From the NCBI GenBank assembly GCA_934120265.1, contig CAKOTU010000004.1, positions 285 to 64,284 of the forward strand: 64,000 bases of DNA, written 5' to 3'. The notes under the pieces are model-generated. The model had not been told where the DNA came from. It saw nothing but the letters and a program-made list of their open reading frames with translations, and did not search any database. The translations under genes and the position numbers were made by a program. Origin of the DNA: an uncultured Bacilli bacterium (GTDB lineage: Bacteria; Bacillota_I; Bacilli_A; RF39; UBA660). Below are positions 1 through 64,000 of the stretch, piece by piece. How positions within the stretch are numbered: the first letter of the stretch is position 1; each line of letters starts with the position of its first letter.

Positions 1-1414
1 ATACTATTTGATAGCACAGGCATGTGATAAAGCTGGAAATTGTGCTAGAAAAACATCAAATAAATTTTTAGTAGATAATACAGCGCCAACGTGCAATTGG
101 AGTGGAGAAAATAGTACTTGGTCAGCAAGTGCTCAAACGATAAAACTAACAGGAACGGATAACCATAAGATGAATAGTTCAAAGACGTCTTATACAAAAA
201 CATATAATCAAAGTGGTGTAGAGTTGGCGACAGATAGTTTATCATATGAGATAGAGGATGAAGCTGGAAATAAAAGAACATGTAGTAAAACAGTAAGCGT
301 TTATTATGACACAAAGAAACCATCTATAACATATGTAAATAATGAAAGTAATGAAGAATGGACAAACAAAGACTTTAAAGTAAGTCTTACTGTAACAGAA
401 GATGGATCAGGAATAGGTGAAGAACAGTATTCATATCAATCAAATACAGGATGGACAAAAGATAACGCAACTATAAGTGGAAATACAGTTACTACGTCAA
501 ACTTTTCAGCAGAAAGAGACCAATTAGCATATATAAGAGTATGCGATAAAGTAGGAAATTGTTCTTCACAAGTTTCAACACGAATTAGAATAGATAAGAC
601 CGCTCCGGTAATAACAAATGTAAATAATAAAAGTGGTGGGAATTGGACAAACGAAAACTTTCAAGTAATACTTACAGTAACAGAAAATGGATCAGGAATA
701 GATGAAGAACAATATTCATATCAGTCAAATACAGGATGGACAAAAGATAGTGCAACCATAAGTGGAAATACTGTCACAACGGCTTATTTCTCTAAAGAAA
801 GAAATCAATTAGCATATATAAGGGTGTGTGATAAAGCAGGAAATTGTTCTTCGCAAGTTTCAACACAAATTAGGATAGACAAGACAAAACCAAGCATTAG
901 TGCTTCTGTTGGAAGTTGTTCTGGTGATAAAAGAACTATTTCAATTAAAGCTACTGACTCATCATCCGGAATATCTGGTTATGCAATAACAACATCATCA
1001 AGTACACCTTCATCATTCTCTTCGTCATCAAGTGGTAGTTACTCTGCAGGAACGTATTATGTTTGGGCTAAAGATAATGCAGGAAATATTAATAGTACAA
1101 CGGTAACTGTAGCTAACTGTATAACGTCCGCAGATATATGTAGTGCTGGTTTTGGAAATTTATTTGGTACATATAAAGGTAATCTTTCAGGTAACTTTGG
1201 TAGTTATTATACGAATTTAAATCCTAGTGGCAAATGGGGAAATTGGTGTGAAGCAGATGGTACGACATGTTCCCCAACAACAGGATACGATATAAAATGT
1301 GTGGGTTCAACATGCTCTACTTATGGTATTTATGGATTGACAGCTGTACAAATTAATGATACATATGGTTGTAGTTATGCAAAATATTGGTGTAGTTGTA
1401 AAGGTGCTTTCTAA
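1..1414 (+). CDS. C-terminal part of a large secreted/surface protein with at least 5 Ig-like modules and a Cys-rich tail (5' end outside the window)
   Basis: The frame is open from the window edge. Modules end in CDK[AV]GNC ... IDKTxP, or AKDNAGN in the last one. The last ~100 aa contain 11 Cys. No LPXTG or hydrophobic C-terminal anchor is present. Confidence 0.6.
   Translation, partial: YYLIAQACDKAGNCARKTSNKFLVDNTAPTCNWSGENSTWSASAQTIKLTGTDNHKMNSSKTSYTKTYNQSGVELATDSLSYEIEDEAGNKRTCSKTVSVYYDTKKPSITYVNNESNEEWTNKDFKVSLTVTEDGSGIGEEQYSYQSNTGWTKDNATISGNTVTTSNFSAERDQLAYIRVCDKVGNCSSQVSTRIRIDKTAPVITNVNNKSGGNWTNENFQVILTVTENGSGIDEEQYSYQSNTGWTKDSATISGNTVTTAYFSKERNQLAYIRVCDKAGNCSSQVSTQIRIDKTKPSISASVGSCSGDKRTISIKATDSSSGISGYAITTSSSTPSSFSSSSSGSYSAGTYYVWAKDNAGNINSTTVTVANCITSADICSAGFGNLFGTYKGNLSGNFGSYYTNLNPSGKWGNWCEADGTTCSPTTGYDIKCVGSTCSTYGIYGLTAVQINDTYGCSYAKYWCSCKGAF
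323..892 (+). repeat. Two tandem 285-bp (95-aa) in-frame repeats inside the surface protein gene
   Basis: aa 106-200 and 201-295 align without gaps (...NWTN.NF.V.LTVTE.GSGI.EEQYSYQSNTGWTKD.ATISGNTVTT..FS.ER.QLAYIRVCDK.GNCSSQVST.IRIDKT.P). Confidence 0.85.
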
Positions 1415-1428
1415 AAGGAGAAATTAGT

Positions 1429-1800
1429 ATGAATAAGAAAAAAACAATAATATTAGTGGCTATTATAATTTGTTTACTTTTGCTTTTAGTAGTTATCTTT
1501 TATCCAAAAAAGACAGAAGATTTGGTGAAAGATGATGTTGCAGAGTGGGATATCGATTTAATGAGAAAATTTTCTTCCTATGTTGAAGAAGTATATCCAA
1601 GTGATAAGAGTTATTTAACAAGTGATACCGAATCTATAATAATTACACTTCAAGATTTAAAAGAAAATTATAATAAAGATGTTTCAATGTTTAATACCAA
1701 AAGAGTTTCTTGTGACTTAGAAAAAAGTACAATTGAGATATTAAAAGATGATGATAACGAAATTAGAAAAATTGATCTATTGTGTGAGAAAAAGAATTAA
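1429..1800 (+). CDS. Hypothetical membrane-anchored protein (one N-terminal TM helix)
   Basis: RBS aaggag lies 8 nt upstream. The N-terminus is KKKTIILVAIIICLLLLLVVIF. No motif recognised. Confidence 0.5.
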   Translation: MNKKKTIILVAIIICLLLLLVVIFYPKKTEDLVKDDVAEWDIDLMRKFSSYVEEVYPSDKSYLTSDTESIIITLQDLKENYNKDVSMFNTKRVSCDLEKSTIEILKDDDNEIRKIDLLCEKKN

Positions 1801-1821
1801 TCAATTTGTATTTTAAAACAT

Positions 1822-1850
1822 AAAAAGCGCTTAATTTTAAGCGCTTTTTT
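1822..1850. terminator. Bidirectional intrinsic terminator between convergent genes
   Basis: aaaaagcgcttaa-ttt-taagcgctttttt: a GC-cored hairpin flanked by an A-run and a T-run. Confidence 0.7.
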
Positions 1851-2301
1851 ATAAATAATATTCATCTATTTCAGGTTCAATATTTTTATTATGATCTTTT
1901 AATTCCCATATTGTTTTAATTGTTTCTATTGTATTTTTTTCTTCTTTAGTTATAATATCAGAAAGTGACAAAATCCCTACTAATTTCATGTTGTTACTAA
2001 CAAGTATTCTTTTTATTTTTTCTTTAGCCATAATAGTTAAAGCATCGTTTATTTCTTTATTCCACTCAATATGAATAATGTTTTTGTTAATATATCCTTC
2101 TATAATATCGCTGTTATTACAATTATTACTTATACAGTTTATAACAATATCTCTGTCAGTTATAACACCAATAATTTTTTTATCACTTTTTATAGGTAGA
2201 AAACCAATGTTATTTTTTTTCATGATAGTCGCAATCTCTACAATAGAATTTTTTGCATCACCAACAATAATGTTTTTGTTAACAACTTCTTTTATTTTCA
2301 T
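1849..2301 (-). CDS. CBS-pair domain protein
   Basis: Two CBS-like units (GFLPI...GVITDRDIV and ILVSNNMKLVGILSLSDI). I prefer the start at 2301 (MKIKEVV, preceded by ggtgat) over the track start at 2346, which has no RBS. Confidence 0.7.
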   Translation of the reverse strand: MKIKEVVNKNIIVGDAKNSIVEIATIMKKNNIGFLPIKSDKKIIGVITDRDIVINCISNNCNNSDIIEGYINKNIIHIEWNKEINDALTIMAKEKIKRILVSNNMKLVGILSLSDIITKEEKNTIETIKTIWELKDHNKNIEPEIDEYYL

Positions 2302-2366
2302 AAAATCACCATTAATATATTTAACGTATTTATGAAAAATATTCATAATATTAAATAGGTGATTAT

Positions 2367-3134
2367 ATGAATAAAAGAATTCACTTAAGAAAGAAAATAA
2401 TATTATTTAATAGAAAAAAGAAAACTAATATATTTGTTTTTACAGCTGTATTTTTTGTAGTATGTGTGATCTTAGTATTTAACTTTATTAATAAAAAAGT
2501 TTCACCAGTTATTTTAAATTATGCGGAATTAGAAGCTAGAAAGTTAGCTACATTAGTAATTAATTCAGCAATTAGTAAAAACATTTCAAATAAAATAAAA
2601 TCTGATGAAATATTTTTAATAACCAAAGATTCAAATGATCAAATTAGTACTATAGATTTTAATCCCTCTATAGTTAATAGTATTTTAACTGAAACAACTA
2701 CTATAATTCAAAAAGAATTAAAAAAAATTGAAGATGGGGAAGTAGATGATATTAAAAATTTTGATTTAGATTATATAAGTAATAACAATAAATTAAAAAA
2801 AGGTATTATTTTTGAAATACCTAGTGGTTTAGTCTTTCAGAATGCTTTTTTTTCTAATCTAGGTCCAACAATTCCTATAAAATTAAATTTGGTTGGCGAC
2901 ATAATAAGCGAAGTAACTACTAAGGTTACTAATTATGGAATAAATAATGCACTTATAGAAGTTAGAATATGTATTAAATTAACAGAACAAGTTATTCTTC
3001 CACTTACTACTGATAGAATTGAAATAGAAAGTAGTGTTCCTGTAGCGCTCAAACTAATTCAAGGCACAGTTCCAAATTATTATTTAAATGGTATTAGTAA
3101 CAGTTCTAATTCTCTTACAATTCCAACACAATAA
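2367..3134 (+). CDS. yunB: Sporulation protein YunB
   Basis: N-terminal TM helix. NLGPTIPIKLNLVGD and YGINNALIEV match remembered B. subtilis YunB blocks (NLGPKIPVRFNLIGD, YGINNALI). RBS aggtga. Confidence 0.8.
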   Translation: MNKRIHLRKKIILFNRKKKTNIFVFTAVFFVVCVILVFNFINKKVSPVILNYAELEARKLATLVINSAISKNISNKIKSDEIFLITKDSNDQISTIDFNPSIVNSILTETTTIIQKELKKIEDGEVDDIKNFDLDYISNNNKLKKGIIFEIPSGLVFQNAFFSNLGPTIPIKLNLVGDIISEVTTKVTNYGINNALIEVRICIKLTEQVILPLTTDRIEIESSVPVALKLIQGTVPNYYLNGISNSSNSLTIPTQ

Positions 3135-3168
3135 CTTGTAAATATAAAAAAAATAAAATATAATAAAT

Positions 3169-3465
3169 ATGGATGGTGATAGTATGCGAATAAAAACTTA
3201 TACATTCGAAGGTAATAACTATGAATTAGTAAAAAATTACAAAGAAGGCTTTGAAAAGGATGCGGTAGAAAATCTTATAACTGACTATTTTAAAGAATAT
3301 GATTATATAGTTGGTGATTGGTCGTATGGTCATCTTCGTTTAAAAGGATTTTGTGATAAAAACAATAAATTATTTAAAATGATCAACAATATTGATAATT
3401 TGGATAATTACATAAAAGATAATTGTGCATATGACTGTCGTTATTTTGTTTTAAAACGTGTTTAA
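3169..3465 (+). CDS. yutD: YutD-like protein (DUF1027)
   Basis: DYIVGDWSYGHLRLKGF resembles the DUF1027 core, and the gene sits next to yunB as in B. subtilis. An alternative start at 3184 has the better RBS (ggtgat). Confidence 0.5.
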   Translation: MDGDSMRIKTYTFEGNNYELVKNYKEGFEKDAVENLITDYFKEYDYIVGDWSYGHLRLKGFCDKNNKLFKMINNIDNLDNYIKDNCAYDCRYFVLKRV

Positions 3466-3487
3466 GCATTATTATTAATAAAAAATA

Positions 3488-3678
3488 TTGAAAGATTAAA
3501 AATAATTATGTATAATTAATACAGTAAAGGTAGTGATAGTATGGTTAAAGAGATGAATATGAAACTAGCTCAAGCTTCAACCTGGGGGGGGGTTATTTAA
3601 TCATACTATAATATTAAATAGAAAAGAAAACACAAAGTTTCTAGATTTTTTGATAATCTAGATTTCTTTGTGTTTTTT
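3488..3678 (+). promoter_or_regulatory. Leader cassette copy 1: promoter, helix-enclosed mini-ORF with G9 tract, intrinsic terminator
   Basis: TTGAAA(3488)-17 nt-TATAAT(3511). Mini-ORF 3541-3600 encodes MVKEMNMKLAQASTWGGVI. G-run 3584-3592. atagtatggttaaa pairs with tttaatcatactat. Terminator 3630-3678: acacaaagtttctagat / atctagatttctttgtgt plus a T-run. Confidence 0.7.
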
Positions 3679-3823
3679 GTTGAACCTTTATGGATTTATA
3701 AAACAGAAAGAAGTGGTATTATAAGTACAATATTTTAGTGAAAGCTGTATTATGTCTATATGTTTATAATAAATAAAAAGGGGTATAATTAGAATGTATA
3801 ATAAAGAGAGGAGTAAGAAATAT

Positions 3824-5674
3824 ATGAAAAAGAAAGGATTTACTTTAATAGAGTTATTAGCAGTAATAGTAGTACTAGCAATAATAGCGCTAATCGCAAC
3901 ACCAATAGTAACAAGAGTAATAAATTCTAGTAAGGATTCTGCTAATAAAATAAGTGCAAGTAATTTTGCTAGTGAGGCTAATAAGTATGTAATAGAAGAA
4001 AGACTAAGTGGGAATATAAAGAATGGAAATATTTTTAATGAAGTGTCTAAAAGAATGAATGGTAAGAAACCTACTTCGGGAGTAGTTTATGCGGATGACA
4101 ATGGGAATATCGCTTTAGCTTTAGTATTTGATGATAAATGTTATACAAAGGAATACGGTAGTGATGAAATAAAAACAACTGACATTAATGAATGTCATGC
4201 CCCAGTAGATTATTTAGCACTTGGAAATACAGAGAATGATACAGAAGCAACATTCTTTAATGGACCTATCAAAAAAAGTAGTGTTGAAAAAATAGTGTTT
4301 GTAAATAGTAATCTTGTTCCAACAGATGCAATAGGAAAATGGAATGCAAGTGCAAGTGGTGAAGGAGATGTAGTTGCTTGGTACAAAGATGAAGATAAAA
4401 ATAACTTATACGAAGTATATATAGGTGGAAAAGACGGAGTAAAAGCTAATCCTAACTCATACAAATTATTTAATTATTTTACAAACTTAGTAAGTATAGA
4501 TTTAAAATATCTTGATACATCAAGCGTTATAGATATGTCTTTAATGTTTAATGATTGTTTAAATTTGACTACACTTAATTTAAGTAATTTTGATACATCA
4601 AGTGTTACAACTATGGCAGGTATGTTTCAGAACTGCTCCAAATTAATTACACTAGATTTAAGTAATTTTGATACTTCAAATGTTGTAAATATGAGAAATA
4701 TGTTTGCTTGGTGTTCAAATTTAAATGCCTTAGATTTAAGCAACTTTGACACGTCAAACGTTACTACTATGTATAGTATGTTTCAACTATGTTCAAACTT
4801 AACAACATTAGATGTAAGCCATTTTAATACATCAAACGTTACGAATATGTCATTTATGTTTAGCAAATGTTCAAGCTTAACAACATTAGATGTAAGTAAT
4901 TTTGATACATCAAACGTTACGAGTATGAAAGCTATGTTTCAACTATGTTCAAGTTTAACAACACTAGATGTAAGTAATTTTAATACATTGATGGTAACCG
5001 ATATGTCATATATGTTTAGCAAATGCTCAAGCTTAACAACGTTAGATGTAAGTAATTTTGACACCTCAAAGGTAACCAATATGGGATATATGTTTAATGA
5101 ATGCTCAAATTTGACAACATTAGATGTAAGCAATTTTGATACATCCAAAGTAACTGATATATCTCGTATGTTTCAAGGTTGTTCAAAATTAACCTATTTA
5201 GATGTAAGCAACTTTGATACATCGAATGTTACCAATATGCGTACTATGTTTCAAAAGTGTTCAAAATTAACTCAATTAGATGTAAGCAACTTTGATACAT
5301 CAAAAGTAACAGATATGGCTTATATGTTTTATGGATGTTCAAATTTAATAACATTAAACATAAGAGGCTTTAACACAACAAAAGTAACCGATATGAGTTA
5401 TATGTTTGAAAATTGTTCAAGGTTAACTAATTTAGATTTGAGTAGTTTTGAAACTAGTAAGTTACAAAATACGGAGCACATGTTTAATGGAAGTTCAAAA
5501 TTAGCAAATATTAATTTTTCAAAAGCAACATTTAACGCTGTAACTAAATATGATAAGATGTTTGGTGGATGTGGATTAATTAGTATTACAGTAAAAGATG
5601 ACGATGCAAAAACATTTATTGATGCTAGATTAAAAGATTCAAGTATTAATATTGAAGCAACAAAACAAAGCTAG
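3824..5674 (+). CDS. Modular prepilin-type protein: class III signal peptide, ~130-aa pilin-like head, 13 BspA/DUF285-type leucine-rich repeats
   Basis: MKKKGFTLIELLAVIVVLAIIALIATP. RBS gagaggag lies 10 nt before the ATG at 3824; the track start at 3794 has no RBS. The 25-aa periodic unit is LDVSNFDTSNVTNMxxMFxxCSxLTT. Confidence 0.85.
   Translation: MKKKGFTLIELLAVIVVLAIIALIATPIVTRVINSSKDSANKISASNFASEANKYVIEERLSGNIKNGNIFNEVSKRMNGKKPTSGVVYADDNGNIALALVFDDKCYTKEYGSDEIKTTDINECHAPVDYLALGNTENDTEATFFNGPIKKSSVEKIVFVNSNLVPTDAIGKWNASASGEGDVVAWYKDEDKNNLYEVYIGGKDGVKANPNSYKLFNYFTNLVSIDLKYLDTSSVIDMSLMFNDCLNLTTLNLSNFDTSSVTTMAGMFQNCSKLITLDLSNFDTSNVVNMRNMFAWCSNLNALDLSNFDTSNVTTMYSMFQLCSNLTTLDVSHFNTSNVTNMSFMFSKCSSLTTLDVSNFDTSNVTSMKAMFQLCSSLTTLDVSNFNTLMVTDMSYMFSKCSSLTTLDVSNFDTSKVTNMGYMFNECSNLTTLDVSNFDTSKVTDISRMFQGCSKLTYLDVSNFDTSNVTNMRTMFQKCSKLTQLDVSNFDTSKVTDMAYMFYGCSNLITLNIRGFNTTKVTDMSYMFENCSRLTNLDLSSFETSKLQNTEHMFNGSSKLANINFSKATFNAVTKYDKMFGGCGLISITVKDDDAKTFIDARLKDSSINIEATKQS
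4480..5520 (+). repeat. 13 in-frame ~75-bp LRR units (coordinates approximate)
   Basis: I counted 13 [NHGS]F[DNE]T[ST]xV motifs at 25-aa spacing. Confidence 0.8.
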
Positions 5675-5682
5675 AAAATAAG

Positions 5683-5716
5683 CACATAAGATTATATATT
5701 GTCTTATGTGTTTTTT
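5683..5716 (+). terminator. Intrinsic terminator after the first LRR-pilin gene
   Basis: cacataaga-(loop)-tcttatgtg followed by tttttt. Confidence 0.75.
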
Positions 5717-5782
5717 GACCAATAAAAACCATTTTAAAAAAGTGATAAACGTGTTATAATATTGTCATAGTGGAGGATAGAT

Positions 5783-6887
5783 ATGGAATTAAATGAAATA
5801 TATAGTATTTATAATAAATATCTAGAAAATATCCAAGAATTATGGAGGTTACTTTGACTTTGAAGCTAAAACCAAAGAAATAGAATCACTTGAGTTAAAG
5901 ATGAAAGATCCTAACTTTTGGAATGATAAACGAGAAAGCGAGAAAGCAATTTCTACTGCAAATTCATTAAAAGATATGATAGAAAAAGTAAAGAATCTAA
6001 AAGAAAAAATCGAAAGTAACTTTGAGATGATTGAAGAGTTAAGAAAATCTTATGATGAAGAATTAGTTGAGATGATTTCTAGTGATATAGAGGTTATAGG
6101 TAAGGAATTAGATGAAGTTGAAGTTTTAATGTTATTGTCTGGTCCATACGATAAAGATAACGCCATTGTAGAAATTCACTCTGGCGCAGGGGGAACAGAA
6201 GCTTGCGATTGGGCTAATATGTTATATCGTATGTATACAAGATGGTGTGAAAAGAAAAATTATAAAGTTGAGGTTATTGATAGTCAACCTGGAGAAGAAG
6301 TTGGAATTAAAAGTTTAACAATGTTTGTTAAAGGAATGAATGCTTTTGGATATTTAAAAAATGAAAAAGGAGTTCATCGTTTAGTTAGAATTTCTCCATT
6401 TGATTCAAATGCCAGAAGACATACATCATTTGCATCAATTGATGTAACCCCACTTATAGAAAATAGTGATATTAAAATAGAAATAAATCCTAGTGATATT
6501 AGGGTTGATGTTTATAGAAGTAGTGGTTGCGGTGGACAAGGCGTTAATACAACGGACTCGGCAGTAAGAATTACTCACTTTCCAACTAAGATTGTTGTTA
6601 CTTGTCAAAACGAACGTAGTCAAATACAAAATAAAGAAAAAGCTATGGAAGTTTTAAAAAGTAAGCTTTATCAATTGGAAATGGAAAAAAGAAATAATGA
6701 GTTAAAAGAACTAAAAGGAAATCAAAATGATATTAACTTTGGCTCACAAATAAGAAGTTATGTTATGTGTCCATATTCTATGGTAAAAGATCATAGAACT
6801 AATGTTGAAACAAGTAGCGTTGATAAAGTTTTAGATGGAGATATAGATTTGTTTATTAATGCTAGTTTGAAGGAAGTGAAGAAGTAA
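5783..6887 (+). CDS. prfB: Peptide chain release factor 2, expressed via programmed +1 frameshift
   Basis: ORF0 (5783-5854, MELNEIYSIYNKYLENIQELWRLL) ends at CTT TGA C. The +1 frame continues as DFEAKTKEIE... into the track ORF. GGQ motif present (SGCGGQGVNT). Confidence 0.95.
5844..5858 (+). promoter_or_regulatory. RF2 autoregulatory frameshift site
   Basis: Internal SD-like GGAGG (5844-5848), 3-nt spacer, then CTT TGA C (5852-5858). Confidence 0.9.
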
Positions 6888-7771
6888 TGTTTTTTAAAAG
6901 AAAAAATAAGATAGATGATAATTCTATTATGAAAGCTATTTACAAAAAGGGAAGATTAGTTAGATATGCGCAATTCCTTTTAGGAATTATGCTTGTTGCG
7001 TGTGCATTTAATGTTTTTCTTCTTCCTAATGATGTTGTATATGGCGTAGGCGGTATTGGTGTTATTTTAAATAAGACTAAAGGTATTAACCCTTCAATAG
7101 TTGTTTTGATAGGTTCATTAATTTTATTAGTATTGAGTTTCTTTTTACTTGGTAAGGAAGAAACTAAAAATTCAGTTATAGGATCACTTTTATATCCTTT
7201 ATTTATAGAATTAACCGCACCTTTAGTTCAATATGTAAATTTAGGTCATACAGAAATAATAGTTCAAATTGTTTTTGGAGCAGTTATATCCGGTTTAGGA
7301 CTTGGTTTAATTTTTAAGTCAGGATTTACAACAGGTGGAACTGACATACTAAATCAAATATTTGCTAAATATTTTAAAACTTCGATGGGTAAAGCAATGA
7401 TTTTTACAGATGGTTTAATTATTGCTGTTAGTTTATTTGTTTTTGGATTTGAAAAATTTATTTATTCACTAATAAATATGTATATTATAAGTGTTATGGC
7501 TGATAAAGTAATGCTTGGAATATCTAAATCAAAAGCATTTTATATAATAACAGATAATGAAACTAGTGTTAAAAAATTTATTTTGAACCATTTATCACAT
7601 GGTGTTACAGTATTAGAAGGTAGAGGTGGATATACTGGAAATAACCAAAAGGTTATTATGTGTATAGTTCCAACAAAAGAATATTTTATTGCTAAAGAAG
7701 GGATACATGCTATAGATCCTAATGCATTTTTCTTAGTAACAGATGCATACGAGGTATATGGTGGAGAATAG
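6887..7771 (+). CDS. YitT-family membrane protein (C-terminal DUF2179)
   Basis: Multi-TM N-terminal part with GGTDIL. The C-terminal VTVLEGRGGYTG block is typical of YitT/DUF2179. The ATG overlaps the prfB stop (TAATG). Confidence 0.7.
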   Translation: MFFKRKNKIDDNSIMKAIYKKGRLVRYAQFLLGIMLVACAFNVFLLPNDVVYGVGGIGVILNKTKGINPSIVVLIGSLILLVLSFFLLGKEETKNSVIGSLLYPLFIELTAPLVQYVNLGHTEIIVQIVFGAVISGLGLGLIFKSGFTTGGTDILNQIFAKYFKTSMGKAMIFTDGLIIAVSLFVFGFEKFIYSLINMYIISVMADKVMLGISKSKAFYIITDNETSVKKFILNHLSHGVTVLEGRGGYTGNNQKVIMCIVPTKEYFIAKEGIHAIDPNAFFLVTDAYEVYGGE

Positions 7772-7783
7772 AAGAGGTGTTAT

Positions 7784-8479
7784 ATGGACTTAATTAGAAT
7801 GAGAAATGTAAATAAAACATATAAAACAGGAGTAACTGCTATATATGATTTAAATCTAGATATAAAGAAAGGTGAGTTTGTTTTTATTATTGGTTCTACA
7901 GGTTGTGGGAAAAGTACTTTAATAAAAATGCTTTACCGTGAAGAAAAAGCCAACAGTGGAAAAATCATTGTTGGAGGTATTGATGTAAATAAATTAAGAA
8001 ATAGTAAGGTATATAAATTAAGAAGAAAACTTGGTGTTGTTTTCCAAGATTATAAATTATTACCAAAATTAACTGTATATGAAAATGTGGCTTTTGCTTT
8101 AGAGGTATTTGGAAACTCAAAAAGTGAGATTCATCCTAAAGTAATAAAAGCCTTAGAGTTAGTTGGATTAAAAGGTAAAGCAAAAAACTTCCCAACACAG
8201 TTATCAGGAGGGGAGCAGCAACGTGTTGCTATAGCTCGTGCCATTGTTAATGAACCTAAGTTATTGATTTGCGATGAACCAACGGGAAACCTAGATGAAG
8301 TAACTAGTATGGAAATAATGAAGGTACTAGAAGAAATTAATAAACTAGGAACCACAATTATTATGGTTACTCATGATACAACAATTGTTAATGCATTGAA
8401 AAAAAGAGTAATTGTATTAGATTCAGGTCGTATTTTAAAGGATTATAAGGAAGGAGAATATAAACATGAAGGTATTTAG
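7784..8479 (+). CDS. ftsE: Cell division ATP-binding protein FtsE
   Basis: Walker A GSTGCGKST, signature LSGGEQQRVAIARA, Walker B LLICDEPT. Followed by ftsX. Confidence 0.9.
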   Translation: MDLIRMRNVNKTYKTGVTAIYDLNLDIKKGEFVFIIGSTGCGKSTLIKMLYREEKANSGKIIVGGIDVNKLRNSKVYKLRRKLGVVFQDYKLLPKLTVYENVAFALEVFGNSKSEIHPKVIKALELVGLKGKAKNFPTQLSGGEQQRVAIARAIVNEPKLLICDEPTGNLDEVTSMEIMKVLEEINKLGTTIIMVTHDTTIVNALKKRVIVLDSGRILKDYKEGEYKHEGI

Positions 8480-9365
8480 AATTCTTTTTAGAGATATAAG
8501 AGATGCATTTAAAAGTGTCTTCAGGAACTTTTCTCTTTCAGTAGCGTCAATTTCTTGTATAACAATAACATTATTAGTAGTTGCTATTGCTTTCATCCTT
8601 TCTGAAAATGTTAATAATTTTGCAAATATTGTAGAAAAAGATGTTACAATTGTTGCTTTTATTGATAACAGTGCTAAACAAGAAGATTTAGAACAAATAA
8701 AAAATAAAATAAATGAGTTAGATAATATTGAAGAGGTAAATTTCGAATCAAGAACACAAATAATGGATGATATGAAAGCTTCTTCAGAAGTATTTAATAA
8801 TATTATGGAAAACTATACAGAAGATGATACTCCTGTTCAAGATACATACTTAATAAAAGTAAAAGATATTGATAAAATTGGTGATACTGCTAATCAAATT
8901 AAAGAAATAGAATTAGTAAGTAGTGTTAAGTATGGAGAAGGAATGGTTGATCAACTAATATCTGTATTTGATGTTGTTAGAAAAATAAGTATTATTGTAG
9001 TAGCCGCATTAATTTTGGTAACAGCGTTCCTAATTGCCAATACAATTAAAATTACTATTTTTTCAAGAAAAAGAGAAATTTCAATTATGCGTCTAGTAGG
9101 AGCTTCTAATATAAATATTAAAATACCATTTATTTTTGAGGGATTATTCTTAGGATTGTTAGGTTCAATAATTCCAGTACTTGCAACAACTTTTGGATAT
9201 GTTAGCTTATACAAACATTTTGGTGGACAATTATTCTCACCATTTATACGTTTAATAACTCCAGAACCATTTATATACGAGGTATCATTATTATTAGTAA
9301 TAATTGGTATGGTTGTTGGTATGTTTGGTAGTGTTAGAGCCGTTAAGAAACATTTGAAGATATAA
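8466..9365 (+). CDS. ftsX: Cell division permease-like protein FtsX
   Basis: N-terminal TM helix, a periplasmic-type domain, then 3 C-terminal TM helices. Overlaps ftsE by 14 nt. Confidence 0.85.
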   Translation: MKVFRILFRDIRDAFKSVFRNFSLSVASISCITITLLVVAIAFILSENVNNFANIVEKDVTIVAFIDNSAKQEDLEQIKNKINELDNIEEVNFESRTQIMDDMKASSEVFNNIMENYTEDDTPVQDTYLIKVKDIDKIGDTANQIKEIELVSSVKYGEGMVDQLISVFDVVRKISIIVVAALILVTAFLIANTIKITIFSRKREISIMRLVGASNINIKIPFIFEGLFLGLLGSIIPVLATTFGYVSLYKHFGGQLFSPFIRLITPEPFIYEVSLLLVIIGMVVGMFGSVRAVKKHLKI

Positions 9366-9381
9366 TTAAAATTATCAGTGT

Positions 9382-9413
9382 AAAGGTACAATTATTTGTA
9401 CCTTTTTCTTTTT
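9382..9413 (+). terminator. Intrinsic terminator after ftsX
   Basis: aaaggtaca-attattt-gtaccttt followed by ttctttt. Confidence 0.7.
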
Positions 9414-9419
9414 GAAACA

Positions 9420-9610
9420 TTGACAATAATTAATATTAAAAGGTATAATAAAAACAGTAAGGGTAGTGATAGTATGGTTAAAGAGATAAATAAAAATTTA
9501 ACTCAAAACCCGACATGGGGGGGGTATTTAATCATACTATAAAATTAAATAATAAAGAAAACACAAAGTTTCTAGACTTTTTAATAGTCTAGATTTCTCT
9601 GTGTTTTTTT
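9420..9610 (+). promoter_or_regulatory. Leader cassette copy 2 (G8 tract)
   Basis: TTGACA(9420)-18 nt-TATAAT(9444). Mini-ORF 9474-9542 encodes MVKEINKNLTQNPTWGGYLIIL. G-run 9517-9524. Terminator 9561-9610. Only ~52 nt separate the terminator from the ATG, and I see no second promoter. Confidence 0.7.
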
Positions 9611-9662
9611 GTTGTCCCTTTACTAAGTAAAGTAAATCTAAATAAAAGGAGGAGGAAATATT

Positions 9663-11438
9663 ATGAAAAATGAAAAAGGTTTTACTTTAATAGAGTTATT
9701 AGCAGTAATAGTAGTACTAGCAATAATAGCGCTAATCGCAACACCAATAGTAACAAGAGTAATAAATTCTAGTAAGGATTCTGCTAATAAAATAAGTGCA
9801 AGTAATTTTGCTAGTGAGGCTAATAAGTATGTAATAGAAGAAAGACTAAGTGGGAATATAAAGAATGGAAATATTTTTAATGAAGTGTCTAAAAGAATGA
9901 ATGGTAAGAAACCTACTTCGGGAGTAGTTTATGCGGATGACAATGGGAATATCGCTTTAGCTTTAGTATTTGATGATAAATGTTATACAAAGGAATACGG
10001 TAGTGATGAAATAAAAACAACTGACATTAATGAATGTCATGCCCCAGTAGATTATTTAGCACTTGGAAATACAGAGAATGATACAGAAGCAACATTCTTT
10101 AATGGACCTATCAAAAAAAGTAGTGTTGAAAAAATAGTGTTTGTAAATAGTAATCTTGTTCCAACAGATGCAATAGGAAAATGGAATGCAAGTGCAAGTG
10201 GTGAAGGAGATGTAGTTGCATGGTATAAAGATGAAGATAATAATAACTTATACGAAGTATATATAGGTGGAAAAGGTGGAGTAAAAGCTAATCCTAATTC
10301 TACTAAATTATTTAATTATTTTACAAACTTAGTAAGTATAGATTTTAAATATCTTGATACATCAAGTGTTACAAGTATGCAAGCAATGTTTCAGGACTGC
10401 TTTAAATTAACAACATTAGACTTAAGCGGTTTTGATACATCAAAAGTAACCGATATGGGTGGAATGTTTAATGATTGTTTAAATTTAACTACACTAGATG
10501 TAAGCAGTTTTAATACTTCAAACGTTACAAGCATGCGAGCTATGTTTCAAAAGTGTTCGAAACTAACTGCTTTGGATGTAAGCCATTTTGATACATCGAA
10601 TGTTACAAGTATGAGATATATGTTTAATAAATGCTCAAGTTTGACAATATTAGATGTAAGTCATTTTAATACATCAAATGTTACAAGTATGCAAGGAATG
10701 TTTGCCTGCTGTTCAAGTTTAACAACACTAGATGTGAGTCGTTTTAATACTTCAAACGTTACAAGCATGCGAGCTATGTTTGAACTTTGTTCAAATTTAA
10801 CAACATTAGATGTGAGTAATTTTGATACATCAGAGGTAACTAATATGACGTTTATGTTCAGTCAATGTTCAAGTTTAACAATATTAGATGTAAGCAACTT
10901 TGATACATCGAATGTTACAAATATGCATACTATGTTTCAGGACTGTTCTAAATTAAATGAATTAGATGTAAGTAACTTTAATACGTCAAGGGTAACTGAT
11001 ATGGGTGGTATGTTCAGTTTCTTAATAAATATTAAATCATTAGATGTTTCTCATTTTGATACATCAAATGTAACCAATATGAAATCTATGTTTAATGAAT
11101 GCAATAATTTGGAATCTTTAGATTTAAAAAATTTTAGTACAGGATTAGTAACAGATATGAGTTATATGTTTGAAAATTGTTATAAGTTGACTGATTTAGA
11201 TTTGAGTAGTTTTGAAACTAGTAAGTTACAAAATACGGAGCACATGTTTAATGGAAGTTCAAAATTAGCAACAATCAATTTCTCAAAAGCAACATTTAAC
11301 GCTATAACTAAATATGATAAGATGTTTGGTGGATGTGGACTGACTAGTATTACAGTAAAAGATGATGATGCAAAAACATTTATTGATGCTAGACTAAAAG
11401 ATTCAAGTATTAATATTGAAGCAACAAAGGTAAGCTAG
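9663..11438 (+). CDS. Modular prepilin-type protein, paralog of 3824-5674, with 12 BspA/DUF285-type LRR units
   Basis: MKNEKGFTLIELLAVIVVLAIIALIATP with RBS aaggaggagg. Nt 9681-10219 are identical to 3839-4377. The 3' ~290 nt are also near-identical. Confidence 0.85.
   Translation: MKNEKGFTLIELLAVIVVLAIIALIATPIVTRVINSSKDSANKISASNFASEANKYVIEERLSGNIKNGNIFNEVSKRMNGKKPTSGVVYADDNGNIALALVFDDKCYTKEYGSDEIKTTDINECHAPVDYLALGNTENDTEATFFNGPIKKSSVEKIVFVNSNLVPTDAIGKWNASASGEGDVVAWYKDEDNNNLYEVYIGGKGGVKANPNSTKLFNYFTNLVSIDFKYLDTSSVTSMQAMFQDCFKLTTLDLSGFDTSKVTDMGGMFNDCLNLTTLDVSSFNTSNVTSMRAMFQKCSKLTALDVSHFDTSNVTSMRYMFNKCSSLTILDVSHFNTSNVTSMQGMFACCSSLTTLDVSRFNTSNVTSMRAMFELCSNLTTLDVSNFDTSEVTNMTFMFSQCSSLTILDVSNFDTSNVTNMHTMFQDCSKLNELDVSNFNTSRVTDMGGMFSFLINIKSLDVSHFDTSNVTNMKSMFNECNNLESLDLKNFSTGLVTDMSYMFENCYKLTDLDLSSFETSKLQNTEHMFNGSSKLATINFSKATFNAITKYDKMFGGCGLTSITVKDDDAKTFIDARLKDSSINIEATKVS
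10322..11285 (+). repeat. 12 in-frame ~75-bp LRR units (coordinates approximate)
   Basis: I counted 12 F[DNSE]T[ST]xV motifs, one unit (25 aa) fewer than the paralog. Confidence 0.8.
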
Positions 11439-11474
11439 AAATAATTTGCAAAAATAATAATTTAATAACAAAAA

Positions 11475-11513
11475 ATGGAAAGTTTAAAAATGTATGGACT
11501 TTTCATTTTTTTT
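11475..11513 (+). terminator. Intrinsic terminator after the second LRR-pilin gene
   Basis: atggaaagt-(loop)-acttttcat followed by ttttttt. Confidence 0.7.
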
Positions 11514-11551
11514 GCTATATAATAAAAATCAATTTTATGGAGGTGATCTTT

Positions 11552-13858
11552 TTGATAAAAACAAACTTGCCAGTTATTTTGTTAAGAGGTCTTATATTGC
11601 TTCCAAATAACGAAATTAGATTAGAATTTGATAATGATTTGAGCAAAAACATAATTGATGTATCGGAACTGTTTCACGATAATATGTTACTAGTTGTAAG
11701 TTCTTTAAATCCACTTGAAGAAATACCTACAGAAAAAGATCTGCCTAGTATAGGGGTTGTTTCTAAGATAGTTAATAAGATTGAACTTCCAAATGGAAAA
11801 ACACGTGTTATCATAAAAGGTATTAATAGAGCTTATGTAAATGAATATTTAAACTTAAAACATCCTAGTGAGGTTTTAGAATCTATCATAACTAATATTG
11901 ATGATAAAGAGATAGAATCTAAAATGGAAAAAATAATGATAAATAAGATAAAAAGAGAACTTGAAATATATATTAAGAAAGTTTCTTATACTAGTAATAG
12001 CATTCTTTCTCTAGTTTCTAATATAAGTAGATTATCAAAATTAACTGATATAGTTGTTCCTAATATTTTAATTGATAACAATCGTTTACTTGTTTATTTA
12101 AATGAATCTGATCCTATGAAAAGAGGAGAGATGATTTTAGAAGATATATATTCTGAAAAAGAATCTTTTGAAATAGAAAAACAAATTGATTTAAAAGTTA
12201 AAAAAAATATGGAAGACAGTCAAAAAGAATATCTACTACGTGAAAAGTTAAAGTTAATTAAAGAAGAACTGGGTGATGTTAGTTCCAAGGATGATGAAGT
12301 AGAATCTATTAAAGAAAAAATAGCAAAATTAAAAGCTAATGATAAAATAAAAGAAAAGCTAAATAGCGAATTAAAGAAATACGAGTCCTTAAATCAAACT
12401 TCACCAGAAGTAGCTATTATAAAGAATTATATTGATTGGTTATTAGATCTACCTTGGGGTGAATATACAGAAGACAATACGGATTTAGATAAAGTATTGG
12501 AATCTTTAAATAAAAGTCATTTTGGATTAGAAAAAGTAAAGGATAGAATTATAGAATATCTTGCGGTTAAAATTAATGCGGATAGGTTAAAGAGTCCAAT
12601 TATATGCCTAGTTGGTCCTCCAGGAGTTGGTAAAACAACTTTAGCTCGTAGTATTGCAGAGAGTATAAATCGTAGATTTGTAAAAATTAGTGTTGGTGGG
12701 GTTAATGATGAAGCTGAAATAAAAGGACATCGCAGGACTTATCTTGGAGCAATGCCGGGAAAGATTATTCAAGCTATGAAAAAAGCAAAATCAAATAATC
12801 CTGTATTCTTAATTGATGAAATAGATAAGATGACTAACAATATAAAAGGAGATCCAGCTAGCGCTTTACTTGAAGTGTTGGATCCGGAACAAAATGAATA
12901 TTTTGTTGATAACTTTGTTGAAGAAGAGTATGACTTATCAAAAGTTATGTTTATAACTACTGCTAATTCATTAGATTCAATACCTGGTCCATTAAGAGAT
13001 AGACTAGAGATTATTGAACTTAATAGTTATACTGAGTATGAAAAAATGGATATAGCTAAGAAACATTTAATTCCTAGTTTATTAAACAGTCATAATGCTA
13101 AAAATATAAAGATTTTAGATAGTTCTATATTGGAAATAATTAGATATTATACTATGGAAGCTGGAGTTAGAAATCTTGAACGTAAATTAGAAGAAGTAAT
13201 CAGAAAAATTATTACAGATAGGTTAAAAAATAAAAAAGAAGATGTGGTTATTGTTGATGATGTTTCTAAGTATCTTGGTAATAGAAAATACAGTTTTGGA
13301 AAACTAGAAAAGAATGAAGTAGGAGTAGTAAATGGTCTTGCTTATACACCTTTTGGTGGGGATATTATTAAAATAGAAGTAAATTATTATAAAGGCCATG
13401 GTAATTTAATTTTAACGGGTTCTTTAGGTGATGTTATTAAAGAGAGTGCTCAAATAGCACTTAGTTATGTAAGATCAAATGCTAGTATTTTTGGTATAGA
13501 TAATGAAAAATTTATTAAAAATGATATACATATTCATATTCCTGATGGTTCTGTTCCTAAAGACGGACCAAGTGCTGGAATAGCTATTACAACGGCAATT
13601 ATTTCTTCTTTATCAAATCGTGTTGTAGATTCAAGCTTAGCTTATACTGGAGAAATAACTTTACGAGGTAATATACTTGCAATAGGTGGACTAAAAGAAA
13701 AAAGTATTGGAGCTTTGAGAAGCGGAATTAAAACGATTTATATACCAGAAGATAATACTAAAGATTTAGAAGAAATTCCTAATGAAATAAAAGAAAGAAT
13801 AAATTATGTAAGTTTTAATAATTATATGGAATTGTTTAAAAATTTAATTAAGAGGTAA
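11552..13858 (+). CDS. lon: ATP-dependent Lon protease
   Basis: Walker A GPPGVGKTT, Walker B FLIDEIDK, protease motif PKDGPSAGIA. A TTG start at 11552 lies 5 nt after ggaggtga; the track ATG at 11537 sits inside that RBS. Confidence 0.95.
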   Translation: MIKTNLPVILLRGLILLPNNEIRLEFDNDLSKNIIDVSELFHDNMLLVVSSLNPLEEIPTEKDLPSIGVVSKIVNKIELPNGKTRVIIKGINRAYVNEYLNLKHPSEVLESIITNIDDKEIESKMEKIMINKIKRELEIYIKKVSYTSNSILSLVSNISRLSKLTDIVVPNILIDNNRLLVYLNESDPMKRGEMILEDIYSEKESFEIEKQIDLKVKKNMEDSQKEYLLREKLKLIKEELGDVSSKDDEVESIKEKIAKLKANDKIKEKLNSELKKYESLNQTSPEVAIIKNYIDWLLDLPWGEYTEDNTDLDKVLESLNKSHFGLEKVKDRIIEYLAVKINADRLKSPIICLVGPPGVGKTTLARSIAESINRRFVKISVGGVNDEAEIKGHRRTYLGAMPGKIIQAMKKAKSNNPVFLIDEIDKMTNNIKGDPASALLEVLDPEQNEYFVDNFVEEEYDLSKVMFITTANSLDSIPGPLRDRLEIIELNSYTEYEKMDIAKKHLIPSLLNSHNAKNIKILDSSILEIIRYYTMEAGVRNLERKLEEVIRKIITDRLKNKKEDVVIVDDVSKYLGNRKYSFGKLEKNEVGVVNGLAYTPFGGDIIKIEVNYYKGHGNLILTGSLGDVIKESAQIALSYVRSNASIFGIDNEKFIKNDIHIHIPDGSVPKDGPSAGIAITTAIISSLSNRVVDSSLAYTGEITLRGNILAIGGLKEKSIGALRSGIKTIYIPEDNTKDLEEIPNEIKERINYVSFNNYMELFKNLIKR

Positions 13859-13860
13859 AT

Positions 13861-14514
13861 ATGGAAAAATATTATAATAAAAAGTTATTACAAGCTATTT
13901 GCTTTGCGGATGATGCAAGAATATATTTAGATGAAAATGTATTAACACCATCATTTTTAGAGATGGTTAGTTCTTTCCTAATTGATCATGAGCTAAGTGG
14001 AATATTTGATGAAAGAATGAGAGAAAATTTGATAGAGTTAGCTGATTATCTTAGATATAATGGACAACCTGCTTTAGCGAATGATTTTATCATATTAATT
14101 AATGGTGCACCAATAAATTACTATAGATGGTATGAATTTTTGTATAGAGAATTTGATAAACGTAAAACTTCATTTAGAGAAAAATTTAATATTAAAGATA
14201 GTGGTAGTATGAAGGCTTTATTTACTTCATTAGAGATGGATTATCTTGTATTACAATCTTTATTATGCGATGATGAGACATTTATAGATAATTTTGTTCA
14301 AAAGTTGATTTTAGATGAATTTTATTTTATCAGTTGCAAAAGAATATGCGAGGAATTTCCACAACTATTCGAAGATGAAAAAATACAGGAAAGAGTAGTT
14401 GTTATTCATTTATGCAACGAAAAAATGAAAAAAGAAATAAATGTGAAACAAATAAAAGATTATAGAGAGGTAATAAAAGTAGGAAAGAAATTAGTAAAAA
14501 AAGTGATTAAGTAA
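13861..14514 (+). CDS. Hypothetical protein
   Basis: RBS agagg, tightly packed after lon. No motif recognised. Confidence 0.4.
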   Translation: MEKYYNKKLLQAICFADDARIYLDENVLTPSFLEMVSSFLIDHELSGIFDERMRENLIELADYLRYNGQPALANDFIILINGAPINYYRWYEFLYREFDKRKTSFREKFNIKDSGSMKALFTSLEMDYLVLQSLLCDDETFIDNFVQKLILDEFYFISCKRICEEFPQLFEDEKIQERVVVIHLCNEKMKKEINVKQIKDYREVIKVGKKLVKKVIK

Positions 14515-14531
14515 CATAATCACTTTTTTTT
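14501..14531 (+). terminator. Intrinsic terminator overlapping the 3' end of the hypothetical gene
   Basis: aagtgatta-agtaaca-taatcactt followed by tttttt. Confidence 0.65.
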
Positions 14532-14562
14532 GTCATATAAATTTAATGAATAGGAGGAAGTT

Positions 14563-15276
14563 ATGAAAAAAATAATACCTTTTAATAAAGAAATGTTATT
14601 TAATGATAATGTATTTGAAATAACAAGTATATCCTTGGAACACGATCTTAAAGTAAGTGATAATAATCTTATAAGTGGTAAATTTTATATAAATGGTGAA
14701 TATAAAATATCTGATGCAAGTACTAATACAGAGGTGTTTAAATTTGAGTTACCGTGTGACATAAACATAGATTCTAAATATATTTTAGATAATGTAAGGA
14801 TTGATATAGATGATTTTTATTATGAAGTTATTAATTCAAATATATTAAAAATTAATATTGATGTTTTAATTGATCGGTTAGAAGAAAAAAAAGAAGCAGA
14901 AGAAACTTTAGAGGAAATAAAAATAGAAGATGCTTCTGATGATAGAGTGAATTCAATTGAAATTAAAACAAATTCAATTGAAGAATTAGAAAAAGATTTA
15001 GAAAGAGAAGGTAATAATATGGAAACTGTAGAAAAAGAAAGATGTATTGAAGATGAAGATATAAGCAGTGTTAAATCGATTTTTGGTAATTTTACTGATA
15101 CTACTGAAACATATAAAACATATAAAGTTTATATCGTTCGTGAAGGAGATAATCTAGAAAGTATTATTCAAAAATATTCAGTTTCTAAAGAAATATTAGA
15201 AAAATATAATAATGTTAACGAAATTAATATTGGAGATAAAATAATAGTTCCTAGCTTATTAAATGAAAAAAATTAA
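14563..15276 (+). CDS. spoVID: SpoVID-like spore coat morphogenesis protein (C-terminal LysM)
   Basis: The N-terminus (ITSISLEHDLKVSDNNLISGKFYINGEY) resembles SpoVID. It has an acidic middle region and a C-terminal LysM domain (YIVREGDNLESIIQKYSVSKEILEKYNNV...GDKIIVP). Synteny with ysxE and valS supports the call. Confidence 0.6.
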   Translation: MKKIIPFNKEMLFNDNVFEITSISLEHDLKVSDNNLISGKFYINGEYKISDASTNTEVFKFELPCDINIDSKYILDNVRIDIDDFYYEVINSNILKINIDVLIDRLEEKKEAEETLEEIKIEDASDDRVNSIEIKTNSIEELEKDLEREGNNMETVEKERCIEDEDISSVKSIFGNFTDTTETYKTYKVYIVREGDNLESIIQKYSVSKEILEKYNNVNEINIGDKIIVPSLLNEKN

Positions 15277-16162
15277 TGATTTATTAAGGGAATATTCAAT
15301 AAAACCTCTTAGATATACAAAAGAAGGTAAAGCAGTCATTATTGATACCGATGACAAAAGATTTGTTATAAAAGAAAGATTTAATAAAGATTTAAAGATT
15401 TATAATTACTTAGCTTCTAGAAATTTTAATTATTATCCGCATATTATTAATAGTAGTAGTGATGATTATCAGATAATGGAATATATAGATCAATATGATA
15501 TTCCTGATGAACAAAAAATAATTGATTTAATTGATTTGGTTGCGCTATTACATAGTAAAACTACACATTTTAAAGAAACAACAGAAGATGATTATAAAGA
15601 GATATATGAGGATATTTCTAATAACATAATTTATTTAAATAGTTATTATAATGATTTAATTAATATTATTGATACAAAAGTTTATCCTAGTCCTAGTGAA
15701 TATTTGCTGGCCAGAAATATAAGTAAGATATTTGCTTCATTGAAGTACGCTGAACATGAATTAAATGAATGGTATGAAATAGTTAAGAATACTAATAAAA
15801 AAAGATTGGCTGTACTTCACAACAATCTTGATTTAAGTCATTTTTTAAGAAATAGCAATTCATATTTAATAAGTTGGGAAAAAGCTAAAGTAGATATACC
15901 AATATTTGATCTTTATAAATTGTACAAAAAAGTTGGTCTTGATTTTGAATTTACTGAAATACTAAAAAGATATGAAAAAAATTATCCTCTTTTAAATGAA
16001 GAAAGAAAACTATTATTTATTTTAATGGCTCTGCCTGATAAAGTTGAACTAGATAATAATGAATATGAAAATACCAAAAAAATGGGGAAGATGATAGATT
16101 TAGTATACAAAACAGAAATGATTATTTCACCATATTATTCTGAAGAAGGAAAAACCAAATAA
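15263..16162 (+). CDS. ysxE: YsxE/CotS-like kinase-fold spore coat protein
   Basis: Position directly after the spoVID-like gene and before valS, as in B. subtilis. The Brenner-type region is degenerate (VLHNNLDLSHFL). Confidence 0.5.
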   Translation: MKKINDLLREYSIKPLRYTKEGKAVIIDTDDKRFVIKERFNKDLKIYNYLASRNFNYYPHIINSSSDDYQIMEYIDQYDIPDEQKIIDLIDLVALLHSKTTHFKETTEDDYKEIYEDISNNIIYLNSYYNDLINIIDTKVYPSPSEYLLARNISKIFASLKYAEHELNEWYEIVKNTNKKRLAVLHNNLDLSHFLRNSNSYLISWEKAKVDIPIFDLYKLYKKVGLDFEFTEILKRYEKNYPLLNEERKLLFILMALPDKVELDNNEYENTKKMGKMIDLVYKTEMIISPYYSEEGKTK

Positions 16163-16431
16163 TACAAGGAAGATAAGAATTAGGAAAATATTAAATCGTG
16201 TTAAAATGAAAAAAGTAATAATTATTTGATAGATTAAAATAATTGCTAGTATACAAGAACAAAGACACCATTTACCACGATTTCTAAACCAATTGTTATT
16301 ACACATAAAATCACCTATAATAGTTTATGTAAATAGTTAAAATATGTATGTACAAAAGAATTTGTTTAAATTCTTTTTTTTTTCTTTAAAATATTATATA
16401 ATGTTGATAGTAATAATAATAGAGGTGACTT

Positions 16432-18540
16432 ATGAAGAATAATAAGGGTTTTGCAATAAGTAGTGTTGTTTATGCCATGTTAATACTTTTTTTAGGACTT
16501 ATCTTATTAATTTTAGGGAATCTAGCTAGTAGAAAGGCTATGTTTGATAAGGAAAAAAATGAAATACTTATGAGATTTAACGGTTATGAAGGGACCTTAT
16601 GTACTTTGATTGAAGGTGGGGCATATGATATTGGTTCTAAATATGAATGTGAATTAGGTGATAATGATCCAAAAATATTTTATGTTTTGGAATCAAGTGG
16701 AAGTAATATATCACTAATTATGAGTGCTAATGTTGATTCAAACGGGAAAGCTATAACTTCAACAAACATTCCTGATGACAAGGGTTTTTCTGCATGGGTG
16801 ACTCTAGGGGATTATATGTCCGCAGGAGGAACGGCATCTGATTTTGGTAGTGTTGGTGAGAATAGTCTTGGCCCACTTACAGCTTTAAAAAAACTAAAAG
16901 AGTTTACAAAACCATGGAAGAAATTAGCGCCATCACAAATTGTATTACCGACAGCAAATCAGGTAGCAACGGCAGGTGGAGATACAAAGTGGAGCGAAAG
17001 TTCAACCGGCAATGGATTTAGCTCTGCAACGTGGTTATATGATAATTTAAATGGAACTACTAATGCAGTTTCAGGTATATATGGTTATTGGACATCAACA
17101 GCTGTTGCATCCACTTCGAATCGTGCTTGGCGTGTGTACTCAACAGGTAACTTTCTTTCATATTTTGTTTCTTATGATGAAGGATACGGTATACGTCCAG
17201 TAATCACAATTTCAAAATCACAACTAGAAGTACCAATATTGTGTGTAGCTAAGACTACAGCAACAACAGGAAATGTATCTCGAGGAAGATATGAGTATGG
17301 TGATGAATACGAATGTGAATTAGGTGATGGACAAAAAAGAACATTCTTTATTTTGGATAAAACATCTACAGAAGTATCTTTAATAATGAGTGAGAACTTG
17401 GGAGCAGAAGCTGGATGGTGCAGTGATGATGATTGTAAAACAGACAATGTATGGGATAATACAAAAGGTCCAATAACTGCAAAAAGTGAACTTGAAAAAA
17501 GAACTACTAGTTGGAGTAAAATATCAAATAAAACAAAGATTACATTACCAACAGCACAACAAGTAGCAAAAGCCTCTGGCGAAACATTTAATAATTCTTC
17601 TGTTTCTGGGTTAGCAAAATGGTTGTGTGGGAATTTAAAAAGTGTTGTTGGATATTGGACATCAACACAGTTTATTGAAAATACATATGGTGCTTGGTAT
17701 GTTGGCTATAGCAATGATATTCGTGTTGATAGTATTGGAAATGACTATGATTATGGTATACGTCCAGTAATCACAATACCAAAAGCACAAATAAAATCAC
17801 CAAAGGTACAAAAATATAGAAATGGTAGTGAAGTATATTTTAATGTAACAACAGGTGTAAAATGTACATCATCAGATTATACAGAAACACAAAGCAATAT
17901 AGGTGTAAATAGTGGATGTATGAAGTTCTATATTTTTAATGATGATGGTGGTGACACATTAAATTTAATTTTAGATCATAATACAACTGCAACAATTTTA
18001 TGGAATTCAAGTGGAAGTAGTACTAGCGGTCCAAAAGAAGCGTTAACACAATTAAAAACTGATACAGAAAATTGGAATGGAACGGAAACTCCAACAAACT
18101 ATGCGATTGATCAAACAGGCCAAACAAGTGGTGCAAAATATATAATAGATTATAGTGCATACAAGGCAAGATTTATAACAGCACAGGAAGTAGCAACAAT
18201 CACAGGAAATACATCTTGGAATGAAAAAAATGCAAGTAGCGTATTTTACTTTGATACAAATGCAACAAGTAATAGTTCAACATGTCAAAGTGGGGATATA
18301 AGTGGATGCGCTTATGGATGGCTATATGATAGAACAAAACCTGATTGTACGACATATGGATGTAAAAACAATTCAGATAAGTCAACATTGGGATATTGGA
18401 CAGTTTCTCCTCGTGCTGAAAGTATTAGAGAAAATTGGTGCGTTGCTTATGAAGGTTATCTTGGCGATTATATTGTTAACTTCCCAGCTTATTATGGTAT
18501 ACGCCCAGTTATAGAAATATCGGCAAAGAAACTTTTATAA
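16432..18540 (+). CDS. Three-module surface protein with a degenerate pilin-like N-terminus (no Glu+5)
   Basis: MKNNKGFAISSVVYAMLILFLGLILLIL. There are two type-A modules (YECELGD...LIMS...LPTA.QVA...GYWTST...YGIRPVITI) and one type-B module homologous to the 26834 C-terminus. RBS agaggtga. Confidence 0.75.
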   Translation: MKNNKGFAISSVVYAMLILFLGLILLILGNLASRKAMFDKEKNEILMRFNGYEGTLCTLIEGGAYDIGSKYECELGDNDPKIFYVLESSGSNISLIMSANVDSNGKAITSTNIPDDKGFSAWVTLGDYMSAGGTASDFGSVGENSLGPLTALKKLKEFTKPWKKLAPSQIVLPTANQVATAGGDTKWSESSTGNGFSSATWLYDNLNGTTNAVSGIYGYWTSTAVASTSNRAWRVYSTGNFLSYFVSYDEGYGIRPVITISKSQLEVPILCVAKTTATTGNVSRGRYEYGDEYECELGDGQKRTFFILDKTSTEVSLIMSENLGAEAGWCSDDDCKTDNVWDNTKGPITAKSELEKRTTSWSKISNKTKITLPTAQQVAKASGETFNNSSVSGLAKWLCGNLKSVVGYWTSTQFIENTYGAWYVGYSNDIRVDSIGNDYDYGIRPVITIPKAQIKSPKVQKYRNGSEVYFNVTTGVKCTSSDYTETQSNIGVNSGCMKFYIFNDDGGDTLNLILDHNTTATILWNSSGSSTSGPKEALTQLKTDTENWNGTETPTNYAIDQTGQTSGAKYIIDYSAYKARFITAQEVATITGNTSWNEKNASSVFYFDTNATSNSSTCQSGDISGCAYGWLYDRTKPDCTTYGCKNNSDKSTLGYWTVSPRAESIRENWCVAYEGYLGDYIVNFPAYYGIRPVIEISAKKLL

Positions 18541-18591
18541 AAAGAAATTATAGGATTGACATTACAAAATAAAATGATATATAATAGTCAC

Positions 18592-18812
18592 ATAAAAACT
18601 TTGAACTTGAGGAGTAAACTAAAGCGTTTTAAAGAGAGTCTATGGTTGGTGGAAATAGATAAATTAATTGGTTGAAGGTAGCAAGCCAGTTGAATATCTA
18701 AGTAAATAGGATATTACGTATATTATGCGTTAAATAATTAAGGTGTAGAAATACATAAATTAAGGTGGTACCACGTAAACTCACGTCCTTATCTAGGATG
18801 TGAGTTTTTTAT
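18592..18812 (+). promoter_or_regulatory. T-box leader controlling valS
   Basis: Promoter TTGACA(18556)-18-TATAAT(18580). AGAGAG plus distal loop GGTTGGTGGAA. F-box-like GCGTTAA. T-box AAGGTGGTACCACG. Terminator actcacgtcct/aggatgtgagt plus tttttt. The likely specifier is GUA within gaaGGUAGc, but the register is ambiguous. Confidence 0.85.
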
Positions 18813-18832
18813 ATTTTAATAGGAGGAATATT

Positions 18833-21373
18833 ATGTTAGAAAGTAAATATAATCATTTAAGTGTTGAAGATGGAAAATATGAAAATTGGAAAGAGAAGGG
18901 ATATTTTGAGTCTGGTGATTTAAGTAAGAAACCATACTGTATTGTTATTCCACCTCCAAATGTAACAGGTAAATTACATTTAGGCCATGCTTGGGATACA
19001 ACACTACAAGATATTATTATTCGTTATAAAAGAATGGATGGATATGATGCCCTTTGGGTTCCTGGTATGGATCATGCTGGAATAGCAACTCAAGCTAAAG
19101 TCGATAAAAAATTAAAAGAACAAGGCATAAAACCACGTGAAATGGATCGTGAAGAGTGGTTAGAACATGCATGGGCTTGGAAGAGAGAATATGCAGATAA
19201 TATTCATGCACAATGGGCTAAAATGGGATTAAGTTTGGATTATACTAAAGAAAGATTTACTTTGGATGAAGGGCTTAGTAATGCAGTTAAACATGTCTTT
19301 GTAACTTTATATAATGAAGGATTAATATATAGAGGAGAAAGAATTATTAACTGGGATCCTGAAGCTATGACAGCGCTTTCTAATGAAGAAGTAATATATA
19401 AAGATGTAGAAGGTGCATTCTACCACATTAAGTATTTTATAGAAGGAACTAATGATTATTTAGAAGTAGCAACAACTCGTCCTGAAACATTGTTTGGAGA
19501 TACTGCTGTTGCTGTTAATCCTAGTGACGATCGTTATAAACATTTAATAGGAAAAAATGTAGTTCTTCCTATTGTTAATAAGTTAATACCTGTAGTTGGT
19601 GATGAACACGCTGATCCAGAATTTGGTACAGGAGTTGTTAAAATAACTCCAGCTCATGATCCTAACGATTTTGAAGTAGGAAATAGACATAATCTTGAAA
19701 GAGTTATCGTTATGAATCCTAATGGTACTATGAATAAGAATGCTGGCATTTATGAAGGAATGGATCGTTTTGCTTGTCGTGAGAAACTTGTAAATGATTT
19801 AAAAGAACAAGACTTACTTATATCTATTGAACCAATTGTTCATAGCGTAGGTCATAGTGAAAGAACAGATGTAATGGTTGAACCTTATTTATCTAAACAA
19901 TGGTTTGTTAAAATGAGACCTCTTGCAGATAGAGTATTAGAAAATCAAAAAAACAAAGATACAAAGGTTAATTTTGTTCCAGAAAGATTTGAAAAAACTA
20001 TGAATCACTGGATGGAGATTACTTATGACTGGTGTATTTCTCGTCAACTTTGGTGGGGACATAGAATTCCTGCTTGGTATAAAGGTGAAGAAGTATATGT
20101 TGGCATAAATCCACCTGAAGGTGAAGGTTGGGTACAAGATTCAGATGTATTAGATACTTGGTTCTCTAGTGCCTTATGGCCATTTTCAACCCTTGGTTGG
20201 CCAGAAAAAACAGATTTACTAGCACGTTATTATCCTAATAATGTTTTAGTAACAGGATATGATATAATTCCTTTCTGGGTAAATAGAATGACTTTCCAAG
20301 GACTTCACTTTACAGATCAAAGACCATTTAAAGATTGCCTAATACATGGACTTATTCGTGATAAACAAGGACGTAAAATGAGTAAATCATTAGGTAATGG
20401 TGTAGATCCTATGGATGTTATAGAAAAATATGGATGTGATTCATTAAGATTTTTCTTAACAACATCTACTGCTCCTGGTATGGATTTAAGATATGATGAA
20501 GAAAAAGTTGCTTCAACTTGGAACTTTATTAATAAACTTTGGAATGCATCACGTTTTGTTTTAATGAATATTGAGGACTTAACAAAAGATACTTATACAT
20601 TAGATAACTTATCGATTAGTGATAAATGGATTTTAACAAAACGAGAAAACTTGATTAAGACAGTTAGAAAGCATATGGATAATTATGAATTTAACGTTGT
20701 TGGTACAGAACTTTATAGTTTTATTTGGAATGATTTCTGTGATTGGTATATAGAACTTGCTAAAGGAAATATGAATAATACAACAAAGAGTGTACTTCTT
20801 ACTGTATTAACAGATATATTAAAGATGTTGCATCCATTTATGCCATATGTAACAGAAGAAATATATTTGATGTTACCAATACATGATGAATCAATCATGA
20901 TAAGTTCTTACCCAGTATATAATAAAGATTTAGTATTCGAAGACTCTAAAGAATTAGATAATATTATTGATTTTATTGTTAAAGTAAGAACTGCTAAACT
21001 AGAACATAAGATACCAAAAGATTCAAAAGTATATTTTGAAGGTAATTATAAAGATTTAATTTTAAAATCTCTTCGTGTTGCTTCTGAATATTTAATAGAT
21101 AATAGTGATATGGATGGAGTAGAAGTAATTAGTTCAAATAAAAATTATAGAATTAAGTATATGTTTGATACTTCTATTGACAAAGAAAAAGAGTTAGAAT
21201 CACTTCAAAAAGAAAAAGAAAACTTAGAAAATTCTATTGCTAGAAGAAAGAAACTTTTAAGTAATGAAAACTATGTAAGTAAAGCTCCAGAAAATATTGT
21301 TAACAAAGAAAGAGAAGATTTACTAAAAGAAGAGAATGAATTAAAATTAATTTTAGAAAAAATGGGCAATTAA
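18833..21373 (+). CDS. valS: Valine--tRNA ligase
   Basis: HIGH motif ([12 protein letters not shown]), KMSKS, and a C-terminal coiled coil. ATG at 18833 follows aggagg; the track start at 18800 is a GTG inside the T-box terminator. Confidence 0.95.
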
Positions 21374-21436
21374 TAAGCCTGTTTTTTTGTTAACAAATGC
21401 CTAGGTATTTCATATATTACTGTAGGGAGGTGACTT

Positions 21437-21826
21437 ATGAACGAGTTAAATAATGTAGTAACTGCAACTGGACAATACAATAACATCCCAACCTCACTTA
21501 CTTCTAATACTTCAGTAGTTAATATGATAGAAGGACTTACGCTAACTAAAGAAGCGGATAAACAAAATTGGAGTAGTGGAGATTTAACATACACAATAAC
21601 TTTAAAAAATGAAACAGATAAGGTATATTCAAATTTGGTCATTAAAGATGTTATTAATACAACTTTAGTAGAGTTTGTAAAAGGAAGTGTGACTATTAAT
21701 GATACTCCTGCAACTGAATCACAATATTCTTATGATGAAGGTAGTAGTACATTAACAATCAATTTAAGTGATGCCGGACCCTCATCAACAAATACTCTCA
21801 CGTTTCGCGTTACAAAAAAAAGTTAA
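21437..21826 (+). CDS. Small DUF11-like (conserved repeat domain) beta-sandwich protein, possibly truncated at an A8 run
   Basis: LTKEADK...GDLTYTITLKN...V.IKDVI...FV.GSVTIN...TLTINL...TLTFRVT resembles the DUF11 repeat. RBS gggaggtga. See the finding on 21812-21971. Confidence 0.55.
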   Translation: MNELNNVVTATGQYNNIPTSLTSNTSVVNMIEGLTLTKEADKQNWSSGDLTYTITLKNETDKVYSNLVIKDVINTTLVEFVKGSVTINDTPATESQYSYDEGSSTLTINLSDAGPSSTNTLTFRVTKKS

Positions 21827-21972
21827 TCGTTATTTTGTTTTAAATACATGTTCATTACTTTATTATAATAATGGTAGAGAGTTAAAAAGTAACTATGTTT
21901 TAGTCATAAGTCCAATAAATAGATACTATAAAGAAGATTATACTTGCTCAACACCTTATTGGCGTAAATAAG

Positions 21973-21994
21973 AATCACTTAATGTGATTTTTTT
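21973..21994 (+). terminator. Intrinsic terminator
   Basis: aatcac-ttaat-gtgatt followed by ttttt. Confidence 0.65.
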
Positions 21995-22105
21995 AGTTTG
22001 CTGTGAAAACTGTCCATATTTTGACAAAAAACTCAAAAAGTATTGACTAATAATTTTGTTTTGTGTTATTATAAGAATGTAGATAAAGTAAGGTGGTGAG
22101 AATAA

Positions 22106-22468
22106 ATGAAAATGAATAAGAAAGGTTTTACTTTAATTGAATTATTAGCAGTTATCGTAGTATTAGCTATTATCGCTTTAATCGCTACTCCAATTGTTAT
22201 GAGTACAATTAATAAAGCTCAAGAAGGTGCAAATAAGAGATCTGTAGAAGGTTACATGAAAGCTTATGAAGCAGCATATTATGAATATATGCTTGAAAAT
22301 GGTGGTGCTGAACCAGCAACTAAATTAACTTCAGGTATTGATTATAATGGTGCTACAGTTACTTGTGAAACAGTTACAGTAACAGCTGATAAAAAATTCA
22401 GTGCTACTTGTACAGTAAATGGTAAGACTTACAAATATGAAAATGGAAAAGCTGATAATAATAAATAA
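22106..22468 (+). CDS. Short type IV pilin / pseudopilin-like protein (120 aa)
   Basis: MKMNKKGFTLIELLAVIVVLAIIALIATPIV, then a ~85-aa head with 2 Cys. RBS ggtggtga, an upstream TTGACT-type promoter and its own terminator. Confidence 0.85.
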   Translation: MKMNKKGFTLIELLAVIVVLAIIALIATPIVMSTINKAQEGANKRSVEGYMKAYEAAYYEYMLENGGAEPATKLTSGIDYNGATVTCETVTVTADKKFSATCTVNGKTYKYENGKADNNK

Positions 22469-22484
22469 TATTATCTAATATTAA

Positions 22485-22511
22485 AAAGATAGTTAATTGC
22501 TATCTTTTTTT
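22485..22511 (+). terminator. Intrinsic terminator after the short pilin
   Basis: aagatag-ttaattg-ctatctt followed by ttttt. Confidence 0.7.
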
Positions 22512-22549
22512 GTGCTTTTATGCTATACTCTAAAAGGTAGGATGATGGT

Positions 22550-23875
22550 ATGAGCAAAATAATAAATAAGTTAAATTTCATATTAATTATATTTGTGTTG
22601 GTATTAAATCCATTATGGTTGTTAACATGTGCCAACCTAAAATCATTTGGTTTAACAATACCTTTTTATTATTATCAAATATTATATTTTATAATTCCGG
22701 TAGAAGTAATTATTTATGCATATAAAATTATAAAAAAAGAAGTTAAATTTAATTATTATGATATGATTGTATTTATATTGTTAATATTACTTGGGATTGT
22801 TACTAGTAATTCGATTGATGTATCCACATCAATTTGGGGAGCTTATAAAAGAAATGAAGGCCTTTTGACGATGATAAGTTATTACTTGTTGTTTTTAAAT
22901 TGCAGAAGTTTAAATGAGAAACAAATACGTTTTGGTGTAAAAGTTCTATTTGAAATAGGAATTGTGCAATTTGTTTATTGTTTATTTCAAGTTTTTTTGA
23001 GATTCCCAGGATTAGAATTATTTTCTTTAAATGATGTAAATTATATGGCAATGGGTTTTGTAGGAAATCCAAATTTCTTAGGAAGTTATTGTATAATGTT
23101 ATTAGGATTAGCTCTTATGTTATATTTTATTAAAAGTGAAAGAAAATATTTTTGGTTAAGCATTATATTTTTTATTAATTTAATTTTGTCTCAATCCACT
23201 GGTCCTTTCTTTTCTTTTATAATATTATTTATCTTTATGATTATCTTCATGAAAATCAAAAACATAATTAATTGGGAAAAAGTAGGTATTGTATTTGTTA
23301 GTTTTATGTTAACCTTTATTGTTGTCAGTAATGGTGTAGAATTATATTGTAAAAAGGTATTTAATGATAAGATTGTTTCTAGTTATACAATAAAAGGTGA
23401 TATGCTAAATACTTTAAATTTATTTGGATTCTCTAAAGAAAATGGTGATAAAGACATAACAATTGAAGATTATGGTTCTGGTAGAATTACTATTTGGAAA
23501 AATACTTTAAAAATAGTACCTAAGTATTTTTGGCTAGGTTCTGGTATAGATACATTTGGATATGTTTACCCTGATAATAATAAAGGACTATATTATGATA
23601 AAGCACATAATGAATATCTTCAAATTCTTGTTACAGAAGGAATTTTTTCATTAATATTATACCTTAGTTTATTATTAACCTTGTTTGTTGATGGCATAAA
23701 AAGTAATAATAAACTTGTTTGGATATTAATGATGGCTTTTGTAGGGTATGCTTTGCAAGCGTTTTTAAATATAAGAGTTAATACAGTCGCACCAACATTT
23801 TATATAATAATAGGAATGATGGCAGGGCTTATTAGTCAAGAAAAAGTAAAAGCGAAAATCAAGGAAGTTGCATAA
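22550..23875 (+). CDS. O-antigen ligase family (Wzy_C-type) polytopic membrane protein
   Basis: ~10-12 TM helices and an external loop with YDKAHNEYLQILVTEGIFS, the AHN.YLQ...E.G signature of O-antigen ligase / O-oligosaccharyltransferase relatives. Confidence 0.7.
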   Translation: MSKIINKLNFILIIFVLVLNPLWLLTCANLKSFGLTIPFYYYQILYFIIPVEVIIYAYKIIKKEVKFNYYDMIVFILLILLGIVTSNSIDVSTSIWGAYKRNEGLLTMISYYLLFLNCRSLNEKQIRFGVKVLFEIGIVQFVYCLFQVFLRFPGLELFSLNDVNYMAMGFVGNPNFLGSYCIMLLGLALMLYFIKSERKYFWLSIIFFINLILSQSTGPFFSFIILFIFMIIFMKIKNIINWEKVGIVFVSFMLTFIVVSNGVELYCKKVFNDKIVSSYTIKGDMLNTLNLFGFSKENGDKDITIEDYGSGRITIWKNTLKIVPKYFWLGSGIDTFGYVYPDNNKGLYYDKAHNEYLQILVTEGIFSLILYLSLLLTLFVDGIKSNNKLVWILMMAFVGYALQAFLNIRVNTVAPTFYIIIGMMAGLISQEKVKAKIKEVA

Positions 23876-23929
23876 ACTTTCTTTTTTTTTAATCTTGTTA
23901 TATAATATACATACAGATGGAGGATTTTT

Positions 23930-24874
23930 ATGGAAAAAATTTCAATTATTGTACCTTGTTATAATGAAGAAGAAGCAATGCCAATATTTTATGAAGAAAT
24001 ATGTAAAGTTGCAAAAAAAATGAAAAAAGTAGATTTTGAGTTCATTTTTGTAAATGATGGTTCTAAAGATCATACTTTAGATGTTGCTCGTGATTTACAT
24101 AAAAAAGATGAAAGAGTAAGATATGTTTCATTTTCTCGTAATTTTGGAAAAGAAGCTGGAATGTATGCCGGTTTAGAAGCTGCTCGTGGAGATTATGTTG
24201 CTATTATGGATGTTGACTTACAAGATCCACCTGCTTTAATAGAAGAAATGTATGAAACATTAAAAAATGAAGATTATGATTGTGTAGCATCTCGCCGTGT
24301 TTCAAGAAAAGGTGAGCCACCAATAAGAAGTTTCTTTGCTAGATGTTATTATAAGTTAATTAATAAAATATCTAAAACAGAAATAGTTGATGGTGCTCGT
24401 GACTTTAGATTAATGACTCGTCAAATGGTTGATTCTATTCTAGAATTAAAGGAATATAATCGTTATTCTAAAGGAATATTTAGTTGGGTAGGATATAAAA
24501 CTAAATGGTTAGAATATGAAAATGTCGAAAGAGTAGCAGGAACTACTAAGTGGTCTTTCTGGAAATTATTCTTATATTCTTTAGAAAGTATAGTAGCGTT
24601 TTCTACTGTACCGTTATCAATAGCTGCTGTAATGGGATTGTTATTTTGTTTAATAGCATTTATTCTAATTATAGTTATTGTTGTAAAAACATTAACTGTT
24701 GGGGATCCAGTAGCAGGATGGCCTAGTATGGTATGTATTATTTTCTTTGTTAGTGGTATTCAATTATTCTGTTTAGGAATTATTGGACAATATCTAGCTA
24801 AAACATATTTAGAAGTTAAGAATAGACCAATTTATATTGTTAAAGAAACTGAGGAATCTGAATGCAAAAAGTAG
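23930..24874 (+). CDS. GT2 polyprenyl-phosphate glycosyltransferase (GtrB/CsbB-like)
   Basis: IIVPCYNEE, DGSKD, DVDLQDPP, plus two C-terminal TM helices typical of GtrB-type enzymes. Confidence 0.8.
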   Translation: MEKISIIVPCYNEEEAMPIFYEEICKVAKKMKKVDFEFIFVNDGSKDHTLDVARDLHKKDERVRYVSFSRNFGKEAGMYAGLEAARGDYVAIMDVDLQDPPALIEEMYETLKNEDYDCVASRRVSRKGEPPIRSFFARCYYKLINKISKTEIVDGARDFRLMTRQMVDSILELKEYNRYSKGIFSWVGYKTKWLEYENVERVAGTTKWSFWKLFLYSLESIVAFSTVPLSIAAVMGLLFCLIAFILIIVIVVKTLTVGDPVAGWPSMVCIIFFVSGIQLFCLGIIGQYLAKTYLEVKNRPIYIVKETEESECKK

Positions 24875-25284
24875 TAGATTTATTTAATAAATATAAAGAA
24901 GTAATTATGTATTTAATATTTGGTGTTTTAACAACGGTTGTAAGTTTGGTTACTTATTATGCTTTAACACTTACAATATTAAATCCTAATAGTGCTTTAC
25001 AATTACAATTAGCAAATATTATATCTTGGATTTTAAGTGTAGCGTTTGCTTATATCACTAATCGTAAGTTTGTATTTGAAAGTAAAAGTGAAAATATCGC
25101 TAAAGAATTAAGTTCTTTTGTGGGCGGTAGAATATTAACTTTACTCATGGATATGGCAATTATGTTTATATTTGTGACATTATTACATTTTAATGATAAA
25201 ATATTTAAAATGATATCACAAGTAATAGTTATAGTAGCAAATTATATAATAAGCAAATTATTTGTCTTTAAAGAAAGCAAATAG
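24862..25284 (+). CDS. GtrA-family membrane protein (putative lipid-linked sugar flippase)
   Basis: 140 aa with 4 TM helices. Overlaps the GtrB-like gene by 13 nt. Ends in the typical NYIISKLFVFK. Confidence 0.7.
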   Translation: MQKVVDLFNKYKEVIMYLIFGVLTTVVSLVTYYALTLTILNPNSALQLQLANIISWILSVAFAYITNRKFVFESKSENIAKELSSFVGGRILTLLMDMAIMFIFVTLLHFNDKIFKMISQVIVIVANYIISKLFVFKESK

Positions 25285-25337
25285 TTTGCTTTTTTATTTT
25301 TACAATGTTATAATAGTCGCAACTGAGGGGGAATTTT

Positions 25338-26462
25338 ATGAAAATGGATACATATGAAAGTTATGTCATAGAGCCTAGAGTAGAAATGCTAAAAGAATAT
25401 TATAAAGAGAATCAAGAATTAACAATTGTTGGATTAAACGATTCTCAAGGAGTTAATACAACTAGTTTATTTAAAAAGGGATTACTTGAATTCATTTCTG
25501 ATAAGTTAAAAGATGAAGAAACAAAAACGACCGTAATTAATGCATTTTCATTAATGTTTAATAAAACGGAGCACATCAATTATTTATTAAAATCTAATCC
25601 AAACTTAGAAGAAATAAAGGATTTACAAGTTTATGGAATGGTCTCTGCTTTAGAGAAGGCGTTTGGTGATTTTCATTTGCCTAGATGTTTAGGCAAAATA
25701 GGTTATATAAGTAGAAAGTTACGTAAACCTTGTGATGAAGATAAAAATATAAGATTAACAGATACTTTAAGAGATTCTAAAGAGCCTATAGTTATTTATT
25801 CGAGTGGTGCTAATGATTTAATGAGAGAATGTTGGAATAATCCTTTAAAAATTAAAAAAGATTATGAAAAACAATATGCAGCTTATAAATATGCTGTGGA
25901 TAAGTTAAATACATCAACTGTGAACAGAGTTCTTGATAGGGTAGATAAGAACTTTAATAATATTTTATCCATAAATGATAAAGCAGACATTTTTGCACTA
26001 GGACTATATATTCCAAAATCAATGCAAGGGGATGAAATGGAAGTATTCAACAATGTTATTAGAATATACAATTGCTTTTTAAAGGAATTATGTAAAAAAT
26101 ATAATATTGAATATGTTAACACTGAGTTTGTTGCTAGTCAAAATAACAAAAGCGAAAAAAACTTTCATATTACAACAGAGGGGCACGCTTATTTAGCAAA
26201 CAGAATAATAGAAATTTTATATAATAGAAAAATATATGAAAATAGAAATTTTGTTCTTCCAGAGCTTACTGGTTTTAAATCTGGTAAAAATGGTTTGTAT
26301 GAATTTTTAGTTGATTTAAAAAGAGATTATCGAAGAGCTGTTGAAGAGGGTATAGATGCTATGGGACTTGATGAGATGGCATGTAAGGTTGCCTTTGAAA
26401 AACGAAAAGAAATAGAAAGACAAATTGGCGTTGTTGAAAAAACTTTAGTGAAAAAAATGTAA
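25338..26462 (+). CDS. Possible SGNH/GDSL-fold hydrolase-like protein
   Basis: Block III-like SSGANDL and block V-like FHITTEGHAYLANRI. Block I is atypical (GLNDS). A weak call. Confidence 0.35.
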   Translation: MKMDTYESYVIEPRVEMLKEYYKENQELTIVGLNDSQGVNTTSLFKKGLLEFISDKLKDEETKTTVINAFSLMFNKTEHINYLLKSNPNLEEIKDLQVYGMVSALEKAFGDFHLPRCLGKIGYISRKLRKPCDEDKNIRLTDTLRDSKEPIVIYSSGANDLMRECWNNPLKIKKDYEKQYAAYKYAVDKLNTSTVNRVLDRVDKNFNNILSINDKADIFALGLYIPKSMQGDEMEVFNNVIRIYNCFLKELCKKYNIEYVNTEFVASQNNKSEKNFHITTEGHAYLANRIIEILYNRKIYENRNFVLPELTGFKSGKNGLYEFLVDLKRDYRRAVEEGIDAMGLDEMACKVAFEKRKEIERQIGVVEKTLVKKM

Positions 26463-26491
26463 AATTTGCAATATTTGGTTGCAAATTTTTT
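26462..26491 (+). terminator. Intrinsic terminator
   Basis: aaatttgcaa-tatttgg-ttgcaaattt followed by ttt. Confidence 0.7.
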
Positions 26492-26508
26492 GCTATAAAC
26501 TAAAAATG

Positions 26509-26701
26509 TTGATATTAAAAAATGAATATTGTATAATAAAGACAGTAAAGGTAGTGATGGTATGGTTAAAGAGAAAAGTATAAACATAACTCAAAACTCA
26601 ACCTGGGGGGGGGGTATATTTAATCATACTATAATAATAAATAAAAAAGAAAACACAAAGTTTCTAGACTTTTTTGTAGTCTAGATTTCTTTGTGTTTTT
26701 T
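26509..26701 (+). promoter_or_regulatory. Leader cassette copy 3 (G10 tract; mini-ORF reads into the terminator)
   Basis: TTGATA(26509)-17-TATAAT(26532). Mini-ORF 26562-26684 encodes MVKEKSINITQNSTWGGGIFNHTIIINKKENTKFLDFFVV. G-run 26605-26614. Terminator 26653-26701. The stop TAG at 26682 lies in the 3' arm of the terminator. Confidence 0.7.
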
Positions 26702-26833
26702 GTTGACCTTTATAGGAAAGGAGTTGTTGTATAAGTACATAAAAATGCCAAAAACATGTATTATGGCTGGATGTTTATTATGAACAAAACAGGGTATAAT
26801 TAAAGTATAAAGTAAATAAGGAGGTAAGAAAAG

Positions 26834-27970
26834 ATGAAAAAGAAAGGATTTACTTTAATAGAATTACTAGCGGTAATAGTAGTATTAGCAATAATAGCAT
26901 TGATTGCAACACCAATAGTAATGAACACAATTAAAAAATCACAAAAAGGAGCAGCTGAGAGAAGTGCAGATAACTATATTGATGCTGTAGAAACAGCAGT
27001 TGCAACAGCAAGACTAGATAATAATGATGTTCCAGATGGAACATACACAATAGATGAAAATGGAAATCTATTAGTACCAAGTTTACCAAATGGCAAATTA
27101 ACAATCGAAATGAATGGAAATAAACCAAAGGGTGGAACAATCACAATAAAGAATGGGCAAGTAACAACTGACTCAAAGATGACAGTAGGAAGTTATGAAG
27201 TATCATACAACCCAACAACAAATAAATATGAAGCGTCAGAAGAAGGAACATCAACTAAAACATATGCAAACGGAGAAGTAGTATATTTTAACGTAACAAC
27301 AGGAGAAAAATGTTCAGCATCAGATTATACAGATGATATCATGGAAAAAGACGGCTGTTTGAAATTCTATGCATTTAATGATGAAGGTGGAAACAAAGTA
27401 AATTTATTACTAGATCATAATACAACAGCAACAGTAGCATGGAATTCAAGTAAAAGTAATACAAATGGTCCAAAAGAAATATTAGATAGTTTAAAAACAG
27501 CTACAGCGTCATGGAAAGGAACGGAAACTCCAGCAAATTATACAATGGATCAAACGAGTAAAACAAGTAAAGCAAGCTATACAATAGATTATAGTGGATA
27601 TAAAGCAAGATTAATAACAGCGCAAGAAATAGCTCAAATAGTAGGCAATACATCTTGGGATGAGAAAAGTGCTAGTAGTGAATATTATTTTGATTCTAAA
27701 TCAAGTTTTGCAAGTTCTACATGTACAAGCGGAAATACAACAGGTTGCCAATATGGATGGCTTTACGATAAAACAAGCGCAAGTTGTACAACATATGGAT
27801 GTTTAAATAATTCAGGTAATAGATACTGGACAGCTTCTTCTTATAGCGGTGATTCTAGTAATGCTTGGTATGTGGATTATAGTGGCTCAATAGGAAATGA
27901 TGGTGTTAACTATCCTGGTTTCTATGGTGTACGTCCAGTTATAGAGGTATTAAAATCTAAACTTTCGTAA
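26834..27970 (+). CDS. Modular prepilin-type protein with a type-B DUF1566-like C-terminal module
   Basis: MKKKGFTLIELLAVIVVLAIIALIATPIVM. The pilin head contains LTIEMNGNKPKGGTITIKNGQV. The C-terminal ~240 aa are collinear with module 3 of 16432-18540 and end in YGVRPVIEV. Confidence 0.85.
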   Translation: MKKKGFTLIELLAVIVVLAIIALIATPIVMNTIKKSQKGAAERSADNYIDAVETAVATARLDNNDVPDGTYTIDENGNLLVPSLPNGKLTIEMNGNKPKGGTITIKNGQVTTDSKMTVGSYEVSYNPTTNKYEASEEGTSTKTYANGEVVYFNVTTGEKCSASDYTDDIMEKDGCLKFYAFNDEGGNKVNLLLDHNTTATVAWNSSKSNTNGPKEILDSLKTATASWKGTETPANYTMDQTSKTSKASYTIDYSGYKARLITAQEIAQIVGNTSWDEKSASSEYYFDSKSSFASSTCTSGNTTGCQYGWLYDKTSASCTTYGCLNNSGNRYWTASSYSGDSSNAWYVDYSGSIGNDGVNYPGFYGVRPVIEVLKSKLS

Positions 27971-27994
27971 GAAATACAATTGATTGAGTATGTA

Positions 27995-28033
27995 AAGATA
28001 ATTGAAAATGGTATTGTTTCAATTATCTTTTTT
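27995..28033 (+). terminator. Intrinsic terminator
   Basis: aagataattgaaa-(loop)-tttcaattatctt followed by tttt. Confidence 0.75.
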
Positions 28034-28087
28034 ATATTTTAATTGATTATTTATTATTAAATATGTATAATAATCATAGGTGAAATT

Positions 28088-29890
28088 ATGAAGCAGGAAA
28101 ATATAAGAAATTTCTCTATTATTGCTCATATAGATCATGGTAAAAGTACTTTAGCTGATCGTATTTTGGAACTTACTGGGGCAATAAATGAAAGAGAAAA
28201 ACAGGATCAATTATTAGATAATATGGAACTTGAGAGAGAGCGTGGTATTACAATTAAGTTAAATGCAGTAAGACTTAAATACCATTATAAAGATGAAGAT
28301 TATATGTTAAATTTGATTGATACTCCAGGTCATGTTGATTTTACGTATGAAGTATCGCGTAGTTTAGCAGCATGTGAGGGAGCTATTTTAGTTGTTGATG
28401 CAGCGCAAGGAATAGAGGCTCAAACTTTAGCAAATCTTTATCTAGCTTTAGATAATGATTTAACAATTATTCCTGTCATAAATAAAATAGATTTACCTAA
28501 TGCTGATCCAGAGAAGGTAAAAAGGGAATTGATGGATACATTAGGATTTAACGAAGATGAAATAATTTTAACAAGTGCAAAAAATGGAATTGGTATCAAA
28601 GAATTAGTGGAAACGATTATAGAAAAAGTACCTAGTCCTAAAGGAAATAAAAAAGATAAATTACAAGCTTTAATATTTGACAGTATATATGATCCTTATC
28701 GTGGAATTATTACTTTATCTAGAGTGATGGATGGTAGTGTTAAAGTAGGAGATAAAATAAAAATGATGGCAACTGGCGCTACTTATGATATTACAGAGAT
28801 TTTAGTTCATAGTCCTAAAGAGGTTAAGGTTGATAAGTTGAAAGCTGGCGAAGTAGGGTGTATATGTGCTAGTATTAAAAGTATTAATGATGTCAAAGTA
28901 GGAGATACCATTACTAATGCAGATAATCCTGCAAGTGAACCTTTACCTGGATATAAACCTATGAAACCAATGGTTTTTTGTGGACTTTATCCAATTGAGT
29001 CATCACGTTATCCAGAACTTCGTGAGGCTTTAGAAAAATTAAAATTAAATGATGCTTCTTTAGAGTTTGAGCCTGAAACCTCTAAAGCTTTAGGATTTGG
29101 ATTTAGATGTGGTTTTTTAGGACTTTTACACATGGATATTATTGAAGAAAGAATTGAAAGAGAATTTAAGATAGATTTAATTGCAACATCTCCTTCCGTT
29201 GTTTATGAAGTTACACTAACTGATCATACTACAGTAATGATTGATAGTCCGGTTAAGATGCCTGATAAACAAAAAATATTAGATATTAAAGAACCATATA
29301 TAAGAACTAACATATTTGTACCTAGTGAATATATAGGACCAATAATGGAGTTATGTCAAGATAAGCGTGGTAATTATATTTCTATGGAATATTTAGATCC
29401 AACACGTGTTAATATTCATTATGAAATTCCACTATCGGAAATTGTATACGATTTTTTTGATAAGTTAAAATCTACAACTAAGGGTTATGCTTCTTTTGAT
29501 TATGAATTAATTGGGTATAAAAGTAGTAATTTGGTTAAAATGGATATTTTACTTAATGGCGAAGTTGTTGACGCTTTAAGTATAATTGTACATAAGGATT
29601 TTGCTTATAAACGTGGTAGAAGTGTTGTTGAGCAATTACGAAAATTAATCCCACGTCAACAATTTGAGGTTCCAATTCAGGCATGCCTTGGAAATAAAGC
29701 TATTGCTCGTGAAACTGTTAAAGCAGTACGTAAGGATGTTTTAGCTAAATGTTATGGTGGAGATGTTTCACGTAAAAGAAAGTTGCTTGAAAAACAAAAA
29801 GAAGGTAAAAAAAGAATGAAAATGGTAGGTAGTGTTGAAATACCACAGGAAGCATTCTTGGCTGTTTTAAGCATGGAGGATGAAAAATGA
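28088..29890 (+). CDS. lepA: Elongation factor 4 (LepA)
   Basis: G1 [10 protein letters not shown]3 DTPGHVDF, G4 NKIDL, and the LepA-specific C-terminal domain. Confidence 0.95.
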
Positions 29891-30306
29891 CAATAGGTGA
29901 ATTAACAAATATAGCTAATGAGTATTTAAATGAAAATATTTCATTAAGAGAATTATCAGCTCGTCATGGAATATCTAAATCAACTTTGGTTAGGTACTTT
30001 AATAGGCAACAATTGATTGTTTTGCCATATAATTTGCAGATGAAAGTGGATGCTAAAAAAGAGAAAAACTGGATTGATGGTAAATCGACTAGCGGTAATT
30101 TAGGACATAAAACGGCTACAAAGGAACAAATACAAGCCATGGCTAAAATGGCGATAGAAAATAATCTGTCACTAAGAGAACTAGCTAATGCTATTGATGT
30201 AAGTTATACAACTTTATATTCGTTTTTTACTGTAGAAAATTTAGGGCTTGATTTATATCAACAAGTTTTAAATTTGTATAGTGAAAATAAAGCAAAAAGA
30301 AAATAA
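29887..30306 (+). CDS. Small DNA-binding protein with two HTH-like repeats
   Basis: [21 protein letters not shown] and [21 protein letters not shown]. Overlaps the lepA stop. Confidence 0.45.
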
Positions 30307-30423
30307 TCATTTTGATGTGAACCCCGTTTCTTGGACAAAAGAAGCGAGGTTTTTATATGTATAGTATTATATTTGCTTATAAATAATCATTTTGTTATAA
30401 TATTTATAGAAAAGAGAATGTTT

Positions 30424-31536
30424 ATGAAGTCGTGTTATATCCATATTCCATTTTGTAAAACAATTTGTTCGTATTGTGACTTTTGTAAATTTTATTATGA
30501 TAAAAAATGGACACTAAAATATCTAGAACAACTACAAAAAGAAATAGCGTTAAATTATAAAGATGAAAAAGTAAATACTATATATATAGGAGGTGGAACA
30601 CCAACATCTCTTGATTATAATGAGCTAAAATATTTATTAGATATAGTAAAAAAATTAAGATTAAATAATAGTTATGAATATACGATTGAAGCTAATGTAG
30701 AAACTTTAGATTTAGATAAGATAAAATTATTAAAAGAATATGGTATAAATAGAGTAAGTATCGGTGTAGAAAGCATTGTTGAAAAAAATATTAAATTTTT
30801 AGATCGTCACCACACTAAAGAAGATGTTGTTAGGGCTATTGATTTATTAAAACAAGAAGGAATTAATAATATTAATATTGATTTGATTTATGCTTTACCA
30901 CATCAAACTATAGATGATTTAAAAGTTGACTTAGATTTCTTTTTAAGTTTGGATATTCCACATATATCGACATACTCACTTATGATAGAACCTCACACAA
31001 AATTGTATATAAATGGTGAACAAAATATTGATGAAACACTTGATTTAGATATGTATAATTATATTTGTCGGGTGTTAAAAGATAGTGGATATACTCATTA
31101 TGAAATAAGTAATTTTTCTAAAATAAATTTTGAATCAAAACATAATTTAACTTATTGGAATAATGAAGAATATTACGGTTTTGGAGTAGGTGCTAGTGGA
31201 TATGTAGATAATATTCGATATGATAATACAAGAAGTATTAACAAATATTTAAATGGAGTATATCGATTTAATGAGGAAGAAGTGGACTTTAATACAAAGG
31301 TTGAAAATGAATTTATTTTAGGATTTAGGAAACTTAAAGGAATTAATAAGAAGAATTTTTATAATAAATATAAAATAGATATTGACAGTTTAGATGTTAT
31401 AAAAAGATTAAAATTGGAGGAAAAGTTACTTGAAGATAGAGACAATATATTTATAAATCCGCAATATATTTATACATCTAATCAAATATTGATTGAATTT
31501 TTAGGAGGTAATTATGAACAAAGAAGAAGTATTTAA
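30424..31536 (+). CDS. hemW: Radical SAM heme chaperone HemW (HemN-like)
   Basis: CYIHIPFCKTICSYCDF (CxxxCxxC), located downstream of lepA as in B. subtilis. The track N-terminal extension from 30331 (TTG) crosses a terminator-like hairpin, so I reject it. 30418 is also a possible start. Confidence 0.85.
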   Translation: MKSCYIHIPFCKTICSYCDFCKFYYDKKWTLKYLEQLQKEIALNYKDEKVNTIYIGGGTPTSLDYNELKYLLDIVKKLRLNNSYEYTIEANVETLDLDKIKLLKEYGINRVSIGVESIVEKNIKFLDRHHTKEDVVRAIDLLKQEGINNINIDLIYALPHQTIDDLKVDLDFFLSLDIPHISTYSLMIEPHTKLYINGEQNIDETLDLDMYNYICRVLKDSGYTHYEISNFSKINFESKHNLTYWNNEEYYGFGVGASGYVDNIRYDNTRSINKYLNGVYRFNEEEVDFNTKVENEFILGFRKLKGINKKNFYNKYKIDIDSLDVIKRLKLEEKLLEDRDNIFINPQYIYTSNQILIEFLGGNYEQRRSI

Positions 31537-32092
31537 AGTAGAAATAAATTATGTATTTAATACAAAATTAAGAGAAAATTTAAGGGTGTTAATAAATTTA
31601 TTACCTGATTATTTTTTTGAAATACCAGCATCATCAACAGGAAAGTATCATCCGTCTTTTGCTCTAGGAGAAGGTGGACTTGTAAGACATACAAAGACTG
31701 CGGTAAGAATAGGATATGAACTTTTAAATAATAATTGCATAGGCAATGTTTTTAATGATAATGAAAAAGATTTGATTATTATGGCTTTACTTATGCATGA
31801 TGGTTGTAAATCTGGTCTTATGCACGGACAATATACGGTGGTAAATCATCCACTTATTGTCTCAAAGCTAATTCAAGATAACAAAGATAAATTAACTTTG
31901 ACGGATGATGAACTAAATTTGTTGTGTTCAATGATAGAGTCTCATATGGGAGAATTTAATAAAGATTTTAAGGGTAATGTTGTTTTACCTTTACCACAAA
32001 ATAAATATCAAAAATTTGTTCATATGTGTGACTATTTAGCTAGTAAGAAATTTTTAGATATTAAGTTTGAAAATAATAATATAGTAGGGTAA
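31514..32092 (+). CDS. HD-domain phosphohydrolase
   Basis: H...HD pattern (LVRHTK...LLMHDGCK...ESHMGE...CDYLAS). Confidence 0.6.
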   Translation: MNKEEVFKVEINYVFNTKLRENLRVLINLLPDYFFEIPASSTGKYHPSFALGEGGLVRHTKTAVRIGYELLNNNCIGNVFNDNEKDLIIMALLMHDGCKSGLMHGQYTVVNHPLIVSKLIQDNKDKLTLTDDELNLLCSMIESHMGEFNKDFKGNVVLPLPQNKYQKFVHMCDYLASKKFLDIKFENNNIVG

Positions 32093-32096
32093 ATTT

Positions 32097-32429
32097 ATGA
32101 ATGATTTTGATTTAGAAGCAATAGAGAAAAGTTTTGAAGAATATAAAAAAATTGTTAATGAAAAACATTGGGCAGACTTAACTGTTGTAGATATAGAGTA
32201 TGTTACTGATATAGAAAAGAAAAAGAAATTTAAAAGTTCACTTAGATATGTTATTAATCCTCTTTTATACCATATGAGGTCAATGAGAAGTTTTAAATTT
32301 TCTCACAGTAATAATGAATTAACTTGTAGAAATATGTTAAAGGATATTTTTGCTTATTATCAAAAATTAGGATTTGATAAAAATGATATAGTGCAGATTG
32401 CGTGCGATAGAAGCAACAAAAAATATTGA
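32097..32429 (+). CDS. Hypothetical protein
   Basis: Compact spacing within the operon. No motif recognised. Confidence 0.35.
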   Translation: MNDFDLEAIEKSFEEYKKIVNEKHWADLTVVDIEYVTDIEKKKKFKSSLRYVINPLLYHMRSMRSFKFSHSNNELTCRNMLKDIFAYYQKLGFDKNDIVQIACDRSNKKY

Positions 32430-32473
32430 CACGAACAAATGTTTATGATAATATTGTAATGGAGGTAAGATAT

Positions 32474-33253
32474 ATGGAAAATGTACATGCTAAAGTAAAT
32501 TTATTGGGTTACACAAAAACAGTAAATGGTGGTGGCCCAGAAGAGGTTGTTGCTGCTGCTGGAAAACTATGTTATTCTAAAGTAGGAGCTAAAGAAATAT
32601 TAGAAAAAATGTCGGAGGAAGATATTCAAAAATTTTTGAATACTTTAACTAATTTAGGACATTATAGTCCATTTGAACATGCTAGTTTTACTTTTATTAT
32701 TGAAGGTATTAGTAGAGCTTGTTCTCATCAAATAGTAAGACATAGAATTGCGAGTTATTCACAACAAAGCCAAAGATATGTTGATTTAAAGGATACAATA
32801 AAAATAATAGTGCCTCCAGAAATTGAAGACGATGAAGCTATAAAGCAAAAATATATTGATTCTATCATGAACGATTATGATGCTTATGTTGATATTACAG
32901 CAAGTCTTGCTAACAAGTATATAAAAAATGGTATGGATGAAAGGCAAGCAAAGAAAAAAGCTTTAGAGGATGCTAGGTTTGCTTTACCTAATGCTTGTGA
33001 AACAAAGATGGTAATGTCGATGAACGCTAGAAGCTTAATTAATTTCTTTGAAAAAAGATGCTGTAATAGAGCGCAATGGGAGATTAAGGAAGTTGCTGAT
33101 CAAATGCTCGATTTGGTTTTAGAAGTAGCGCCTCACTTATTTGCTAAAGCAGGAGCTAAGTGTGCGTTTGGTAGTTGTCCTGAGGGTAAAATGAGTTGTG
33201 GTAAAAAACAAGAACCTAGAGAATTACAAAAGGTGAAGAAATATGAGAGGTAA
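32474..33253 (+). CDS. thyX: FAD-dependent thymidylate synthase ThyX
   Basis: ThyX motif RHRIASYSQQSQRY. ATG at 32474 lies 7 nt after ggaggt. Confidence 0.9.
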   Translation: MENVHAKVNLLGYTKTVNGGGPEEVVAAAGKLCYSKVGAKEILEKMSEEDIQKFLNTLTNLGHYSPFEHASFTFIIEGISRACSHQIVRHRIASYSQQSQRYVDLKDTIKIIVPPEIEDDEAIKQKYIDSIMNDYDAYVDITASLANKYIKNGMDERQAKKKALEDARFALPNACETKMVMSMNARSLINFFEKRCCNRAQWEIKEVADQMLDLVLEVAPHLFAKAGAKCAFGSCPEGKMSCGKKQEPRELQKVKKYER

Positions 33254-33929
33254 GTTGATCGTTGTTGAAGGGACTGATTGTTCTGGAAAAGAAACTCAGA
33301 CTAATCTTTTATTAACTAATCTACATAATGATAATATAAAGGTTGAAAAATTTAGCTTTCCGAATTATCAATCACCAACTGGAAAAATAATAGGTGGACC
33401 TTATTTAGGAAAAAGTTATATTTGTGATGGTTGGTTTCCTGAGGGAGCTCCAAAAGTAGATCCTAAAGTTGCCGCTCTATATTATGCAGCTGATAGAAAA
33501 TATAATATTTATAAGATAAATTTTTTGCTCGAAAATGGTGTAAATGTTATTTTAGATAGATATGTATATTCCAATATGGCTCATCAAGGTGGAAAAATAA
33601 AAGATAATAATGAAAGATTTGCTATGTATGATTGGCTTGATAAGTTGGAATTTGGTTTGTTAGAACTTCCTGAGGCAGATATTAAAGTGTTCTTACATTT
33701 ACCTGTTGAACAAGCAGCTAAGCTTCGCATGGGAAGAGAAGAAGCTCTAGATGAGAACGAAAAGGACATAAATCATTTAAAAGATGCAGAAAGAGCTTAC
33801 AAGGAAATAGCTAATAAATATGGTTTCAAAACAATTGAGTGTAATGTTGGTAATGATATAAGAACTATTGACACTATTCAAGATGAATTATATGATTTTA
33901 TAAAGAAAGAGATTTCTTTCAGAAATTAG
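33243..33929 (+). CDS. tmk: Thymidylate kinase-like protein (variant P-loop)
   Basis: VVEGTDCSGKETQ (canonical form is EGxDGxGK[ST]T). The DRY motif is present (ILDRYVYSN). Confidence 0.6.
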   Translation: MRGKLIVVEGTDCSGKETQTNLLLTNLHNDNIKVEKFSFPNYQSPTGKIIGGPYLGKSYICDGWFPEGAPKVDPKVAALYYAADRKYNIYKINFLLENGVNVILDRYVYSNMAHQGGKIKDNNERFAMYDWLDKLEFGLLELPEADIKVFLHLPVEQAAKLRMGREEALDENEKDINHLKDAERAYKEIANKYGFKTIECNVGNDIRTIDTIQDELYDFIKKEISFRN

Positions 33930-34096
33930 TTATTGTATAATAAAGACAGTAAGGGTAGTGATAGTATGGTTAAAGAGACAAATGTATTAATTAAAAAATC
34001 AACCTGGTGGGGTATTTAATCATACTATAATAATAAAAAATAAAGAAAACGCAAAGTTTCTAGACTTTTTAGTAGTCTAGATTTCTTTGTGTTTTT
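33913..34096 (+). promoter_or_regulatory. Leader cassette copy 4 (interrupted G tract)
   Basis: TATAAT at 33936; the -35 region falls inside the tmk 3' end. Mini-ORF 33966-34019 encodes MVKETNVLIKKSTWWGI. The tract is ggtgggg at 34006-34012. Terminator 34049-34096. Confidence 0.65.
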
Positions 34097-34228
34097 ATGT
34101 GTACCTTTATAGGAAAGAAGTTGTTGTATAAGTACATAAATGTGTCGAAAACATGTATTATGACTAGATGTTTATAATAAACAAAATAGGGTATAATTAA
34201 AATGTAAATCATAAGGGAGGTAAAAAAG

Positions 34229-35164
34229 ATGAAAAAAAGAGGATTTACTTTAATAGAGTTACTAGCGGTAATAGTAGTATTAGCAATAATCGCACTTATT
34301 GCAACACCAATAGTAATGAACACAATAAAGAATGCTAAGAAAGGAGCTGCAGAAAGAAGCGCAGATAGCTATCTTAAACAATTAGAATTAACAATAGCTG
34401 AAACTAGGTTAGAAAATAAACCAGTATCTGATGGTACATATTCTATAAATGCAGAAGGAAATCTAGAAGGAAATGGTTTAATAACACCATTAGTAGTAGA
34501 AATGAATGGAAATAAACCAACTGGAGGAACAGTAGTAATAACAAATGGCGAGGTATCACCATCAGAAACAAATATGATAATAGGAGAATATAATTTACGT
34601 TATAATGAAACATCAAAGAGCTATACTGCCGAAGTAGCAGTTAAATTATGTAAAAAAGCATCAAGTGTAAATTTAAGCGATTTAAAATTAGGTGATGAAT
34701 TTACATGTGATTTAGGTGATGAAGAATCAACTAAAAACTTAGTATTCTATGTGTTAGAAAAAAATGGTTCACAAGTATCTTTGATTATGAATAAAGTATT
34801 CACAACTCCAGCAGGAGATAAAGTTCCATATTCAATGAAAGCTAATGTATTTAAACTTTTCAAATATACTAAACTAGATGAATCACAAATTACTTTACCA
34901 AGTGGAGAGCAAATTGCCGCAGCAAGTAATAATACAACTTGGACACCAAGTGGTTCTAATACAGCTTTAGTTACAAATCAAATGCCAAATTGGTTAAAAA
35001 CAAATCTAGAGGTTACTGGTACATACTGTTATTGGACATCTACTGAGTTTGATTCTAGTAAACAATGGGGTGCTGGATTAAAAGGTTTATATGCTGAAAC
35101 AGCAACATCTGCAACTTGTGGATTCCGTCCAGTTATAACAGTCTCAACATCTGATTTAGGTTAA
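34229..35164 (+). CDS. Modular prepilin-type protein with one type-A DUF1566-like module
   Basis: MKKRGFTLIELLAVIVVLAIIALIATPIVM. The pilin head contains VVEMNGNKPTGGTVVITNGEV. Module: GDEFTCDLGD...SLIMN...ITLPSGEQIAAA...CYWTST...CGFRPVITVS. Confidence 0.85.
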   Translation: MKKRGFTLIELLAVIVVLAIIALIATPIVMNTIKNAKKGAAERSADSYLKQLELTIAETRLENKPVSDGTYSINAEGNLEGNGLITPLVVEMNGNKPTGGTVVITNGEVSPSETNMIIGEYNLRYNETSKSYTAEVAVKLCKKASSVNLSDLKLGDEFTCDLGDEESTKNLVFYVLEKNGSQVSLIMNKVFTTPAGDKVPYSMKANVFKLFKYTKLDESQITLPSGEQIAAASNNTTWTPSGSNTALVTNQMPNWLKTNLEVTGTYCYWTSTEFDSSKQWGAGLKGLYAETATSATCGFRPVITVSTSDLG

Positions 35165-35173
35165 TACAAAATT

Positions 35174-35197
35174 GAATGTCTATGACATTCTTTTTTT
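35174..35197 (+). terminator. Intrinsic terminator
   Basis: gaatgtc-tat-gacattc followed by ttttttt. Confidence 0.7.
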
Positions 35198-35247
35198 CTT
35201 ACTTGCAAAAAAGAGATAAAACATATATAATTAAACAAGGTGATATG

Positions 35248-36381
35248 ATGAAGCAAGATGTTATTTATAATAAATTATTAAGAGAAGATAATTTATCTAT
35301 CTATGCATGTAAAGACAAAGATGCTATAAGATTTGATGATTTTATTCCTGATAATAGACCTAATTATTTTAGAGATATCGATAGAATAATTCATTCTATG
35401 TCATATGCAAGATATATGGATAAGACACAAGTTTTTACTAAACAAAAAAATAATCATATTACAAAGAGAATGCTTCATGTTCAATTTGTTAGCAAGATTG
35501 CCCGTCATATAGGTCGTGCTTTATCACTTAATGAAGATTTGATAGAGGCTATTGCTTTAGGCCATGATGTTGGACATGTTCCATATGGACACGTTGGAGA
35601 AAAAATATTAGATAAAATTAGCCATGAGTATAATGAGGGTAATTTTATGCATAATGTTCAAAGTGTAAGAACACTTATGAATATCGAAAGAGAAGGCGAA
35701 GGGTTAAATTTATGTGTCCAAGTTTTAGATGGGATACTTTGCCATAATGGGGAAGAATTTTTACCAAAATATGAATATAAAGATAAGACTCCTGAAGAAT
35801 TTTTAGATGATTATAAAAAGTGTTATAATGATAAAAAGTTTGGTAATACATTGCTTCCAATGACATTAGAAGGTTGTGTTGTAAGGGTTAGTGATGGTAT
35901 AGCTTATATAGGTCGTGACTTTGAAGATGCAATGCGCTTAGGTATTATAAATAGAACGGATTTTCCTAAAGATGTTTCAGAAATTATAGGTAATAATAAT
36001 GATTCTATAATAAATATTATTATAAGAGATATAATTTCTAATAGTATTGATAAAAATTATATAGCAATGTCAAAAGAAATATATGAAGCTATGAACAAGT
36101 TAAAGAGTTTTAATTATGAAGCCGTTTATAGTAAAGCCAATACTGAAATCGATATAAAATATATAGAAGAAAAGTTTAGAGTAGTATTTGATGCGATGCT
36201 TAAAGAAGTAAAAGAAAAATCTAAAAATAGTGATATATATAAAATTTTCTTGAAAGACAAAAATGAAAAATATCTAAATGAAACAAGTGATGTTAGAATT
36301 GTTATAGATTATATAGCTGGTATGACTGATGAATTTTTTGAATATCAGTATGATAAAATAAGTAGGAGGAAATCATGGTAG
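35248..36381 (+). CDS. dGTPase-family dNTP triphosphohydrolase-like HD protein
   Basis: HVQFVSKIARHIG...ALGHDVGHVPYGHVGE. The start is at 35245 or 35248, after aaggtgat; the track extension from 35176 crosses the terminator. Confidence 0.75.
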   Translation: MKQDVIYNKLLREDNLSIYACKDKDAIRFDDFIPDNRPNYFRDIDRIIHSMSYARYMDKTQVFTKQKNNHITKRMLHVQFVSKIARHIGRALSLNEDLIEAIALGHDVGHVPYGHVGEKILDKISHEYNEGNFMHNVQSVRTLMNIEREGEGLNLCVQVLDGILCHNGEEFLPKYEYKDKTPEEFLDDYKKCYNDKKFGNTLLPMTLEGCVVRVSDGIAYIGRDFEDAMRLGIINRTDFPKDVSEIIGNNNDSIINIIIRDIISNSIDKNYIAMSKEIYEAMNKLKSFNYEAVYSKANTEIDIKYIEEKFRVVFDAMLKEVKEKSKNSDIYKIFLKDKNEKYLNETSDVRIVIDYIAGMTDEFFEYQYDKISRRKSW

Positions 36382-36890
36382 AAGGCATAGTAAATTTTTT
36401 TGTAACAACGTTTGGGGGATTAACTAGTTTAAAGCTTGGACGTGAAATATTAGTATTTATTATTTCAATGATGCCAATATTAGAATTACGTGGGGGATTA
36501 ATAGCTGCTTCACTTTTAGGACTATCTGGTGTTAAAAGTTTTATAATTTGTTTAATAGGTAATATTATACCTATACCTCTAATTCTTTGGTTTATTACAC
36601 CACTTTTTGATAAACTAAAGAAGACAAAGAAACTAAGCAAGTTAGTAAATAAATTAGAAACAAAGGCAATGAATAAAAAGGATCAAATAGAAAAATTAAA
36701 GTATTGGGGTCTTCTTTTATTTGTTGGAATTCCACTTCCAGGAACGGGAGCATGGACTGGTTGTTTAATAGCTGCCTTGCTTGGTATGGATAAGAAAAAA
36801 TCAATGCTTGCGGCCATTGGTGGTGTTGTGATGGCAGGTATTATAATGATGATTGTATCATTTGGTTTACTTAAAGGAATTATTGGTTAA
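36375..36890 (+). CDS. Small multidrug-export-like membrane protein (COG2426-type)
   Basis: MPILELRGGLIAA plus GIPLPGTGAWTG, with 4-5 TM helices. Confidence 0.55.
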   Translation: MVEGIVNFFVTTFGGLTSLKLGREILVFIISMMPILELRGGLIAASLLGLSGVKSFIICLIGNIIPIPLILWFITPLFDKLKKTKKLSKLVNKLETKAMNKKDQIEKLKYWGLLLFVGIPLPGTGAWTGCLIAALLGMDKKKSMLAAIGGVVMAGIIMMIVSFGLLKGIIG

Positions 36891-36965
36891 TAATTCCTTT
36901 TTCTTTATTGATAAAAAAATTAATCCATGGTACAATAAAAATGTATTCATAGAGTGGGTGATAAG

Positions 36966-37208
36966 ATGGATGAAACAAAGATTTATGACAGTGAAGAATT
37001 TACAGATGCTAATATAATACTTACTTTAAAAGAAGTAATAGAAGTATTAGAAGAAAGAGGATATAATCCAATTAATCAAATAGTTGGGTATTTGATGAGT
37101 GGTGATCCTGGGTATATATCTAGTCATAAAGAAGCACGTAATAAAATAACTAAATTTGATCGTAATAAAATACTTGAAGTATTGGTAAAATATTTTATAA
37201 ATCAATAA
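36966..37208 (+). CDS. UPF0297/IreB-family protein (YrzL)
   Basis: VLEERGYNPINQIVGYLMSGDPGYISSHKEARN, located upstream of ruvX as in B. subtilis. Confidence 0.8.
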   Translation: MDETKIYDSEEFTDANIILTLKEVIEVLEERGYNPINQIVGYLMSGDPGYISSHKEARNKITKFDRNKILEVLVKYFINQ

Positions 37209-37630
37209 TGAGATATTTAGGTTTAGATTTAGGTACTAAAACAATAGGTGTTGCTTTAAGTGATGTAACACATACTATTTCATCTCCTTTAAAAATTATT
37301 AGATTTGAAGAAGGAGAGTTTAATAGTGCATTACCCGAAATAAAGAATTTAGTTGAAGAATTTAATGTGGAAAAAATTATCTTAGGTTTTCCTAAAAATA
37401 TGAATAACACAGTTGGTGAAAGTGGAGAAAGAGCTTTATCATTTAAAAAGTTTTTAGAAGATAATTTAAATGTTGAAGTTATAATGCAAGATGAGAGACT
37501 TTCAACTGTTGAAGCTAATAATTATATGTTAAAAGCTGATATGTCAAGAAAAAAAAGAAAAGATAAAATAGATGGCTTAGCGGCTAATATTATTTTACAA
37601 ACATATTTAGATAAAGAGAAAGGAAGATAA
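37208..37630 (+). CDS. ruvX: Putative pre-16S rRNA nuclease / Holliday junction resolvase-like RuvX (YqgF)
   Basis: MRYLGLDLGTKTIGVALSD...DERLST..A. Confidence 0.9.
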   Translation: MRYLGLDLGTKTIGVALSDVTHTISSPLKIIRFEEGEFNSALPEIKNLVEEFNVEKIILGFPKNMNNTVGESGERALSFKKFLEDNLNVEVIMQDERLSTVEANNYMLKADMSRKKRKDKIDGLAANIILQTYLDKEKGR

Positions 37631-37631
37631 T

Positions 37632-37928
37632 ATGGAAAATAATAAAATGACTTTTAAAATATTAGGAGACGATGGAAAAGAAATAGAATGTGAAGTTTTA
37701 TTTACTTTTGAATCAGATGAAACAAAGAAAAATTATATTGTATATACAGATAATACTCTAGATGAACAAGGAAATACTAAAGTGTATGCTTCAATATATA
37801 ATCCAGATGAAGAAAATACTAATTTAATTCCTATTGAAACTGATAAAGAGTGGAAAATTATTGAAACTATTTTAGATGAATTACAACAACAAGCTAGAGA
37901 AAGTATAAATGGAAACGAGCAACAATAG
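37632..37928 (+). CDS. DUF1292 protein (YrzB)
   Basis: DDGKEIECEVLFTFESDETKKNYIVYTD, plus synteny. Confidence 0.75.
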   Translation: MENNKMTFKILGDDGKEIECEVLFTFESDETKKNYIVYTDNTLDEQGNTKVYASIYNPDEENTNLIPIETDKEWKIIETILDELQQQARESINGNEQQ

Positions 37929-37940
37929 CTCGTTTTGTAT

Positions 37941-39023
37941 ATGCGTAGATTAAAACCAAGAGTTAGAATAGCGTTAATCATAATTTCAGCTATTTTGTTG
38001 TTTGTAATTTTATGTAGTGTTATTTATAAAATAGGAATAGGAAAAGTTAGTAAAGATGAAACTTTAAAAGAAATAGAAGTAACATCAGGAAATACATATA
38101 TGTCTGTTTCTAAAATTTTGAAGGAAAATAATTTAATAAAATCAGAATTTTTCTTTAAAGTTTATGTCAAGTTACATAAGCCGAGTTCACTTCAAGCAGG
38201 GAAATACGAATTAAAGGAAAGTATGAATGTCAAAGAAATAATTAAGGTTTTATCAAACGGTAGTACATACAATCCTAATGTAGTTTCTCTTACTTTTAAA
38301 GAAGGTATTAATATGCGTAATGTTGCTAAAATAATTGCAGAGAATACTGAAAATACAGAGGAAGATGTTTTTGTAACTCTTTCGGATACTAATTATTTAG
38401 ATGAATTAATAAAAAAATATTGGTTTGTTACGGAAGAAGTAAAAAATAAAAACATATATTATTCACTGGAAGGTTATTTATTTCCTAACACATATAGCGT
38501 AAATAAAACAGATAGTGTAAAAAAAATATTTGAAATGATGCTTGATAATATGTCATTAAAGTTATCACCATATAAGGAACAAATTCAAAGTAGTACACAT
38601 AATGTTCATGAAATATTAACACTTGCTTCTATTATTGAATTAGAGGCTGGAAATAGTAATGATCGTAGTGGTGTAGCTGGAGTTTTTTATAACAGATTAA
38701 AGTCAGGATGGTCATTAGGAAGTGATGTTACTACTTACTATGGTGCCAAAATAGAAATGCATGAAAGAGATTTATATCAAAGAGAAATAGACGAATATAA
38801 TGCTTATAATACAAGAAGTAGTCAGATGGCTGGGCGTTTACCGGTGGGACCTATTTGTCTTCCTAGTTTAGATTCTATTTCTGCAGCTGTTAATCCAACT
38901 ATTTCTGAATATTATTATTTTGTAGCTGATAAAAATAAAAAAACATACTTTTCTAAAACATACGAAGAACATGCACAAACTGTTGCTTCATTAAAGAGTC
39001 AAGGCTTATGGTACGAATATTAG
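37941..39023 (+). CDS. mltG: Endolytic murein transglycosylase MltG (YceG-like)
   Basis: N-terminal TM helix, LASIIELEA, YNTRSSQMAGRLPVGPICLPS. Confidence 0.85.
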   Translation: MRRLKPRVRIALIIISAILLFVILCSVIYKIGIGKVSKDETLKEIEVTSGNTYMSVSKILKENNLIKSEFFFKVYVKLHKPSSLQAGKYELKESMNVKEIIKVLSNGSTYNPNVVSLTFKEGINMRNVAKIIAENTENTEEDVFVTLSDTNYLDELIKKYWFVTEEVKNKNIYYSLEGYLFPNTYSVNKTDSVKKIFEMMLDNMSLKLSPYKEQIQSSTHNVHEILTLASIIELEAGNSNDRSGVAGVFYNRLKSGWSLGSDVTTYYGAKIEMHERDLYQREIDEYNAYNTRSSQMAGRLPVGPICLPSLDSISAAVNPTISEYYYFVADKNKKTYFSKTYEEHAQTVASLKSQGLWYEY

Positions 39024-39601
39024 ATTTAGAAGAGTATGCACATAAAAATAATATTCCAATTATGATGAAAGATGGAATTGAATTTTTATTGGATTATATT
39101 AAAAATAATAATATCAAAAACATTTTAGAAATAGGTTCAGCAATTGGTTATTCAGCGATAAGAATGGCTTTAGTAGATGATAGTGTTAGAGTTACAACCA
39201 TTGAAAGAGATGAAGAGAGATATAAAGAAGCTTTAAAAAATATAAAAGATTTTAATTTGAATAGTAGAATAAATGTTATTTTGAGTGATGCCTTTGATGT
39301 AGAACTTAACGATAAATATGATTTAATATTTATTGATGCAGCTAAGAGTCAATACATTAAATTTTTTGAAAAGTTTAAAGAAAATTTAAACGATAATGGA
39401 GTAATTGTCTCTGATAATTTAAATTTTCATGGACTTGTTCATGCAGATGAAAAAGATCTTAGTAGAAATGTCAGAGGTCTTGTAAGAAAATTAAATAATT
39501 ATGTTGACTATTTAAAAAATAATAAAGAATTTGAAACATTATTTTATGATATTGGTGATGGAGTCAGTATCAGTAAAAAGGTAGGTGTTAAAGATGAATA
39601 A
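39008..39601 (+). CDS. Class I SAM-dependent O-methyltransferase (YrrM/TrmR-like)
   Basis: ILEIGSAIGYSAIRMA and IFIDAAKSQY, plus synteny. Confidence 0.8.
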   Translation: MVRILDLEEYAHKNNIPIMMKDGIEFLLDYIKNNNIKNILEIGSAIGYSAIRMALVDDSVRVTTIERDEERYKEALKNIKDFNLNSRINVILSDAFDVELNDKYDLIFIDAAKSQYIKFFEKFKENLNDNGVIVSDNLNFHGLVHADEKDLSRNVRGLVRKLNNYVDYLKNNKEFETLFYDIGDGVSISKKVGVKDE

Positions 39602-40754
39602 AAAAGGATTTACTCTAGTTGAACTTATTGGAGTGGTAGTTATATTAGGACTTATTGCTTTAATAGCGTTTCCAGCTTTATTAAATCAAATTAATACATC
39701 AAAAAATGAAGTAAGTGAGTCAGTAAGGGAATTAGTTATTAGTTCTTCAAAGTCGTATGTTGAGGATGATACTCAACTTGCACCTAAAAAATATTGTATA
39801 ACATTGGAAGAACTTATTGATGGTGGTTATTTAACTGAAGGAATTGTTAGTTCAGAACGTGATAAATTACAAAATAAAAGAGTGATGGTTACTTATTATA
39901 ATAACAAATATAATTATGAATTAGTTGATAGTAAAGATTGTTATATTTGTAAAGGTGTAAAAGCAGTAACAGTAGATGATGCAACCGTTCCTACAGGTCA
40001 GTATAATACTGGAGATGAATATACGTGTGAAGTAAAAAAAGGAACAGAGTATAACTTCTTTGTTATTAGTAGTGATGAAAATAATGTTAATTTATTAATG
40101 GATAGTAACGTTAATTATTATGGTGAATCTGTAAAACTTGTTGATGGAAAAATACCAGATGATATGGAAGGTGATTCAAAGAAAAAGGGTTTAGTTGCTT
40201 TTATATCAGAAGCAGATTATCTAGCTGCAGGTGGATTAAAAGACGATTTTTTTCTTGAGGGTTATGGAACAGGTAATTTAGAAAAGGGTCCGATAACTGT
40301 ATTAAATTATTTAAATTTTGCGACCTCTTTTTGGACCAATATAGAAAATTTAAATGAGGTATATGATTATAGTGTTGATAAAAATGGATATACAATTCGT
40401 AATGAGTTGCAATCTTTAGAAGTTAGACTTAACGGGAAATCTAGACTTATGACTGGAACAGAGTTATTTTCTACAGGGTTTCCATTTGTAACAAAAAAGT
40501 GGATGACAGTGAATTTAAATCCTATAAGCGAAAAAGAGGGAATATATGGTTATTGGAATTTAGCTCCTTATGGCAAGTATGATGTATGGAATGTCAATAG
40601 TGATGGTGGAGATGCAGATGGAACTATAACTATTTATGATGAAAAACAAGGTTCTGTATCAGTTGAAGCTGATGATTTATCTTTTGATAATTATTGTGGA
40701 GTTAGACCTGTAATCACTGTTTCTAAAAGTATGATATACAATGATAACAATTAA
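39594..40754 (+). CDS. Modular prepilin-type protein (second N-terminal subtype) with one type-A DUF1566-like module, embedded in the yrrM-yrrN junction
   Basis: MNKKGFTLVELIGVVVILGLIALIAFPAL. The ATG overlaps the yrrM stop (ATGAATAA) and follows aggtaggtg. Module: GDEYTCEV...NLLMDSN...GYWNL...CGVRPVITVS. Confidence 0.85.
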   Translation: MNKKGFTLVELIGVVVILGLIALIAFPALLNQINTSKNEVSESVRELVISSSKSYVEDDTQLAPKKYCITLEELIDGGYLTEGIVSSERDKLQNKRVMVTYYNNKYNYELVDSKDCYICKGVKAVTVDDATVPTGQYNTGDEYTCEVKKGTEYNFFVISSDENNVNLLMDSNVNYYGESVKLVDGKIPDDMEGDSKKKGLVAFISEADYLAAGGLKDDFFLEGYGTGNLEKGPITVLNYLNFATSFWTNIENLNEVYDYSVDKNGYTIRNELQSLEVRLNGKSRLMTGTELFSTGFPFVTKKWMTVNLNPISEKEGIYGYWNLAPYGKYDVWNVNSDGGDADGTITIYDEKQGSVSVEADDLSFDNYCGVRPVITVSKSMIYNDNN

Positions 40755-40774
40755 TAAGTAAATCTTATATGTAA

Positions 40775-40799
40775 AAAGTAGAAATATCTACTTTTTTTT
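40775..40799 (+). terminator. Intrinsic terminator
   Basis: aaagtaga-aata-tctacttt followed by ttttt. Confidence 0.7.
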
Positions 40800-40824
40800 G
40801 TTATAATGTCTTCGAGGTGATACC

Positions 40825-41676
40825 ATGTCTAAAAAATTAATTATTCCATCTAATATGAAGATGATTAAACGTTTTAAAAACAAAGTAGATGGTTATATTT
40901 TATCAGTAGATGGTCTAAGTGTAAATGCTCCATACTATTTTAAGTTTGACGAAGTGTTGGATATTGTAAGGAAGAATCATGATAAAGAAATTTTTATAAG
41001 TTTAAATAAGAATATGCACGACAGTGATTTAGAATGTTTAAAAGAAGCTTTATTAAAGCTAGATAAAACTAATGTAAAAGGTATAATTTATTATGATATT
41101 AGTATAGTAAATTTAAAAGAAGAGTTAGGTTTAAATTTGGAATTGGTTTGGAATCAAGAACATATGACTAATAATTATTTTACAATTAATTATTGGAAAG
41201 AACACGGGGTGAATTATACTTGGTTATCAAATGACATAACATTAAAAGAGATAAAAGAAATAGAAGAAAATGTCAATAGTAAACTTATGATAGAGTTGTT
41301 TGGGTATGTCTCAATGTTTACATCTTATCGTCATTTAGTTAACAATTATTTAAAAACATTTAACTTAGCAGAAAAAAAAGAATATTATATTGAAAAAGAA
41401 GGCAAATCATATTCAATTGTTGATGATAAAAATGGAACTACTGTTTATTCTAGCAATATTTTAAATGGTCTTTATGAAAGTGTAGAGCTAAACAATTTAG
41501 ATTATATTATTTTAAATAGTTACAATATAGATGAGGATTGTTTTGAAATAGTAGTAGAGTTATTTAATAATGTAAATGATAAAAATAAGGTAGAATATAA
41601 GAAAATAATTGATAATATGTTTAAAACTACAGATTCGGGATTTTTATATAAAGAAACGGTTTATAGGGTGAAGTAA
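40825..41676 (+). CDS. Peptidase U32 family protein (YrrN-like)
   Basis: Paired with the following canonical U32 gene, as with yrrN-yrrO in B. subtilis. An extended -10 (tgttataat) lies upstream. Confidence 0.65.
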   Translation: MSKKLIIPSNMKMIKRFKNKVDGYILSVDGLSVNAPYYFKFDEVLDIVRKNHDKEIFISLNKNMHDSDLECLKEALLKLDKTNVKGIIYYDISIVNLKEELGLNLELVWNQEHMTNNYFTINYWKEHGVNYTWLSNDITLKEIKEIEENVNSKLMIELFGYVSMFTSYRHLVNNYLKTFNLAEKKEYYIEKEGKSYSIVDDKNGTTVYSSNILNGLYESVELNNLDYIILNSYNIDEDCFEIVVELFNNVNDKNKVEYKKIIDNMFKTTDSGFLYKETVYRVK

Positions 41677-41677
41677 G

Positions 41678-42883
41678 ATGAAAGAAAAAATAAAAAAACC
41701 AGAGCTTTTAGCACCTGCTGGTGATTTAGAAAGATTAAAGATAGCAGTAATATATGGTGCAGATGCGGTATATTTAGGTGGTATTGATTTTGGACTTAGA
41801 GCTAATACTGGTAATTTTGATTTAGACGATTTAAAGGAAGGTTTAGAATTTGCGCATTCTCATGGAAGTAAAGTTTATGTTACTGTAAATATAGTTTTAC
41901 ATAATGAAGAAGGAAAAAATTTAATTCCATATTTAAAACAATTAGATGAGATAGGGGTAGATGCAATAATTGTTAGTGATCCGGCTATTATTAAAATGGC
42001 TAAAGAAAATACTAATTTAGAAATACATTTATCAACGCAGCAATCTACTATAAATAAAGAAGCAATAAAATTTTTTAAAAAAGAAGGAGTAACAAGGATT
42101 GTTTTAGCGCGTGAAACTTCAAAAGATGAGATAAAAAAAATAAAAGATGAGATAGATATCGAATTAGAATATTTTATCCATGGAGCCATTTGTGCATCTT
42201 ATAGCGGAAGATGTGTTTTATCAAATTATTTAACTGCTAGAGATTCTAATCGTGGTGGTTGTAGTCAAATTTGTAGATGGGATTTTGATTTAGTTGGTGA
42301 TGATGAAAAAATAGAAGGAGATAAACCATTTACATTCTGTTCTAAGGATTTATCAATGGCTGAATGTTTACCAGAACTTATTGAATTAGGTGTTGATTCA
42401 TTTAAAATAGAAGGTAGAATGCGTTCTGTTTATTATATAGCTACGGTTGTTAATGTTTATCGTAAGCTTATTGATAAATATTGTAATGATAAAGAACATT
42501 ATGAATATAATAGTGAGTATAAACGAATATTAGATAATTGTTCCAATCGAGATTCAATAGTTCAATTTTTCAATGGAAAAAATGATCATACCTTTGGTTA
42601 TTATAATGGTAGACAAGAAATATCTAATCAAGATTTTTTAGGTATTGTACTTGATTATAATATAGAAACACATGAAGTTTTACTAGAACAAAGGAACTAT
42701 TTTGAAAAAGGTGATGTTGTAGAATTTTTTGGACCAAATATAGAATCGTTTACATATCAAATAGGAGATATAGTTGATGAAAATGGTGAAAATATAGAGA
42801 TTGTAAGGCATCCTAAGCAACATGTAAAATTGATTGTAGATAAAACTTTAACTAAAGATTGTATGATGAGAATAAAAAGATAA
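41678..42883 (+). CDS. Peptidase U32 family protein (YrrO-like)
   Basis: U32 signature EYFIHGAICASYSGRCVLSNY. Confidence 0.85.
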   Translation: MKEKIKKPELLAPAGDLERLKIAVIYGADAVYLGGIDFGLRANTGNFDLDDLKEGLEFAHSHGSKVYVTVNIVLHNEEGKNLIPYLKQLDEIGVDAIIVSDPAIIKMAKENTNLEIHLSTQQSTINKEAIKFFKKEGVTRIVLARETSKDEIKKIKDEIDIELEYFIHGAICASYSGRCVLSNYLTARDSNRGGCSQICRWDFDLVGDDEKIEGDKPFTFCSKDLSMAECLPELIELGVDSFKIEGRMRSVYYIATVVNVYRKLIDKYCNDKEHYEYNSEYKRILDNCSNRDSIVQFFNGKNDHTFGYYNGRQEISNQDFLGIVLDYNIETHEVLLEQRNYFEKGDVVEFFGPNIESFTYQIGDIVDENGENIEIVRHPKQHVKLIVDKTLTKDCMMRIKR

Positions 42884-42962
42884 AAAAGAAGTTGACAAAC
42901 GTGTTAAAGTGTAGTATCATTTTGTCAGTTTGATTGATAGAAAAGACACAGAGGTGATTAAT

Positions 42963-43427
42963 ATGTCAAAAGAAGTATATTTAACTCAAGAAGGGTTAGA
43001 CGAATTAAAGAAAGAATTAGAACATTTAAAATTTGAAAAAAGACCAGAGGTAATCAATGCATTAAAAGATGCTCGTGCTTTAGGTGATTTAAGTGAGAAC
43101 GCTGAATATGATGCTGCTCGTCAAGAACAAGCTATTGTTGAAGGACGTATTGTTGAACTTGAAGCAATGATCGAAAATGCTGTTGTTATAGAAAAGAAAG
43201 CTACGGATTCTGTTAGTATAGGAACTAAAGTAAAAATAGAATATGTTGATGATAAAGAAACAGATGAGTATTCTATTGTTGGTTCTAAGGAAGCAGATCC
43301 ATTCTTAAATAAGATTTCTAACGAATCTCCAATTGCACAAGCAATCATGGGATTAAAAGTTGGAGATGTTGCTCATGTCGTTAGTCCTAATGGACAATAT
43401 GATGTTAAAATATTAGAAATAGTTTAA
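42963..43427 (+). CDS. greA: Transcription elongation factor GreA
   Basis: LT.EG...L..EL..L....RPEV...L..AR..GDLSENAEYDAA. ATG at 42963 follows agaggtga. Confidence 0.95.
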   Translation: MSKEVYLTQEGLDELKKELEHLKFEKRPEVINALKDARALGDLSENAEYDAARQEQAIVEGRIVELEAMIENAVVIEKKATDSVSIGTKVKIEYVDDKETDEYSIVGSKEADPFLNKISNESPIAQAIMGLKVGDVAHVVSPNGQYDVKILEIV

Positions 43428-43447
43428 GCACTGATTGTGCTTTTTTT
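43426..43447 (+). terminator. Intrinsic terminator after greA
   Basis: aagcac-tgatt-gtgctt followed by ttttt. Confidence 0.75.
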
Positions 43448-43482
43448 CTTTATTGTGGTATAATTTTTGTAGAGGTGATGGT

Positions 43483-44634
43483 ATGAACATTAATAATTTA
43501 GATGAATTTATTAGTGAAGAATTGTCACGACGTCTTGGAGAGGAAATTAAAGGAAATTATTTTACTGATAAAATGTTATCTTGGTTGGAAACATTAACTA
43601 TAAATTCAATGACTTCTCCTAAAACTATTTCAAGATTAACAAATTTAAAAAAATTAAACATTATAGGCCAAACCCAAAGAGAATATGGAGATAATATAGT
43701 TATAGATTATGATGAAATAAACGAATTAAAAAATCTAGAACAATTAGTTATTTTAAATAATTATCATATTAAAAGTTTAGATTTGAGTAATTTGGAAGAT
43801 TTAGAATGTCTAATATTAGTTGCTAATCAAAATTTAGAAGTAATTAAGGGTTTAGATCAACTTAAACATTTAAAGCATGTTGTTATTGTAGGAAGTAATA
43901 TTAAAAATAAAGAGTGGTTGGAAAGTTATATTTCAAATACAAAGAAGACAAAAATAAATATTTTAGATTATCGTTTATTTAATTACATTGCTAAGGATAA
44001 GAATCTTCAGAGTAAATTATTTGAAACAATTGGTAGTTGCCAAACTAACTTATTATTTGCGGAAAAAATAGGAATTGGTGAGATATTCTGTTATACATAC
44101 TCTATGATTGATGAAATATATACTCGAGCTAATCAAATAATTAAGGAAAATATTTCTGATAGTATGTCAGAAGAAGAAAAAGTAAGAGTATTATATAATT
44201 ATGTTATTAATCACTTAGATTATGACACAGAAGAACTTGAAAAAAGAGATAACTTGATTTTAAAAGATGAAAGAATTATAAAGGTTTATAAAAATAAGTA
44301 TAAGTATATAAATAGTAGCTATAGAGCTTTTACTACTGGTAAAGTAGTGTGTGAAGGGTATGTTGGTATGCTTATATATCTTCTTTCTCAAATTGGGATA
44401 GAAGCAAGAAATGTATATTGTGTAGTTAAAGCTTTTGGTAGAAGTATAGATGGATATTACAATCATTCAGCAATTAAAATTAAAATAAATGGTGAATGGT
44501 ACTATTTTGATCCACAGATAGAAGAAAAGAATCAAGATAATAAGTATTTTATGCAAACAAAAGAGGAATTTAGTGTAACTCATGATATTTTGGTTACAAC
44601 AGAACTACAAGAAAAACAGAAAATAAAAAGATAG
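43483..44634 (+). CDS. Cytoplasmic LRR plus transglutaminase-like cysteine protease-fold protein
   Basis: LRR units (LEQLVILNNYHIKSLDLSNLEDLECLILVANQNLEVIKGLDQLKHLKHVVI), then a Cys-His-Asp core (VCEGYVGML...YNHSAIKIKINGEWYYFDP). No signal peptide. ATG at 43483 follows agaggtga. Confidence 0.65.
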   Translation: MNINNLDEFISEELSRRLGEEIKGNYFTDKMLSWLETLTINSMTSPKTISRLTNLKKLNIIGQTQREYGDNIVIDYDEINELKNLEQLVILNNYHIKSLDLSNLEDLECLILVANQNLEVIKGLDQLKHLKHVVIVGSNIKNKEWLESYISNTKKTKINILDYRLFNYIAKDKNLQSKLFETIGSCQTNLLFAEKIGIGEIFCYTYSMIDEIYTRANQIIKENISDSMSEEEKVRVLYNYVINHLDYDTEELEKRDNLILKDERIIKVYKNKYKYINSSYRAFTTGKVVCEGYVGMLIYLLSQIGIEARNVYCVVKAFGRSIDGYYNHSAIKIKINGEWYYFDPQIEEKNQDNKYFMQTKEEFSVTHDILVTTELQEKQKIKR

Positions 44635-44642
44635 GTGGATTT

Positions 44643-46154
44643 ATGGATGATATTTTGCAACAATTGATTATAAATAAAGATAGTGTATATCCAGAATTGA
44701 ATGAGTTTTTAGAAAAAACAAATTGTGATGAGCTATTAAGTGTTTTAGATAGCGTAAAGAAAAATAAGCTGTTTAAATCATATTTTCATGGCCTTCATCA
44801 TTCTCAAAAAGTATGTTTTTTTGCATACTTAATTGGTAAGAATTTGAAGCTTGATGATGATGACATGAAAATAGTATTAGATGGGGCTTTGTATCATGAT
44901 ATTGGGAGGATGAATGATAGAGAAGATAATATTCATGGATATAGTGCTGCTTATAGAATAGGAAAAGAACATAAAGACTTTGGTCCATTTTATGAAGATG
45001 GTTTAAAGTTTACTTATTTAAAAGCAATATGCGATATGCATAGTGTGGAAGATGAACGATTTAAGCCAATTTTTGAAGATTATGAATTTGAAAATGGCGA
45101 TATAGAATTTGAAAAATTTAAATTACTTGCTAGTGTTCTTAAAGATGCCGATGCTTTAGATCGTCAAAGATTTAGAAAAACTACTCAAGCTGCTTTAAAA
45201 GAAAAATTTTTACGTTTTGACATATCAAAAGATTTGATTCATTTAGCCAAACTTATTAATGATCATTATACTTATAAAATAGATGAAATTATGTATAATA
45301 AGTATAAAGAAAAATATGAGGGTGAGGCAGAACTAGGATGTTTTCATGGTATTGGATTTGATTTTTTCAGATTAGAAAGTATTTTAAATTATGGAATTCT
45401 TTCACAGTATGAAAAAATCAAACAGGGAATAAATTCAACAAGAAATTTCAATGGAAATAATGGAAATATTTGGGTATCAGTAGTCGATTCTAATGATTTA
45501 CAAAAAGATGGTAAGGCATACAATACTTTTATTAAAAACGGAATAAGTTTTTATTGCTTAGTGCCTCACTTAATTGAAGGTAAAAAAGGTAAAAATAATA
45601 ATGGAGAGTTTGAACCTATCAACTCTTGGGAATATGAAGATGAGCATTTTGTTTTTGACAAGATAGATTATAGTAATATTCATTCTTTAGTTATTAAAAA
45701 AGAGATTTTAAACAAAAGGATAGATGAAATAAATTATCTATGTGGTTCTTGTAATTATGATATTGTTAGTCAAAAAGTATTAAGCTTTGTTGATGAGATA
45801 AAAAAGAGAAGTGGTATTAGTGTTGATTTTGGAGAAGCTAATATAATATTGGATAAGTTTAAAAAAGAAGTTATCGATTATGAGAAAAAAGATGAAAATG
45901 AGCAAAAGAAAACCAACAAAGAATTTATGCAAACTATAGATGATTATATTTTGGAATTGAATGAAGTCGTTCGAAAATGGATGATGCAATTTTATTCTAA
46001 AATTTTGAATAAAGATGGAAATATTAGAGTTGGTGATGTTATTGCTGATATATTAAGTAGGTACAGCGATAAAGTTAAAGATATTTATAATAATGATGAA
46101 GTCATCATAGTACTAAATGATTTAGGAAAGAAATATAGTAAGGTATATGTTTAA
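44643..46154 (+). CDS. HD-domain protein with a large uncharacterised C-terminal region
   Basis: HGLHHSQKV...LYHDIGR...LKDADALDR. No motif recognised in the C-terminal ~300 aa. Confidence 0.55.
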   Translation: MDDILQQLIINKDSVYPELNEFLEKTNCDELLSVLDSVKKNKLFKSYFHGLHHSQKVCFFAYLIGKNLKLDDDDMKIVLDGALYHDIGRMNDREDNIHGYSAAYRIGKEHKDFGPFYEDGLKFTYLKAICDMHSVEDERFKPIFEDYEFENGDIEFEKFKLLASVLKDADALDRQRFRKTTQAALKEKFLRFDISKDLIHLAKLINDHYTYKIDEIMYNKYKEKYEGEAELGCFHGIGFDFFRLESILNYGILSQYEKIKQGINSTRNFNGNNGNIWVSVVDSNDLQKDGKAYNTFIKNGISFYCLVPHLIEGKKGKNNNGEFEPINSWEYEDEHFVFDKIDYSNIHSLVIKKEILNKRIDEINYLCGSCNYDIVSQKVLSFVDEIKKRSGISVDFGEANIILDKFKKEVIDYEKKDENEQKKTNKEFMQTIDDYILELNEVVRKWMMQFYSKILNKDGNIRVGDVIADILSRYSDKVKDIYNNDEVIIVLNDLGKKYSKVYV

Positions 46155-46171
46155 ATGGTTGAGGTGAGAAA

Positions 46172-46537
46172 ATGAAAAAGGGATTTACTTTGATAGAACT
46201 ATTAGCTGTTTTAGTTGTTTTAGGATTACTTGGATTAATAGTTATTCCTGTTGTAGATAAAATATTAAAAGATAGTAGAAATGATTTATATGATTTACAA
46301 ATTAAAAATATAGAAGATGGTGCCAGAAATTGGGCTGCTAAAAATCCACTAACACTTCCTGAAAATGGAAATTCAACAACAAAAACAATAGCTGAATTAG
46401 AGGAAGAAGGATTTATTGAGGTTGATGTAAAAAATCCTAAGACTGGTGAAGTTTTTTGCGACGATTCTTATGTAACAATAACTAATACAGGTAGTGGTTT
46501 TACTTATAGTTATGATGCTGATTCAGGAAGTTGTTAA
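46172..46537 (+). CDS. Short prepilin-type (pseudopilin/ComGC-like) protein immediately upstream of murE
   Basis: MKKGFTLIELLAVLVVLGLLGLIVIPVV. RBS gaggtga. 11 nt to the murE ATG, with no terminator between. Confidence 0.8.
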   Translation: MKKGFTLIELLAVLVVLGLLGLIVIPVVDKILKDSRNDLYDLQIKNIEDGARNWAAKNPLTLPENGNSTTKTIAELEEEGFIEVDVKNPKTGEVFCDDSYVTITNTGSGFTYSYDADSGSC

Positions 46538-46548
46538 TAGGTGGATAT

Positions 46549-47922
46549 ATGATAAAAATAAAAACAGATTCAAGAAAAATAGTACCTGGGGATACTTTTG
46601 TTGCACTTCCAGGAATTAGTAGTGATGGACATGACTACATTGATTTAGCAATAAAAAATGGAGCAGCCAAAATAGTTGCGGAACATGGATCTTATAGTGC
46701 TCCAACAGTTATTGTTCCCGATACAAGAGTTTATTTAAATCAGTTATTGGAACAAGAATATGGCTATATTATTGATGAGATGAAAATTGTTGGAATTACT
46801 GGAACTAACGGTAAGACAACTAGTTGTTACTTGACTTATCAAATATTAAATAATTTAGGTATAAAATGTGCTTATATAGGTACAATTGGTTTTTATCTAA
46901 AAGATAAAGTAAGAAATTTGCCTAACACTTCAGTTGATATTGCCGACTTGTATGGGCTTTTAGTAGAAGCTTATGAAAATGGATATAAATATGTATGCTT
47001 AGAAGTTAGTAGTCAAGGATTATCAATGAACAGATTCCAAACAATAAAATTTGATGTAGCGGTATTTACTAATTTAACGCAAGATCATTTAGATTATCAT
47101 AAAACAATGGATAATTATTGCGTAGCTAAACAACAACTATTTAAGCAAATCAAAAAAAATGGTAAAGCTATTATTAATAGTGACGATAAATATAAAGATC
47201 ATTATTTATTAAATGATAATGATAATGTAACTTTTGGTAAGAATGGTGATTATAAAATATTATCTATGAAATTTTCTAGTAAAATATCATTATTAGAATA
47301 TTCATATAATAATAAAAATTATGTAGCCAAAACACATCTTTTGGGAGAGTATAATCTTTATAACCTAATAACTTCTATTTCTATTTGCCATGAGCTTGGA
47401 ATTGATTTAGATGAAATAAATAGTGTTATAGATAAATTAAAAATGCCAAGTGGACGTATGGAGAAGATAGAATACAACGATAATGTTATAATAGTTGATT
47501 ATGCTCATACACCTGATGCGATTGAAAATATTTTAAAAACAATAAAACCGATATGTGAAGGGAATTTATATGTGGTTTTTGGATGTACTGGTAGTCGTGA
47601 TAAAACTAAAAGACCTATTATGACTAATATGGTTTTAAATAATGTTACCAAGGCTATTATAACAATAGATGATCCCCACGATGAAGATCCTAAAGAAATA
47701 GTAAATGATATGTTAAAAGGAATAAACCTAACTAATTATGAGATTTGTTTAGATCGTAAGAAAGCTATACATCTTGGTATGGATTTATTAAGAGAAAATG
47801 ACTTTTTGCTAATATTAGGTAAAGGTCATGAAGAATTTATAATATTTAAAGATAAGAAAATTCCTTTTAATGATAAAAATGAAGTATTAAGTTATATCGA
47901 TTATAAAAAGCAAAATGCCTAG
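46549..47922 (+). CDS. murE: MurE-family UDP-MurNAc-tripeptide synthetase paralog 1 (DDPH in place of DNPR)
   Basis: GITGTNGKTT, DYAHTPDA, ITIDDPHDEDP. ATG at 46549 follows taggtgga. Confidence 0.85.
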   Translation: MIKIKTDSRKIVPGDTFVALPGISSDGHDYIDLAIKNGAAKIVAEHGSYSAPTVIVPDTRVYLNQLLEQEYGYIIDEMKIVGITGTNGKTTSCYLTYQILNNLGIKCAYIGTIGFYLKDKVRNLPNTSVDIADLYGLLVEAYENGYKYVCLEVSSQGLSMNRFQTIKFDVAVFTNLTQDHLDYHKTMDNYCVAKQQLFKQIKKNGKAIINSDDKYKDHYLLNDNDNVTFGKNGDYKILSMKFSSKISLLEYSYNNKNYVAKTHLLGEYNLYNLITSISICHELGIDLDEINSVIDKLKMPSGRMEKIEYNDNVIIVDYAHTPDAIENILKTIKPICEGNLYVVFGCTGSRDKTKRPIMTNMVLNNVTKAIITIDDPHDEDPKEIVNDMLKGINLTNYEICLDRKKAIHLGMDLLRENDFLLILGKGHEEFIIFKDKKIPFNDKNEVLSYIDYKKQNA

Positions 47923-47972
47923 TAGAACACCTAGTGATATTTGTCATAGAATATCACAGGAGGTGTTTTTTT

Positions 47973-49313
47973 GTGAATATAAAAAGTGATTCACGTAAAG
48001 TTGAAAAGGGAGATACTTTTGTTGCTTTAAAATATTCCAATGATGGCCATCAATATATTGAAGATGCTATTAAAAGAGGTGCGACTAGTGTAGTTGCAGA
48101 ACATGGTTTATATAGTGTTGATACACTTATTGTCAAAGATACTCATGAATATTTGGTAAATTATTTAAAAACTAATTATTGGGATAAAATAAAAGATTTA
48201 AAAATTATTGGAATGACAGGAACTAATGGAAAGACAACAACTTGTTATCTTTTACATAAAGCGTTAAATATGCTTGGAGAAAAAAGTGCTTATATAGGTA
48301 CAATTGGTTTTTATATTGATGAAAAAATAAAGAATTTAGAGAATACAACTCCAGATATTTTAGAAATATATGAGATGCTACTAAAAGCTAAGAACGAGAA
48401 TTGTAAATATGTTGTTATGGAAGTAAGCAGTCATGCTTTAAGTTTAAATAGAGTAAAAGGATTAGAATTTGATATGGCACTATTTTCTAATTTGACTCAG
48501 GATCATCTTGATTACCATCATACAATTGATAACTATTTGAATGCTAAAAAGAAATTATTTACAATGTTAAAAAATGATAAATTGGCTATTATAAATATAG
48601 ATGATAAATATTATAAGGATTTTATTATGGAAGAAAATAATAATAAAACATATGGTTTTAAAGATTCTAATTATCAAATAACAAAATATAATTATAATCT
48701 TAATGAAAGTAATTTTGTTATTAATGATTGTGATATTTATAAAACTAAATTAATAGGAAAGTATAATATTTATAATCTAACTTTGATTATAGCAGCTTTA
48801 AATAATTTAGGTTTTGACTATGAACAAATATCTAAGGTTATAGAAAATTTAGATAGTCCTAGTGGTAGGATGGATAAAATAATGTATGGTAGTAATGCTA
48901 TTATTATTGATTATGCTCATACACCTGATGCAGTAGAAAATGTATTATTAACAGCAAAAGAATTAAATCCTAATCACCTTTACGTAATAGTTGGATGTGG
49001 TGGAGATAGAGATAAGACAAAACGCCCAATAATGGGGAAAATAGCTGTTAATAATGCTGATCATGTGGTATTTACTAGTGATAATCCTAGAACAGAAGAT
49101 CCAGATGAAATAATACAAGATATAGTACAAAAGCTTGACAAAAAAAACTATGAAATTGAAGTAAATCGAGAAAAAGCTATTATTAGGGGTATACAATTAC
49201 TAAAAGAAAATGATATACTAATGGTGCTTGGTAAAGGACATGAAAACTATCAAATTATTGGTAAAGATAAAATATTTTTTGACGATAAAAAGGTAGTATT
49301 AGATAATATATAG
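47973..49313 (+). CDS. murE: MurE paralog 2 (meso-DAP-type DNPR motif)
   Basis: GMTGTNGKTT, DYAHTPDA, FTSDNPRTEDP. GTG at 47973 lies 7 nt after aggaggtg. Confidence 0.9.
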   Translation: MNIKSDSRKVEKGDTFVALKYSNDGHQYIEDAIKRGATSVVAEHGLYSVDTLIVKDTHEYLVNYLKTNYWDKIKDLKIIGMTGTNGKTTTCYLLHKALNMLGEKSAYIGTIGFYIDEKIKNLENTTPDILEIYEMLLKAKNENCKYVVMEVSSHALSLNRVKGLEFDMALFSNLTQDHLDYHHTIDNYLNAKKKLFTMLKNDKLAIINIDDKYYKDFIMEENNNKTYGFKDSNYQITKYNYNLNESNFVINDCDIYKTKLIGKYNIYNLTLIIAALNNLGFDYEQISKVIENLDSPSGRMDKIMYGSNAIIIDYAHTPDAVENVLLTAKELNPNHLYVIVGCGGDRDKTKRPIMGKIAVNNADHVVFTSDNPRTEDPDEIIQDIVQKLDKKNYEIEVNREKAIIRGIQLLKENDILMVLGKGHENYQIIGKDKIFFDDKKVVLDNI

Positions 49314-49324
49314 GAGTTGATATA

Positions 49325-50317
49325 ATGTTAGTTTTAGCAAAATCTGCTTTAGCACTTATGGTAGCGTTTGTAATCTCAGTTGTGTTTGGGCTTATATTAA
49401 TACCATTTTTAAGAAAAATAAAAGCTAATCAAAAAATTAGTATATTTCTAAGTGAAAAGCATAAAAAGAAAGATGGAACGCCTACAATGGGAGGGTTAAT
49501 ATTTATTATTCCAACTATTGTTTCGATGATTATTCTTATTTTAATGAATAAGTTAGAGTGGACAGATAACTTGTTTATTATAATGTTTGTCTTCTTGTCA
49601 TATGCGTTACTTGGTTTTATAGATGATTTTTTAATTATAAAAAGACATAACAATGAAGGTTTAACAGAAATTCAAAAACTTATAGGGCAAATATTAATTG
49701 CTGTTATTTTCTTTTTTATATTTATGAAAAGTGGAAGACAACCAGTATTAGATATTCATACATTAGGAATAAAAATTAACTTTGGTTGGTTTTACGGTTT
49801 CTTCATATTGTTTGTTTTGGTAGCAAGTAGTAATGCGGTTAATTTAACAGATGGATTGGATGGATTGGCTGGTGGACTTTCTGCTATAGCATTCTTATCG
49901 TTTGGTATTATAAGTTTTGGTTCTTATTGGATAGCCGGAAGTGAAGAAATTGGTATCTTCTGTTTTATATTAGTAGGGGCATTATTAGGATTCCTTGTTT
50001 ATAATTCATATCCAGCTAAGGTTTTTATGGGAGATACTGGTTCTCTTGCTTTAGGCGCAACACTAGCAAGTGTAGCAATTATTACTAGTCATGAGATAAC
50101 ATTGATTGTTGTATGTGGTGTGTTTGTTGTTGAAACATTTTGCTGTATTATTCAAATGATTGCAGGAAGATATTTTAATAAAAAGGTATTTTTAATGGCA
50201 CCTTTACATCATCATTTAGAAAAATTAGGCTGGGCTGAAACAGATATTGTTAAAATGTTTTTAGTTGTAGGTACAATTTTAGGATTGTCTGCAGTCTTAT
50301 TTGCAGTATGGTTATAA
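49325..50317 (+). CDS. mraY: Phospho-N-acetylmuramoyl-pentapeptide transferase MraY
   Basis: NAVNLTDGLDGLA, MGDTGSLALG, PLHHHLE. Confidence 0.95.
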   Translation: MLVLAKSALALMVAFVISVVFGLILIPFLRKIKANQKISIFLSEKHKKKDGTPTMGGLIFIIPTIVSMIILILMNKLEWTDNLFIIMFVFLSYALLGFIDDFLIIKRHNNEGLTEIQKLIGQILIAVIFFFIFMKSGRQPVLDIHTLGIKINFGWFYGFFILFVLVASSNAVNLTDGLDGLAGGLSAIAFLSFGIISFGSYWIAGSEEIGIFCFILVGALLGFLVYNSYPAKVFMGDTGSLALGATLASVAIITSHEITLIVVCGVFVVETFCCIIQMIAGRYFNKKVFLMAPLHHHLEKLGWAETDIVKMFLVVGTILGLSAVLFAVWL

Positions 50318-50338
50318 ATAGCATAATGCTATTTTTTT
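50318..50338 (+). terminator. Intrinsic terminator directly after mraY
   Basis: atagca-taa-tgctat followed by tttttt. Confidence 0.65.
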
Positions 50339-50397
50339 CTTGCATTTTTTAGAACTATTATATATAATTGAATTAGTAATAATAAGGATGTGGAAAT

Positions 50398-51984
50398 ATG
50401 AGAAATAAAAAAGGATTTACTTTAATAGAATTATTAGCCGTAATAATAATATTATCTGTGTTAGTAGTTATTACAGCGCCTGTGATTTCTAATTCAATAG
50501 AAAATTCTAAAAGAAGTAGTGCGATGGAGAGTGCTAATAGTTTGATTCAATCGGCGGAGTATTATTTTTTAAGTGCATCGCCAAAATATGGTAAGATTGA
50601 TGTTTTAAGTGATAAATTAAGTTATAAAGGTGAAAAACCGGACTTGGGAGAAGTTGAAATAAATAAACAAGGAAAATCAAGAATTTATACATATGTTAAT
50701 GGCTATTGTATAACAAAGGAGTTTGGTACTGAATTATATGCAAATAAAATGAATAAAGAAGATTGTAGTTGGTTTGGAACAGATAATTATGAGACAACAG
50801 AAGGAACAACATTTACATTAAATAATCAAACAATAAAAAATTATTTAATATATGGCAATAGTATTCAAGATGGTACTCCAACGCCAGATAATTCTGCCGA
50901 AGTAAAAAGTACTGGAGATTTACTAACAAGTAGTAATTGTGCTAGCTATGGAAGTGATGCATGTAGTAACATCGGTAAGTATGTAGTACAAGTTAAGGAT
51001 AGAGGTAAGAATCTGTTTGATTATAGTTATTTAAAGCAACAGGGCTCATCGGGTGGTTTAACAATGACAAGCACTGGTGACGTTATAACAATTAATGGAA
51101 CATTAACTAATTCTGGTGATATAAAACTTTCTGATGTTTTCCCAAATATATTTGATGTAAATAAAACCTATACATTAAAAATTGATGTAGTAGGTGGAAG
51201 TGGGACCATTGGAGAAGGAACAGGAATAACGTTTGCGTTTTCTTTGTTTAATTCAGCAAACACTAAATATATAAGAACAAACGTAAATGCAACAGCGCTA
51301 GATAATATAGCTTCTGTAACCTTTTCTGGAAGTGTTTTTGCAGGAGAAGAGAAATTACACCTTTTATTACAAAATTGGAGATTAGGAAATACTTACAGTA
51401 ATTATCAAGTAAGGATTCAAATAGAGGAAGGCAGTAGTGCAACATCTTATGAAAGCTACAAAGCAGCTTTAACAAATATATATTTAGATGAACCATTAAG
51501 AAAAATAGGAGATTATGCAGATTACATAGATTTTTATAATAAAAAAATAGTGAGAAGAGTTAGTAGTAAAACTTTTGATGGAACAGAGCGTTGGACTATA
51601 ATGACAGATGTAGGGGTAGCTAGAGCAATGCAACACACATTAACAGACAGCAAAGCTAATACCACAAAATCTTTATTAGCACAATCTAATTATTATGTTG
51701 GCGCTACTTGGGAGGATGTATATAATGGTAAGATTGGTGTTGCAAGAAGTAAAGATGCAATAAGAATTAGACCTAAAGAAACCTTGCCAACTATTGCTGA
51801 ATGGAAAGCGTTTTTACAGCAACAAAATAATGCAGGAAATCCGTTAGTAGTAAATTATGTATTGGCAGAGCAATCAGAAGAAACGATAGATTTACCAAAT
51901 ATAGAATTATTAGATGGTAGTAGCACACTATTAATTAATACTGAAGTAAGTCCAAGTAAAGTTACATTAACAACAAATAAATAA
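50398..51984 (+). CDS. Modular prepilin-type protein with a ~400-aa C-terminal domain of unknown (possibly phage-fibre-like) type
   Basis: MRNKKGFTLIELLAVIIILSVLVVITAPV, with a pilin head to ~aa 125. The C-terminal part contains IYGNSIQDGTPTPDNSAEVKSTG, GKNLFD, IEEGSSATSYESY and LRKIGDYADYIDF. Confidence 0.8.
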   Translation: MRNKKGFTLIELLAVIIILSVLVVITAPVISNSIENSKRSSAMESANSLIQSAEYYFLSASPKYGKIDVLSDKLSYKGEKPDLGEVEINKQGKSRIYTYVNGYCITKEFGTELYANKMNKEDCSWFGTDNYETTEGTTFTLNNQTIKNYLIYGNSIQDGTPTPDNSAEVKSTGDLLTSSNCASYGSDACSNIGKYVVQVKDRGKNLFDYSYLKQQGSSGGLTMTSTGDVITINGTLTNSGDIKLSDVFPNIFDVNKTYTLKIDVVGGSGTIGEGTGITFAFSLFNSANTKYIRTNVNATALDNIASVTFSGSVFAGEEKLHLLLQNWRLGNTYSNYQVRIQIEEGSSATSYESYKAALTNIYLDEPLRKIGDYADYIDFYNKKIVRRVSSKTFDGTERWTIMTDVGVARAMQHTLTDSKANTTKSLLAQSNYYVGATWEDVYNGKIGVARSKDAIRIRPKETLPTIAEWKAFLQQQNNAGNPLVVNYVLAEQSEETIDLPNIELLDGSSTLLINTEVSPSKVTLTTNK

Positions 51985-52005
51985 ATTTACATGAATTTTA
52001 CAAGA

Positions 52006-52033
52006 AAAAGAGTTTATAAAAAAAACTCTTTTT
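52006..52033 (+). terminator. Intrinsic terminator
   Basis: aaaagagtt-(loop)-aactctttt. Confidence 0.7.
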
Positions 52034-52072
52034 AATATTAGTAAAAATTGGTATAATATTTATGGTGATAGT

Positions 52073-53485
52073 ATGAATAAGACTAAGATAATTTCACAAT
52101 TAACCCAAAGTAATAGTAGTGATGAATCTATTAGAAGTTTAATGGAAAATGGTATAGATTTGTTCTTGATGGATTTAAATGAGGTAAATAAAGAATTTTG
52201 TTTAGAAGTAATAAGAAAAATTAATGATTTAAATGATGAATTGAAGACTAATGTTGGGAGTATTTTAGAATTAAGAAATAATAAAGTTCGTATAAATAAA
52301 ATATCTGGTGGTAGTGCATATTTAAAAGAAAAAGATAAAATTAGAATTTACATGGATCATACTATTGGTGATGAAACAAAATTGTCGGTTGATTATGATG
52401 AAATAATTAACGAAATAAAATATGATAGTATTATTAAACTTTCAGATGGAAATGTAGAATTAGAAGTGTTAGACAAGAGTGAAGGTTTTATATTATGTTT
52501 AGTAAAAAAAGGTGGACTTGTTTATGAACATAGTGAAGTAAATATTCCTGACATAAAAATAAGTAAGAAATTTTTAACTAAATATAATAAAGATATGATT
52601 AAGTTTGCAGCTGAAATAGGAATAGATTATGTTATTTTAAATTCAGTTACAGAGCAAGAAGATGTTTTAGATATTAATGATTTACTTATTAATATGGAAA
52701 ATAATCATTTAGGAATTCTAACTAAGATTAATAATAAATTCGCTTTAGAAGAAGTTGAAGATATTATAAACATGAGTGAAGGTGTTATTATTTCTCGTGA
52801 TGATCTTGGATTAGAAGTTCCAATTGAAAAGATTCCAAGTATTCAAAAGAAAATAATTGATAGATGTCACATGAACGGTAAGATTAGTGTTGTTTCTGCT
52901 GAAGCAGATTATGACTTGGAAGCTCAAACATTAAATAAAGCAGAAGTTAGTGATTTAGCTAACGCAGTACTTGATGGAACAGATGCTGTTATAATAGGCA
53001 ACAAATCTCATAATAAAAACTATTCTATTAGTTTGGTTGAGGAAATAGAGAGAGTAATAAAATCTGCTGAAGAAGATATTGATTATGATAAGTTTTTACT
53101 TAGTGCTATTGAAACAGAAAATCAAGATACAACCGGTAATATAGCTTGTTCAGTTGCAGAGATTAGTAATCGTTTAAATTGTAAAGCTATTATTGCACCA
53201 ACAGTAAGTGGGTATACAGCACGTAAAATGAGTCGCTTTAAACCAAAATGTCCTGTTATAGCAATTAGTACTAATCCAGAAACTTTGAGAAGTTTATCAA
53301 TATATTTTGGTGTGTGTCCAATATACATTGAAAATTTAAAATCTCTTGATGATATAGTAGATCAAGCTAAAAAAATAGCTATGAATAATGTTGATATCAA
53401 AAGTGGAGATAAAATCATAATTACTGGTGGTTATCCATTTAAAGAAGTTAAACATACTAACTTTGTAGAAATAGAAGAATTATAA
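52073..53485 (+). CDS. Pyruvate kinase-fold protein with most catalytic/metal-binding motifs replaced
   Basis: Collinear with PK (TKII..., KIN[N], SRDDLGLEVP, AEVSDLANAVLDGTDAV, PTVSGYTARKMSRFKP), but NFSHG, DTKGPEIR, KIENxEG, TQMLxSM and MLSGETA are not conserved. Confidence 0.7.
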   Translation: MNKTKIISQLTQSNSSDESIRSLMENGIDLFLMDLNEVNKEFCLEVIRKINDLNDELKTNVGSILELRNNKVRINKISGGSAYLKEKDKIRIYMDHTIGDETKLSVDYDEIINEIKYDSIIKLSDGNVELEVLDKSEGFILCLVKKGGLVYEHSEVNIPDIKISKKFLTKYNKDMIKFAAEIGIDYVILNSVTEQEDVLDINDLLINMENNHLGILTKINNKFALEEVEDIINMSEGVIISRDDLGLEVPIEKIPSIQKKIIDRCHMNGKISVVSAEADYDLEAQTLNKAEVSDLANAVLDGTDAVIIGNKSHNKNYSISLVEEIERVIKSAEEDIDYDKFLLSAIETENQDTTGNIACSVAEISNRLNCKAIIAPTVSGYTARKMSRFKPKCPVIAISTNPETLRSLSIYFGVCPIYIENLKSLDDIVDQAKKIAMNNVDIKSGDKIIITGGYPFKEVKHTNFVEIEEL

Positions 53486-53504
53486 AAGGAAAAGGGGTGG
53501 AATT

Positions 53505-55901
53505 ATGTATCCACTAGGTGATAATTTTAAATTAAAAATAAATCCTATAGCTAATAATAAAAATATTATTAAGGGCGATAGATATAGGATTACTATTTTA
53601 AGTGAAAGATTGATTAGATTTGAATATAACGAATCAGGAATATTTGAAGATTTACCAACGGAGTTTGCTTGGAATCGTAATTTTCCTGAAGTTAAATTTG
53701 ACTTAAAACAAGATTCTAGATTTTTGGAAATTACAACTTCATACTTTAAAATATCTTATACTAAAGAGAAAAATTTTAGAGGTAGTAAATTTTCTCCTGA
53801 ATCAAATTTAAAAGTTGAAGTATTAAATTCAAATTCAGTGTGGTATTATGGACATCCAGAAGTTAAAAACTATGGTTCACCTTTTACAGAAATTAATAAA
53901 GAAGAAGGAAAAATTAAATTCGCTAGAAGTTTATATTCGTTAGATGGTTTTGCAAGTTTCGATGACTCAAATTCAAAAGTTATTGAAGAAGACGGAACTA
54001 TACGTGATAGAAAAGAAAAAGAATTGGATATCTATGTTTTTGCTTATTTAAAAGATTTTTCTAAAGCTTTGAAAGACTATTTTGATTTGACAGGTTATCC
54101 TGCTTTAATCCCAAGATATGCATTAGGTAACTGGTGGAGTAGAGATTTAGAATATAATGATGAATCATTAAAAAAGTTGATAGATACATTCGAAAGAAAA
54201 AATATTCCTTTATCAATACTTTTACTTGATAATGATTGGCATAATAAGTTAGATAATACAGAAGCTGGATTTACGTTTAATAAAAAATTATTTGCCGCTC
54301 CTTACGAAATGATTTCTTATGTTCATAATAAAGGAATTAGATTGGGGCTTAGTGTAAATCCAACAGACGGCTTTTATCCTAATGATGAATTTTATAATCA
54401 GGCTACCAAGTATTTACAAAAGGATAGTAAAGGAATAATTCCATTTAACGTTCTAGCACCACGTTGGATAGATGTTTATTTAAAACTTTATATTCATCCA
54501 TTAGATGCTTTAGAGGTTGATTTCTATTGGATTAAGAATGGAACTAAGACAACTAGTACTGAACTTAATATGTTAAAACATTATCATATGTACGATATGA
54601 TGAGAAATTATAAGAGAAGACCAATGATATTAGCTAACGGAACAAGCTTGGCTGCACATAGATATCCAGTATTATATGCTGGTAAGACAACCGTTGGTTG
54701 GGATACTTTATCGCTTATGCCATTTTATAATTTAAATGCAACTAATATTGGTGTATCATTTTGGAGCCATAATATTGGTGGTTATTATAAAGGTATTGAA
54801 GATAGTGAGTTATATATAAGATTTGTTCAATTAGGAACTTTTTCACCAATATTAAAATTTGGTAGTGATGGTGGAAAATATTATAAAAGAGAACCTTGGC
54901 GTTGGGGAGTAAAAACTTATACTATTGTAAAAGATTATTTGACACTTAGACATCAGTTAATACCATATTTATATTCTGAAGCTTATAAATATCACAAATT
55001 TGGTGATCCAATGTTAATTCCTCTTTATTACAAATATCCAGAAATGTATGATGATGATATATGTTCAAAAGAGTATTATTTTGGTAGTGAATTGTTTGTT
55101 GCACCTATAACAAAGAAAAAAGATTATACGATGAATAGATCAATTCACAAAATGTATATTCCAGAAGGTGTATGGTACGACTTTGTTACTGGGAAAAAAT
55201 TCCCTGGAGGAACAAATTATGTTGGTTTCTTTAAAGATCAAGATTATCCAGTGTTTGCAAAAGCTGGGGCAATTATCCCAATGGCTAATAATGAGAAATT
55301 GAATGATACTAATCCACCACAAAATATGGAAATTCATATTTTCCCTGGAAGAAGTAATTCATATAACATCTATGAAGATGATGGTACGACTGATTTATAT
55401 TTAAAAGACTTTTATTTATTAACTAATATTGAATATAATTATTCTGTTAGTGATTATAAATTAGTTATGAAATCAGTTGAAGGTAAAGCTGGAATAGTAC
55501 CTGAAAATCGTCATTACAAATTTAGATTTAGAAATACAAAGGAACCTGCTAGTATATCTGTAACTTTTAATGGAAACCCTATTAGATTTATGACTTATGT
55601 AGATCTTAATGATTTCGTTGTAGAAATATTAGAAGTAAAATCAATTGGTAATTTAACTATTAATTTAAAAGGTGACAACCTAGAAGTAAATGCTATGAGA
55701 ATAATAAATGATGATATTGCTGAAATTATTAGTGATTTACAAATTGAAACAGAAATCAAAAATGAATTGGATAAAATATTATTTGGAGATTTATCTAATA
55801 AGAAAAAGAGAATTGAAATTCGTAAGTTAAAGAATAAAGGATTAGATAAGAAGTATATGAAATTATTCTTAAAACTATTAGAATATGTTGATGAAGTGTA
55901 G
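53505..55901 (+). CDS. GH31-family fold protein lacking the catalytic aspartates
   Basis: Aligns to remembered GH31 blocks: VDFYWIKNG (vs VDcFKtDfGE), YPVLYAGK (vs FPVHWGGD), FWSHNIGGY (vs FWSHDIGGF). The C-terminal IFPG..NSYNIYEDDG is typical of GH31. Confidence 0.75.
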   Translation: MYPLGDNFKLKINPIANNKNIIKGDRYRITILSERLIRFEYNESGIFEDLPTEFAWNRNFPEVKFDLKQDSRFLEITTSYFKISYTKEKNFRGSKFSPESNLKVEVLNSNSVWYYGHPEVKNYGSPFTEINKEEGKIKFARSLYSLDGFASFDDSNSKVIEEDGTIRDRKEKELDIYVFAYLKDFSKALKDYFDLTGYPALIPRYALGNWWSRDLEYNDESLKKLIDTFERKNIPLSILLLDNDWHNKLDNTEAGFTFNKKLFAAPYEMISYVHNKGIRLGLSVNPTDGFYPNDEFYNQATKYLQKDSKGIIPFNVLAPRWIDVYLKLYIHPLDALEVDFYWIKNGTKTTSTELNMLKHYHMYDMMRNYKRRPMILANGTSLAAHRYPVLYAGKTTVGWDTLSLMPFYNLNATNIGVSFWSHNIGGYYKGIEDSELYIRFVQLGTFSPILKFGSDGGKYYKREPWRWGVKTYTIVKDYLTLRHQLIPYLYSEAYKYHKFGDPMLIPLYYKYPEMYDDDICSKEYYFGSELFVAPITKKKDYTMNRSIHKMYIPEGVWYDFVTGKKFPGGTNYVGFFKDQDYPVFAKAGAIIPMANNEKLNDTNPPQNMEIHIFPGRSNSYNIYEDDGTTDLYLKDFYLLTNIEYNYSVSDYKLVMKSVEGKAGIVPENRHYKFRFRNTKEPASISVTFNGNPIRFMTYVDLNDFVVEILEVKSIGNLTINLKGDNLEVNAMRIINDDIAEIISDLQIETEIKNELDKILFGDLSNKKKRIEIRKLKNKGLDKKYMKLFLKLLEYVDEV

Positions 55902-55909
55902 ATTAATAA

Positions 55910-55937
55910 AAACCAATGAACAAATCATTGGTTTTTT
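55910..55937 (+). terminator. Intrinsic terminator
   Basis: aaaccaatga-acaaa-tcattggttt followed by ttt. Confidence 0.75.
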
Positions 55938-55996
55938 TGTGCTATAAAAAGGAAATCGAATACTTTTGTGGAATATTAGAAGTGAAAGGAGAAAAA

Positions 55997-56845
55997 ATGA
56001 AAGAAGATAAAATACATTTAATAAATAAGATATTTAATAATAAAATGATAAGAACTGTTTGGAATAAAGAAGAAGAGAAGTATTATATTAGTGTGGTTGA
56101 TATGATAGGGGTATTGACAGAGAGTGATAGACCCAGAAAATATTGGAATGATTTAAAGAAAAAAATTATTGATGAAGGAAATGAAGTGTCCGAAAAAATC
56201 GGACAGTTGAAATTAAAGTCATTGGATGGAAAATATCGTTTAACTGATGTATGTGATATAGAAGAAATGTTTCGAATAATAGAATCAATACCTAGTAAAA
56301 ATGCCGAGCCAATAAAACAGTGGTTAGCAAGATTAGGAGGTGAAAGAATAGATGAGACATTTGACCCATCACTGGCAATACAAAGATCAATAGATTTATA
56401 TAGAAAAAAAGGTTATGATGAAGAATGGATAATAAGAAGAATAAAAGGTATTCAAGATAGAAAAAAACTAACAGATGTGTGGAATGAAAATGGAGTAACG
56501 AAAGAAATAGAGTATGCAATATTAACAAATGAAATATATAAGGAATGGTCAGGGATGAACGCTGGTGAATATAAAGAATATAAAGGGCTTAGAAAAGAAT
56601 CATTAAGAGATAATATGTCTGATTTAGAGGTAGTACTTGCTGATATTGGTGAAATTACAACTAGAGAACTTGCCAAAAAGTATAAACCGTACGGATTAGA
56701 TAATAATCTAAAAATTGCTAAAGAAGGTGGAAAAGTTGCCAAAAATACACGGAATGATATAGAAAAAAGATTGCGTGAGTCTGTTATTAAAAATGATAAT
56801 TTATTAAAATATAAATATAACGAAAATAAAATAGAAACAAAGTAA
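55997..56845 (+). CDS. Bro-N / phage antirepressor-like DNA-binding protein
   Basis: IRTVWNKEEEKYYISVVDMIGVLTESDRPRKYWNDLKKK...IPSKNAEPIKQWLA resembles the Bro-N family. ATG at 55997 follows aaaggag. Confidence 0.55.
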   Translation: MKEDKIHLINKIFNNKMIRTVWNKEEEKYYISVVDMIGVLTESDRPRKYWNDLKKKIIDEGNEVSEKIGQLKLKSLDGKYRLTDVCDIEEMFRIIESIPSKNAEPIKQWLARLGGERIDETFDPSLAIQRSIDLYRKKGYDEEWIIRRIKGIQDRKKLTDVWNENGVTKEIEYAILTNEIYKEWSGMNAGEYKEYKGLRKESLRDNMSDLEVVLADIGEITTRELAKKYKPYGLDNNLKIAKEGGKVAKNTRNDIEKRLRESVIKNDNLLKYKYNENKIETK

Positions 56846-56889
56846 AGATAATACTTGAATAATAAAAAAAATTATAATATAATATTCTT

Positions 56890-57107
56890 ATATTAAAAGA
56901 CAAACGAAGAGAGTAGTAATAATAAATTATGTTTAGAGAAGAAGTGGTTGGTGAAAACTTCTAATAAAATATTATGAACTTGCTTTTCTAGTTGCTTATA
57001 GCCGTAGTTCTGCGTTAAAGATTTGAGAGTGTAATAAAATATTATGAAATAAGGTGGTACCGCGATTAATCGTCCTTATATTTATAATATTTTTGTTTTT
57101 TAAGGAG
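56890..57107 (+). promoter_or_regulatory. T-box leader (Leu, specifier CUU) upstream of a small membrane ORF and leuS
   Basis: Promoter TTGAAT(56855)-17-TATAAT(56878). GAAGAGAG, AGAGA bulge, distal loop GGTTGGTGAAA, specifier context atGAA-CTT-g, F-box-like GCGTTAA, T-box AAGGTGGTACCGCG. No canonical terminator is present. Confidence 0.8.
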
Positions 57108-57115
57108 GATTTTTT

Positions 57116-57460
57116 ATGAGATATATTATTATGTTTGTGGTATCGTTTTTAGTGGTTTATTTAGCATATCTTTTTACAGTTATTTTAAATAAGAAAAAAT
57201 TAAAAAAATTTGAAACTAGTAATCAAGCTTTATACTTTAACAAAAAATATAATGTTAAAGTTAGTGATAAAAATGTAAAGTTACTTGCTAATTTAGTAGC
57301 GCTTTCTAATGCATTTATTATTAGTACTACTTTAATTATTATTGATTTAGTACCAAACTATATATTAAAAGTATTAGTTGCGTTTGTAATAATAATTCCA
57401 CTAATTTTAGTTTTGTACCACATTGTTGGTTTAGTAATGTTGAAAAGAGGTAATAAATAA
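57116..57460 (+). CDS. Small membrane protein (3 predicted TM helices) between the T-box and leuS
   Basis: Strong RBS taaggagg. Its stop overlaps the leuS ATG (TAATG). Confidence 0.55.
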
Positions 57461-59856
57461 TGTATGATTTTACAAAGATAGAAAAGAAATGGCAGAAGTA
57501 TTGGGAAGATAATAATACTTTTAAAACAGATATTTATGATTTTAGTAAACCTAAATATTATGCCCTAGATATGTTTCCATATCCATCTGGTGTGGGTCTT
57601 CATGCAGGACATCCAGAAGGATATACAGCAACAGACATTGTTGCACGTATGAAAAGAATGCAAGGATATAATGTTTTACATCCAATGGGATTTGATTCTT
57701 TCGGCCTTCCTGCTGAACAATTTGCTATAACAACAGGAAATCATCCAGAAGGATTTACAAAGAAAAACATTGAAACATTTAAAACACAATTAAAAATGTT
57801 AGGATTTTCTTATGATTGGGATAGAGAAGTTTCTACTTCTGACCCAGATTTTTACAAGTGGACACAATGGATATTTAAACAATTATTTTTAGATGGTTAT
57901 GCTAAATGTGTTGATATGCCAGTTAATTGGTGCGAAGAGTTAGGAACAGTTCTTGCTAATGATGAAGTTATTGATGGCAAGAGTGAGCGTGGAGGATATC
58001 CTGTTGTTAGAAAAAACATGAAGCAATGGGTTATAGATATTCCTGCTTATGCTGAAAAGTTACTTTCAGGTTTAGATGAAATTGATTGGCCTGAATCAAC
58101 TAAGGAAATTCAAAGAAATTGGATTGGAAAAAGTATAGGTGCTCATGTTGATTTTAAAGTAAAAGGTACTAATTCTAAATTTACAGTGTTTACAACACGT
58201 TGTGATACTTTATTTGGAGCAACGTATTGTGTTTTAGCACCTGAACATAAACTTGTCGATATAATAACTACCGAAGAACAAAAAGAAGCTGTTGAAAATT
58301 ATAAGAAGGCATGTGCTTCTAAATCAGATTTAGAAAGAACAGAATTAAATAAAGAAAAGACAGGAGTATTTACTGGGGCATATGCTATTAATCCTGTCAA
58401 TAATAAGGAAATACCTATTTGGATAAGCGATTATGTTTTAGCAACATATGGTACTGGAGCAATTATGGCAGTTCCTGCTCATGATGATCGTGATTATGAG
58501 TTTGCTAAGAAGTTTAATATTCCAATTATTCAAGTTCTAGATGGTGATAGTATTGAAGAACACGCTTACACTAAAGATGGTGTTCATATTAATTCTGAGT
58601 TCCTAGATGGACTTAATAAAGAAGATGCTATTAATAAAATGATTAGTTGGCTTGAAGAAAATAACTGCGGGAAAAAACAAGTTAATTATCGTTTAAGAGA
58701 TTGGATTTTTGCTCGTCAAAGATATTGGGGTGAACCAATTCCAATTATTCACTTAGAAAATGGTAAAGATATAGCGCTTGCTGATTCCGAGTTACCTTTA
58801 ATTTTACCACCATTAGAAGATTATAAAGGTAAGAATGGAAAGGCACCACTTGAAAATGCTACTGATTGGGTTAATGTAGAAGTAGATGGAATTAAAGGAA
58901 AAAGAGAAACTTCTACAATGCCTGGTAGTGCAGGTTCAAGTTGGTATTTCTTAAGATATATTGATCCACATAATAATGAATGCTTAGCTGATAAAAAATT
59001 ATTGGAACATTGGATGCCTGTTGATTTATATGTTGGTGGTCCAGAACATGCTGTTGGACATTTATTATATTCTAGAATGTGGAATAATTATTTATATGAT
59101 AAAGGAATTGTTCCAGTTAAAGAACCATTTAAAAAATTAGTACATCAAGGAATGATCTTAGGTTCAAACGGTATTAAAATGGGTAAAAGATATCCTGAAT
59201 ATGTTGTAAATCCAAACGATATTGTAAAAGAATATGGTGCTGATACATTAAGACTTTATGAGATGTTTATGGGGCCATTAGAAGCTGATAAACCATGGAA
59301 TGATGATGCTGTTGATGGTGCTAAAAAATTCTTGGATAGAATATGGAGACTTTATACTGAAGAAAATAAAATAACAGATCAAGCGAATGCAAATCTTGAA
59401 AAGATTTATCACAAAACAGTTAAGAAGGTAACTAGTGATTATGAATCTTTAAGTTTTAATACAGCTATTAGTCAAATGATGATATTTATTAATGCCATTT
59501 ATAAAGAAGAAGTATTTCCTGTAGAATATGCAAAAGGATTATTAAAACTATTAAATCCAATTGTACCACATATTACAGAAGAACTATGGAGTGAAGTATT
59601 TAAAGAACAAAATACTATCGCTTATGAACCATGGCCTACATATGATGAGTCAAAGACAATAGATGATACTTATGAATTAGTAGTTCAAGTAAATGGAAAA
59701 GTACGTGGAAAAATAGAAACACATACAGATACTACAGAAGAAGAAATGAAAGAAAAGGCTTTACAAATTGAAAATGTAAAGAAACATTTGGAAGGATTAC
59801 AAATTGTAAAAGTTGTTACTATTCCTAAAAAATTAGTTAGTATTGTTGCAAAATAG
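57460..59856 (+). CDS. leuS: Leucine--tRNA ligase
   Basis: HIGH-type motif ([12 protein letters not shown]) and a variant KMSKS-type motif (GIKMGKR), with the long editing-domain insertion. Confidence 0.95.
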
Positions 59857-59878
59857 ATAGATTTTCTATCTATTTTTT
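59853..59878 (+). terminator. Intrinsic terminator after leuS
   Basis: atagatag-atttt-ctatctat followed by ttttt. Confidence 0.75.
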
Positions 59879-59908
59879 GTTATAATTTTAAACGAAAGAA
59901 GAGATACT

Positions 59909-60757
59909 ATGATAGATATAATATTAGATACTTTAGTAGATGGCTTAAAACTATTACCATTTTTATTTATTGCTTTTTTGATTATCGAATTAATAGAACA
60001 CAAATTAAATAAACAAACAAAAAAATTAGTTAGTAAATCAGGTAAAGTGGGACCACTAATTGGTAGTTTACTTGGTCTATTTCCACAATGTGGTTTTTCT
60101 GTTATGGCAACTAATTTATATGTAACAAGAATAATTACTTTAGGAACTTTAATTTCTATTTATCTAGCTACTAGTGATGAAATGTTACCAATTATGTTGT
60201 CACAAAAGATAGCCTTTATAGAAATAGTAAAACTGTTAGGAATTAAGTTTATATGTGGAATAATATGGGGATTCATTATTGATTTATTATTAAGCAAAAA
60301 AACTAAAAAGGAAAATATAAACTATGAAATATGTGATGAAGATCATTGCAATTGCCATGAAGAAGGGGTAATTAAATCAACTTTAATTCATACTTTAAAA
60401 ACATTATTGTTTATTATATTAGTTTCATTTCTATTAAATATATTATTACACTTTATAGGTGAGGATAACTTATCGAAAGTATTCTTAAAAAATAGTATCT
60501 TTGGACCATTTATATCGAGCCTTATTGGCTTAATCCCTAATTGTGGATCAAGCATTGTTATCACTGAACTTTATTTAAATGGTGCGATATCGTTAGGATC
60601 AGCTATGGCTGGACTTTTAACAGGTAGTGGAGTTGCCCTTTTAGTTTTATTTAAAGAAAATAAAGATATAAAAGAAAATGTAACTATATTGAGTTTATTA
60701 TATGGATTAGGGATTATTAGTGGAATTATAATAGAGCTAATAACAATGATATTTTAG
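59909..60757 (+). CDS. Polytopic membrane protein with duplicated P-x-CG-x-S motifs and a Cys/His-rich loop (putative metal transporter, ArsP_2-like)
   Basis: FPQCGFSVMATNLY and IPNCGSSIVITELY lie in two homologous halves. The central loop is YEICDEDHCNCHEEG. Confidence 0.5.
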   Translation: MIDIILDTLVDGLKLLPFLFIAFLIIELIEHKLNKQTKKLVSKSGKVGPLIGSLLGLFPQCGFSVMATNLYVTRIITLGTLISIYLATSDEMLPIMLSQKIAFIEIVKLLGIKFICGIIWGFIIDLLLSKKTKKENINYEICDEDHCNCHEEGVIKSTLIHTLKTLLFIILVSFLLNILLHFIGEDNLSKVFLKNSIFGPFISSLIGLIPNCGSSIVITELYLNGAISLGSAMAGLLTGSGVALLVLFKENKDIKENVTILSLLYGLGIISGIIIELITMIF

Positions 60758-60842
60758 TTAGTAAAAAATAGTATTTTAGATACTATTTTTTAAAATTACA
60801 ATCGGATTAAAAGAAAATGGTAAGTCGTTTGACCTGCCATTT

Positions 60843-61406
60843 TTAGTTTATATTATCTGGAATTAATATTTTTAGATATTCCATAATTTGATCTTTAGTA
60901 TACTTAGAACTATCACTTAACCATTCAACACCTAAGTTAATAACACCACCTAAATAGAATTTAGCAATTATATCACTAGGTACTTTTTTGCTAATACTAT
61001 CAGTTTTGATTTTATTTAAAATATCTTCGTTAACAACGCTTAGTAAAATATCCATCATTATGCTATTACGATTGTTAATCATGATAGAACTATAAACATT
61101 TTTTTTACTTTCAATATGATCTAAAAATAATTCAATTAATTTTATATAATATTCTCTAGTATTTAGGTTATTACTATTTTTATTAAGTTCATTGACAAAC
61201 TCCTCTTTTAGATTACTAATAAAATCTACTAGTAGTTCGTATTTGTCTTCATAGTGGGCATAGAAAGTAGAACGATTAATCATGGCTTTAGAACAAATAT
61301 CAGAGACTTTTATTTCTTCAAAAGTTTTGTCTTTCATTAAGTCTATTAAGGTTTGATAGAGTAAGTTTTTAGTCTTAACAACGCGTAAATCTTTTTTCTT
61401 TTCCAT
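60843..61406 (-). CDS. TetR/AcrR-family transcriptional regulator
   Basis: N-terminal HTH: FEEIKVSDICSKAMINRSTFYAHYEDKYELL. Divergent from the MMPL gene. Confidence 0.85.
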   Translation of the reverse strand: MEKKKDLRVVKTKNLLYQTLIDLMKDKTFEEIKVSDICSKAMINRSTFYAHYEDKYELLVDFISNLKEEFVNELNKNSNNLNTREYYIKLIELFLDHIESKKNVYSSIMINNRNSIMMDILLSVVNEDILNKIKTDSISKKVPSDIIAKFYLGGVINLGVEWLSDSSKYTKDQIMEYLKILIPDNIN

Positions 61407-61430
61407 TTATATCACCAACTATATTATATG

Positions 61431-61480
61431 CATAAAAACCAACATATGTAAAGATAAATTACATTTTGTTGGTTTTTATG
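61431..61480. repeat. Long inverted repeat in the TetR/MMPL divergent intergenic region
   Basis: cataaaaaccaac (61431-61443) pairs with gttggtttttatg (61468-61480). An inner atgtaa/ttacat pair is also present. Confidence 0.7.
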
Positions 61481-61585
61481 TATACATATTTAACGAAATG
61501 TTGGAAAACATACATTTTAATAAATATGTTTGTGTTCAAAGAAATAAGTTTGTAATAAACTATCATAGTGGATGGAGGGAAAAAT

Positions 61586-64000
61586 ATGAAGAAGGTTGCA
61601 GAAAAGATTTGCAAACACAAAAAAGTTATTTTGATTGTTTCAATTATACTTGCATTCTTTTCATTTATAGGAATGAAGTTGACTAAAATCAATTATGATA
61701 TTTTAGTTTACTTACCAGAAGATATTGAAACAATTAAGGGTCAAAATATTTTAACTGATGATTTTAATATGGGTTCGTATTCAGTTGCGATTATTGATAA
61801 TATGAGCAGTAAAAATATTGTTGAACTAGAAAATAAAATAAAGAATGTTGAAGGAGTTAACGAGGTAGTATCTTTATACGATGTTATTGGAACAAGTATT
61901 CCGGTTGAAATGTTACCAAGTGAAGTAACATCAAAACTACATAAAGATAATACAGATTTAATTCTTATAACATTTAAAGATGGTACTTCTAATGAAAAAA
62001 CTATTAATGCGGTAGAAGAAATTAGAAGTATTACAAAAGATAGTTGTAAATTAAGTGGTATGAGCTCTATGGTTTTGGATACTATGAACTTATCTGAACA
62101 AGAAATAATGATATATATTATAATTGCTGTTATTTTATGTTTAACAGTTTTAGAGTTATCGTTAGATTCTTATTTAGCTCCAGTATTTTTACTTCTTAAT
62201 ATTGGATGCGCAATATTATTTAACTTAGGAACCAATTTATTCTTGGGTCAAATTTCATACATAACTAAAGCCTTGGTTGCAGTATTACAACTAGGTGTTA
62301 CTACTGACTTTTCTATTTTCTTATATCATTCTTATGAAGATAAGAAAAAGAAATTTAAGGATAAAAATGAGGCTATGAGTGAAGCAATAGCTGAAACTTT
62401 TGTTTCCGTATTAGGTAGTTCTCTTACGACAGTTGCAGGATTCTTAGTTTTATGTGCGATGAAATTAACTTTAGGAAAAGATTTAGGTATTGTAATGGCT
62501 AAGGGAGTAATATTGGGTGTTATTACTGTCTTAACATTATTTCCAAGTTTACTTCTTATTTTTGATAAGTCTATTGAAAAAACAAAACATAAAAGTTTAA
62601 ATTTAAACTTTACAAGATTTAATAAATTTATTGTTAATAATCATATTATAATTTTTATTGTTTTCTTGATTTGCTTGGTACCAGCTTATCTAGGTTATAA
62701 AAAAGTAGATGTGTATTATAAAATAGATAAATCACTTCCAGATACGTTAGAGAGTATTAGTGCAAATGCAGAACTAAAAGAAAAATATAATATTGTTAGT
62801 CCAGAAATAATTATTGTTGATAGTAAAATGAAAACAAACGATATTGTTAATATGGTAAATGAATTAAAAGGTGTTGATGGTGTTGATTTTGTTTTATCAT
62901 TTGATGAATTAAAACAATATGGTGTAACAGAAAATATGTTACCAACAAAATTATTAAGTACGTTTAAAAATGATAAATATGAAATGTTGCTTTTAAATTC
63001 AACATATGAAGTTGCTAGTGATGAGCTTAACAATCAGATAGAAACAATTAATAATATTGTAAAAAAATACGATGAAAATATAATTGTTGCTGGTGAAGGA
63101 CCTCTTATGAAAGATTTAATTAACATAAGTGATACTGATTTTACAAATGTTAATTCAGCATCTATCATTTGTGTTTTAGTAATTCTACTTATTGTTTTAA
63201 AGAGTCTATCTTTACCATTCTTACTTACATTAACAATTGAGTCAGCAATTATTATCAATATGTCATTCTCATACTTTGGTGGAGTAACATTACCATTTGT
63301 CGCACCAATTGTTCTTGGAACTATTCAATTAGGAGCAACAATTGATTATGCAATATTACTTACTTCATCATATTTGAAAAATAGAAAAGATAATTTAGCA
63401 CCAAAAGAAGCAGTGCTTAGAACTTTAAATTATAATGGTAAATCTGTTTTAATTAGTGGACTTTGTTTCTTTGCAGCAACATTTGGTGTTGGTTTATATT
63501 CTAAACTTGAAATGGTAGGAAGTTTATGCACATTAATATCTAGAGGTGCAATTGTTAGTATGCTTGTGGTAATTATGGTATTACCATCAGTCTTACTTAT
63601 TTTTGATAAATTAATTACAAAAACAACGAAAGGAAGTAAAAATATGAAAAGTACATTAAAAAAAGTAACAGCTTCAATGCTTGTTATAACATTATTATCA
63701 ACTAGTTTCCCTGTTTATGCTTTAACTAAAAATGAAACTGTATATGGAAAATTAGAATCAGATGGTAAGGTAAAAAATGTTTATGTTAATGAACAATTAA
63801 TCAATAATGAAAAAGAAAGTACTATTGAAGATTATACTGATTTAAAAGATATTTTAAATATTAATGGTAATGAAACATTTACTATGGATAATAATAAAAT
63901 AGTTTGGAACGCAGAAGGTAATGATATTTTATACCAAGGTAAATATGAAAATAGTTTACCAATTGATATTTCTGTCAAATATTCATTAGATGGAAAAGAA
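61586..64000 (+). CDS. MMPL/RND-superfamily membrane transporter, open to the window end (not in the supplied ORF track)
   Basis: My own translation from the ATG at 61586 (RBS ggaggg) reads MKKVAEKICKHKKVILIVSIILAFFSFIGMKL... with two 5-6 TM bundles and two extracytoplasmic domains. No stop in this frame before nt 64000. An in-frame signal-peptide-like restart occurs at 63644. Confidence 0.75.
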   Translation, partial: MKKVAEKICKHKKVILIVSIILAFFSFIGMKLTKINYDILVYLPEDIETIKGQNILTDDFNMGSYSVAIIDNMSSKNIVELENKIKNVEGVNEVVSLYDVIGTSIPVEMLPSEVTSKLHKDNTDLILITFKDGTSNEKTINAVEEIRSITKDSCKLSGMSSMVLDTMNLSEQEIMIYIIIAVILCLTVLELSLDSYLAPVFLLLNIGCAILFNLGTNLFLGQISYITKALVAVLQLGVTTDFSIFLYHSYEDKKKKFKDKNEAMSEAIAETFVSVLGSSLTTVAGFLVLCAMKLTLGKDLGIVMAKGVILGVITVLTLFPSLLLIFDKSIEKTKHKSLNLNFTRFNKFIVNNHIIIFIVFLICLVPAYLGYKKVDVYYKIDKSLPDTLESISANAELKEKYNIVSPEIIIVDSKMKTNDIVNMVNELKGVDGVDFVLSFDELKQYGVTENMLPTKLLSTFKNDKYEMLLLNSTYEVASDELNNQIETINNIVKKYDENIIVAGEGPLMKDLINISDTDFTNVNSASIICVLVILLIVLKSLSLPFLLTLTIESAIIINMSFSYFGGVTLPFVAPIVLGTIQLGATIDYAILLTSSYLKNRKDNLAPKEAVLRTLNYNGKSVLISGLCFFAATFGVGLYSKLEMVGSLCTLISRGAIVSMLVVIMVLPSVLLIFDKLITKTTKGSKNMKSTLKKVTASMLVITLLSTSFPVYALTKNETVYGKLESDGKVKNVYVNEQLINNEKESTIEDYTDLKDILNINGNETFTMDNNKIVWNAEGNDILYQGKYENSLPIDISVKYSLDGKE

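Follow-up and report, generated by a model that had tools for sequence, protein, structure and literature searches.

A G-tract leader reading frame ahead of modular pilin genes in an uncultured gut Bacilli bacterium is a candidate phase-variable attenuator

Homopolymeric tracts that change in length by slipped-strand mispairing are the basis of contingency loci such as pilC and opc in Neisseria and the poly-G genes of Campylobacter. In siaD of Neisseria meningitidis, slippage in a poly-C tract causes a frameshift, and the resulting premature translation stop leads to more transcription termination. The pyrBI attenuator of Escherichia coli works by ribosome occlusion, and in Clostridioides difficile the invertible switch of cwpV acts by terminator formation. 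Shifting the stop codon relative to the attenuator alters read-through in rph-pyrE of E. coli (PMC2784333), the C. difficile flgB switch is described as an inversion switch acting after transcription initiation (PMC8890394), and the variable G-repeat in the Helicobacter pylori tlpB leader is the target of RepG, a C/U-rich sRNA (PMC8295292).

The window, which is the whole 64-kb stretch of DNA analysed here, contains a cassette of about 190 nt that consists of a promoter, a tiny reading frame with a G run and a transcription terminator, and that is found ahead of four pilin-like genes. The organization suggests, with a probability of about one half, that the cassette is a slipped-strand, phase-variable leader ORF gating one pilin paralogue, with read-through of the terminator only when the leader is in its long frame. 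The initial annotation left two options, a leader-peptide attenuator or a small RNA or peptide gene, of which an attenuator composed of leader ORF and terminator is judged the better.

The cassette resembles Neisseria pilC/opc and the Campylobacter poly-G genes in having a G run far over background within an ORF, with length polymorphism among near-identical alleles, in that the frame defines the states, and in belonging to a surface-protein family with members mostly OFF. It differs from them in that the tract is located outside the regulated gene and its promoter, in a separate leader ORF of about 40 codons that conserves only its reading reach relative to the terminator. In siaD the termination is Rho-dependent and occurs within the regulated gene, without the dedicated leader ORF and intrinsic terminator of the cassette. 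As for tlpB, a length-variable G homopolymer in the 5' leader is here proposed to tune the downstream gene, but the tlpB repeat is untranslated and acts by sRNA pairing while the cassette tract is part of a maintained reading frame and has no identified partner sRNA. With cwpV and flgB the cassette shares its occurrence in Firmicutes and a heritable ON/OFF control of surface structures within the leader, the latter as proposed here. Those two systems depend on site-specific inversion by a recombinase, whereas the cassette has one orientation and a homopolymer as its mutable element.

The cassette shares with pyrBI and rph-pyrE an upstream ORF whose reading extends to an intrinsic terminator or into it. 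How far the stop is from the hairpin is proposed to decide read-through here as well, downstream expression would fall after a frameshift that brings the stop further upstream, and an antiterminator helix is not needed. The two E. coli attenuators sense UTP via polymerase pausing, whereas no metabolite link is evident for the cassette, and the rph-1 frameshift was a laboratory accident while that of the cassette is apparently built in through a mutable tract and repeated at many loci. The trp, his and leu attenuators have the same order of promoter, short leader ORF and terminator ahead of the structural gene. In contrast to these, the cassette has neither antiterminator pairing nor a regulatory codon run, and its leader helix buries the start codon instead of pairing with the terminator. 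Reading and predicted folds of the leader gave only the helices P0 and P1 and the terminator, with no antiterminator helix, and the cassette is therefore not a trp-type attenuator. Reading of the upstream sequence gave no segment complementary to the 5' arm of the terminator, and the only codon run was tract-derived Gly.

A literature search of partial coverage, which makes the absence weak evidence, found no precedent for phase variation and attenuation in one design with a homopolymer in a leader ORF followed by a terminator, and a search for DUF285 pilins, also of partial coverage, found none either. It is tentatively proposed, with somewhat less than even confidence, that the cassette represents a contingency class without found precedent, in which a hypermutable G tract in a dedicated leader ORF steers the pioneer ribosome into a terminator and dispersed pilin genes are switched independently and heritably, with gene and promoter untouched.

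The four copies of the cassette are present exactly where they had been annotated, at 3488-3678, 9420-9610, 26509-26701 and 33913-34096 (copies 1-4), all on the + strand as are all features given below, and have a mean column identity of 85%. The shared core GGTAGTGATRGTATGGTTAAA occurs exactly four times in the window at up to three mismatches, against 0.00 expected, and an nhmmer profile search of the 64 kb recovered the same four copies and no fifth. The earlier reading, which could not match the element to the riboswitch consensuses considered (c-di-GMP I/II, preQ1, guanidine, ZTP), agrees with Rfam 15, where no match was obtained at gathering scores and only noise at E up to 10, the best hit having 23.7 bits where 70 was required. 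Two T-boxes, unrelated to the cassette, were also returned by the Rfam searches. A total of 56 distinct cassette copies were gathered from related uncultured gut Bacilli, and viral contigs gave 0 matches. The G run was on the coding strand in all 56, the search pattern being anchored on two arms and orientation-blind between them.

The sigma-A-type promoter that had been ascribed to all copies is found in copies 1-3 (11-12 of 12 consensus matches) and is incomplete in copy 4. The consensus scan identified promoter P1 as TTGAAA-17-TATAAT at 3488-3516 in copy 1 (11/12), TTGACA-18-TATAAT at 9420-9449 in copy 2 (12/12) and TTGATA-17-TATAAT at 26509-26537 in copy 3. In copy 4 only the -10 box TATAAT is found (33936-33941), without a -35 box because the stop codon of tmk occupies that place. 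Copy 4 is probably a relic cassette; in its orthologue in L007-L010 codon 7 is a stop and the terminator is decaying. The Shine-Dalgarno-like AAAGG precedes the invariant leader ATG by 10-11 nt. This site, AGTAAAGG at 3523-3530 in copy 1, AGTAAGGG at 9456-9463 in copy 2 and 26544-26551 in copy 3, is also the 5' arm of helix P0, the 3' arm of which is CCTTTAT at 3685-3691 in copy 1, CCCTTTAC at 9616-9623 in copy 2, 26707-26713 in copy 3 and 34104-34110 in copy 4.

The 14-bp helix ATAGTATGGTTAAA / TTTAATCATACTAT, here called helix P1, is real as far as folding is concerned and holds the leader ATG in both minimum-free-energy and consensus folds, as had been claimed, but covariation is absent. 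The 5' and 3' arms are 3536-3549 and 3596-3609 in copy 1 (ATG at 3541, short-frame stop TAA 3598-3600 within the 3' arm), 9469-9482 and 9527-9540 in copy 2 (ATG at 9474), 26557-26570 and 26619-26632 in copy 3 (ATG at 26562) and 33961-33974 and 34015-34028 in copy 4. Among the copies there are no compensatory double changes in helix P1, and it is unprovable by covariation because only wobble-compatible single changes occur. The stability of the leader fold has a z of -5.2, and the predicted helices P1 and P0 are both compatible with the data. The long hairpin with T run is a real intrinsic terminator, at 3623-3678, 9554-9610, 26646-26701 and 34042-34096 in copies 1-4. The long-frame stop TAG is located in its 3' upper arm in copy 1 (3659-3661) and inside it in copies 2 (9590-9592) and 3 (26682-26684).

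The mini-ORF peptides are as earlier written, the third extending to 40 aa and ending in WGGGIFNHTIIINKKENTKFLDFFVV. As assembled, the leader ORF is in a short frame in copy 1 (3541-3600, 19 aa, MVKEMNMKLAQASTWGGVI followed by the stop), copy 2 (9474-9542, 22 aa, ending in WGGYLIIL) and copy 4 (33966-34019, 17 aa), and copy 3 is the sole window copy in the long frame (26562-26684, 40 aa). The layout is 13 variable codons and then ACC-TGG leading into the G homopolymer. The two short frames give 17-23 aa, rarely 27, with a TAA in or just after helix P1 and 12-26 nt before the terminator stem. The long frame adds 22-24 codons for a product of 36-41 aa, and in all copies its stop is found either in the loop of the terminator or in the 3' arm. 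The sequence GGGGGGGG, which had been listed as a shared motif, is in fact a hypervariable homopolymer within the ORF; it fixes the reading frame and thereby determines if translation stops ahead of the terminator or within it.

The distribution of stop codons indicates that the mini-ORF is very probably translated. In 37 distinct regions between ATG and tract the ORF frame had 4 stops, while the other two frames had 77 and 57, and the frame was open in 10 of 11 representatives less than 70% mutually identical (joint chance about 10^-4.7). Downstream of the tract, 40 sequences had 42 stops in the long frame, the natural stop only, against 179 and 95 in the others. The only indels from helix P1 to the terminator were three independent ones of 3 nt, and 1-nt indels were confined to the terminator loop. 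The use of both ACC and ACA had been taken to argue for selection on the peptide, an argument that does not hold: the variable part has no third-position bias, and the conserved part has 9:25 synonymous to non-synonymous changes against 18% expected (p = 0.16). Peptide conservation was dropped as the main reading because neither the codon-position entropy nor this count shows clear purifying selection, and the conserved property is the open frame and not the peptide sequence. With sequence conservation this high, constraint from the open frame overlaps in the 3' half with constraint from RNA structure.

The tracts are G9 in copy 1 (3584-3592), G8 in copy 2 (9517-9524) and G10 in copy 3 (26605-26614). 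No other G or C homopolymer of at least 7 occurs in the 64 kb of the window, which has 27.8% GC. The interrupted tract GGTGGGG of copy 4 (34006-34012) was found unchanged in 5 other samples and is not slippery. Across strains, the locus of copy 3 was covered by one further sample only, with the same G10, and copy 4 was invariant; in relic copies without a -35 box, such as copy 4, the tract is dead. In the wider set the same cassette was found with different tracts, G5, G6, G8, G9, G10 or G11. Flank and variable region are identical in L016 and L040, with G8 and G9, and the same cassette has G5 in L027 and G9 in L053. The called peptides P0122, P0123 (WGGGL) and P0125 (WGGL) have the N-termini of the G9 copies L032, L054 and L018, and from their Gly counts we infer G11 and G8 alleles behind them.

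Tracts of at least 8 G were found in 37 of the 56 distinct leaders, with 29 in a short frame (24 in frame 1 and 5 in frame 2) and 8 in the long frame. Where the tract was short, decayed or interrupted, the leader was in the long frame in 13 of 16 cases (p = 1e-4 against 1/3), p-values here being optimistic because the copies are phylogenetically non-independent. G9 accounts for 24 of the 29 long-tract copies that are OFF, that is in a short frame. This uniformity is more than random slippage scatter predicts, and there may be selection for G9 itself. Independent support for the proposed switch comes from the diverged copy L069:16449-16650, which retains the promoter, the ATG in the helix and a G9 tract at an unchanged offset of 43 nt, whereas its terminator differs in sequence. 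Its long-frame stop is at the terminator base, and only G8 or G11 would bring the frame there.

The cassette had been described as a leader dedicated to a pilin subfamily, and a pilin-like gene was indeed found downstream in 39 of the 39 copies with readable 3' sequence. PF07963 (N_methyl) was above threshold in all four downstream genes of the window, the N-terminus being MKKKGFTLIELLAVIVVLAIIALIATPIV, and the class III signal with N-methylation motif and the hydrophobic helix behind it suggest that they encode type IV pilin-like proteins. The genes are 3824-5674 for copy 1 (N_methyl pilin signal and DUF285/LRR modular pilin), 9663-11438 for copy 2 (modular pilin, N_methyl and DUF285), 26834-27970 for copy 3 and 34229-35164 for copy 4 (both pilin-like, N_methyl). 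In the type 2 arrangement, found in 23 of the 39 copies, the pilin start is 47-54 nt after the terminator. Copy 2 is of this type (ATG 52 nt past the terminator), and in it, the sole type 2 copy scanned, no promoter-like site was found between leader terminator and pilin ATG; the ftsX gene upstream ends in its own terminator. The type 1 arrangement, in the other 16 of 39, has an extra spacer of 120-145 nt with a conserved TATAAT without a -35 box, as in copy 1 (145 nt, with GGGTATAAT), and type 1 pilin genes may be independent of read-through.

In the proposed switch, slipped-strand mispairing at replication would change the tract length. With the leader in its long frame, the ribosome that first follows the RNA polymerase would cover the terminator 5' arm while the 3' arm and U run emerge; the covered hairpin could not form and transcription would run on through the pilin gene (ON). 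In either short frame, release of the ribosome would come before the terminator is reached, the hairpin would form and only an RNA of about 155 nt would be made (OFF). Helix P1 would hide the ATG after synthesis of its 3' arm and limit leader translation to a co-transcriptional window, which would be short because helix P1 once formed would block initiation. In the read-through mRNA, helix P0 would also hide the leader ribosome-binding site and pair the 5' end. With many loci per genome, mostly OFF, the population would show varying subsets of modular pilins. Bacillus-type bacteria have been reported to uncouple transcription from translation, and uncoupling would weaken the ribosome occlusion unless the polymerase pauses. 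As a more speculative addition, the near-universal G9 could give a non-heritable trickle of ON expression by polymerase slippage or by helix-stimulated -1 frameshifting.

The frame kept through the 3' half of the leader can also be read as that of a phase-variable small-protein gene. The product of 36-41 aa, M-V-K/N-x10-PTWG-LFNHTIILNNKENTKFLDFLVV, would then be functional, for example as a pilin-specific accessory or regulatory peptide, and toggled by the G tract, the hairpin would be a mere terminator, and the pilin would be expressed via leak-through or from its own promoter, with which the conserved second -10 box of the type 1 copies agrees. Gene callers have predicted such ORFs in public data, of which a word-indexed search found 11 and a HMMER profile search, run against 1.84 billion cluster representatives, also 11. 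Conservation is good in the C-terminal half, and in L066:9982 this half has three synonymous changes, one of which breaks a G-C pair of the terminator. This reading is nevertheless unlikely. There is no overall synonymous excess in the count given above, and the residue conservation is explained by RNA constraint because the conserved residues are exactly those encoded by the 3' arm of helix P1 and the 5' arm of the terminator. The N-terminal 10 residues and the junction (WGGL, WRR, WEVL, TLVL, VLVMV) are unconstrained, and the product has no Pfam or NCBIfam match. In the type 2 copy scanned, copy 2, P1 is the only promoter found for the pilin gene, and in L069 the long-frame peptide differs (YLNNHILTKKRE) with the same geometry.

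The frequency of exactly G9, in 27 of 54 copies over many loci, samples and species and including the diverged L069, together with a stable helix directly 3' of the G run, would fit programmed recoding. G9, which equals the length of the RNA-DNA hybrid, would be functional in itself, and polymerase slippage, or -1 ribosomal frameshifting stimulated by helix P1 3-4 nt downstream, would shift a fixed fraction and set the level of read-through. Alleles with G5, G6, G8, G10 and G11 exist at the DNA level in the same cassettes, and decayed tracts are fixed in the long frame, as would be expected if this is simply the ON allele. Polymerase slippage is generally best documented at A/T runs. These points make recoding improbable as the main function of the tract.

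A structured non-coding RNA, either an sRNA of about 155 nt or a leader responsive to a ligand or sRNA, would account for the strong promoter and terminator, the stable fold and the compatibility of helices P1 and P0 with the data. The G run would be its recognition element, and the ORF would be incidental. Length-variable leader G repeats that act via an sRNA have a precedent in tlpB and RepG (PMC8295292). This explanation is given a still lower likelihood, as the Rfam search found no match even at E up to 10, helix P1 has no covariation, and no alternative antiterminator pairing was noticed. The loop between the arms of helix P1 is hypervariable except for its open frame, which is hard to explain without translation, and the linker indels are all of 3 nt. 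A brief inspection of the window for pyrimidine runs rich in C turned up no obvious candidate partner between genes, a result that says little either way.

Passive co-duplication, in which cassette and conserved pilin 5' end are homology arms for gene conversion that shuffles pilin modules and tract and ORF have no regulatory role, agrees with the different variable regions and pilin genes at orthologous chromosomal positions between strains, the copy-2-like cassette at the window's copy 1 locus in L006 and the very high nucleotide identity, terminator loop flanks included, but is most improbable as concerted evolution accounts neither for the occurrence of G9 in a genome of 28% GC nor for the 3-nt indels, the frame statistics and the retained architecture of L069 with another terminator sequence. 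A double-glycine leader peptide (bacteriocin or pheromone precursor) was rejected because the Gly come from the tract only and vanish in the locked variants TLVL, TRVL, WEVL, WRR and VLVMV, an invertible DNA switch because there is a single orientation among the 56 copies, and a type I toxin was set aside, the peptide being hydrophilic on reading and an antisense unit not seen.

If the leader ORF does gate the terminator as proposed, slipped-strand phase variation and ribosome-dependent attenuation, two textbook mechanisms, would be joined, and translation-coupled control of termination would be found in a low-GC gut Bacilli lineage, where coupling is debated. For metagenome-assembled genomes it would follow that homopolymers in 'non-coding' leaders may be functional and should not be waved off as assembly noise, and the cassette, being small (about 190 nt) and modular, might be used as a compact stochastic switch. 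For the organism, the switch would explain how a large repertoire of modular pilin adhesins is varied, with DUF285/LRR and other C-terminal modules, in an uncultured, spore-forming lineage of the human gut, and would have a bearing on colonisation, immune evasion and phage evasion.

The four copies of the leader cassette that the initial annotation placed at 3488-3678, 9420-9610, 26509-26701 and 33913-34096 (copies 1-4) were all recovered there, on the + strand, with a mean column identity of 85% when aligned. Their 21-nt core occurs four times in the window against 0.00 expected, and a search with a profile from 40 relatives found no fifth cassette in the window. The sigma-A-type promoter claimed for every copy is near consensus in copies 1-3 (3488-3516, 9420-9449 and 26509-26537; 11-12/12 in the consensus scan). 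For copy 4 only the -10 box (33936-33941) was retained; the -35 is missing because the upstream tmk gene ends at that place. Folding predicted the proposed 14-bp helix containing the ATG of the mini-ORF (P1, z = -5.2) and, 3' of the A-rich linker after it, a long hairpin with a U run. No Rfam family was matched, either with gathering thresholds or with E allowed up to 10. The downstream genes, described as modular pilins, do encode the type IV pilin N-methylation signal, with DUF285/LRR modules added in two of the four. Eight pilin-like N-termini are present in the window and the cassette precedes only four; the remaining ones (GFTL[IV]EL...) are at 22106-22468, 39585-40754, 46172-46537 and 50398-51984. 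The one at 22106 is identical over 25 residues, yet has an ordinary promoter region without a cassette, and the ORF at 39585-40754 overlaps the end of an upstream methyltransferase gene.

When species-representative genomes were scanned for the exact pattern, 'uncultured Tenericutes bacterium UMGS688' yielded one cassette copy and a MAG titled 'uncultured Bacilli bacterium' yielded five. A two-anchor pattern scan gave 42 metagenome stretches, of which a few were chance matches unrelated to the cassette. With further copies from look-ups of contigs encoding pilin homologues or called mini-ORFs, 56 distinct leaders were collected, from human-gut samples wherever the record or sample names tell; the viral contigs searched gave no matches. 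The cassette-bearing genomes contain the sporulation genes YunB, CotE and GerA and T-box leaders and are therefore low-GC Firmicutes. So far the cassette is confined to a narrow clade of gut Bacilli. A gene starting M..GFTLIELLAVIVVLAIIALIATPIV follows all 39 copies with enough downstream sequence, after a gap of 47-54 nt in 23 (type 2) and of 121-145 nt in 16 (type 1). The UMGS688 pilin gene is, as assembled, frameshifted a few codons past GFTLIELLAVI (L004:3080-3150), which would make it a pseudogene unless the assembly is in error. At orthologous positions, the cassettes of different strains or species have variable regions that are unrelated and are followed by different pilin genes, as seen when copy 1 (3488-3678) is compared with L006:2676-2919; this suggests that recombination or gene conversion often moves the cassette and pilin module between loci.

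The T-box leaders of the window are at 18592-18793 (Rfam, 118 bits), upstream of an 857-aa ORF (18800-21373) whose orthologue in the syntenic relative L066 has valyl-tRNA-synthetase domains, and at 56900-57080 (106 bits), upstream of a 114-aa ORF (57116-57460). The 798-aa ORF that follows (57460-59856) has class I tRNA-synthetase domains in the relative L068 and is probably leuS. The prfB gene for release factor 2 (5784-5860 and ORF 5901-6887) has the +1 frameshift site CTT TGA C after GGAGG; programmed +1 frameshifting is a classic feature of prfB, and the site is a sign that this genome reads TGA as stop. A small indel island, seen in relatives as a Fic-domain gene and an opposite-strand 55-aa ORF (L007:5314-6082) between a 139-aa ORF downstream of lepA and a radical-SAM gene, is absent from the window (~30306-30331).

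The initial annotation missed that a run of G lies inside the mini-ORF and fixes its reading frame. In 43 of 54 copies this run starts 43 nt downstream of the A in the ATG. Translation of each copy showed that the long frame crosses the 3' arm of P1, then the linker and the terminator 5' arm, and that its product of 36-41 aa (ending ...PTWG(G)LFNHTIILNNKENTKFLDFLVV) ends at a stop in the loop or 3' arm of the terminator. Of the two short frames, one (usually 19 aa, ...WGGVI) has its TAA within the 3' arm of P1, ~23-26 nt upstream of the terminator stem as counted on the consensus, and the other (...GGYLIIL) has its TAA just past that arm, ~12-15 nt upstream of the stem. Of the four window copies, only copy 3 (G10 plus TATA) has the long frame; copies 1, 2 and 4 have a short one, the tract of copy 4 being interrupted. 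In the syntenic relative L066/L067 the copy-1 and copy-2 loci are both in the long frame.

The 37 distinct regions from ATG to tract have 77 and 57 stops in the other two frames and four in that of the mini-ORF, most of these four coming from the relic L007 lineage, and the mini-ORF is open in 10 of 11 representatives less than 70% identical to one another (joint chance ~10^-4.7). Downstream of the tract the long frame has its natural stop only (42 in 40 sequences), and the other frames have 179 and 95. In 43 aligned copies the only indels from P1 to the terminator are three independent ones of 3 nt (L029, L053:302 and the L007 family), single-nt indels being restricted to the terminator loop. 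These counts indicate that the frame of the mini-ORF is constrained. Variability between ATG and tract is equal across codon positions, and synonymous to non-synonymous variants in the post-tract half are 9:25 against 18% expected (p = 0.16); the peptide is not demonstrably under amino-acid constraint.

The leader tracts are the only G or C homopolymers of at least 7 in the window. Leaders L016 (G8) and L040 (G9) have flank and variable region in common, and L027 (G5) and L053 (G9) the variable region. At the N-terminus, the gene-called peptides P0122 and P0123 (WGGGL) and P0125 (WGGL) match the G9 copies L032, L054 and L018 exactly, and their numbers of Gly residues point to G11 and G8 alleles. 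Tracts of at least 8 G give a short frame in 29 of 37 cases, 24 of these 29 being exactly G9. Short or interrupted tracts (G5, G6, GGGAGGTG, GGGTGGG, TTGGTATTG and others) give the long frame in 13 of 16 (p = 1e-4 against one third), and the profile search found more such locked long-frame variants. The 11 loci of assembly OLGM01 comprise eight G9 frame-1 copies, one frame-2 copy and two long-frame copies, both with a short tract. The tract appears to behave like a contingency tract.

The predicted terminator is placed between the pilin gene and its only good promoter. At copy 2 the upstream ftsX ends in its own terminator, and the scan found no promoter-like site in the stretch from the leader terminator up to the pilin ATG. 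The type 1 spacers, from the terminator to the pilin ribosome-binding site (3679-3823, 26702-26833 and 34097-34228), are conserved across genomes. They have the pattern GTTGTTGTATAAGTACA-N15-TGTATTATGACTAGATGTTTA-N15-GGGTATAATTAAA, an imperfect palindrome (TAAGTACA / TGTATTA) and a conserved perfect -10 box, TATAAT, without a -35. This could be an operator with an activator-dependent second promoter, and type 1 pilin genes may have a second, regulated promoter. Right after the U run, CCTTTAC/T pairs with AGTAAAGG in the 5' leader (P0), overlapping the ribosome-binding site of the leader ORF; pairing is 90%, and one lineage shows two compensatory pairs. When the read-through leader is folded to minimum free energy, P0, P1 and the terminator are all present and the pilin ribosome-binding site stays unpaired.

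The reading preferred here, with a probability of about 0.5, is a phase-variable G-tract leader that gates read-through into the pilin gene. Slipped-strand changes in the G run would choose the reading frame. In the long frame, a ribosome behind RNA polymerase would cover the terminator 5' arm as the 3' arm and U run emerge, which would prevent the hairpin and let transcription proceed into the pilin gene; with either short frame, the ribosome would already be gone and termination would leave an RNA of ~155 nt. Helix P1 would restrict leader translation to the time before its 3' arm exists, and P0, in the full-length mRNA, would both cap the 5' end and keep the leader ORF silent. The cassette would work like a homopolymer contingency locus joined to a pyrBI/pyrE-type occlusion attenuator. 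The physical principle that the model would use is established for E. coli: at the rph-pyrE attenuator, read-through depends on how far the stop codon lies from the attenuator, and is altered by a frameshift (PMC2784333). No account of an intrinsic terminator gated by a mutable tract in a leader ORF turned up in full-text literature searches. The model is weakened by the second promoter-like element of type 1 copies, and ribosome occlusion by the doubt whether transcription and translation are coupled in Bacilli. A further weakness is that G9 is oddly uniform, which would also be compatible with programmed polymerase slippage or -1 frameshifting at the run. A trp-type attenuator (no antiterminator helix seen), a known riboswitch or sRNA (no Rfam match), an invertible switch (single orientation) and a double-glycine peptide (Gly residues not conserved) were rejected.

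The copy 4 locus after tmk, without a -35, has a dead tract, and in its L007-L010 orthologue the ORF meets a stop at codon 7 and the terminator is decaying, as relaxed selection on an unused switch would produce. A diverged copy (L069:16449-16650, JGI sample 3300029305; 48 bits) was used as an independent check of the phase-variable leader. It has a promoter (TTGACA-17-TAAAAT), retains the ATG in the helix, 13 variable codons and ACC-TGG with G9 at an unchanged offset, and has a P1 with a 2-nt bulge and a terminator whose lower stem differs in sequence. Only G8 or G11 would give a frame reaching the terminator base (29-30 aa), G7, G9 and G10 stopping ~28-32 nt earlier. The gene after it (16795-18021), for which no Pfam match was found, is a non-pilin with a Sec-type signal peptide, and therefore the switch may not be exclusive to pilins.

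Follow-up and report, generated by a model that had tools for sequence, protein, structure and literature searches.

Dispersed modular type IV pilin genes and a putative phase-variable leader switch in an uncultured gut Bacilli lineage

Results

The DNA analysed here (the window, 64,000 nucleotides) comes from an uncultured, spore-forming Bacilli lineage of the human gut with a GC content of ~28%. Scattered among its housekeeping genes are at least 10 prepilin-type genes within ~74 kb, most of them with differing C-terminal cargo (Table 1); they are self-contained units at operon borders, spread through the chromosome. A six-frame scan of the window for K/R-G-F-T-L-[IV]-E gave exactly eight sites, all on the + strand, in the ORFs starting at 3824, 9663, 22106, 26834, 34229, 39594, 46172 and 50398 (genes are named by their starts below), in agreement with the eight canonical prepilin N-termini of an earlier sequence-only reading. 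All eight scored above the curated thresholds of both Pfam N_methyl and NCBIfam TIGR02532. A ninth ORF, 16432, begins with MKNNKGFAISS, lacks Glu+5, as had been described, and gave no match to the Pfam N_methyl profile; its N-terminus is like that of the degenerate minor pilins beside the machinery of relatives (below), and an ortholog is kept in the metagenome-assembled genome (MAG) CAKPHO01. The earlier count of nine genes, their size range (120-702 aa) and the two short pilins (22106 and 46172) stand for the window, but the total does not, since the window begins inside a tenth gene (window ORF 8-1414). It is complete at L001:7584-9986, has Ala at -1 and encodes a protein matching N_methyl (24.6 bits, cut-off 21.2) and Big_13.

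Table 1. Prepilin-type genes, leader cassettes and neighbouring features of the window
Feature	Position	Strand	Details
Tenth prepilin-type gene, 3' part	1-1414	+	Leader ...KRKA/FTLIELMGV, Big_13 Ig-like repeats; full protein 800 aa
Leader cassette, copy 1	3488-3679	+	Promoter TTGAAA-17-TATAAT (3488-3516); leader ATG 3541; G9 tract 3584-3592; ORF stop 3598-3600; terminator hairpin ~3626-3679
Modular pilin, 616 aa	3824-5674	+	Pilin module, then ~11-12 PARCEL/DUF285 repeats
Leader cassette, copy 2	9420-9612	+	Promoter TTGACA-18-TATAAT (12/12); leader ATG ~9474; G8 tract 9517-9524; terminator ~9557-9610; RBS and pilin start directly after, without second promoter
Modular pilin, 591 aa	9663-11438	+	PARCEL/DUF285 cargo
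702-aa protein, Glu5-less prepilin-like N-terminus (MKNNKG/FAISS)	16432-18540	+	Three lectin-like modules, each with GIRPVI end
Short pilin, 120 aa, candidate major subunit	22106-22468	+	N_methyl 35.1 bits; partial ComGC and GspG matches
Candidate pilin O-glycosylation module	22550-25284	+	Three genes directly after 22106
Wzy_C O-antigen-ligase-like protein	22550-23875	+	Pfam 63.9 bits
GT2 glycosyltransferase	23930-24874	+	Pfam 125.3 bits
GtrA-like protein	24862-25284	+	Pfam 82.3 bits
Leader cassette, copy 3	26505-26705	+	G10 tract 26605-26614
Modular pilin, 378 aa	26834-27970	+	Alpha1 helix 8-61, beta head 69-136, C-type-lectin-like module 145-378
Leader cassette, copy 4	33915-34100	+	Interrupted G tract (GGTGGGG), one-codon deletion in leader ORF
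Modular pilin, 311 aa	34229-35164	+	One lectin-like module
Modular pilin, 386 aa	39594-40754	+	Overlaps end of yrrM-like methyltransferase gene
Short pilin, 121 aa	46172-46537	+	Between HD-domain gene and first Mur ligase gene, 7-nt overlap
Modular pilin, 528 aa	50398-51984	+	~390-aa cargo related to phage tail/tail-fibre modules; N_methyl 32.2 bits

The encoded proteins are true members of the type IV pilin family: each combines a class III signal peptide with a long alpha1 helix and a small beta head. Their N-termini align with pilins of solved filaments, including MshA and Streptococcus sanguinis PilE1, and Glu5, which is needed for subunit packing and not for cleavage, is retained in eight of nine genes. 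Ordinary signal-anchor helices could resemble prepilin signals and owe their uniformity to recent duplication, with no peptidase acting on them. The first 30 residues are indeed near-identical in five paralogues, which are thus not independent observations. However, the divergent paralogues 39594, 46172 and 50398 and the tenth gene retain G/A-F-T-L-[IV]-E-L despite differing DNA, the motif is invariant across 63 homologues at 62-88% identity, and the lineage encodes an A24 peptidase, which makes signal anchors a very improbable explanation.

The cargo comprises binding modules of PARCEL/DUF285 leucine-rich type, C-type-lectin-like DUF1566/DUF6273 type, Ig-like type and a type shared with phage tail fibres. 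The two BspA/DUF285-type arrays reported earlier are PARCEL/DUF285 arrays in 3824 (DUF285 418 bits, TIGR02167 424 bits, beside N_methyl at 30.1 bits) and 9663 (246 and 374 bits for the two repeat profiles). DUF1566-like modules occur in four genes, as had been claimed; the claimed number of seven modules did not hold, six ending in G[IVF]RP[VI]I, and Pfam DUF1566 itself gave no match in the window pilin ORFs. The DUF6273 profile is passed by 16432 (32.0 bits versus a cut-off of 23.5) and not by 26834 (18.0 bits). In the AF2 model of 26834 (pLDDT 86.9), a protein with more than 6,500 homologues, alpha1 spans 54 residues and is followed by a beta head and a C-terminal module that stands apart. 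[quoted passage not shown] The cargo of 50398, the ~400-aa domain listed as unknown in the sequence-only reading, has homologues in 2,043 representative clusters at E<=1e-10, and phage tail and tail-fibre proteins end in related modules. Three of seven long homologues match PHROG tail or tail-fibre families, one of the three also containing a Pfam Tail_P2_I match, and one more matches a virion structural protein family.

The short pilin 22106 is 96-98% identical in two other species, versus 65-79% for the cargo pilins. The Wzy_C, GT2 and GtrA genes that follow it are, by analogy with pilA-tfpO/PglL, a candidate pilin O-glycosylation module. These genes had escaped the sequence-only reading.

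The N-terminal pilin module is homogenised between paralogues and kept uniform by recombination: 3824 and 9663 are 100% identical in DNA over at least 400 nt, and their proteins are identical from the GFTLIELL motif to residue 191 of 3824, whereas the cargo of paralogues is unlike. The window's junctions are also occupied by pilin genes in CAKPHO01 and in UMGS688, and further pilin sites adjoin pnp, pheST, proS, uvrC, gltX/ackA, spoIIP, an ABC-F gene and a class II aaRS gene. At a given chromosomal site, cargo is replaced between close relatives. The uvrC site carries unrelated cargo in organisms with 98% identical PilB, and downstream of ftsX a PARCEL pilin in the window stands against a 368-aa pilin in a relative (L042), in which N_methyl is the sole Pfam match, with no DUF285. 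The dispersed repertoire of interchangeable modular pilins that had been proposed is supported. Of the junctions that had been described as contiguous in B. subtilis, yrrM/yrrN, ysxE/valS and murE-mraY probably are so, and ftsX/lon and yutD/prfB probably are not. In a survey of 53 Gram-positive genomes, biosynthesis genes shared an operon with 214 of 286 predicted pilins, and usually 0-2 per genome lay outside such operons (PMC3244431). Here 10 of 10 pilin genes within ~74 kb lie outside such operons, which argues that the dispersal is not due to chance.

Four of the genes (3824, 9663, 26834 and 34229) are preceded by a common leader cassette, of which many more copies occur in relatives. It consists of a near-consensus promoter, a short leader ORF with a G8-G12 tract, a strong 20-bp intrinsic terminator, and the RBS and pilin gene; the leader ORF is enclosed by a 13-bp stem and encodes a peptide of the pattern M-V-K/N...P-T-W-G-G. 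The sequence-only reading had overlooked this cassette. In the short usual form (9663 and L149) ~50 nt separate the terminator from the pilin RBS, too few for another promoter to fit. The ~150 nt between terminator and pilin in 3824, 26834 and 34229 contained no convincing promoter and could hide a weak one. RNAalifold recovered the P1 stem and the terminator, with minimal stem covariation (one compensatory pair) owing to the strong conservation of the cassette.

In the 64-kb window just three G/C runs reach a length of 6 or more, all of them in leader cassettes, and composition predicts ~0.04 G8 runs. Among the relatives, of 11 G/C runs of at least 8 that were scored against a pilin start, 10 are on the pilin strand 135-150 nt before that start and one is 120 nt before it; the remaining runs are in leader cassettes of loci left out of the scoring. 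At the 26834 locus, the window has G10, and four other samples encoding the identical pilin have G9, G9, G11 and G12 with otherwise near-identical flanks, though such between-assembly differences in homopolymer length could in part be assembly error. Across 20 distinct copies the leader frame has 0 stops, against 41 and 30 in the other frames, and with two exceptions the leaders are 39, 42 or 51 nt long, all multiples of three. The through-frame stop is a TAG within the 3' arm of the terminator, while the other two frames stop 20-31 nt before the hairpin; the 40-aa leader ORF of copy 3 uses the through-frame. Predicted RNA folds were the same for tracts of G6 to G13, so any effect of tract length is not exerted through folding.

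From this architecture we infer that the cassette is a phase-variable attenuation switch. Slippage in the G tract would set the frame in which the leader is read; in one of the three, the ribosome would run into the terminator hairpin, stop in its 3' arm and block termination, turning the pilin gene on, and in the other two it would stop short of the hairpin and transcription would end. A point against this reading is that attenuation of such a ribosome-coupled kind is considered rare among Bacilli, whose RNA polymerase runs ahead of the ribosomes. A conventional cis-regulatory leader, in which a regulatory or arrest peptide (P-T-W-G-G) or a protein-bound hairpin controls the terminator on a signal, would instead have poly-G merely encoding Gly-Gly and length differences that are neutral or assembly noise. 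It would fit the facts that G9 with the short ORF ...PTWGGVI* far outnumbers every other state, that through-frame leaders are not enriched (~8 of 34 copies versus one third expected by chance), that P-T-W-G-G is the most conserved stretch of the peptide and that the tracts of the copies at 34229, L098, L133 and L014 are interrupted. It would not explain why the glycines of pure G8-G12 runs are encoded exclusively by GGG in a 28% GC genome, nor the 9 to 12 G at one locus, and the cassette yielded neither an Rfam match nor a predicted alternative antiterminator fold; we consider such a leader rather unlikely.

As had been noted, pilus machinery is absent from the window, where tblastn with the lineage's own PilB, PilC and PilD gave a best E of only 0.14; precomputed Pfam annotation likewise placed no PilB, PilC or PilD in the 10 kb upstream or the 10 kb downstream. 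The sequence-only reading had proposed looking for these components elsewhere, and close relatives with the same leader cassette indeed have one compact locus between sigA and uvrC, encoding a T2SSE ATPase (PF00437), a T2SSF protein of 838 aa with a 430-aa N-terminal extension, A24_N_bact plus Peptidase_A24, and two degenerate minor pilins. It lies 5 kb from a lineage-type pilin cassette; the leader cassette on these contigs and the copies in the window share 77-84% DNA identity, and the relatives' PilB is present in two samples that also hold the exact 26834 protein. The machinery is on relatives' contigs, and in one shared sample the coverage differs (19x versus 4.9x). Since cassette-bearing relatives encode PilB, PilC and PilD, the lack of machinery in the window calls for no new secretion route, and we infer an ordinary type IV filament route in place of an orphan signal. 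The relatives' ATPase falls short of the cut-off for each NCBIfam equivalog (GspE 496/630, PilB 489/676, ComGA 270/300) and none of PilT, PilM, PilN and PilO turned up within 10 kb of the machinery, so the filament type is not assignable; it could be a Com-like pseudopilus.

The same minimal ATPase/platform/peptidase set, the unassignable ATPase, the nearby comEC and cargo of 600-800 aa, bulky for a filament subunit, would also suit surface display without a pilus. The prepilin signal would then serve only insertion and trimming, as it does for archaeal surface proteins with class III signals, the sugar-binding proteins of the bindosome among them, with the products anchored in the membrane by alpha1 or riding a short Com-like pseudopilus through the wall. 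Against this, whole pilin heads are conserved (invariant G/P/Y positions in the 63 homologues), Glu5, which cleavage does not need, is kept in eight of nine genes, a conserved short pilin with its candidate glycosylation module is present, and the host encodes peptidoglycan synthesis genes, so that a membrane-tethered adhesin would sit beneath the wall. We judge display without a pilus to be unlikely.

Discussion

Our overall reading, held with moderate confidence, is that these are modular type IV pilins served by one minimal machine, a subset of them under a phase-variable leader switch. One prepilin peptidase would cleave all of them, and the PilB-like ATPase and PilC-like platform of the sigA-uvrC locus would assemble them. 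The main subunit would be 22106, possibly O-glycosylated by the products of its neighbours, and the modular pilins would be low-abundance or tip subunits presenting alternative adhesins. If the switch operates as proposed, every cassette-preceded adhesin gene could be turned on and off independently.

Pilin-DUF285 and pilin-DUF1566 fusions themselves are already known: more than 1,200 modular pilins have been catalogued, including the architectures IPR012902-DUF285 and IPR012902-DUF1566 in Dataset S1 of Raynaud et al. 2021 (PMC8179133), far beyond the one or two genes beside the machinery that had been taken as the known cases. What is new is the scale and dispersal of the family, the replacement of cargo at fixed sites and the conserved cassette upstream of four genes. 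As in S. sanguinis PilB and PilC, a linker joins the pilin module to an adhesive module; unlike that species, with one or two modular pilins inside its pil locus, this lineage has its ten or more, and others elsewhere, all away from the machinery, and a subset have their own switch-like leader. The class III signal, A24 peptidase, T2SSE ATPase and T2SSF platform are shared with the type IV and Com pili of Clostridium, Streptococcus and Bacillus (comG), and the short pilin resembles ComGC/GspG at its N-terminus; the large T2SSF protein, the ATPase that fits no equivalog model and the location of the pilin genes set the system apart from Gram-positive pili, whose pilins are mostly in biosynthesis operons (PMC3244431).

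A hypermutable, length-polymorphic G tract tied to a family of independently switchable adhesin genes would recall homopolymer phase variation, known from poly-G in Neisseria pilC and in the 5' leader of Moraxella uspA1, poly-C in Bordetella fim and poly-A in Mycoplasma vlp. To our knowledge, those tracts lie in the gene's own coding sequence or in a promoter spacer, whereas here an upstream leader ORF, distinct from the pilin gene and with an intrinsic terminator after it, contains the tract. Terminator formation in the leader RNA between promoter and gene would decide expression, as in Clostridioides difficile cwpV, trp and erm, and as in trp and erm the position of the ribosome on the leader ORF would decide termination. 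The proposed input, however, is a heritable frameshift in the leader ORF, unlike the DNA inversion of cwpV or the physiological ribosome stalling of trp and erm. The 26-residue repeat array of 3824 and 9663 is that of the Mycoplasma and Listeria PARCEL/DUF285 lipoproteins (TIGR02167, Mbov_0838 family), variable surface proteins of low-GC Bacillota and Mollicutes, which are anchored by a lipoprotein signal, whereas here the anchor is a pilin module. Among the other pilin genes, 39594 has no promoter of its own and is followed by its own terminator ahead of U32 peptidase genes.

Prepilin signals and pilin fold

A six-frame scan of the window found exactly eight G-F-T-L-[IV]-E sites, each located 3-6 residues past a start codon (see table; genes are named by the window position at which the ORF starts). 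These eight genes carry K/R-G|F-T-L-[IV]-E, that is, a basic leader, Gly(-1), Phe(+1) and Glu(+5), and 8/8 exceed the curated cut-offs of Pfam N_methyl and NCBIfam TIGR02532. The HMM search therefore bears out the prepilin N-termini proposed in the earlier, sequence-only reading of this DNA, whose ORF sizes and coordinates were also correct. The ninth gene of that reading, 16432, begins MKNNKGFAISS and is indeed degenerate, lacking Glu5 and any N_methyl match; its N-terminus is of the same style as those of two degenerate minor pilins that adjoin the assembly machinery of relatives (below). All nine genes were seen again, but a tenth is also present, cut by the window start, which encodes an 800-aa N_methyl+Big_13 protein with Ala, not Gly, at -1.

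Pilins from solved filaments could be aligned to the N-termini of the window pilins. Structure modelling, suggested by the sequence-only reading, was informative for 26834: the AlphaFold (AF2) model built from 63 homologues (pLDDT 86.9) has a 54-residue alpha1 helix (residues 8-61) and a small beta head (69-136), the two elements looked for in a type IV pilin, followed by a separate module (145-378). The AF2 model of 50398, made without an alignment, was unusable (pLDDT 37.6). The pilin modules are extended by additional, non-pilus C-terminal domains, as in the modular pilins of Raynaud 2021; these comprise DUF285/PARCEL, DUF6273, Big_13, a putative lectin-like fold and a module associated with phage tails. 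By the testable criteria these proteins are type IV pilins and modular pilins. They are predicted to be cleaved and N-methylated by an A24 prepilin peptidase, the gene for which was found in relatives that carry the leader cassette described below, and to be polymerised by a T2SSE ATPase on a T2SSF platform, both encoded in relatives.

Table. Coordinates of the features in the window, its flanks and contigs of relatives (L-numbers denote loci on metagenome contigs)
Position	Feature	Remarks
10 kb upstream of window	nrdDG, M23 peptidase, other genes	
8-1414	3' end of tenth prepilin-type gene	
3824	canonical prepilin-signal ORF start	motif scan
9663	canonical prepilin-signal ORF start	motif scan
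16432	degenerate prepilin-type ORF start	
18592-18793	T-box leader upstream of valS	118 bits
21437-21826	129-aa DUF11-domain protein, just 5' of short pilin	no obvious signal peptide; 91% conserved in relatives
22106	canonical prepilin-signal ORF start (short pilin)	motif scan
22550-25284	Wzy_C O-antigen-ligase-like membrane protein, GT2 glycosyltransferase, GtrA-like protein	directly 3' of 22106
25338-26462	GDSL esterase	after GtrA-like gene
26834	canonical prepilin-signal ORF start	motif scan
34229	canonical prepilin-signal ORF start	motif scan
39594	canonical prepilin-signal ORF start	motif scan
43435-44634	leucine-rich repeats and transglutaminase-like core	between greA and HD-domain gene
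46172	canonical prepilin-signal ORF start	motif scan
46531-47922, 47934-49313	tandem Mur ligase genes	76-81% identical DNA stretches in common
50398	canonical prepilin-signal ORF start	motif scan
56900-57080	T-box leader upstream of leuS	106 bits
61500-64000 (window end) and L015:6066-9821	start of MMPL transporter gene	1,251 aa
10 kb downstream of window	MMPL, CotF, BclA-like genes	
beyond the MMPL gene	CotF and several collagen-like BclA_C exosporium-type genes	
L143:12332-14848 (minus strand)	T2SSF/PilC platform, 838 aa	also L142, L148-150
L143:10001-11536	PilB-like ATPase	variants P0290-P0312
L028 ~11300-11438 (minus strand)	diverged leader cassette	G11
L104:6632-7813 (minus strand)	pilin with long leader, related lineage	
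L019:1669-2663	N-terminal pilin fragment and separate cargo ORF	example

Cargo modules

PARCEL/DUF285 arrays were recovered in 3824 (418 bits) and 9663 (246 bits), the two genes to which BspA/DUF285 cargo had been assigned. Modules ending in G[IVF]RP[VI]I number six in total (three in 16432 and one each in 26834, 34229 and 39594) rather than the seven DUF1566-like modules counted earlier. No window pilin matched DUF1566 (PF07603) in Pfam at E<=0.01; the sole Pfam family matched in the lectin-like modules was DUF6273, above the cut-off in 16432 (32.0 bits) and below it in 26834 (18.0). In a Foldseek search, the only significant PDB match of 26834 was the Thomasclavelia ramosa IgA peptidase 9qa6 (probability 0.99, E 1.8e-3), with a TMq of only 0.33. 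The N-terminal domain of this peptidase has been described as C-type-lectin-like and akin to the C-terminal domain of Legionella Lcl (PMC12237041), and the label "DUF1566-like" may therefore be reasonable at the level of the fold, though not at that of the profile.

The cargo of 50398 (~390 aa) has no Pfam or PHROG match of its own. Its homologues comprise 2,043 representatives at E<=1e-10, many of them without a pilin N-terminus, and the homology falls at the C-terminal ends of large proteins. Of seven long homologues tested, PHROG tail or tail-fibre families were matched by three, among them one that also has Pfam Tail_P2_I, and a virion structural protein family by a fourth; one tail-fibre match overlapped the region in common with the 50398 cargo. 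The link to phage tails, running through homologues, is transitive only, and suggests that the cargo may be a receptor-binding domain common to phages and a pilin.

Most of 25 sampled pilins of the lineage have cargo without any Pfam family, and in metagenomes the 26834 family alone counts more than 6,500 proteins. Searching proteins with the N-terminal 63 residues of a pilin returned only 50-111-aa fragments and is uninformative on cargo diversity. On long contigs, many pilin genes of the lineage appear as N-terminal fragments of 50-170 aa with the cargo in separate ORFs behind them, which suggests frequent frameshifts or pseudogenes in the family.

Distribution, gene arrangement and recombination

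The window (~28% GC) shows strong positive GC skew, with almost every gene on the + strand. In an exact-pattern scan of species-representative genomes, the conserved 5' sequence of the pilins was present in "uncultured Tenericutes bacterium UMGS688", in the Hadza/Nepal MAG CAKPHO01 (recorded as "uncultured Bacilli bacterium") and in a single short contig recorded as "uncultured Eubacteriales bacterium"; housekeeping proteins of the pattern-positive genomes are mostly 92-99% identical to those of the window. Every contig carrying window proteins comes from a human-gut metagenome. The presence of Spore_YunB, SpoVID-N, CotS-like YsxE, Coat_F, BclA_C, YqfQ and SpoIIP shows that this is a spore former.

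The pilin genes at yutD|prfB, ftsX|lon, ysxE|valS and downstream of valS have counterparts at the same sites in CAKPHO01, and the last site is occupied in UMGS688 too. By these shared positions, in the comparison of junctions suggested by the sequence-only reading, the pilin genes are not recent strain-specific insertions. Further pilin genes adjoin pnp, pheST (two in tandem), proS, uvrC, gltX/ackA and spoIIP, as well as an ABC-F gene, a class II aaRS gene and a dGTPase gene, and two short pilin matches traced to contigs again had housekeeping surroundings. Most pilin genes end in a terminator hairpin of their own. Three (39594, 46172 and 34229) are embedded in operons without their own promoter; 46172 overlaps the first Mur ligase gene by 7 nt, and 34229 ends 11 nt ahead of the dGTPase gene. 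In a survey of 53 Gram-positive genomes, 214 out of 286 predicted pilins lay in operons with biosynthesis genes (PMC3244431), and a cultured Erysipelotrichales genome has just one tad locus and one comG locus (PMC12786226). No description of this number and dispersal of genes, or of cargo replacement at fixed sites, was found in the literature searched.

Between species, the short pilin 22106 is 96-98% conserved and the cargo pilins 65-79%. Within the window, the pilin modules of 3824 and 9663 show 100% identity for 400 nt or more, after which identity drops to ~70-80% in the repeats. Alleles at ftsX|lon differ by exactly one 26-residue repeat; the uvrC site holds unrelated cargo in organisms with 98% identical PilB; and the site 3' of ftsX is occupied by a PARCEL pilin in the window and, on a relative's contig (L042), by a 368-aa pilin whose only Pfam match is N_methyl. 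Together these observations argue for recombination that both keeps the pilin module uniform and swaps cargo.

Assembly machinery in relatives

With the lineage's own PilB, PilC and PilD as queries, tblastn gave nothing better than E=0.14 in the window, in agreement with the earlier description of it as free of machinery, and no machinery genes were present in the 10 kb beyond each window end. The machinery that the sequence-only reading had proposed to look for elsewhere in the genome was found in relatives. Scanning metagenomes for the pilin 5' pattern gave 120 loci. On one of them, L089, two degenerate pilin genes accompany genes for the C-terminus of a T2SSF protein, a prepilin peptidase of 254 aa and a T2SSE ATPase of 515 aa; a modular pilin of the lineage type with its leader cassette lies 5 kb away, past ylbJ-like, ylbL-like and uvrC genes. 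Homologues of this ATPase (95-100% identity) occur on many gut contigs, always in the same setting: dnaG, sigA, trmK and yqfQ, then T2SSF (838 aa) followed by Peptidase_A24, a divergent T2SSE, two minor pilins, a Gate-domain gene, a ylbL-like gene, uvrC and a pilin cassette. The peptidase in cassette-bearing relatives has A24_N_bact and Peptidase_A24 domains, and comEC is close to the machinery locus.

The best-scoring models for the ATPase were GspE and PilB, above ComGA, and every equivalog cut-off was missed (ComGA 270 bits against a cut-off of 300). ComGB scored 147 bits against 240, with the GspF/PilC models higher. With these scores, and with the ATPase divergent from the platform-peptidase pair rather than in a comG operon layout, the locus does not qualify as a Com pilus. 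The C-terminal 400 aa of the platform match GspF/PilC; its 430-aa N-terminal extension has a repeated TM-hairpin, acidic/basic low complexity and no family match. The PilB-like ATPase (499-523 aa) is without the usual N-terminal domains and has an acidic low-complexity C-terminal tail of strain-variable length.

Leader cassettes on machinery contigs share 77-84% DNA identity with the window copies, and one PilB variant co-occurs in two samples, at differing coverage, with the exact 26834 protein of the window. We conclude that pilus machinery is encoded in the lineage, and the genome from which the window comes very probably has it as well. Judged from gene content, these pilins would take the ordinary route through a prepilin peptidase, T2SSE and T2SSF. 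Filament-independent surface display of prepilin-signal proteins is a live alternative: neither PilT nor PilMNO was found within 10 kb of the machinery locus (L142, L143, L148-150). For assembly into a pilus speak the A24, T2SSE and T2SSF genes beside a cassette-borne modular pilin.

A leader cassette with G tracts

A conserved unit of ~200 nt precedes 3824, 9663, 26834 and 34229. It consists of a sigma-70 promoter close to consensus (11/12 and 12/12 positions matched), a leader ORF with SD and ATG whose two ends pair to form a 13-bp stem, then a G tract and a terminator with a 20-bp hairpin and a U run. In the short form, seen in 9663 and in most copies of relatives, ~50 nt separate the terminator from the pilin RBS, leaving no room for a promoter between them. 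In the three other copies no convincing second promoter was found at this place, the conserved GGGTATAAT offering no match of at least 9/12 with a legal spacer. No Rfam family matched the cassette, either over the window at gathering thresholds, where only the two T-boxes outside the cassettes were found, or for one leader copy at permissive E-values. A translated leader ORF, an intrinsic terminator and a structural gene follow one another as in an attenuator.

The three pure G tracts (G9, G8 and G10) are the only G/C runs of at least 6 in 64 kb, where ~0.04 G8 runs are expected. Of 11 G/C runs of at least 8 scored in relatives, 10 lie 135-150 nt upstream of a pilin start, on the pilin strand, and the remaining one 120 nt upstream; the relatives' other runs are in leader cassettes of loci left out of the scoring. 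Tract length differs between samples: the 26834 locus, with the protein identical throughout, has G9, G9, G10, G11 and G12, and the 3824 locus has G9 or G10. This is the variation at one locus expected of a contingency locus; these lengths come from assemblies, which may mis-call homopolymers.

Across 20 distinct copies no stop interrupts the leader frame, compared with 41 and 30 stops in the other frames, and all but two copies have a leader length divisible by three (39, 42 or 51 nt). Since substitutions fall on all codon positions, the leader sequence matters little, save for a conserved ...P-T-W-G-G. After the G tract two frames end 31 or 20 nt ahead of the terminator, and the third runs on (...FNHTIIINNKENTKFLDLFVV) to end at a TAG in the terminator 3' arm; in the window this through-frame, which carries the leader frame into the hairpin, is found in the 26834 copy only.

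From the frame-dependent overlap of leader ORF and terminator we infer that tract length may alter pilin expression. The reading frame of the leader ORF would decide whether ribosomes enter and disable the downstream terminator, so that G-tract length, by setting whether the terminator is unwound, would act as a phase switch. Two other roles for the tract were rejected: the MFE structure is identical from G6 to G13, which speaks against an effect through RNA folding, and its spacing is unsuitable for a promoter spacer. Ribosome-coupled attenuation is considered unusual in Bacilli. The lack of enrichment of through-frames among cassette copies and the near absence of stem covariation also call for caution about the phase switch; the between-sample tract lengths and the open leader frame favour it. 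A leader cassette with a role other than switching is a live alternative. We regard it as possible but rather unlikely that each adhesin pilin carries an undescribed poly-G/leader-ORF/terminator phase switch, with one minimal machine displaying stochastically changing binding heads. The heads of such a genome-wide, phase-switched pilin library would be lectin-like, LRR-like and phage-tail-fibre-like.

The protein architecture as such is not new, because pilin fusions to DUF285 and DUF1566 have been catalogued (PMC8179133); to that extent the family was already described, but the gene number, the dispersal and the cassette were absent from the literature searched. That literature likewise held no prior description of the poly-G leader/terminator cassette or of a pilin with a phage-tail-fibre-type module. 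If the phase-switch reading is true, the type IV pilus of this gut lineage would be a universal display scaffold, its binding specificity picked from many interchangeable, individually switchable cargo pilins, as a commensal counterpart to the systems by which pathogens vary adhesins and antigens. The idea of modular pilins would be enlarged, from one or two accessory subunits to an entire repertoire that varies, and the leader-ORF frameshift/terminator design would be added to the known phase-switch designs. The lectin-like, PARCEL and phage-tail-fibre-like modules would offer concrete ligand-binding modules with which to study attachment to mucus, host cells or other microbes in uncultured Bacilli that recur here in Hadza and Nepali gut metagenomes. 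The cassette, a promoter, leader and terminator, is small and directly amenable to reporters.

The diverged cassette copy on L028 has G11 and another terminator sequence and precedes a pilin with a different alpha1 sequence, and the cassette type would therefore be older than the lineage of the window. In a related lineage, the pilin on L104 starts with a long prepilin leader, MKKNKAWGGGGTYSK|GFTLIELL, which itself contains an interrupted G-rich run; it looks as if the leader ORF had become fused onto the pilin gene.

Neighbouring genes

The layout of the short pilin 22106 with the Wzy_C, GT2 and GtrA-like genes recalls pilA-tfpO/PglL pilin O-glycosylation with a GtrA/GtrB-type lipid-sugar supply. 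The tandem Mur ligases look like putative MurE-type paralogues rather than murE and murF.

Follow-up and report, generated by a model that had tools for sequence, protein, structure and literature searches.

Probable recent gene conversion and a candidate G-tract leader switch in a dispersed family of modular type IV pilin genes from an uncultured Bacilli lineage

Introduction

In a 64,000-nt stretch of DNA (hereafter the window) from an uncultured, AT-rich (28% GC, as in the window itself), spore-forming gut Bacilli lineage, two pilin genes carrying leucine-rich repeats (LRRs) lie on either side of a block of housekeeping genes, prfB, yitT, ftsE, and ftsX (5783..9365, + strand). The two genes, here called gene 1 (site c1) and gene 2 (site c2), carry the same long sequence near their 5′ ends and differ beyond it. 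How did this arrangement come about, does it depend on the genes enclosed by the two copies, and how might the pilin genes be controlled? The features that bear on these questions are collected in Table 1.

Table 1. Positions of the pilin genes, their leaders, and the genes between them in the window.
Feature	Position	Strand	Description and basis
Gene 1 leader promoter	3488..3516	+	TTGAAA-17-TATAAT; top sigma-70-like match in 3400-5950, 11/12
Gene 1 leader 14-bp stem	3536..3609	+	Arms 3536-3549 and 3596-3609; RNAalifold, RNAfold, z = -4.5 to -7.0
Gene 1 leader ORF	3541..3600	+	19 aa, MVKEMNMKLAQASTWGGVI then stop; alpha frame, stop 24 nt before terminator
Gene 1 poly-G tract	3584..3592	+	G9, within leader ORF
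Gene 1 leader intrinsic terminator	3624..3678	+	Long interrupted hairpin and U run; predicted fold
Gene 1 (c1)	3824..5674	+	616-aa modular type IV pilin; Pfam N_methyl 31.9 bits, DUF285 E=3e-119
539-nt identical block, copy 1	3839..4377	+	Pilin module plus linker, mature residue 1 to ~180; repeat search, MAFFT
Gene 1 LRR array	4496..5554	+	13 units of 78 nt (26 aa); repeat search, repeat list
prfB	5783-6887	+	+1 frameshift at 5852-5858; Pfam, frameshift site from sequence
yitT	6887-7771	+	Pfam
ftsE	7784-8479	+	Pfam
ftsX	8466-9365	+	Pfam
Gene 2 leader promoter	9420..9449	+	TTGACA-18-TATAAT, 12/12; promoter scan
Gene 2 leader ORF	9474..9542	+	22 aa, MVKEINKNLTQNPTWGGYLIIL then stop; beta frame, stop 13 nt before terminator
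Gene 2 G8 tract	9517-9524	+	Inside leader ORF
Gene 2 leader terminator	9555..9610	+	Predicted fold
Gene 2 (c2)	9663..11438	+	591-aa modular type IV pilin, 12 DUF285 LRR units; Pfam, AF2, LRR fold matches
539-nt identical block, copy 2	9681..10219	+	Repeat search, MAFFT
c3 unit	26505..27970	+	Leader with G10 (26605-26614), then 378-aa pilin with DUF6273-like module
c4 unit	33917..35164	+	Leader with interrupted tract (GGTGGGG), 17-aa ORF, then 311-aa pilin

Results

Genes 1 and 2 encode modular type IV pilins, in which a class III (prepilin) signal peptide leads into a small pilin module and this in turn into a C-terminal binding module, here 12-13 DUF285/BspA leucine-rich repeats (a putative adhesin). 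The product of gene 1 consists of the prepilin signal, the pilin module, 13 DUF285 LRR units, and a C-terminal cap. Its start is most likely at 3824, where the sequence MKKKG/FTLIE is preceded by GGAG 9 nt upstream, and we prefer this position to the previously assigned 3794. An AF2 model of the gene 2 product has a helix at residues 9-62, strands at 86-121, and an LRR solenoid at 230-590 with pLDDT >90. Foldseek matched this model to LRR structures, and sequence matches in the PDB were LRR proteins, with geopilin/MshA matching the N-terminus. No type IV pilus assembly genes were found within the 64-kb window.

The longest exact match between the two genes in a MAFFT pairwise alignment was 539 nt, at an offset of 5842 nt, exactly as a preliminary description of this DNA had reported, and a repeat search of the window recovered the same pair at 100%. 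The high identity described there up to ~4500/10340 was likewise apparent, with 57/60, 53/60, and 55/60 matches in successive 60-nt steps 3′ of the block, until ~4535/10377. Within the arrays of 78-nt repeats, which had rightly been called diverged, identity drops to ~65-80% (~70%) with one 78-nt indel, and it climbs again to 50/60, 60/60, 55/60, 56/60, and 56/60 at the 3′ ends (5376-5674 and 11140-11438). The last ~290 nt had been considered near-identical; they are indeed similar, but the ~150 nt beyond the block and the final ~300 nt of the genes are ~92-95% identical overall rather than 100%. Chance is excluded as the cause of the 539-nt identity, because the probability of finding no differences in 539 nt is ~1e-4 at 1.7% divergence, which is that between orthologues in the block, and <1e-12 at 5-7.6%.

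We compared four alleles, namely genes 1 and 2 of the window, the gene at the yutD-prfB (c1) site of the MAG CAKPHO, which is the closest genome (L032), and the gene at the c2 site on a syntenic scaffold of a related assembly (L001); the CAKPHO c2-site gene is absent from this set. Across the 179 codons of the block, genes 1 and 2 had no differences, against 10 nt that differ from the site-orthologue L032 (8 in synonymous codon changes) and 37 nt that differ from the site-orthologue L001 (27 in synonymous changes). Because the differences between orthologues are mostly synonymous, selection on the protein cannot explain the identity of the block. The nearest relative changes from one segment of the genes to the next. 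The 5′ UTR type and signal peptide pair window c1 with L001 and window c2 with L032, the head block pairs the two window genes with each other, and 14 sites in the 3′ coding part again pair window c1 with L001 and window c2 with L032. The patchwork that the preliminary description had proposed to look for across strains is thus present among the four alleles. These comparisons support recent non-reciprocal recombination as the best reading of the 5′ block, and to this extent the suggested conversion between paralogs stands. Its supposed restriction to the gene ends does not, as all four alleles share a conserved 3′ end of ~300 nt, also between strains (97-100% identity between window c2 and L001), which looks like a C-terminal cap or a trace of older shared ancestry rather than a product of within-genome homogenisation.

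Genes 1 and 2 belong to a dispersed multigene family of modular type IV pilins. At least 5-7 pilin-like genes occupy separate sites in the window, with 5 pilin N-termini and 4 leaders, and the unit of leader and pilin gene is present at four window sites as well as at further sites in relatives. Gene 1 and its leader (window ~3456-5704) are missing from the syntenic scaffold L001, whose flanking genes are 92-96% identical to those of the window; L025 has one extra cassette, and L071 has a DUF285 pilin at the lepA site. Cassettes are evidently gained and lost between strains. The locus had been pictured as a variable cassette constrained by essential genes, and this picture is not supported: since gene 1 is missing in L001 and the units are scattered over other sites, the position around prfB-ftsX looks incidental. 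It is nevertheless reasonable to suppose that a crossover between the direct repeats would delete prfB and should not survive.

Each unit opens with a leader, a conserved module of ~190 nt made up of a predicted strong promoter, a short ORF with a G8-G11 tract, and an intrinsic terminator, for which there was no Rfam match. A co-oriented prepilin gene lies downstream in 28/28 leaders with readable downstream DNA, and each of two species-representative MAGs has at least 8 leader copies. The leaders of genes 1 and 2 were previously regarded as diverged mini-ORFs, which is true of a variable loop; however, they are 77-91% identical (repeat families D6 and D7) with near-invariant flanks, as parts of a conserved regulatory module. 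The gene 1 leader promoter is preserved in all four window leader copies, and an SD-like GGTAGTGAT lies 3 nt 5′ of the ATG of its ORF. In the predicted fold, the 14-bp stem surrounds the leader start codon, the variable loop, and the G tract, and its pairs are retained across 30 distinct copies with few variants. The terminators of 30 copies have dG values of -17 to -28 kcal/mol, with compensatory changes in the inner hairpin. A promoter scan gave no further good promoter between the leader terminator and gene 2. Gene 1 and the c3 and c4 genes have an additional 5′ UTR of ~150 nt with weak promoter-like sites, and may be partly independent of the leader.

The leader ORFs follow the pattern MVK-x10-TWGG..., and the length of the tract sets the position of the stop: 24 nt before the terminator in the alpha frame, 13 nt before it in beta, and within the terminator hairpin in gamma (38-40 aa). 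The c3 leader ORF is of the last kind (40 aa, 26562-26684), ending inside the terminator. The gamma frame is open in 30/30 distinct copies while alpha and beta always stop at fixed positions, and when the spacer is shuffled gamma remains open in just 34% of shuffles. The amino-acid conservation of this long frame could in part be a by-product of the conserved RNA helices, and a test by single substitutions says little about it, given that a stop would arise from only 3% of them. Four copies in which the G tract was lost or shortened (L056, L061, L064, and L065) read the full long ORF. Diverged leaders (L005, L034, and L041) follow the same logic with another hairpin, and there the long-frame TAA overlaps the GTG start of the pilin gene.

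Discussion

We consider gene conversion, in which the pilin module would recently have been copied non-reciprocally from one paralog into the other, together with a dispersed pilin family and a G-tract leader switch, to be the likely explanation of this locus. The repeat arrays would meanwhile diverge separately, by gain and loss of units (9-13 among the alleles) and by substitution. The block might instead be explained without conversion of old paralogs if gene 1 arose very recently by segmental copying, with the 5′ end of gene 2 joined to another array as the cassette was inserted between yutD and prfB. The absence of gene 1 and its leader from L001 and the turnover of cassettes between strains are what one would expect in this case. 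However, L032 already carries a gene at the yutD-prfB site, with a distal repeat array and flanks that are 92.7-93.6% identical to the window and a block that differs by 10 nt, so that the site is older than the block without differences; moreover, the leaders of genes 1 and 2 are as unlike as stated above and their 5′ UTR types differ, which makes a young copy quite improbable. An artefact of assembly or polishing, by which two similar repeats were merged into one consensus, also deserves mention, as the family evidently troubles assemblers: metagenome contigs of the lineage often end at leaders and pilin 5′ ends. We nonetheless regard an artefact as highly improbable, given that the contig is continuous through both copies and has unique flanks, that other assemblies independently have the head domain at both sites (92-98% identity), and that the 5′ edge of the block is sharp at the signal-peptide cleavage codon while its 3′ edge is graded. 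Even if it occurred, it could have removed no more than a few per cent of differences.

The G tract, too, can be read in more than one way. It may be a fixed G9 element with its effect in the RNA rather than a heritable mutational switch, whether through programmed +1 ribosomal frameshifting or transcriptional slippage that sets the fraction of ribosomes sent into the long frame, or as the target of a C/U-rich small RNA pairing with the tract; in Helicobacter pylori, the small RNA RepG targets a variable G-repeat in the tlpB leader. A tract of exactly G9 with a T after it is found in ~26/35 copies, a +1 shift out of alpha leads exactly into gamma, and the heptamer GGG GGG G is slippery. Furthermore, the leaders of two MAG consensus genomes are in the alpha or beta frame in 16/16 cases and in the long frame in 0/16. 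The predominance of G9 and of short frames fits a "mostly OFF" state, and equally a fixed G9 element working without mutation. We consider the latter rather unlikely, since tracts of 6, 8, 9, 10, and 11 occur, even between otherwise identical copies (over 340 nt, the sole difference between L002 and L003 is G9 versus G11), and since replacement of the tract by non-slippery sequence has fixed four copies in the long frame and three in a short frame, as expected if the DNA itself determines the frame. At one orthologous locus the tracts are G9, G8, and G9 (L022, L043, and L045), although errors of sequencing or assembly could produce such length differences between assemblies. It is very doubtful that the leader is an independent small gene, encoding a small RNA or a protein of 19-40 aa, that travels with the pilin genes without controlling them. 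It is complete from promoter to terminator, and members with long UTRs have promoter-like sequences 3′ of the terminator; against this stand its strict linkage and co-orientation with prepilin genes, the lack of a detectable promoter between terminator and ribosome-binding site in short-UTR members (gene 2, L002, L024, and others), and the coupling of the long-frame stop to the pilin start codon in the diverged leaders.

The proposed exchange resembles pilin antigenic variation in Neisseria gonorrhoeae, which proceeds by G4-dependent gene conversion between pilE and pilS. In both cases sequence would be transferred non-reciprocally between pilin gene copies, and a G-rich element with its own promoter is transcribed, or predicted to be, upstream of a pilin gene. 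However, both copies here are complete and promoter-bearing, in contrast to the silent cassettes of N. gonorrhoeae, conversion would have affected the conserved pilin module instead of a variable region, and one G9 run is not enough for a canonical four-tract G-quadruplex.

The architecture of the proteins is like that of the modular type IV pilins PilB (vWA) and PilC (lectin) of Streptococcus sanguinis (Raynaud et al., 2021, PNAS, PMC8179133), another monoderm, in that an N-terminal IPR012902/N_methyl pilin module is joined to a bulky binding module that is not pilus-specific. What is grafted on here is a DUF285/BspA-type LRR solenoid (DUF6273-like in c3), a combination of which there is no mention in the main text of that paper. 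Instead of sharing a pil locus, the genes lie dispersed between housekeeping genes, and the family, unlike PilB and PilC, is large, variable, and probably switched member by member. As in BspA-family/DUF285 LRR surface proteins (PF03382), the repeats are 26 residues long, with a strong Pfam match and a repeat number that varies between alleles, but most database relatives have no prepilin N-terminus; PF07963 occurs in only a handful of the best 120 matches.

For the leader, the closest counterpart is the phase-variable leader-peptide attenuator of the pil1 and pil3 pilus operons of Streptococcus gallolyticus, in which short leader peptides stop ~24-39 nt upstream of the hairpin and give low expression while long ones end within it and give high expression (Danne et al., 2014, PLoS Pathog, PMC3894217). 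As in pil1, a promoter, a leader ORF with a simple-sequence repeat, an intrinsic terminator, and a pilus gene follow in this order, repeat length determines the frame and hence the distance of the leader stop from the terminator, and the consensus state is mostly "low" (here, as predicted from sequence). The repeat is a G8-G11 mononucleotide tract in place of ~13-23 GCAGA pentamers, the genes controlled would be single type IV (class III signal) pilins rather than sortase-pilus operons, at least 8 dispersed loci per genome take the place of two, and the predicted 14-bp stem sequestering the leader start codon is additional. Unlike S. gallolyticus, the host is an uncultured lineage, whose system is known through its DNA. 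Since the leader architecture matches the pil1 attenuator, we infer by analogy that the G tract before each family member probably works as a random on/off switch. Slipped-strand changes in tract length would change the reading frame of the leader, and the frame would decide whether the leading ribosome enters the terminator, melts the hairpin, and lets transcription reach the pilin gene. In that case each pilin locus would switch on and off at random, independently of the others.

Genes 1 and 2 encode modular type IV pilins

A type IV pilin signal consists of a short basic leader ending in Gly, then Phe and Glu at positions +1 and +5, respectively, and a hydrophobic stretch of about 20 residues. 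Such a class III signal peptide opens the products of both gene 1, between yutD and prfB (MKKKG before FTLIELLAVIVVLAIIALIATPIV), and gene 2, between ftsX and lon (MKNEKG before FTLIE), and the N_methyl domain (PF07963/IPR012902) was matched at 31.9 and 33.8 bits, respectively, against a cut-off of 21.2. The same ORFs match DUF285 (PF03382; E = 3e-119 and 5.5e-74) over arrays of 13 and 12 units of 26 residues, with a period of 78 nt; tandem PF03382 units of ~26 aa and a solenoid fold place these arrays among the BspA-like LRRs. The AF2 model of gene 2 is in two parts: a 54-residue N-terminal helix (9-62) with a small sheet (strands 86-121), at pLDDT 65-83, and a very confident LRR solenoid (pLDDT >90), separated by a poorly predicted linker (residues 127-206, pLDDT <50). 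Foldseek matched this model to solved LRR structures by its LRR part only. The PDB sequence search likewise returned LRR proteins, while geopilin and MshA were matched by the first ~60 residues, the N-terminal helix, only. A full-length protein search was dominated by DUF285 repeat proteins, with few matches carrying the prepilin motif. With N_methyl and DUF285 in one ORF, genes 1 and 2 encode what Raynaud et al. (2021, PMC8179133) termed modular type IV pilins, in which a pilin module is joined to an extra domain that is not specific to type IV filaments; here an LRR module has been grafted on. Judged from sequence, they would extend the range of modules that type IV filaments display to DUF285/BspA LRR arrays. 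No prepilin peptidase and no assembly ATPase or platform genes were found within the 64-kb window.

Five copies of the pilin N-terminal sequence lie in the window, and two more genes are prepilin-like (see table). A conserved leader precedes four of these genes. The family is scattered among housekeeping genes, with every member on the plus strand; prfB, yitT, ftsE and ftsX lie between genes 1 and 2, and lon lies 3′ of gene 2. One prepilin-like gene encodes a plain 120-aa pilin with the family N-terminus but no poly-G leader upstream, and is followed by genes for a Wzy_C (O-antigen-ligase-like) protein, a family-2 glycosyltransferase and GtrA, a layout that resembles pilin O-glycosylation loci. 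The other encodes a 702-aa protein with a prepilin-like N-terminus lacking Glu5 (MKNNKG before FAISSVVY) and three DUF6273-like modules, the last of which is 55% identical to the C-terminal module of c3, a further pilin of the window, indicating that family members share modules. Nearly all long ORFs of the window (1-64000) are on the plus strand, its GC content is 27-29% and its GC skew is +0.23 to +0.36 throughout, features that fit a segment of the leading strand in a low-GC Firmicute. The sporulation genes yunB and a spoVID-like gene are also present.

Features of the window
Feature	Position	Strand	Description
Tandem-like direct repeat	326-600 and 611-885		275 nt, 85% identical, within ORF 8-1414
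Gene 1 (W_c1)	3824-5674	+	616 aa; the likely start is the ATG at 3824, preceded by GGAG; pilin N-terminal sequence at 3839; leader in alpha frame (G9)
Identical block	3839-4377 and 9681-10219		539 nt
prfB	5783-6887	+	Classical programmed +1 frameshift CTT TGA C at 5852-5858, SD-like GGAGG upstream; the listed ORF 5901-6887 is the downstream part only
Gene 2 (W_c2)	9663-11438	+	591 aa; pilin N-terminal sequence at 9681; leader in beta frame (G8)
702-aa prepilin-like gene	16432-18540	+	DUF6273-like modules; starts at 16432
T-box leader	18592-18793		Above Rfam gathering threshold; upstream of ORF 18800-21373
120-aa pilin and following genes	22106-25284	+	Strand given for the pilin, which starts at 22106
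c3, leader and pilin	26505-27970	+	Pilin gene 26834-27970; N-terminal sequence at 26849; leader in gamma frame (G10)
c4, leader and pilin	33917-35164	+	Pilin gene starts at 34229; N-terminal sequence at 34244; leader in alpha frame, tract interrupted (GGTGGGG)
Fifth pilin N-terminal sequence	50416	+	
T-box leader	56900-57080		Above Rfam gathering threshold; upstream of ORFs 57116-59856

Probable recent copying between genes 1 and 2

Global alignment of 3400-5800 with 9330-11560 gave a longest identical run of exactly 539 nt, confirming the block reported in the preliminary description, and a repeat search of the window recovered the same pair at 100%. The block spans mature residue 1 to about residue 180, that is, the pilin module and the linker. 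Beyond it, identity is ~92% for roughly 150 nt and ~65-80% in the repeat arrays, which differ by a one-unit (78-nt) indel. Over the last ~300 nt it is ~92-95%, so that the 3′ ends, which had been called near-identical, are highly similar but not near-perfect copies. At 1.7%, the lowest between-strain divergence for this segment, 539 identical bases would be expected with P ~1e-4, and chance is excluded as the source of the identity. Within the 540-nt block, the two window genes show 0/539 differences, whereas 10 differences (8 in synonymous codon changes) separate gene 1 from L032, the allele at the same site in another strain, and 37 (27 in synonymous changes) separate it from L001, an allele of the gene-2 site. 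Because purifying selection on the protein cannot erase synonymous differences, the identity of the block reflects recent copying, in agreement with the non-reciprocal exchange that had been proposed.

The recombination patchwork predicted at that stage was also found, as different parts of the alleles group differently. The 5′ UTR type and first codons pair gene 1 with L001 (long UTR, MKKKG) and gene 2 with L032 (short UTR, MK(N/K)EKG), the head block groups both window genes with each other, 14 informative sites in the 3′ coding part again pair gene 1 with L001 and gene 2 with L032, and the flanks follow position. Repeat number per allele is 13, 12, ~10 and ~9. The 3′ conservation is common to all alleles across strains (gene 2 and L001 are 97-100% identical there), and hence is not evidence for conversion restricted to the gene ends, a part of the earlier proposal that is not supported. 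A crossover between the direct repeats would presumably remove prfB and so kill the cell. Taken alone, gene conversion among surface-protein paralogs is commonplace; its context is what matters.

Pilin cassettes are gained, lost and exchanged between sites

Related loci place the two genes in such a context. On the metagenome scaffold L001, whose flanking genes are 92-96% identical to those of the window, the gene order is yunB-yutD-prfB-yitT-ftsE-ftsX-IS-pilin-lon; no gene lies between yutD and prfB, and the equivalent of window ~3456-5704 is missing. L032, from the MAG CAKPHO01 (‘uncultured Bacilli bacterium’), has ~93% identical flanks and carries a 539-aa DUF285 pilin at the yutD-prfB site. 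The same MAG has an extra leader and pilin cassette (L025 3107-5267) where the window has none (60791/60792). In L071, a more distant relative (lepA 88% identical), a DUF285 pilin (187-1500) lies upstream of lepA, and the window counterpart at this site is c3, a pilin with an unrelated module. These differences in presence and module content at the same sites indicate that cassettes are gained, lost and exchanged between sites. The idea of a variable-cassette locus constrained by essential genes is therefore replaced by that of a family of modular type IV pilins, dispersed and variable between strains, to which genes 1 and 2 belong and in which, on gene order among relatives, their position around prfB-ftsX looks incidental. 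Target-site duplications and other mobile-element signatures were looked for at the edges of the cassette insertions, and none were seen.

The IS of L001 is an IS30-like element (6176-7865; HTH_38 and 233-aa ORFs, minus strand) located in the variable loop of the leader ORF of the gene-2-site pilin, where it leaves the leader promoter and the start codon on one side and the G tract with the terminator on the other. Ten metagenome contigs (L007, L009, L034, L036, L039, L041, L049, L055, L059 and L063) end inside the leader or the first pilin bases. Assembly from short reads is evidently interrupted by this repeated leader/pilin family, and counts of its copies per genome are probably too low.

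A conserved leader with a poly-G tract and a terminator

All four window leaders comprise a near-consensus promoter (11/12 and 12/12 matches for genes 1 and 2, in each case the highest-scoring site of the region), an SD-like sequence (GGTAGTGAT) with an ATG, a short ORF, a 14-bp stem, and a long terminator hairpin with a U run. The stem has the ATG in its 5′ arm, and its 3′ arm comes after the G tract. Folding gave z-scores of -4.5 to -7.0, and a terminator hairpin (dG -17 to -28 kcal/mol) with a U run is present in 30/30 copies, with compensatory changes. Rfam gave no family in the leaders at the gathering score and only chance-level matches (E at least 0.2) at a permissive threshold, and a known riboswitch or leader family was rejected on these grounds; a riboswitch-like leader was also dropped, as variation is greatest in the loop that the stem encloses, and this loop retains an open reading frame.

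When metagenomes and a species-representative genome collection were scanned, ~40 further leader copies were recovered, chiefly in two MAGs, CAKPHO01 (8) and ‘uncultured Tenericutes bacterium UMGS688’ (9), after ~15 chance matches in Proteobacteria and other taxa had been discarded by inspection from the genome-collection pattern scan and a second set (MVKFFPYII...) from the metagenome scan. Wherever downstream DNA was available (28/28 leaders), the leader is followed by a gene whose product begins with this same prepilin N-terminus, and these products range from 157 to 676 aa. A diverged version of the leader occurs on L005 (4523-4697), L034 and L041, AT-rich contigs that were binned as Muribaculaceae and are probably mis-binned. 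It has an MVK-x10-TWGG peptide, a G9/G10 tract and a different hairpin, and the stop of its long frame, a TAA, overlaps the GTG with which the pilin gene begins. Conservation of the arrangement despite the different sequence points to the arrangement as the functional unit.

The leader ORF reads MVK, ~10 variable codons and then (P/S)T-W-G-G across a T+G(n) tract, which is G8-G11 in most copies. Past the tract, each of the three frames runs the same course in 30/30 distinct copies. The alpha frame meets a TAA where the 3′ arm begins, 24 nt short of the terminator; beta meets a TAA or TAG at the end of the 3′ arm, 13 nt short of it; and gamma has no stop for 54-63 nt, crossing the spacer and the 5′ half of the terminator as far as a TAG in the hairpin (30/30 copies). 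Gamma remained open in 34% of trials when the 16-nt spacer alone was shuffled, and a single-substitution test for stop avoidance in this long frame had little power, as 3% of substitutions would create a stop. Most copies have G9+T and so read a 19-aa peptide in alpha. A peptide of 38-40 aa, ...TW(GG)-[LIV]FNHTI[IV]L-NNKENTKFLDF[FL][VI]V, is read from G8+T (L043), G6 (L065), G10+TA (c3) and copies with no tract (L056, L061 and L064). Tract length differs between assemblies (rather than reads) of the same gene: L002 and L003, from two samples, differ over 340 nt in nothing but the tract (G9 versus G11), and an orthologous locus in three samples (L022/L043/L045) has G9/G8/G9.

A putative leader-peptide attenuation switch

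In Streptococcus gallolyticus, gain or loss of GCAGA repeats alters the length of the leader peptides of pil1 and pil3; peptides ending at least 28 nt upstream of the terminator give low expression, and those ending next to or within it give high expression because the ribosome melts the hairpin (Danne et al., 2014, PMC3894217). The architecture of the poly-G leaders matches this system point by point: a promoter is followed by a translatable ORF containing a simple-sequence repeat, an intrinsic terminator separates this ORF from the pilin gene, repeat length sets the frame and thereby a stop well upstream of or within the terminator, and, in assemblies rather than reads, repeat length is polymorphic between otherwise identical sequences. 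By analogy, gamma-frame alleles would be ON, alpha-frame alleles OFF, and beta-frame alleles such as gene 2 possibly intermediate. Once transcribed, the 14-bp stem may close over the leader start codon, which would limit translation to the first ribosome behind the polymerase. The conserved leaders are thus most likely, on this precedent, poly-G phase-variable leader-peptide attenuators.

Alternatively, a fixed G9 may act through ribosomal +1 frameshifting or transcriptional slippage, and we consider this a live alternative. The dominance of G9, with no gamma allele among the 16 copies in the two consensus MAGs, argues against a simple switch, as do weak promoter-like sequences 3′ of the terminator in the long-UTR members, and the length differences come from assemblies, in which homopolymer errors are possible. 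A silent-cassette system of the Neisseria pilE/pilS kind does not fit, as genes 1 and 2 are full-length ORFs, each with its own promoter, leader and ribosome-binding site. The leaders also differ from pilE in the absence of a canonical four-run G-quadruplex; the tract is a single uninterrupted run of G8-G10, and a G-quadruplex reading was set aside. At Neisseria pilE, a G4 element stimulates recombination; that the transcribed G tract does likewise here seems very improbable.

For the system as a whole, we tentatively propose, at slightly less than even confidence, that an uncultured Gram-positive gut bacterium carries ~10 modular type IV pilins with LRR, DUF6273-like and other modules, each toggled independently by a poly-G leader-peptide/terminator switch, and that modules are reshuffled between expression sites by inter-locus conversion and by cassette gain and loss. 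In the literature we found no description of a poly-G leader/pilin system, and the only precedent for the mechanism was that of S. gallolyticus. If the leader works in this way, it would be the second known case of repeat-controlled leader-peptide attenuation, and the first with a homopolymeric tract, on type IV pilins and at many loci per genome, for a mechanism otherwise known to date from no more than two sortase-pilus operons of a single Streptococcus species. The rule leading from tract length to frame to stop-to-terminator distance could then allow ON/OFF states to be read directly from metagenomic reads, and such a system would explain the poor assembly of these genomes at leader/pilin sites. 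It would constitute a combinatorial adhesin/antigen variation system for type IV pili, giving an abundant uncultured gut lineage 2^n surface states from n loci with very little DNA.

Follow-up and report, generated by a model that had tools for sequence, protein, structure and literature searches.

Positions 9420-9662 of the window, which is the whole 64,000-nucleotide stretch of DNA analysed, probably act as a phase-variable attenuator with a leader ORF, like that of S. gallolyticus pil1, and control the pilin-like gene at 9663-11438, as judged from the sequence features described below. An earlier note on this DNA had proposed that the cassette is an attenuator; it overlooked the translated-looking ORF with a G8 tract that the cassette contains, and with it the likely control logic, in which the G tract in the leader ORF would decide whether a ribosome enters the terminator. 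The features of the region are as follows.

9382-9413, plus strand: intrinsic terminator of the ftsE-ftsX operon, a 10-bp hairpin (9382-9405) followed by the T-rich tail TTCTTTTTGA
9420-9449, plus strand: leader promoter, TTGACA (9420-9425), 18 nt, TATAAT (9444-9449), a 12/12 match
9459-9470, plus strand: Shine-Dalgarno-like stretch AAGGGTAGTGAT of the leader ORF, with AAGG 10 nt before the ATG
9469-9540, plus strand: P1 hairpin of 14 bp, in which the 5' arm (9469-9482, holding the ATG) pairs with 9527-9540
9474-9542, plus strand: putative leader ORF of 22 codons, MVKEINKNLTQNPTWGGYLIIL plus stop, ending 15 nt before the terminator stem with the G8 tract
9517-9524, plus strand: G8 homopolymer inside the leader ORF, the proposed slippage site
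9558-9610, plus strand: intrinsic terminator of the leader, comprising a hairpin in two parts, with an A.C mismatch, and a run of U7
9611-9662, plus strand: short spacer or 5'-UTR of 52 nt, with a strong Shine-Dalgarno sequence (GGAGGAGG, 9648-9655) and no promoter-like element
9663-11438, plus strand: gene under the proposed control, whose 591-aa product carries a prepilin-type N-terminal methylation signal (PF07963) and DUF285/LRR (PF03382)

In the proposed mechanism, RNA polymerase would start at the strong leader promoter, near 9456, and a ribosome would load on the nascent RNA at the leader ATG (9474) before the 3' arm of P1 exists, early loading being required because the completed P1 sequesters the start codon. 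The length of the G tract (9517-9524) would fix the downstream reading frame. Two of the frames would stop 12-29 nt short of the hairpin, which would then form and leave most transcripts at ~155 nt, an OFF or low state; the third would run on into the hairpin and reach its stop only in the loop or the 3' half, so that the leading ribosome covers the 5' half, no terminator fold arises, transcription crosses the 52 nt and the gene is ON. Slipped-strand mispairing when the G tract is replicated would flip the state at random, in a heritable and reversible way, and at the cassette in question (copy 2) G8 would be the near-stop OFF frame and one additional G the ON frame. The module may have three output levels, namely far-stop OFF, near-stop intermediate and ON, and P1 may limit translation to the pioneer ribosome trailing the polymerase.

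The start of the leader RNA is predicted near 9456, from a promoter that was the sole perfect match within 9000-10000 in a promoter scan and that is kept in the other cassettes; the leader promoter with TTGACA at 9420 in the earlier note is this 12/12 match. The terminator that the same note had assigned to ftsX was also found (hairpin 9382-9405 and T-rich tail), and it shields the leader from transcription coming from upstream. The leader ORF is preceded by a conserved AAGG...GTGAT stretch in which the AAGG is invariant or nearly so among 57 aligned cassettes. The structural genes have stronger Shine-Dalgarno sequences than this ORF, which counts against the model.

The behaviour of the reading frame also suggests translation. 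The segment between the arms of P1 varies freely and the ORF is always kept open: over 57 distinct variable segments there are no stops in frame 0, 118 in frame +1 and 29 in frame +2. In all four sequence families compared (G000, the host genome, and G003, G078 and G133), exactly one of the three post-tract frames reaches the terminator. In this read-through frame the stop comes 2-38 nt beyond the first paired terminator base; the other two frames end 12-34 nt short of the hairpin. The OFF stops of the cassette (12-29 nt) are nearer to the hairpin than those of S. gallolyticus (28-39 nt). At the copy-2 locus G9 gives the read-through frame, and G8 and G10 stop early, G10 at ~24 nt from the stem; with the G8 present in the window the ORF stop falls at 9540-9542, 15 nt before the first paired terminator base. 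By ribosome geometry the G8 of the window thus predicts OFF or low expression. The margin is a few nucleotides, and since in S. gallolyticus the clear OFF states stop at least 28 nt (28-39 nt) before the hairpin and a stop immediately upstream of it is ON (PMC3894217), G8 may be an intermediate state. We infer that the leader ORF is probably translated and that ribosome occupancy would block termination.

Loss of the tract goes with a particular frame. Among the cassettes of four congeners, the read-through frame was found in 13 of 17 with a tract of G6 or shorter vs 10 of 50 with G7 or longer (Fisher p = 5e-5 for frame against tract loss, a value that is overstated as paralogues and orthologues are related). 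A gene unable to switch appears to be kept only when it is locked ON, a bias that is expected if read-through is the sole route of expression. The tract-bearing cassettes are mostly in the G9 OFF state, with the ON frame in 0/9 and 0/9 cassettes of genomes G001 and G005, respectively, and this prevalence could also fit a fixed low read-through design.

Length alleles of the G tract were collected from the ftsX-lon locus, which was pulled from other gut metagenomes via exact FtsX variants and flanking-gene protein look-ups; a copy-2-specific pattern gave no match in JGI metagenome contigs. The alleles are assembly consensus sequences from different samples and say nothing on heterogeneity within a population. 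The copy-2 locus has G8 in the window and in one sample, G9 in five samples and G10 in two. Outside the tract these copy-2-type leaders differ by at most 2 SNPs, G9 and G10 occurring on the same haplotype and the G8 background being one SNP away. The copy-3 locus has G9, G9, G10, G11 and G12 in five samples, in leaders that are nearly identical apart from the tract, and copy 4, an interrupted tract (GGTGGGG) that serves as a control, is identical in six samples. At the copy-1 locus the tract is G9 in 7/7 samples, so switching is not visibly frequent everywhere and consensus variation depends on the locus. G or C runs of at least 7 nt number 24 in the host genome, 20 of them in leaders, 4 in promoter spacers and 0 in coding sequence. 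The pattern points to the G tract as a mutable site, and we infer that switching would take place within populations.

The same tract could instead be a fixed, non-heritable dial, at which polymerase slippage or ribosomal frameshifting gives a constant small read-through fraction in each cell. Most cassettes do share the modal G9, the copy-1 locus is constant as noted, and the rarity of the GGG codon (6% of Gly codons) together with tRNA-Gly(UCC), the sole Gly tRNA found among 30 tRNAs, would favour pausing or slippage on a GGG run. We nevertheless consider this explanation unlikely, because the length alleles exist at the DNA level at two loci, on the same haplotype, and because tract-less cassettes are mostly in the long frame (13/17), which indicates that the frame and not slippage is selected. 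Such a dial could coexist with DNA-level phase variation and would not replace it.

The leader RNA (9456-9610) has a predicted folding energy of -43.2 kcal/mol (z = -5.7 vs shuffles). Its terminator is formed by a lower stem (9558-9568 with 9597-9607), an upper stem (9571-9577 with 9587-9593) and the U-run (9604-9610). In the cassette alignment 93.5% of the terminator pair cells hold standard pairs vs 36-49% with slid partners, stems 2 and 3 show compensatory changes among paralogues, and the U-run is 5-8 nt long; the helix sequence is wholly different yet complementary in G003, G078 and G133. These changes indicate that the terminator hairpin is under structural selection. A search of the genome for a Rho RNA-binding domain found none. 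Under constrained folding the terminator persists with the P1 5' arm masked or free and with a ribosome footprint at the G8 stop, and it is lost solely with a ribosome over its 5' half, at the ON stop.

The A.C mismatch reported in the earlier note is real (ACACAAAG against CTCTGTGT) and costs ~3.7 kcal/mol, but the terminator is not notably weak: copy 2 has -20.7 kcal/mol vs -24.4 kcal/mol with the mismatch removed, which places it in the middle of the family range (-16.2 to -24.6 kcal/mol). The mismatch is fixed in all strains of the copy-2 haplotype. The idea that it is a designed leak was rejected on account of this mid-range stability and its nature as a haplotype SNP.

P1 is paired in 94.6% of cells, with only one-sided changes within the genus, and its arms in G078 have a different sequence with complementarity retained. 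Its 3' arm begins directly after the G tract, which P1 encloses. A role of P1 as a DNA-inversion repeat was rejected because the arms lie ~45 nt apart and the changes preserve RNA pairing, including G.U. Conservation of P1 and its enclosure of the tract would suit a trans-acting factor (a protein, sRNA or metabolite) that binds the P1/G-tract region and governs termination, the ORF and tract being incidental. The G10-G12 tract of G133, predicted to pair with the C/U-rich stretch CUCUUCCC just upstream of the leader ATG, is in line with such a factor as well, and may mean that the tract also has a structural role there. This explanation is slightly less probable still than a fixed dial. The leader has no match in Rfam 15 at gathering score, and a permissive search (E up to 10) returned only chance-level hits in 9300-9800 (E >= 0.28); no alternative antiterminator appeared in the constrained folds, and there is no pairing of the 2:3 type. 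The loop of P1 is free to vary, yet its ORF is always open, and the frame logic is kept in four lineages; both stand against an incidental ORF.

Dependence of the gene on the leader promoter, and thereby on the attenuator, was assessed from the spacers between terminator and gene. Spacers were scanned for promoters at the tool threshold of 9/12 and in an additional relaxed scan at 8/12, and were searched for TAnAAT hexamers. For copy 2 the earlier note had given a spacer of 52 nt up to the ATG at 9663 and had seen no TATAAT-like box in it; both statements hold, as 9611-9662 has no promoter-like site at either threshold and no TAnAAT hexamer. Copy 2 is no oddity in this respect. The host genome has 24 cassettes, each lying immediately 5' of a prepilin-type gene and in the same orientation, and these comprise 12 with short spacers (42-53 nt), 11 with long spacers (97-145 nt) and 1 at a contig end, so that the short form recurs as a class of its own and is no isolated deletion. 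Of the 34 short spacers in four congeners, 33 are free of any promoter-like match, and a TAnAAT hexamer occurs in 1/34 short vs 17/17 long spacers, the long ones having only a poor -35. The distance from terminator to gene in the diverged cassettes is 32 nt in G003, ~25 nt in G078 and 19 nt in G133; spacers of 19-32 nt are too short for a promoter plus 5'-UTR, which leaves the leader promoter via the hairpin as the sole route there.

These spacers support the view that transcription of the gene at 9663 relies on the leader promoter and on read-through of the hairpin. All in-silico tests agree with the passage of transcription of 9663-11438 through the hairpin that the earlier note had proposed, but its wording that this must be so is too strong. 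The cassette could be read instead as an independent gene for a ~155-nt sRNA or a 17-40-aa peptide, with the 9663 gene using an unrecognised promoter, and it does have its own strong promoter and terminator and, in 11 copies, a further conserved TATAAT block before the gene, but this is very improbable and the least likely reading, given that 24/24 cassettes are co-oriented directly upstream of a gene, that short spacers of 19-53 nt carry no -10-like box, and that the post-tract peptide is dictated by the RNA stems and changes with the frame. The choice of an attenuator over an independent small gene in the earlier note is supported by the same co-orientation 5' of prepilin-type genes and by the short, promoter-less spacers.

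The closest known system is that of the pil1 and pil3 loci of S. gallolyticus, in which out-of-frame changes in a leader repeat move the stop into the terminator and raise transcription in a translation-dependent manner (PMC3894217). In both systems one promoter precedes a leader ORF that has a ribosome-binding site of its own and encloses a slippage-prone repeat, an intrinsic terminator lies between the leader and a surface gene, and the stop shifts into the hairpin with the frame; in S. gallolyticus, as here, the products are pili or adhesins on the surface of a Gram-positive bacterium associated with the gut. At the sequence level all the marks of the pil1 type are present in the cassette, namely the promoter, the open ORF, the variable repeat, the terminator and the stop shift. 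The repeat is a G8-G12 homopolymer here vs 13-23 GCAGA pentamers in S. gallolyticus, the cassettes number 24 per 1-Mb genome vs two loci, and the cargo consists of type IV prepilin-type proteins vs sortase pili. Unlike S. gallolyticus, the cassette has P1 over the leader start codon. The S. gallolyticus switch has been shown by experiment; that of the cassette is predicted from its sequence.

Ribosome-coupled attenuation is also known from pyrBI and rph-pyrE of E. coli, where termination is prevented only if a ribosome closely follows the polymerase into the hairpin. The coupling there senses UTP-dependent polymerase pausing and involves no antiterminator hairpin, and the rph-1 frameshift of K-12, a fixed laboratory mutation, lowers expression of the downstream gene through an early translation stop. 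The cassette is similar in being, by the proposed mechanism, ribosome-coupled with no antiterminator, and differs in its tract, which would be reversible. Attenuators of the trp/his/thr type do not fit the region, as constrained folding gave no antiterminator hairpin to compete with the terminator, the products of the downstream genes are surface proteins, and GGG in the tract is the only repeated codon. In cwpV of Clostridioides difficile a recombinase-driven DNA inversion of an invertible element creates or removes a leader terminator; there too, as proposed here, the 5' leader of a surface gene holds an intrinsic terminator that sets ON or OFF, and cwpV has neither a leader ORF nor a repeat tract.

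Homopolymer contingency loci include the poly-G genes of Campylobacter, pilC and opc of Neisseria, and the poly-A tract of the Mycoplasma hyorhinis vlp promoter. The cassette resembles these in its run of ~8-12 nt, its low-GC genome, its association with surface-protein genes and the variation of run length among strains. The classical tract lies in the structural gene or in the -35/-10 spacer; the tract of the cassette belongs to a separate ORF further upstream and would act via a terminator. A promoter-spacer switch of the vlp/opc type is not what is found at copy 2, where 68 nt separate the -10 box from the tract 3' of it; four other loci in the genome do have a promoter-spacer tract of that type. 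The homopolymer version of a leader-ORF/terminator switch had no description in the literature searched. What appears to be new here is the homopolymer, the multi-copy use in 24 cassettes, the type IV prepilin-type cargo and the placement of P1 over the start codon; the combination of slippage with ribosome-coupled attenuation has been shown experimentally in one organism only, with a different repeat.

The promoter-spacer tracts of this group of genomes consist of G7-G10 between a TTGACA -35 and a TATAAT -10 (e.g. TTGACAAATGCATAT-G9-TATAAT) and occur in the host genome G000 at C1:54479-54488, C5:58026-58032, C8:49813-49821 and C9:9852-9860, and also in L060 and L063, which represent the ftsX-lon locus of other strains. 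The genes that follow encode more prepilin-type proteins and, in one case, another membrane protein. Some strains have this design 3' of ftsX in place of the leader cassette, after a retained leader promoter.

The host genome is 1.0 Mb in size (27% GC, 93.7% complete) and has ~50 genes with the prepilin-type methylation motif, one prepilin peptidase and T2SSE-type ATPases. The sister species G003 retains the promoter, the ORF, a G9-G11 tract and P1, and its terminator sequence has been replaced but is complementary. A covariance model built from the 57 cassettes and searched against 150 genomes of the family recovered the same architecture in two further genera, G078 and G133. The cassettes of G078 precede pilin-like genes, and at the G133 loci L120 and L125 the cassette lies before a non-pilin secreted protein (MKYLKKYYLLILL...), for which a Pfam scan gave nothing significant.

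At the copy-2 locus the module, consisting of the leader and the 591-aa gene (window 9406 to ~11455), shows presence/absence polymorphism. Five metagenome contigs have lon directly after ftsX, with ~38 nt of filler, and in other strains the same site is occupied by a 375-aa pilin-like gene or by a 538-aa gene behind a long-spacer cassette. On its left side the module begins just after the ftsX terminator hairpin, and module-less strains diverge right after ...ACCTTT.

A broader reading, for and against which we see equal weight, is that this portable module individually controls about half of the ~50 prepilin-type genes and, together with the promoter-spacer G tracts, yields a combinatorial surface coat that is shuffled at random; the module would then represent a general class of contingency switch, so far without a description, among the uncultured Bacilli of the gut, found again with unrelated sequences in three genera or more and before non-pilin secreted proteins as well. 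If true, a small uncultured gut bacterium varies dozens of adhesin-like surface proteins singly, and one compact switch joins homopolymer slippage with ribosome-coupled attenuation. Promoter-less copies such as copy 2 would be the cleanest natural test objects, as their expression should track the length of the G tract alone. For annotation, the ~155-nt units would not be called as sRNA or peptide genes.

The protein encoded by 9663-11438 has 26-aa repeats, which correspond to 78-nt repeats in the DNA. The paralogues at 3794-5674 and 9663-11438 (DUF285/LRR) have long identical 5' blocks and 78-nt repeat arrays, and a third paralogue (G000 C6:44342) has the same N-terminus; the blocks common to the paralogues suggest recent gene conversion among cassette-linked genes. 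The contigs L033, L048, L049, L056-L058, L066 and L142-L144 end in the conserved 5' part of the leader or in the G tract, which indicates that the multi-copy cassette breaks assemblies and that copy numbers from metagenome-assembled genomes are lower bounds.

The 'second promoter' of the other copies in the earlier note proved to be a conserved -10 box only, with no recognisable -35. This long-spacer block, seen in the window at 3679-3793, 26702-26815 and 34097-34210, contains the perfectly conserved GGGTATAAT with an inverted repeat (GTACAT...ATGTAT) upstream; the promoter scan makes no call there, and no acceptable -35 was found that would make the TATAAT block of long spacers a sigma-70 promoter. 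The block could be an activator-dependent promoter or an operator. In G001, at the ftsX-lon locus of a sister species (L098), a deletion extends from the leader -35 box halfway into the G tract (GTGAAATAT|GGGGGTATATTTAATC); the terminator is spared, as is the long spacer with the TATAAT box in it, which makes the locus a natural test of whether the second block alone drives expression. Elsewhere in the window, two T-box leaders exceed the gathering threshold of Rfam, at 18592-18793 (118 bits) and 56900-57080 (106 bits), upstream of the genes at 18800 and 57116, respectively.
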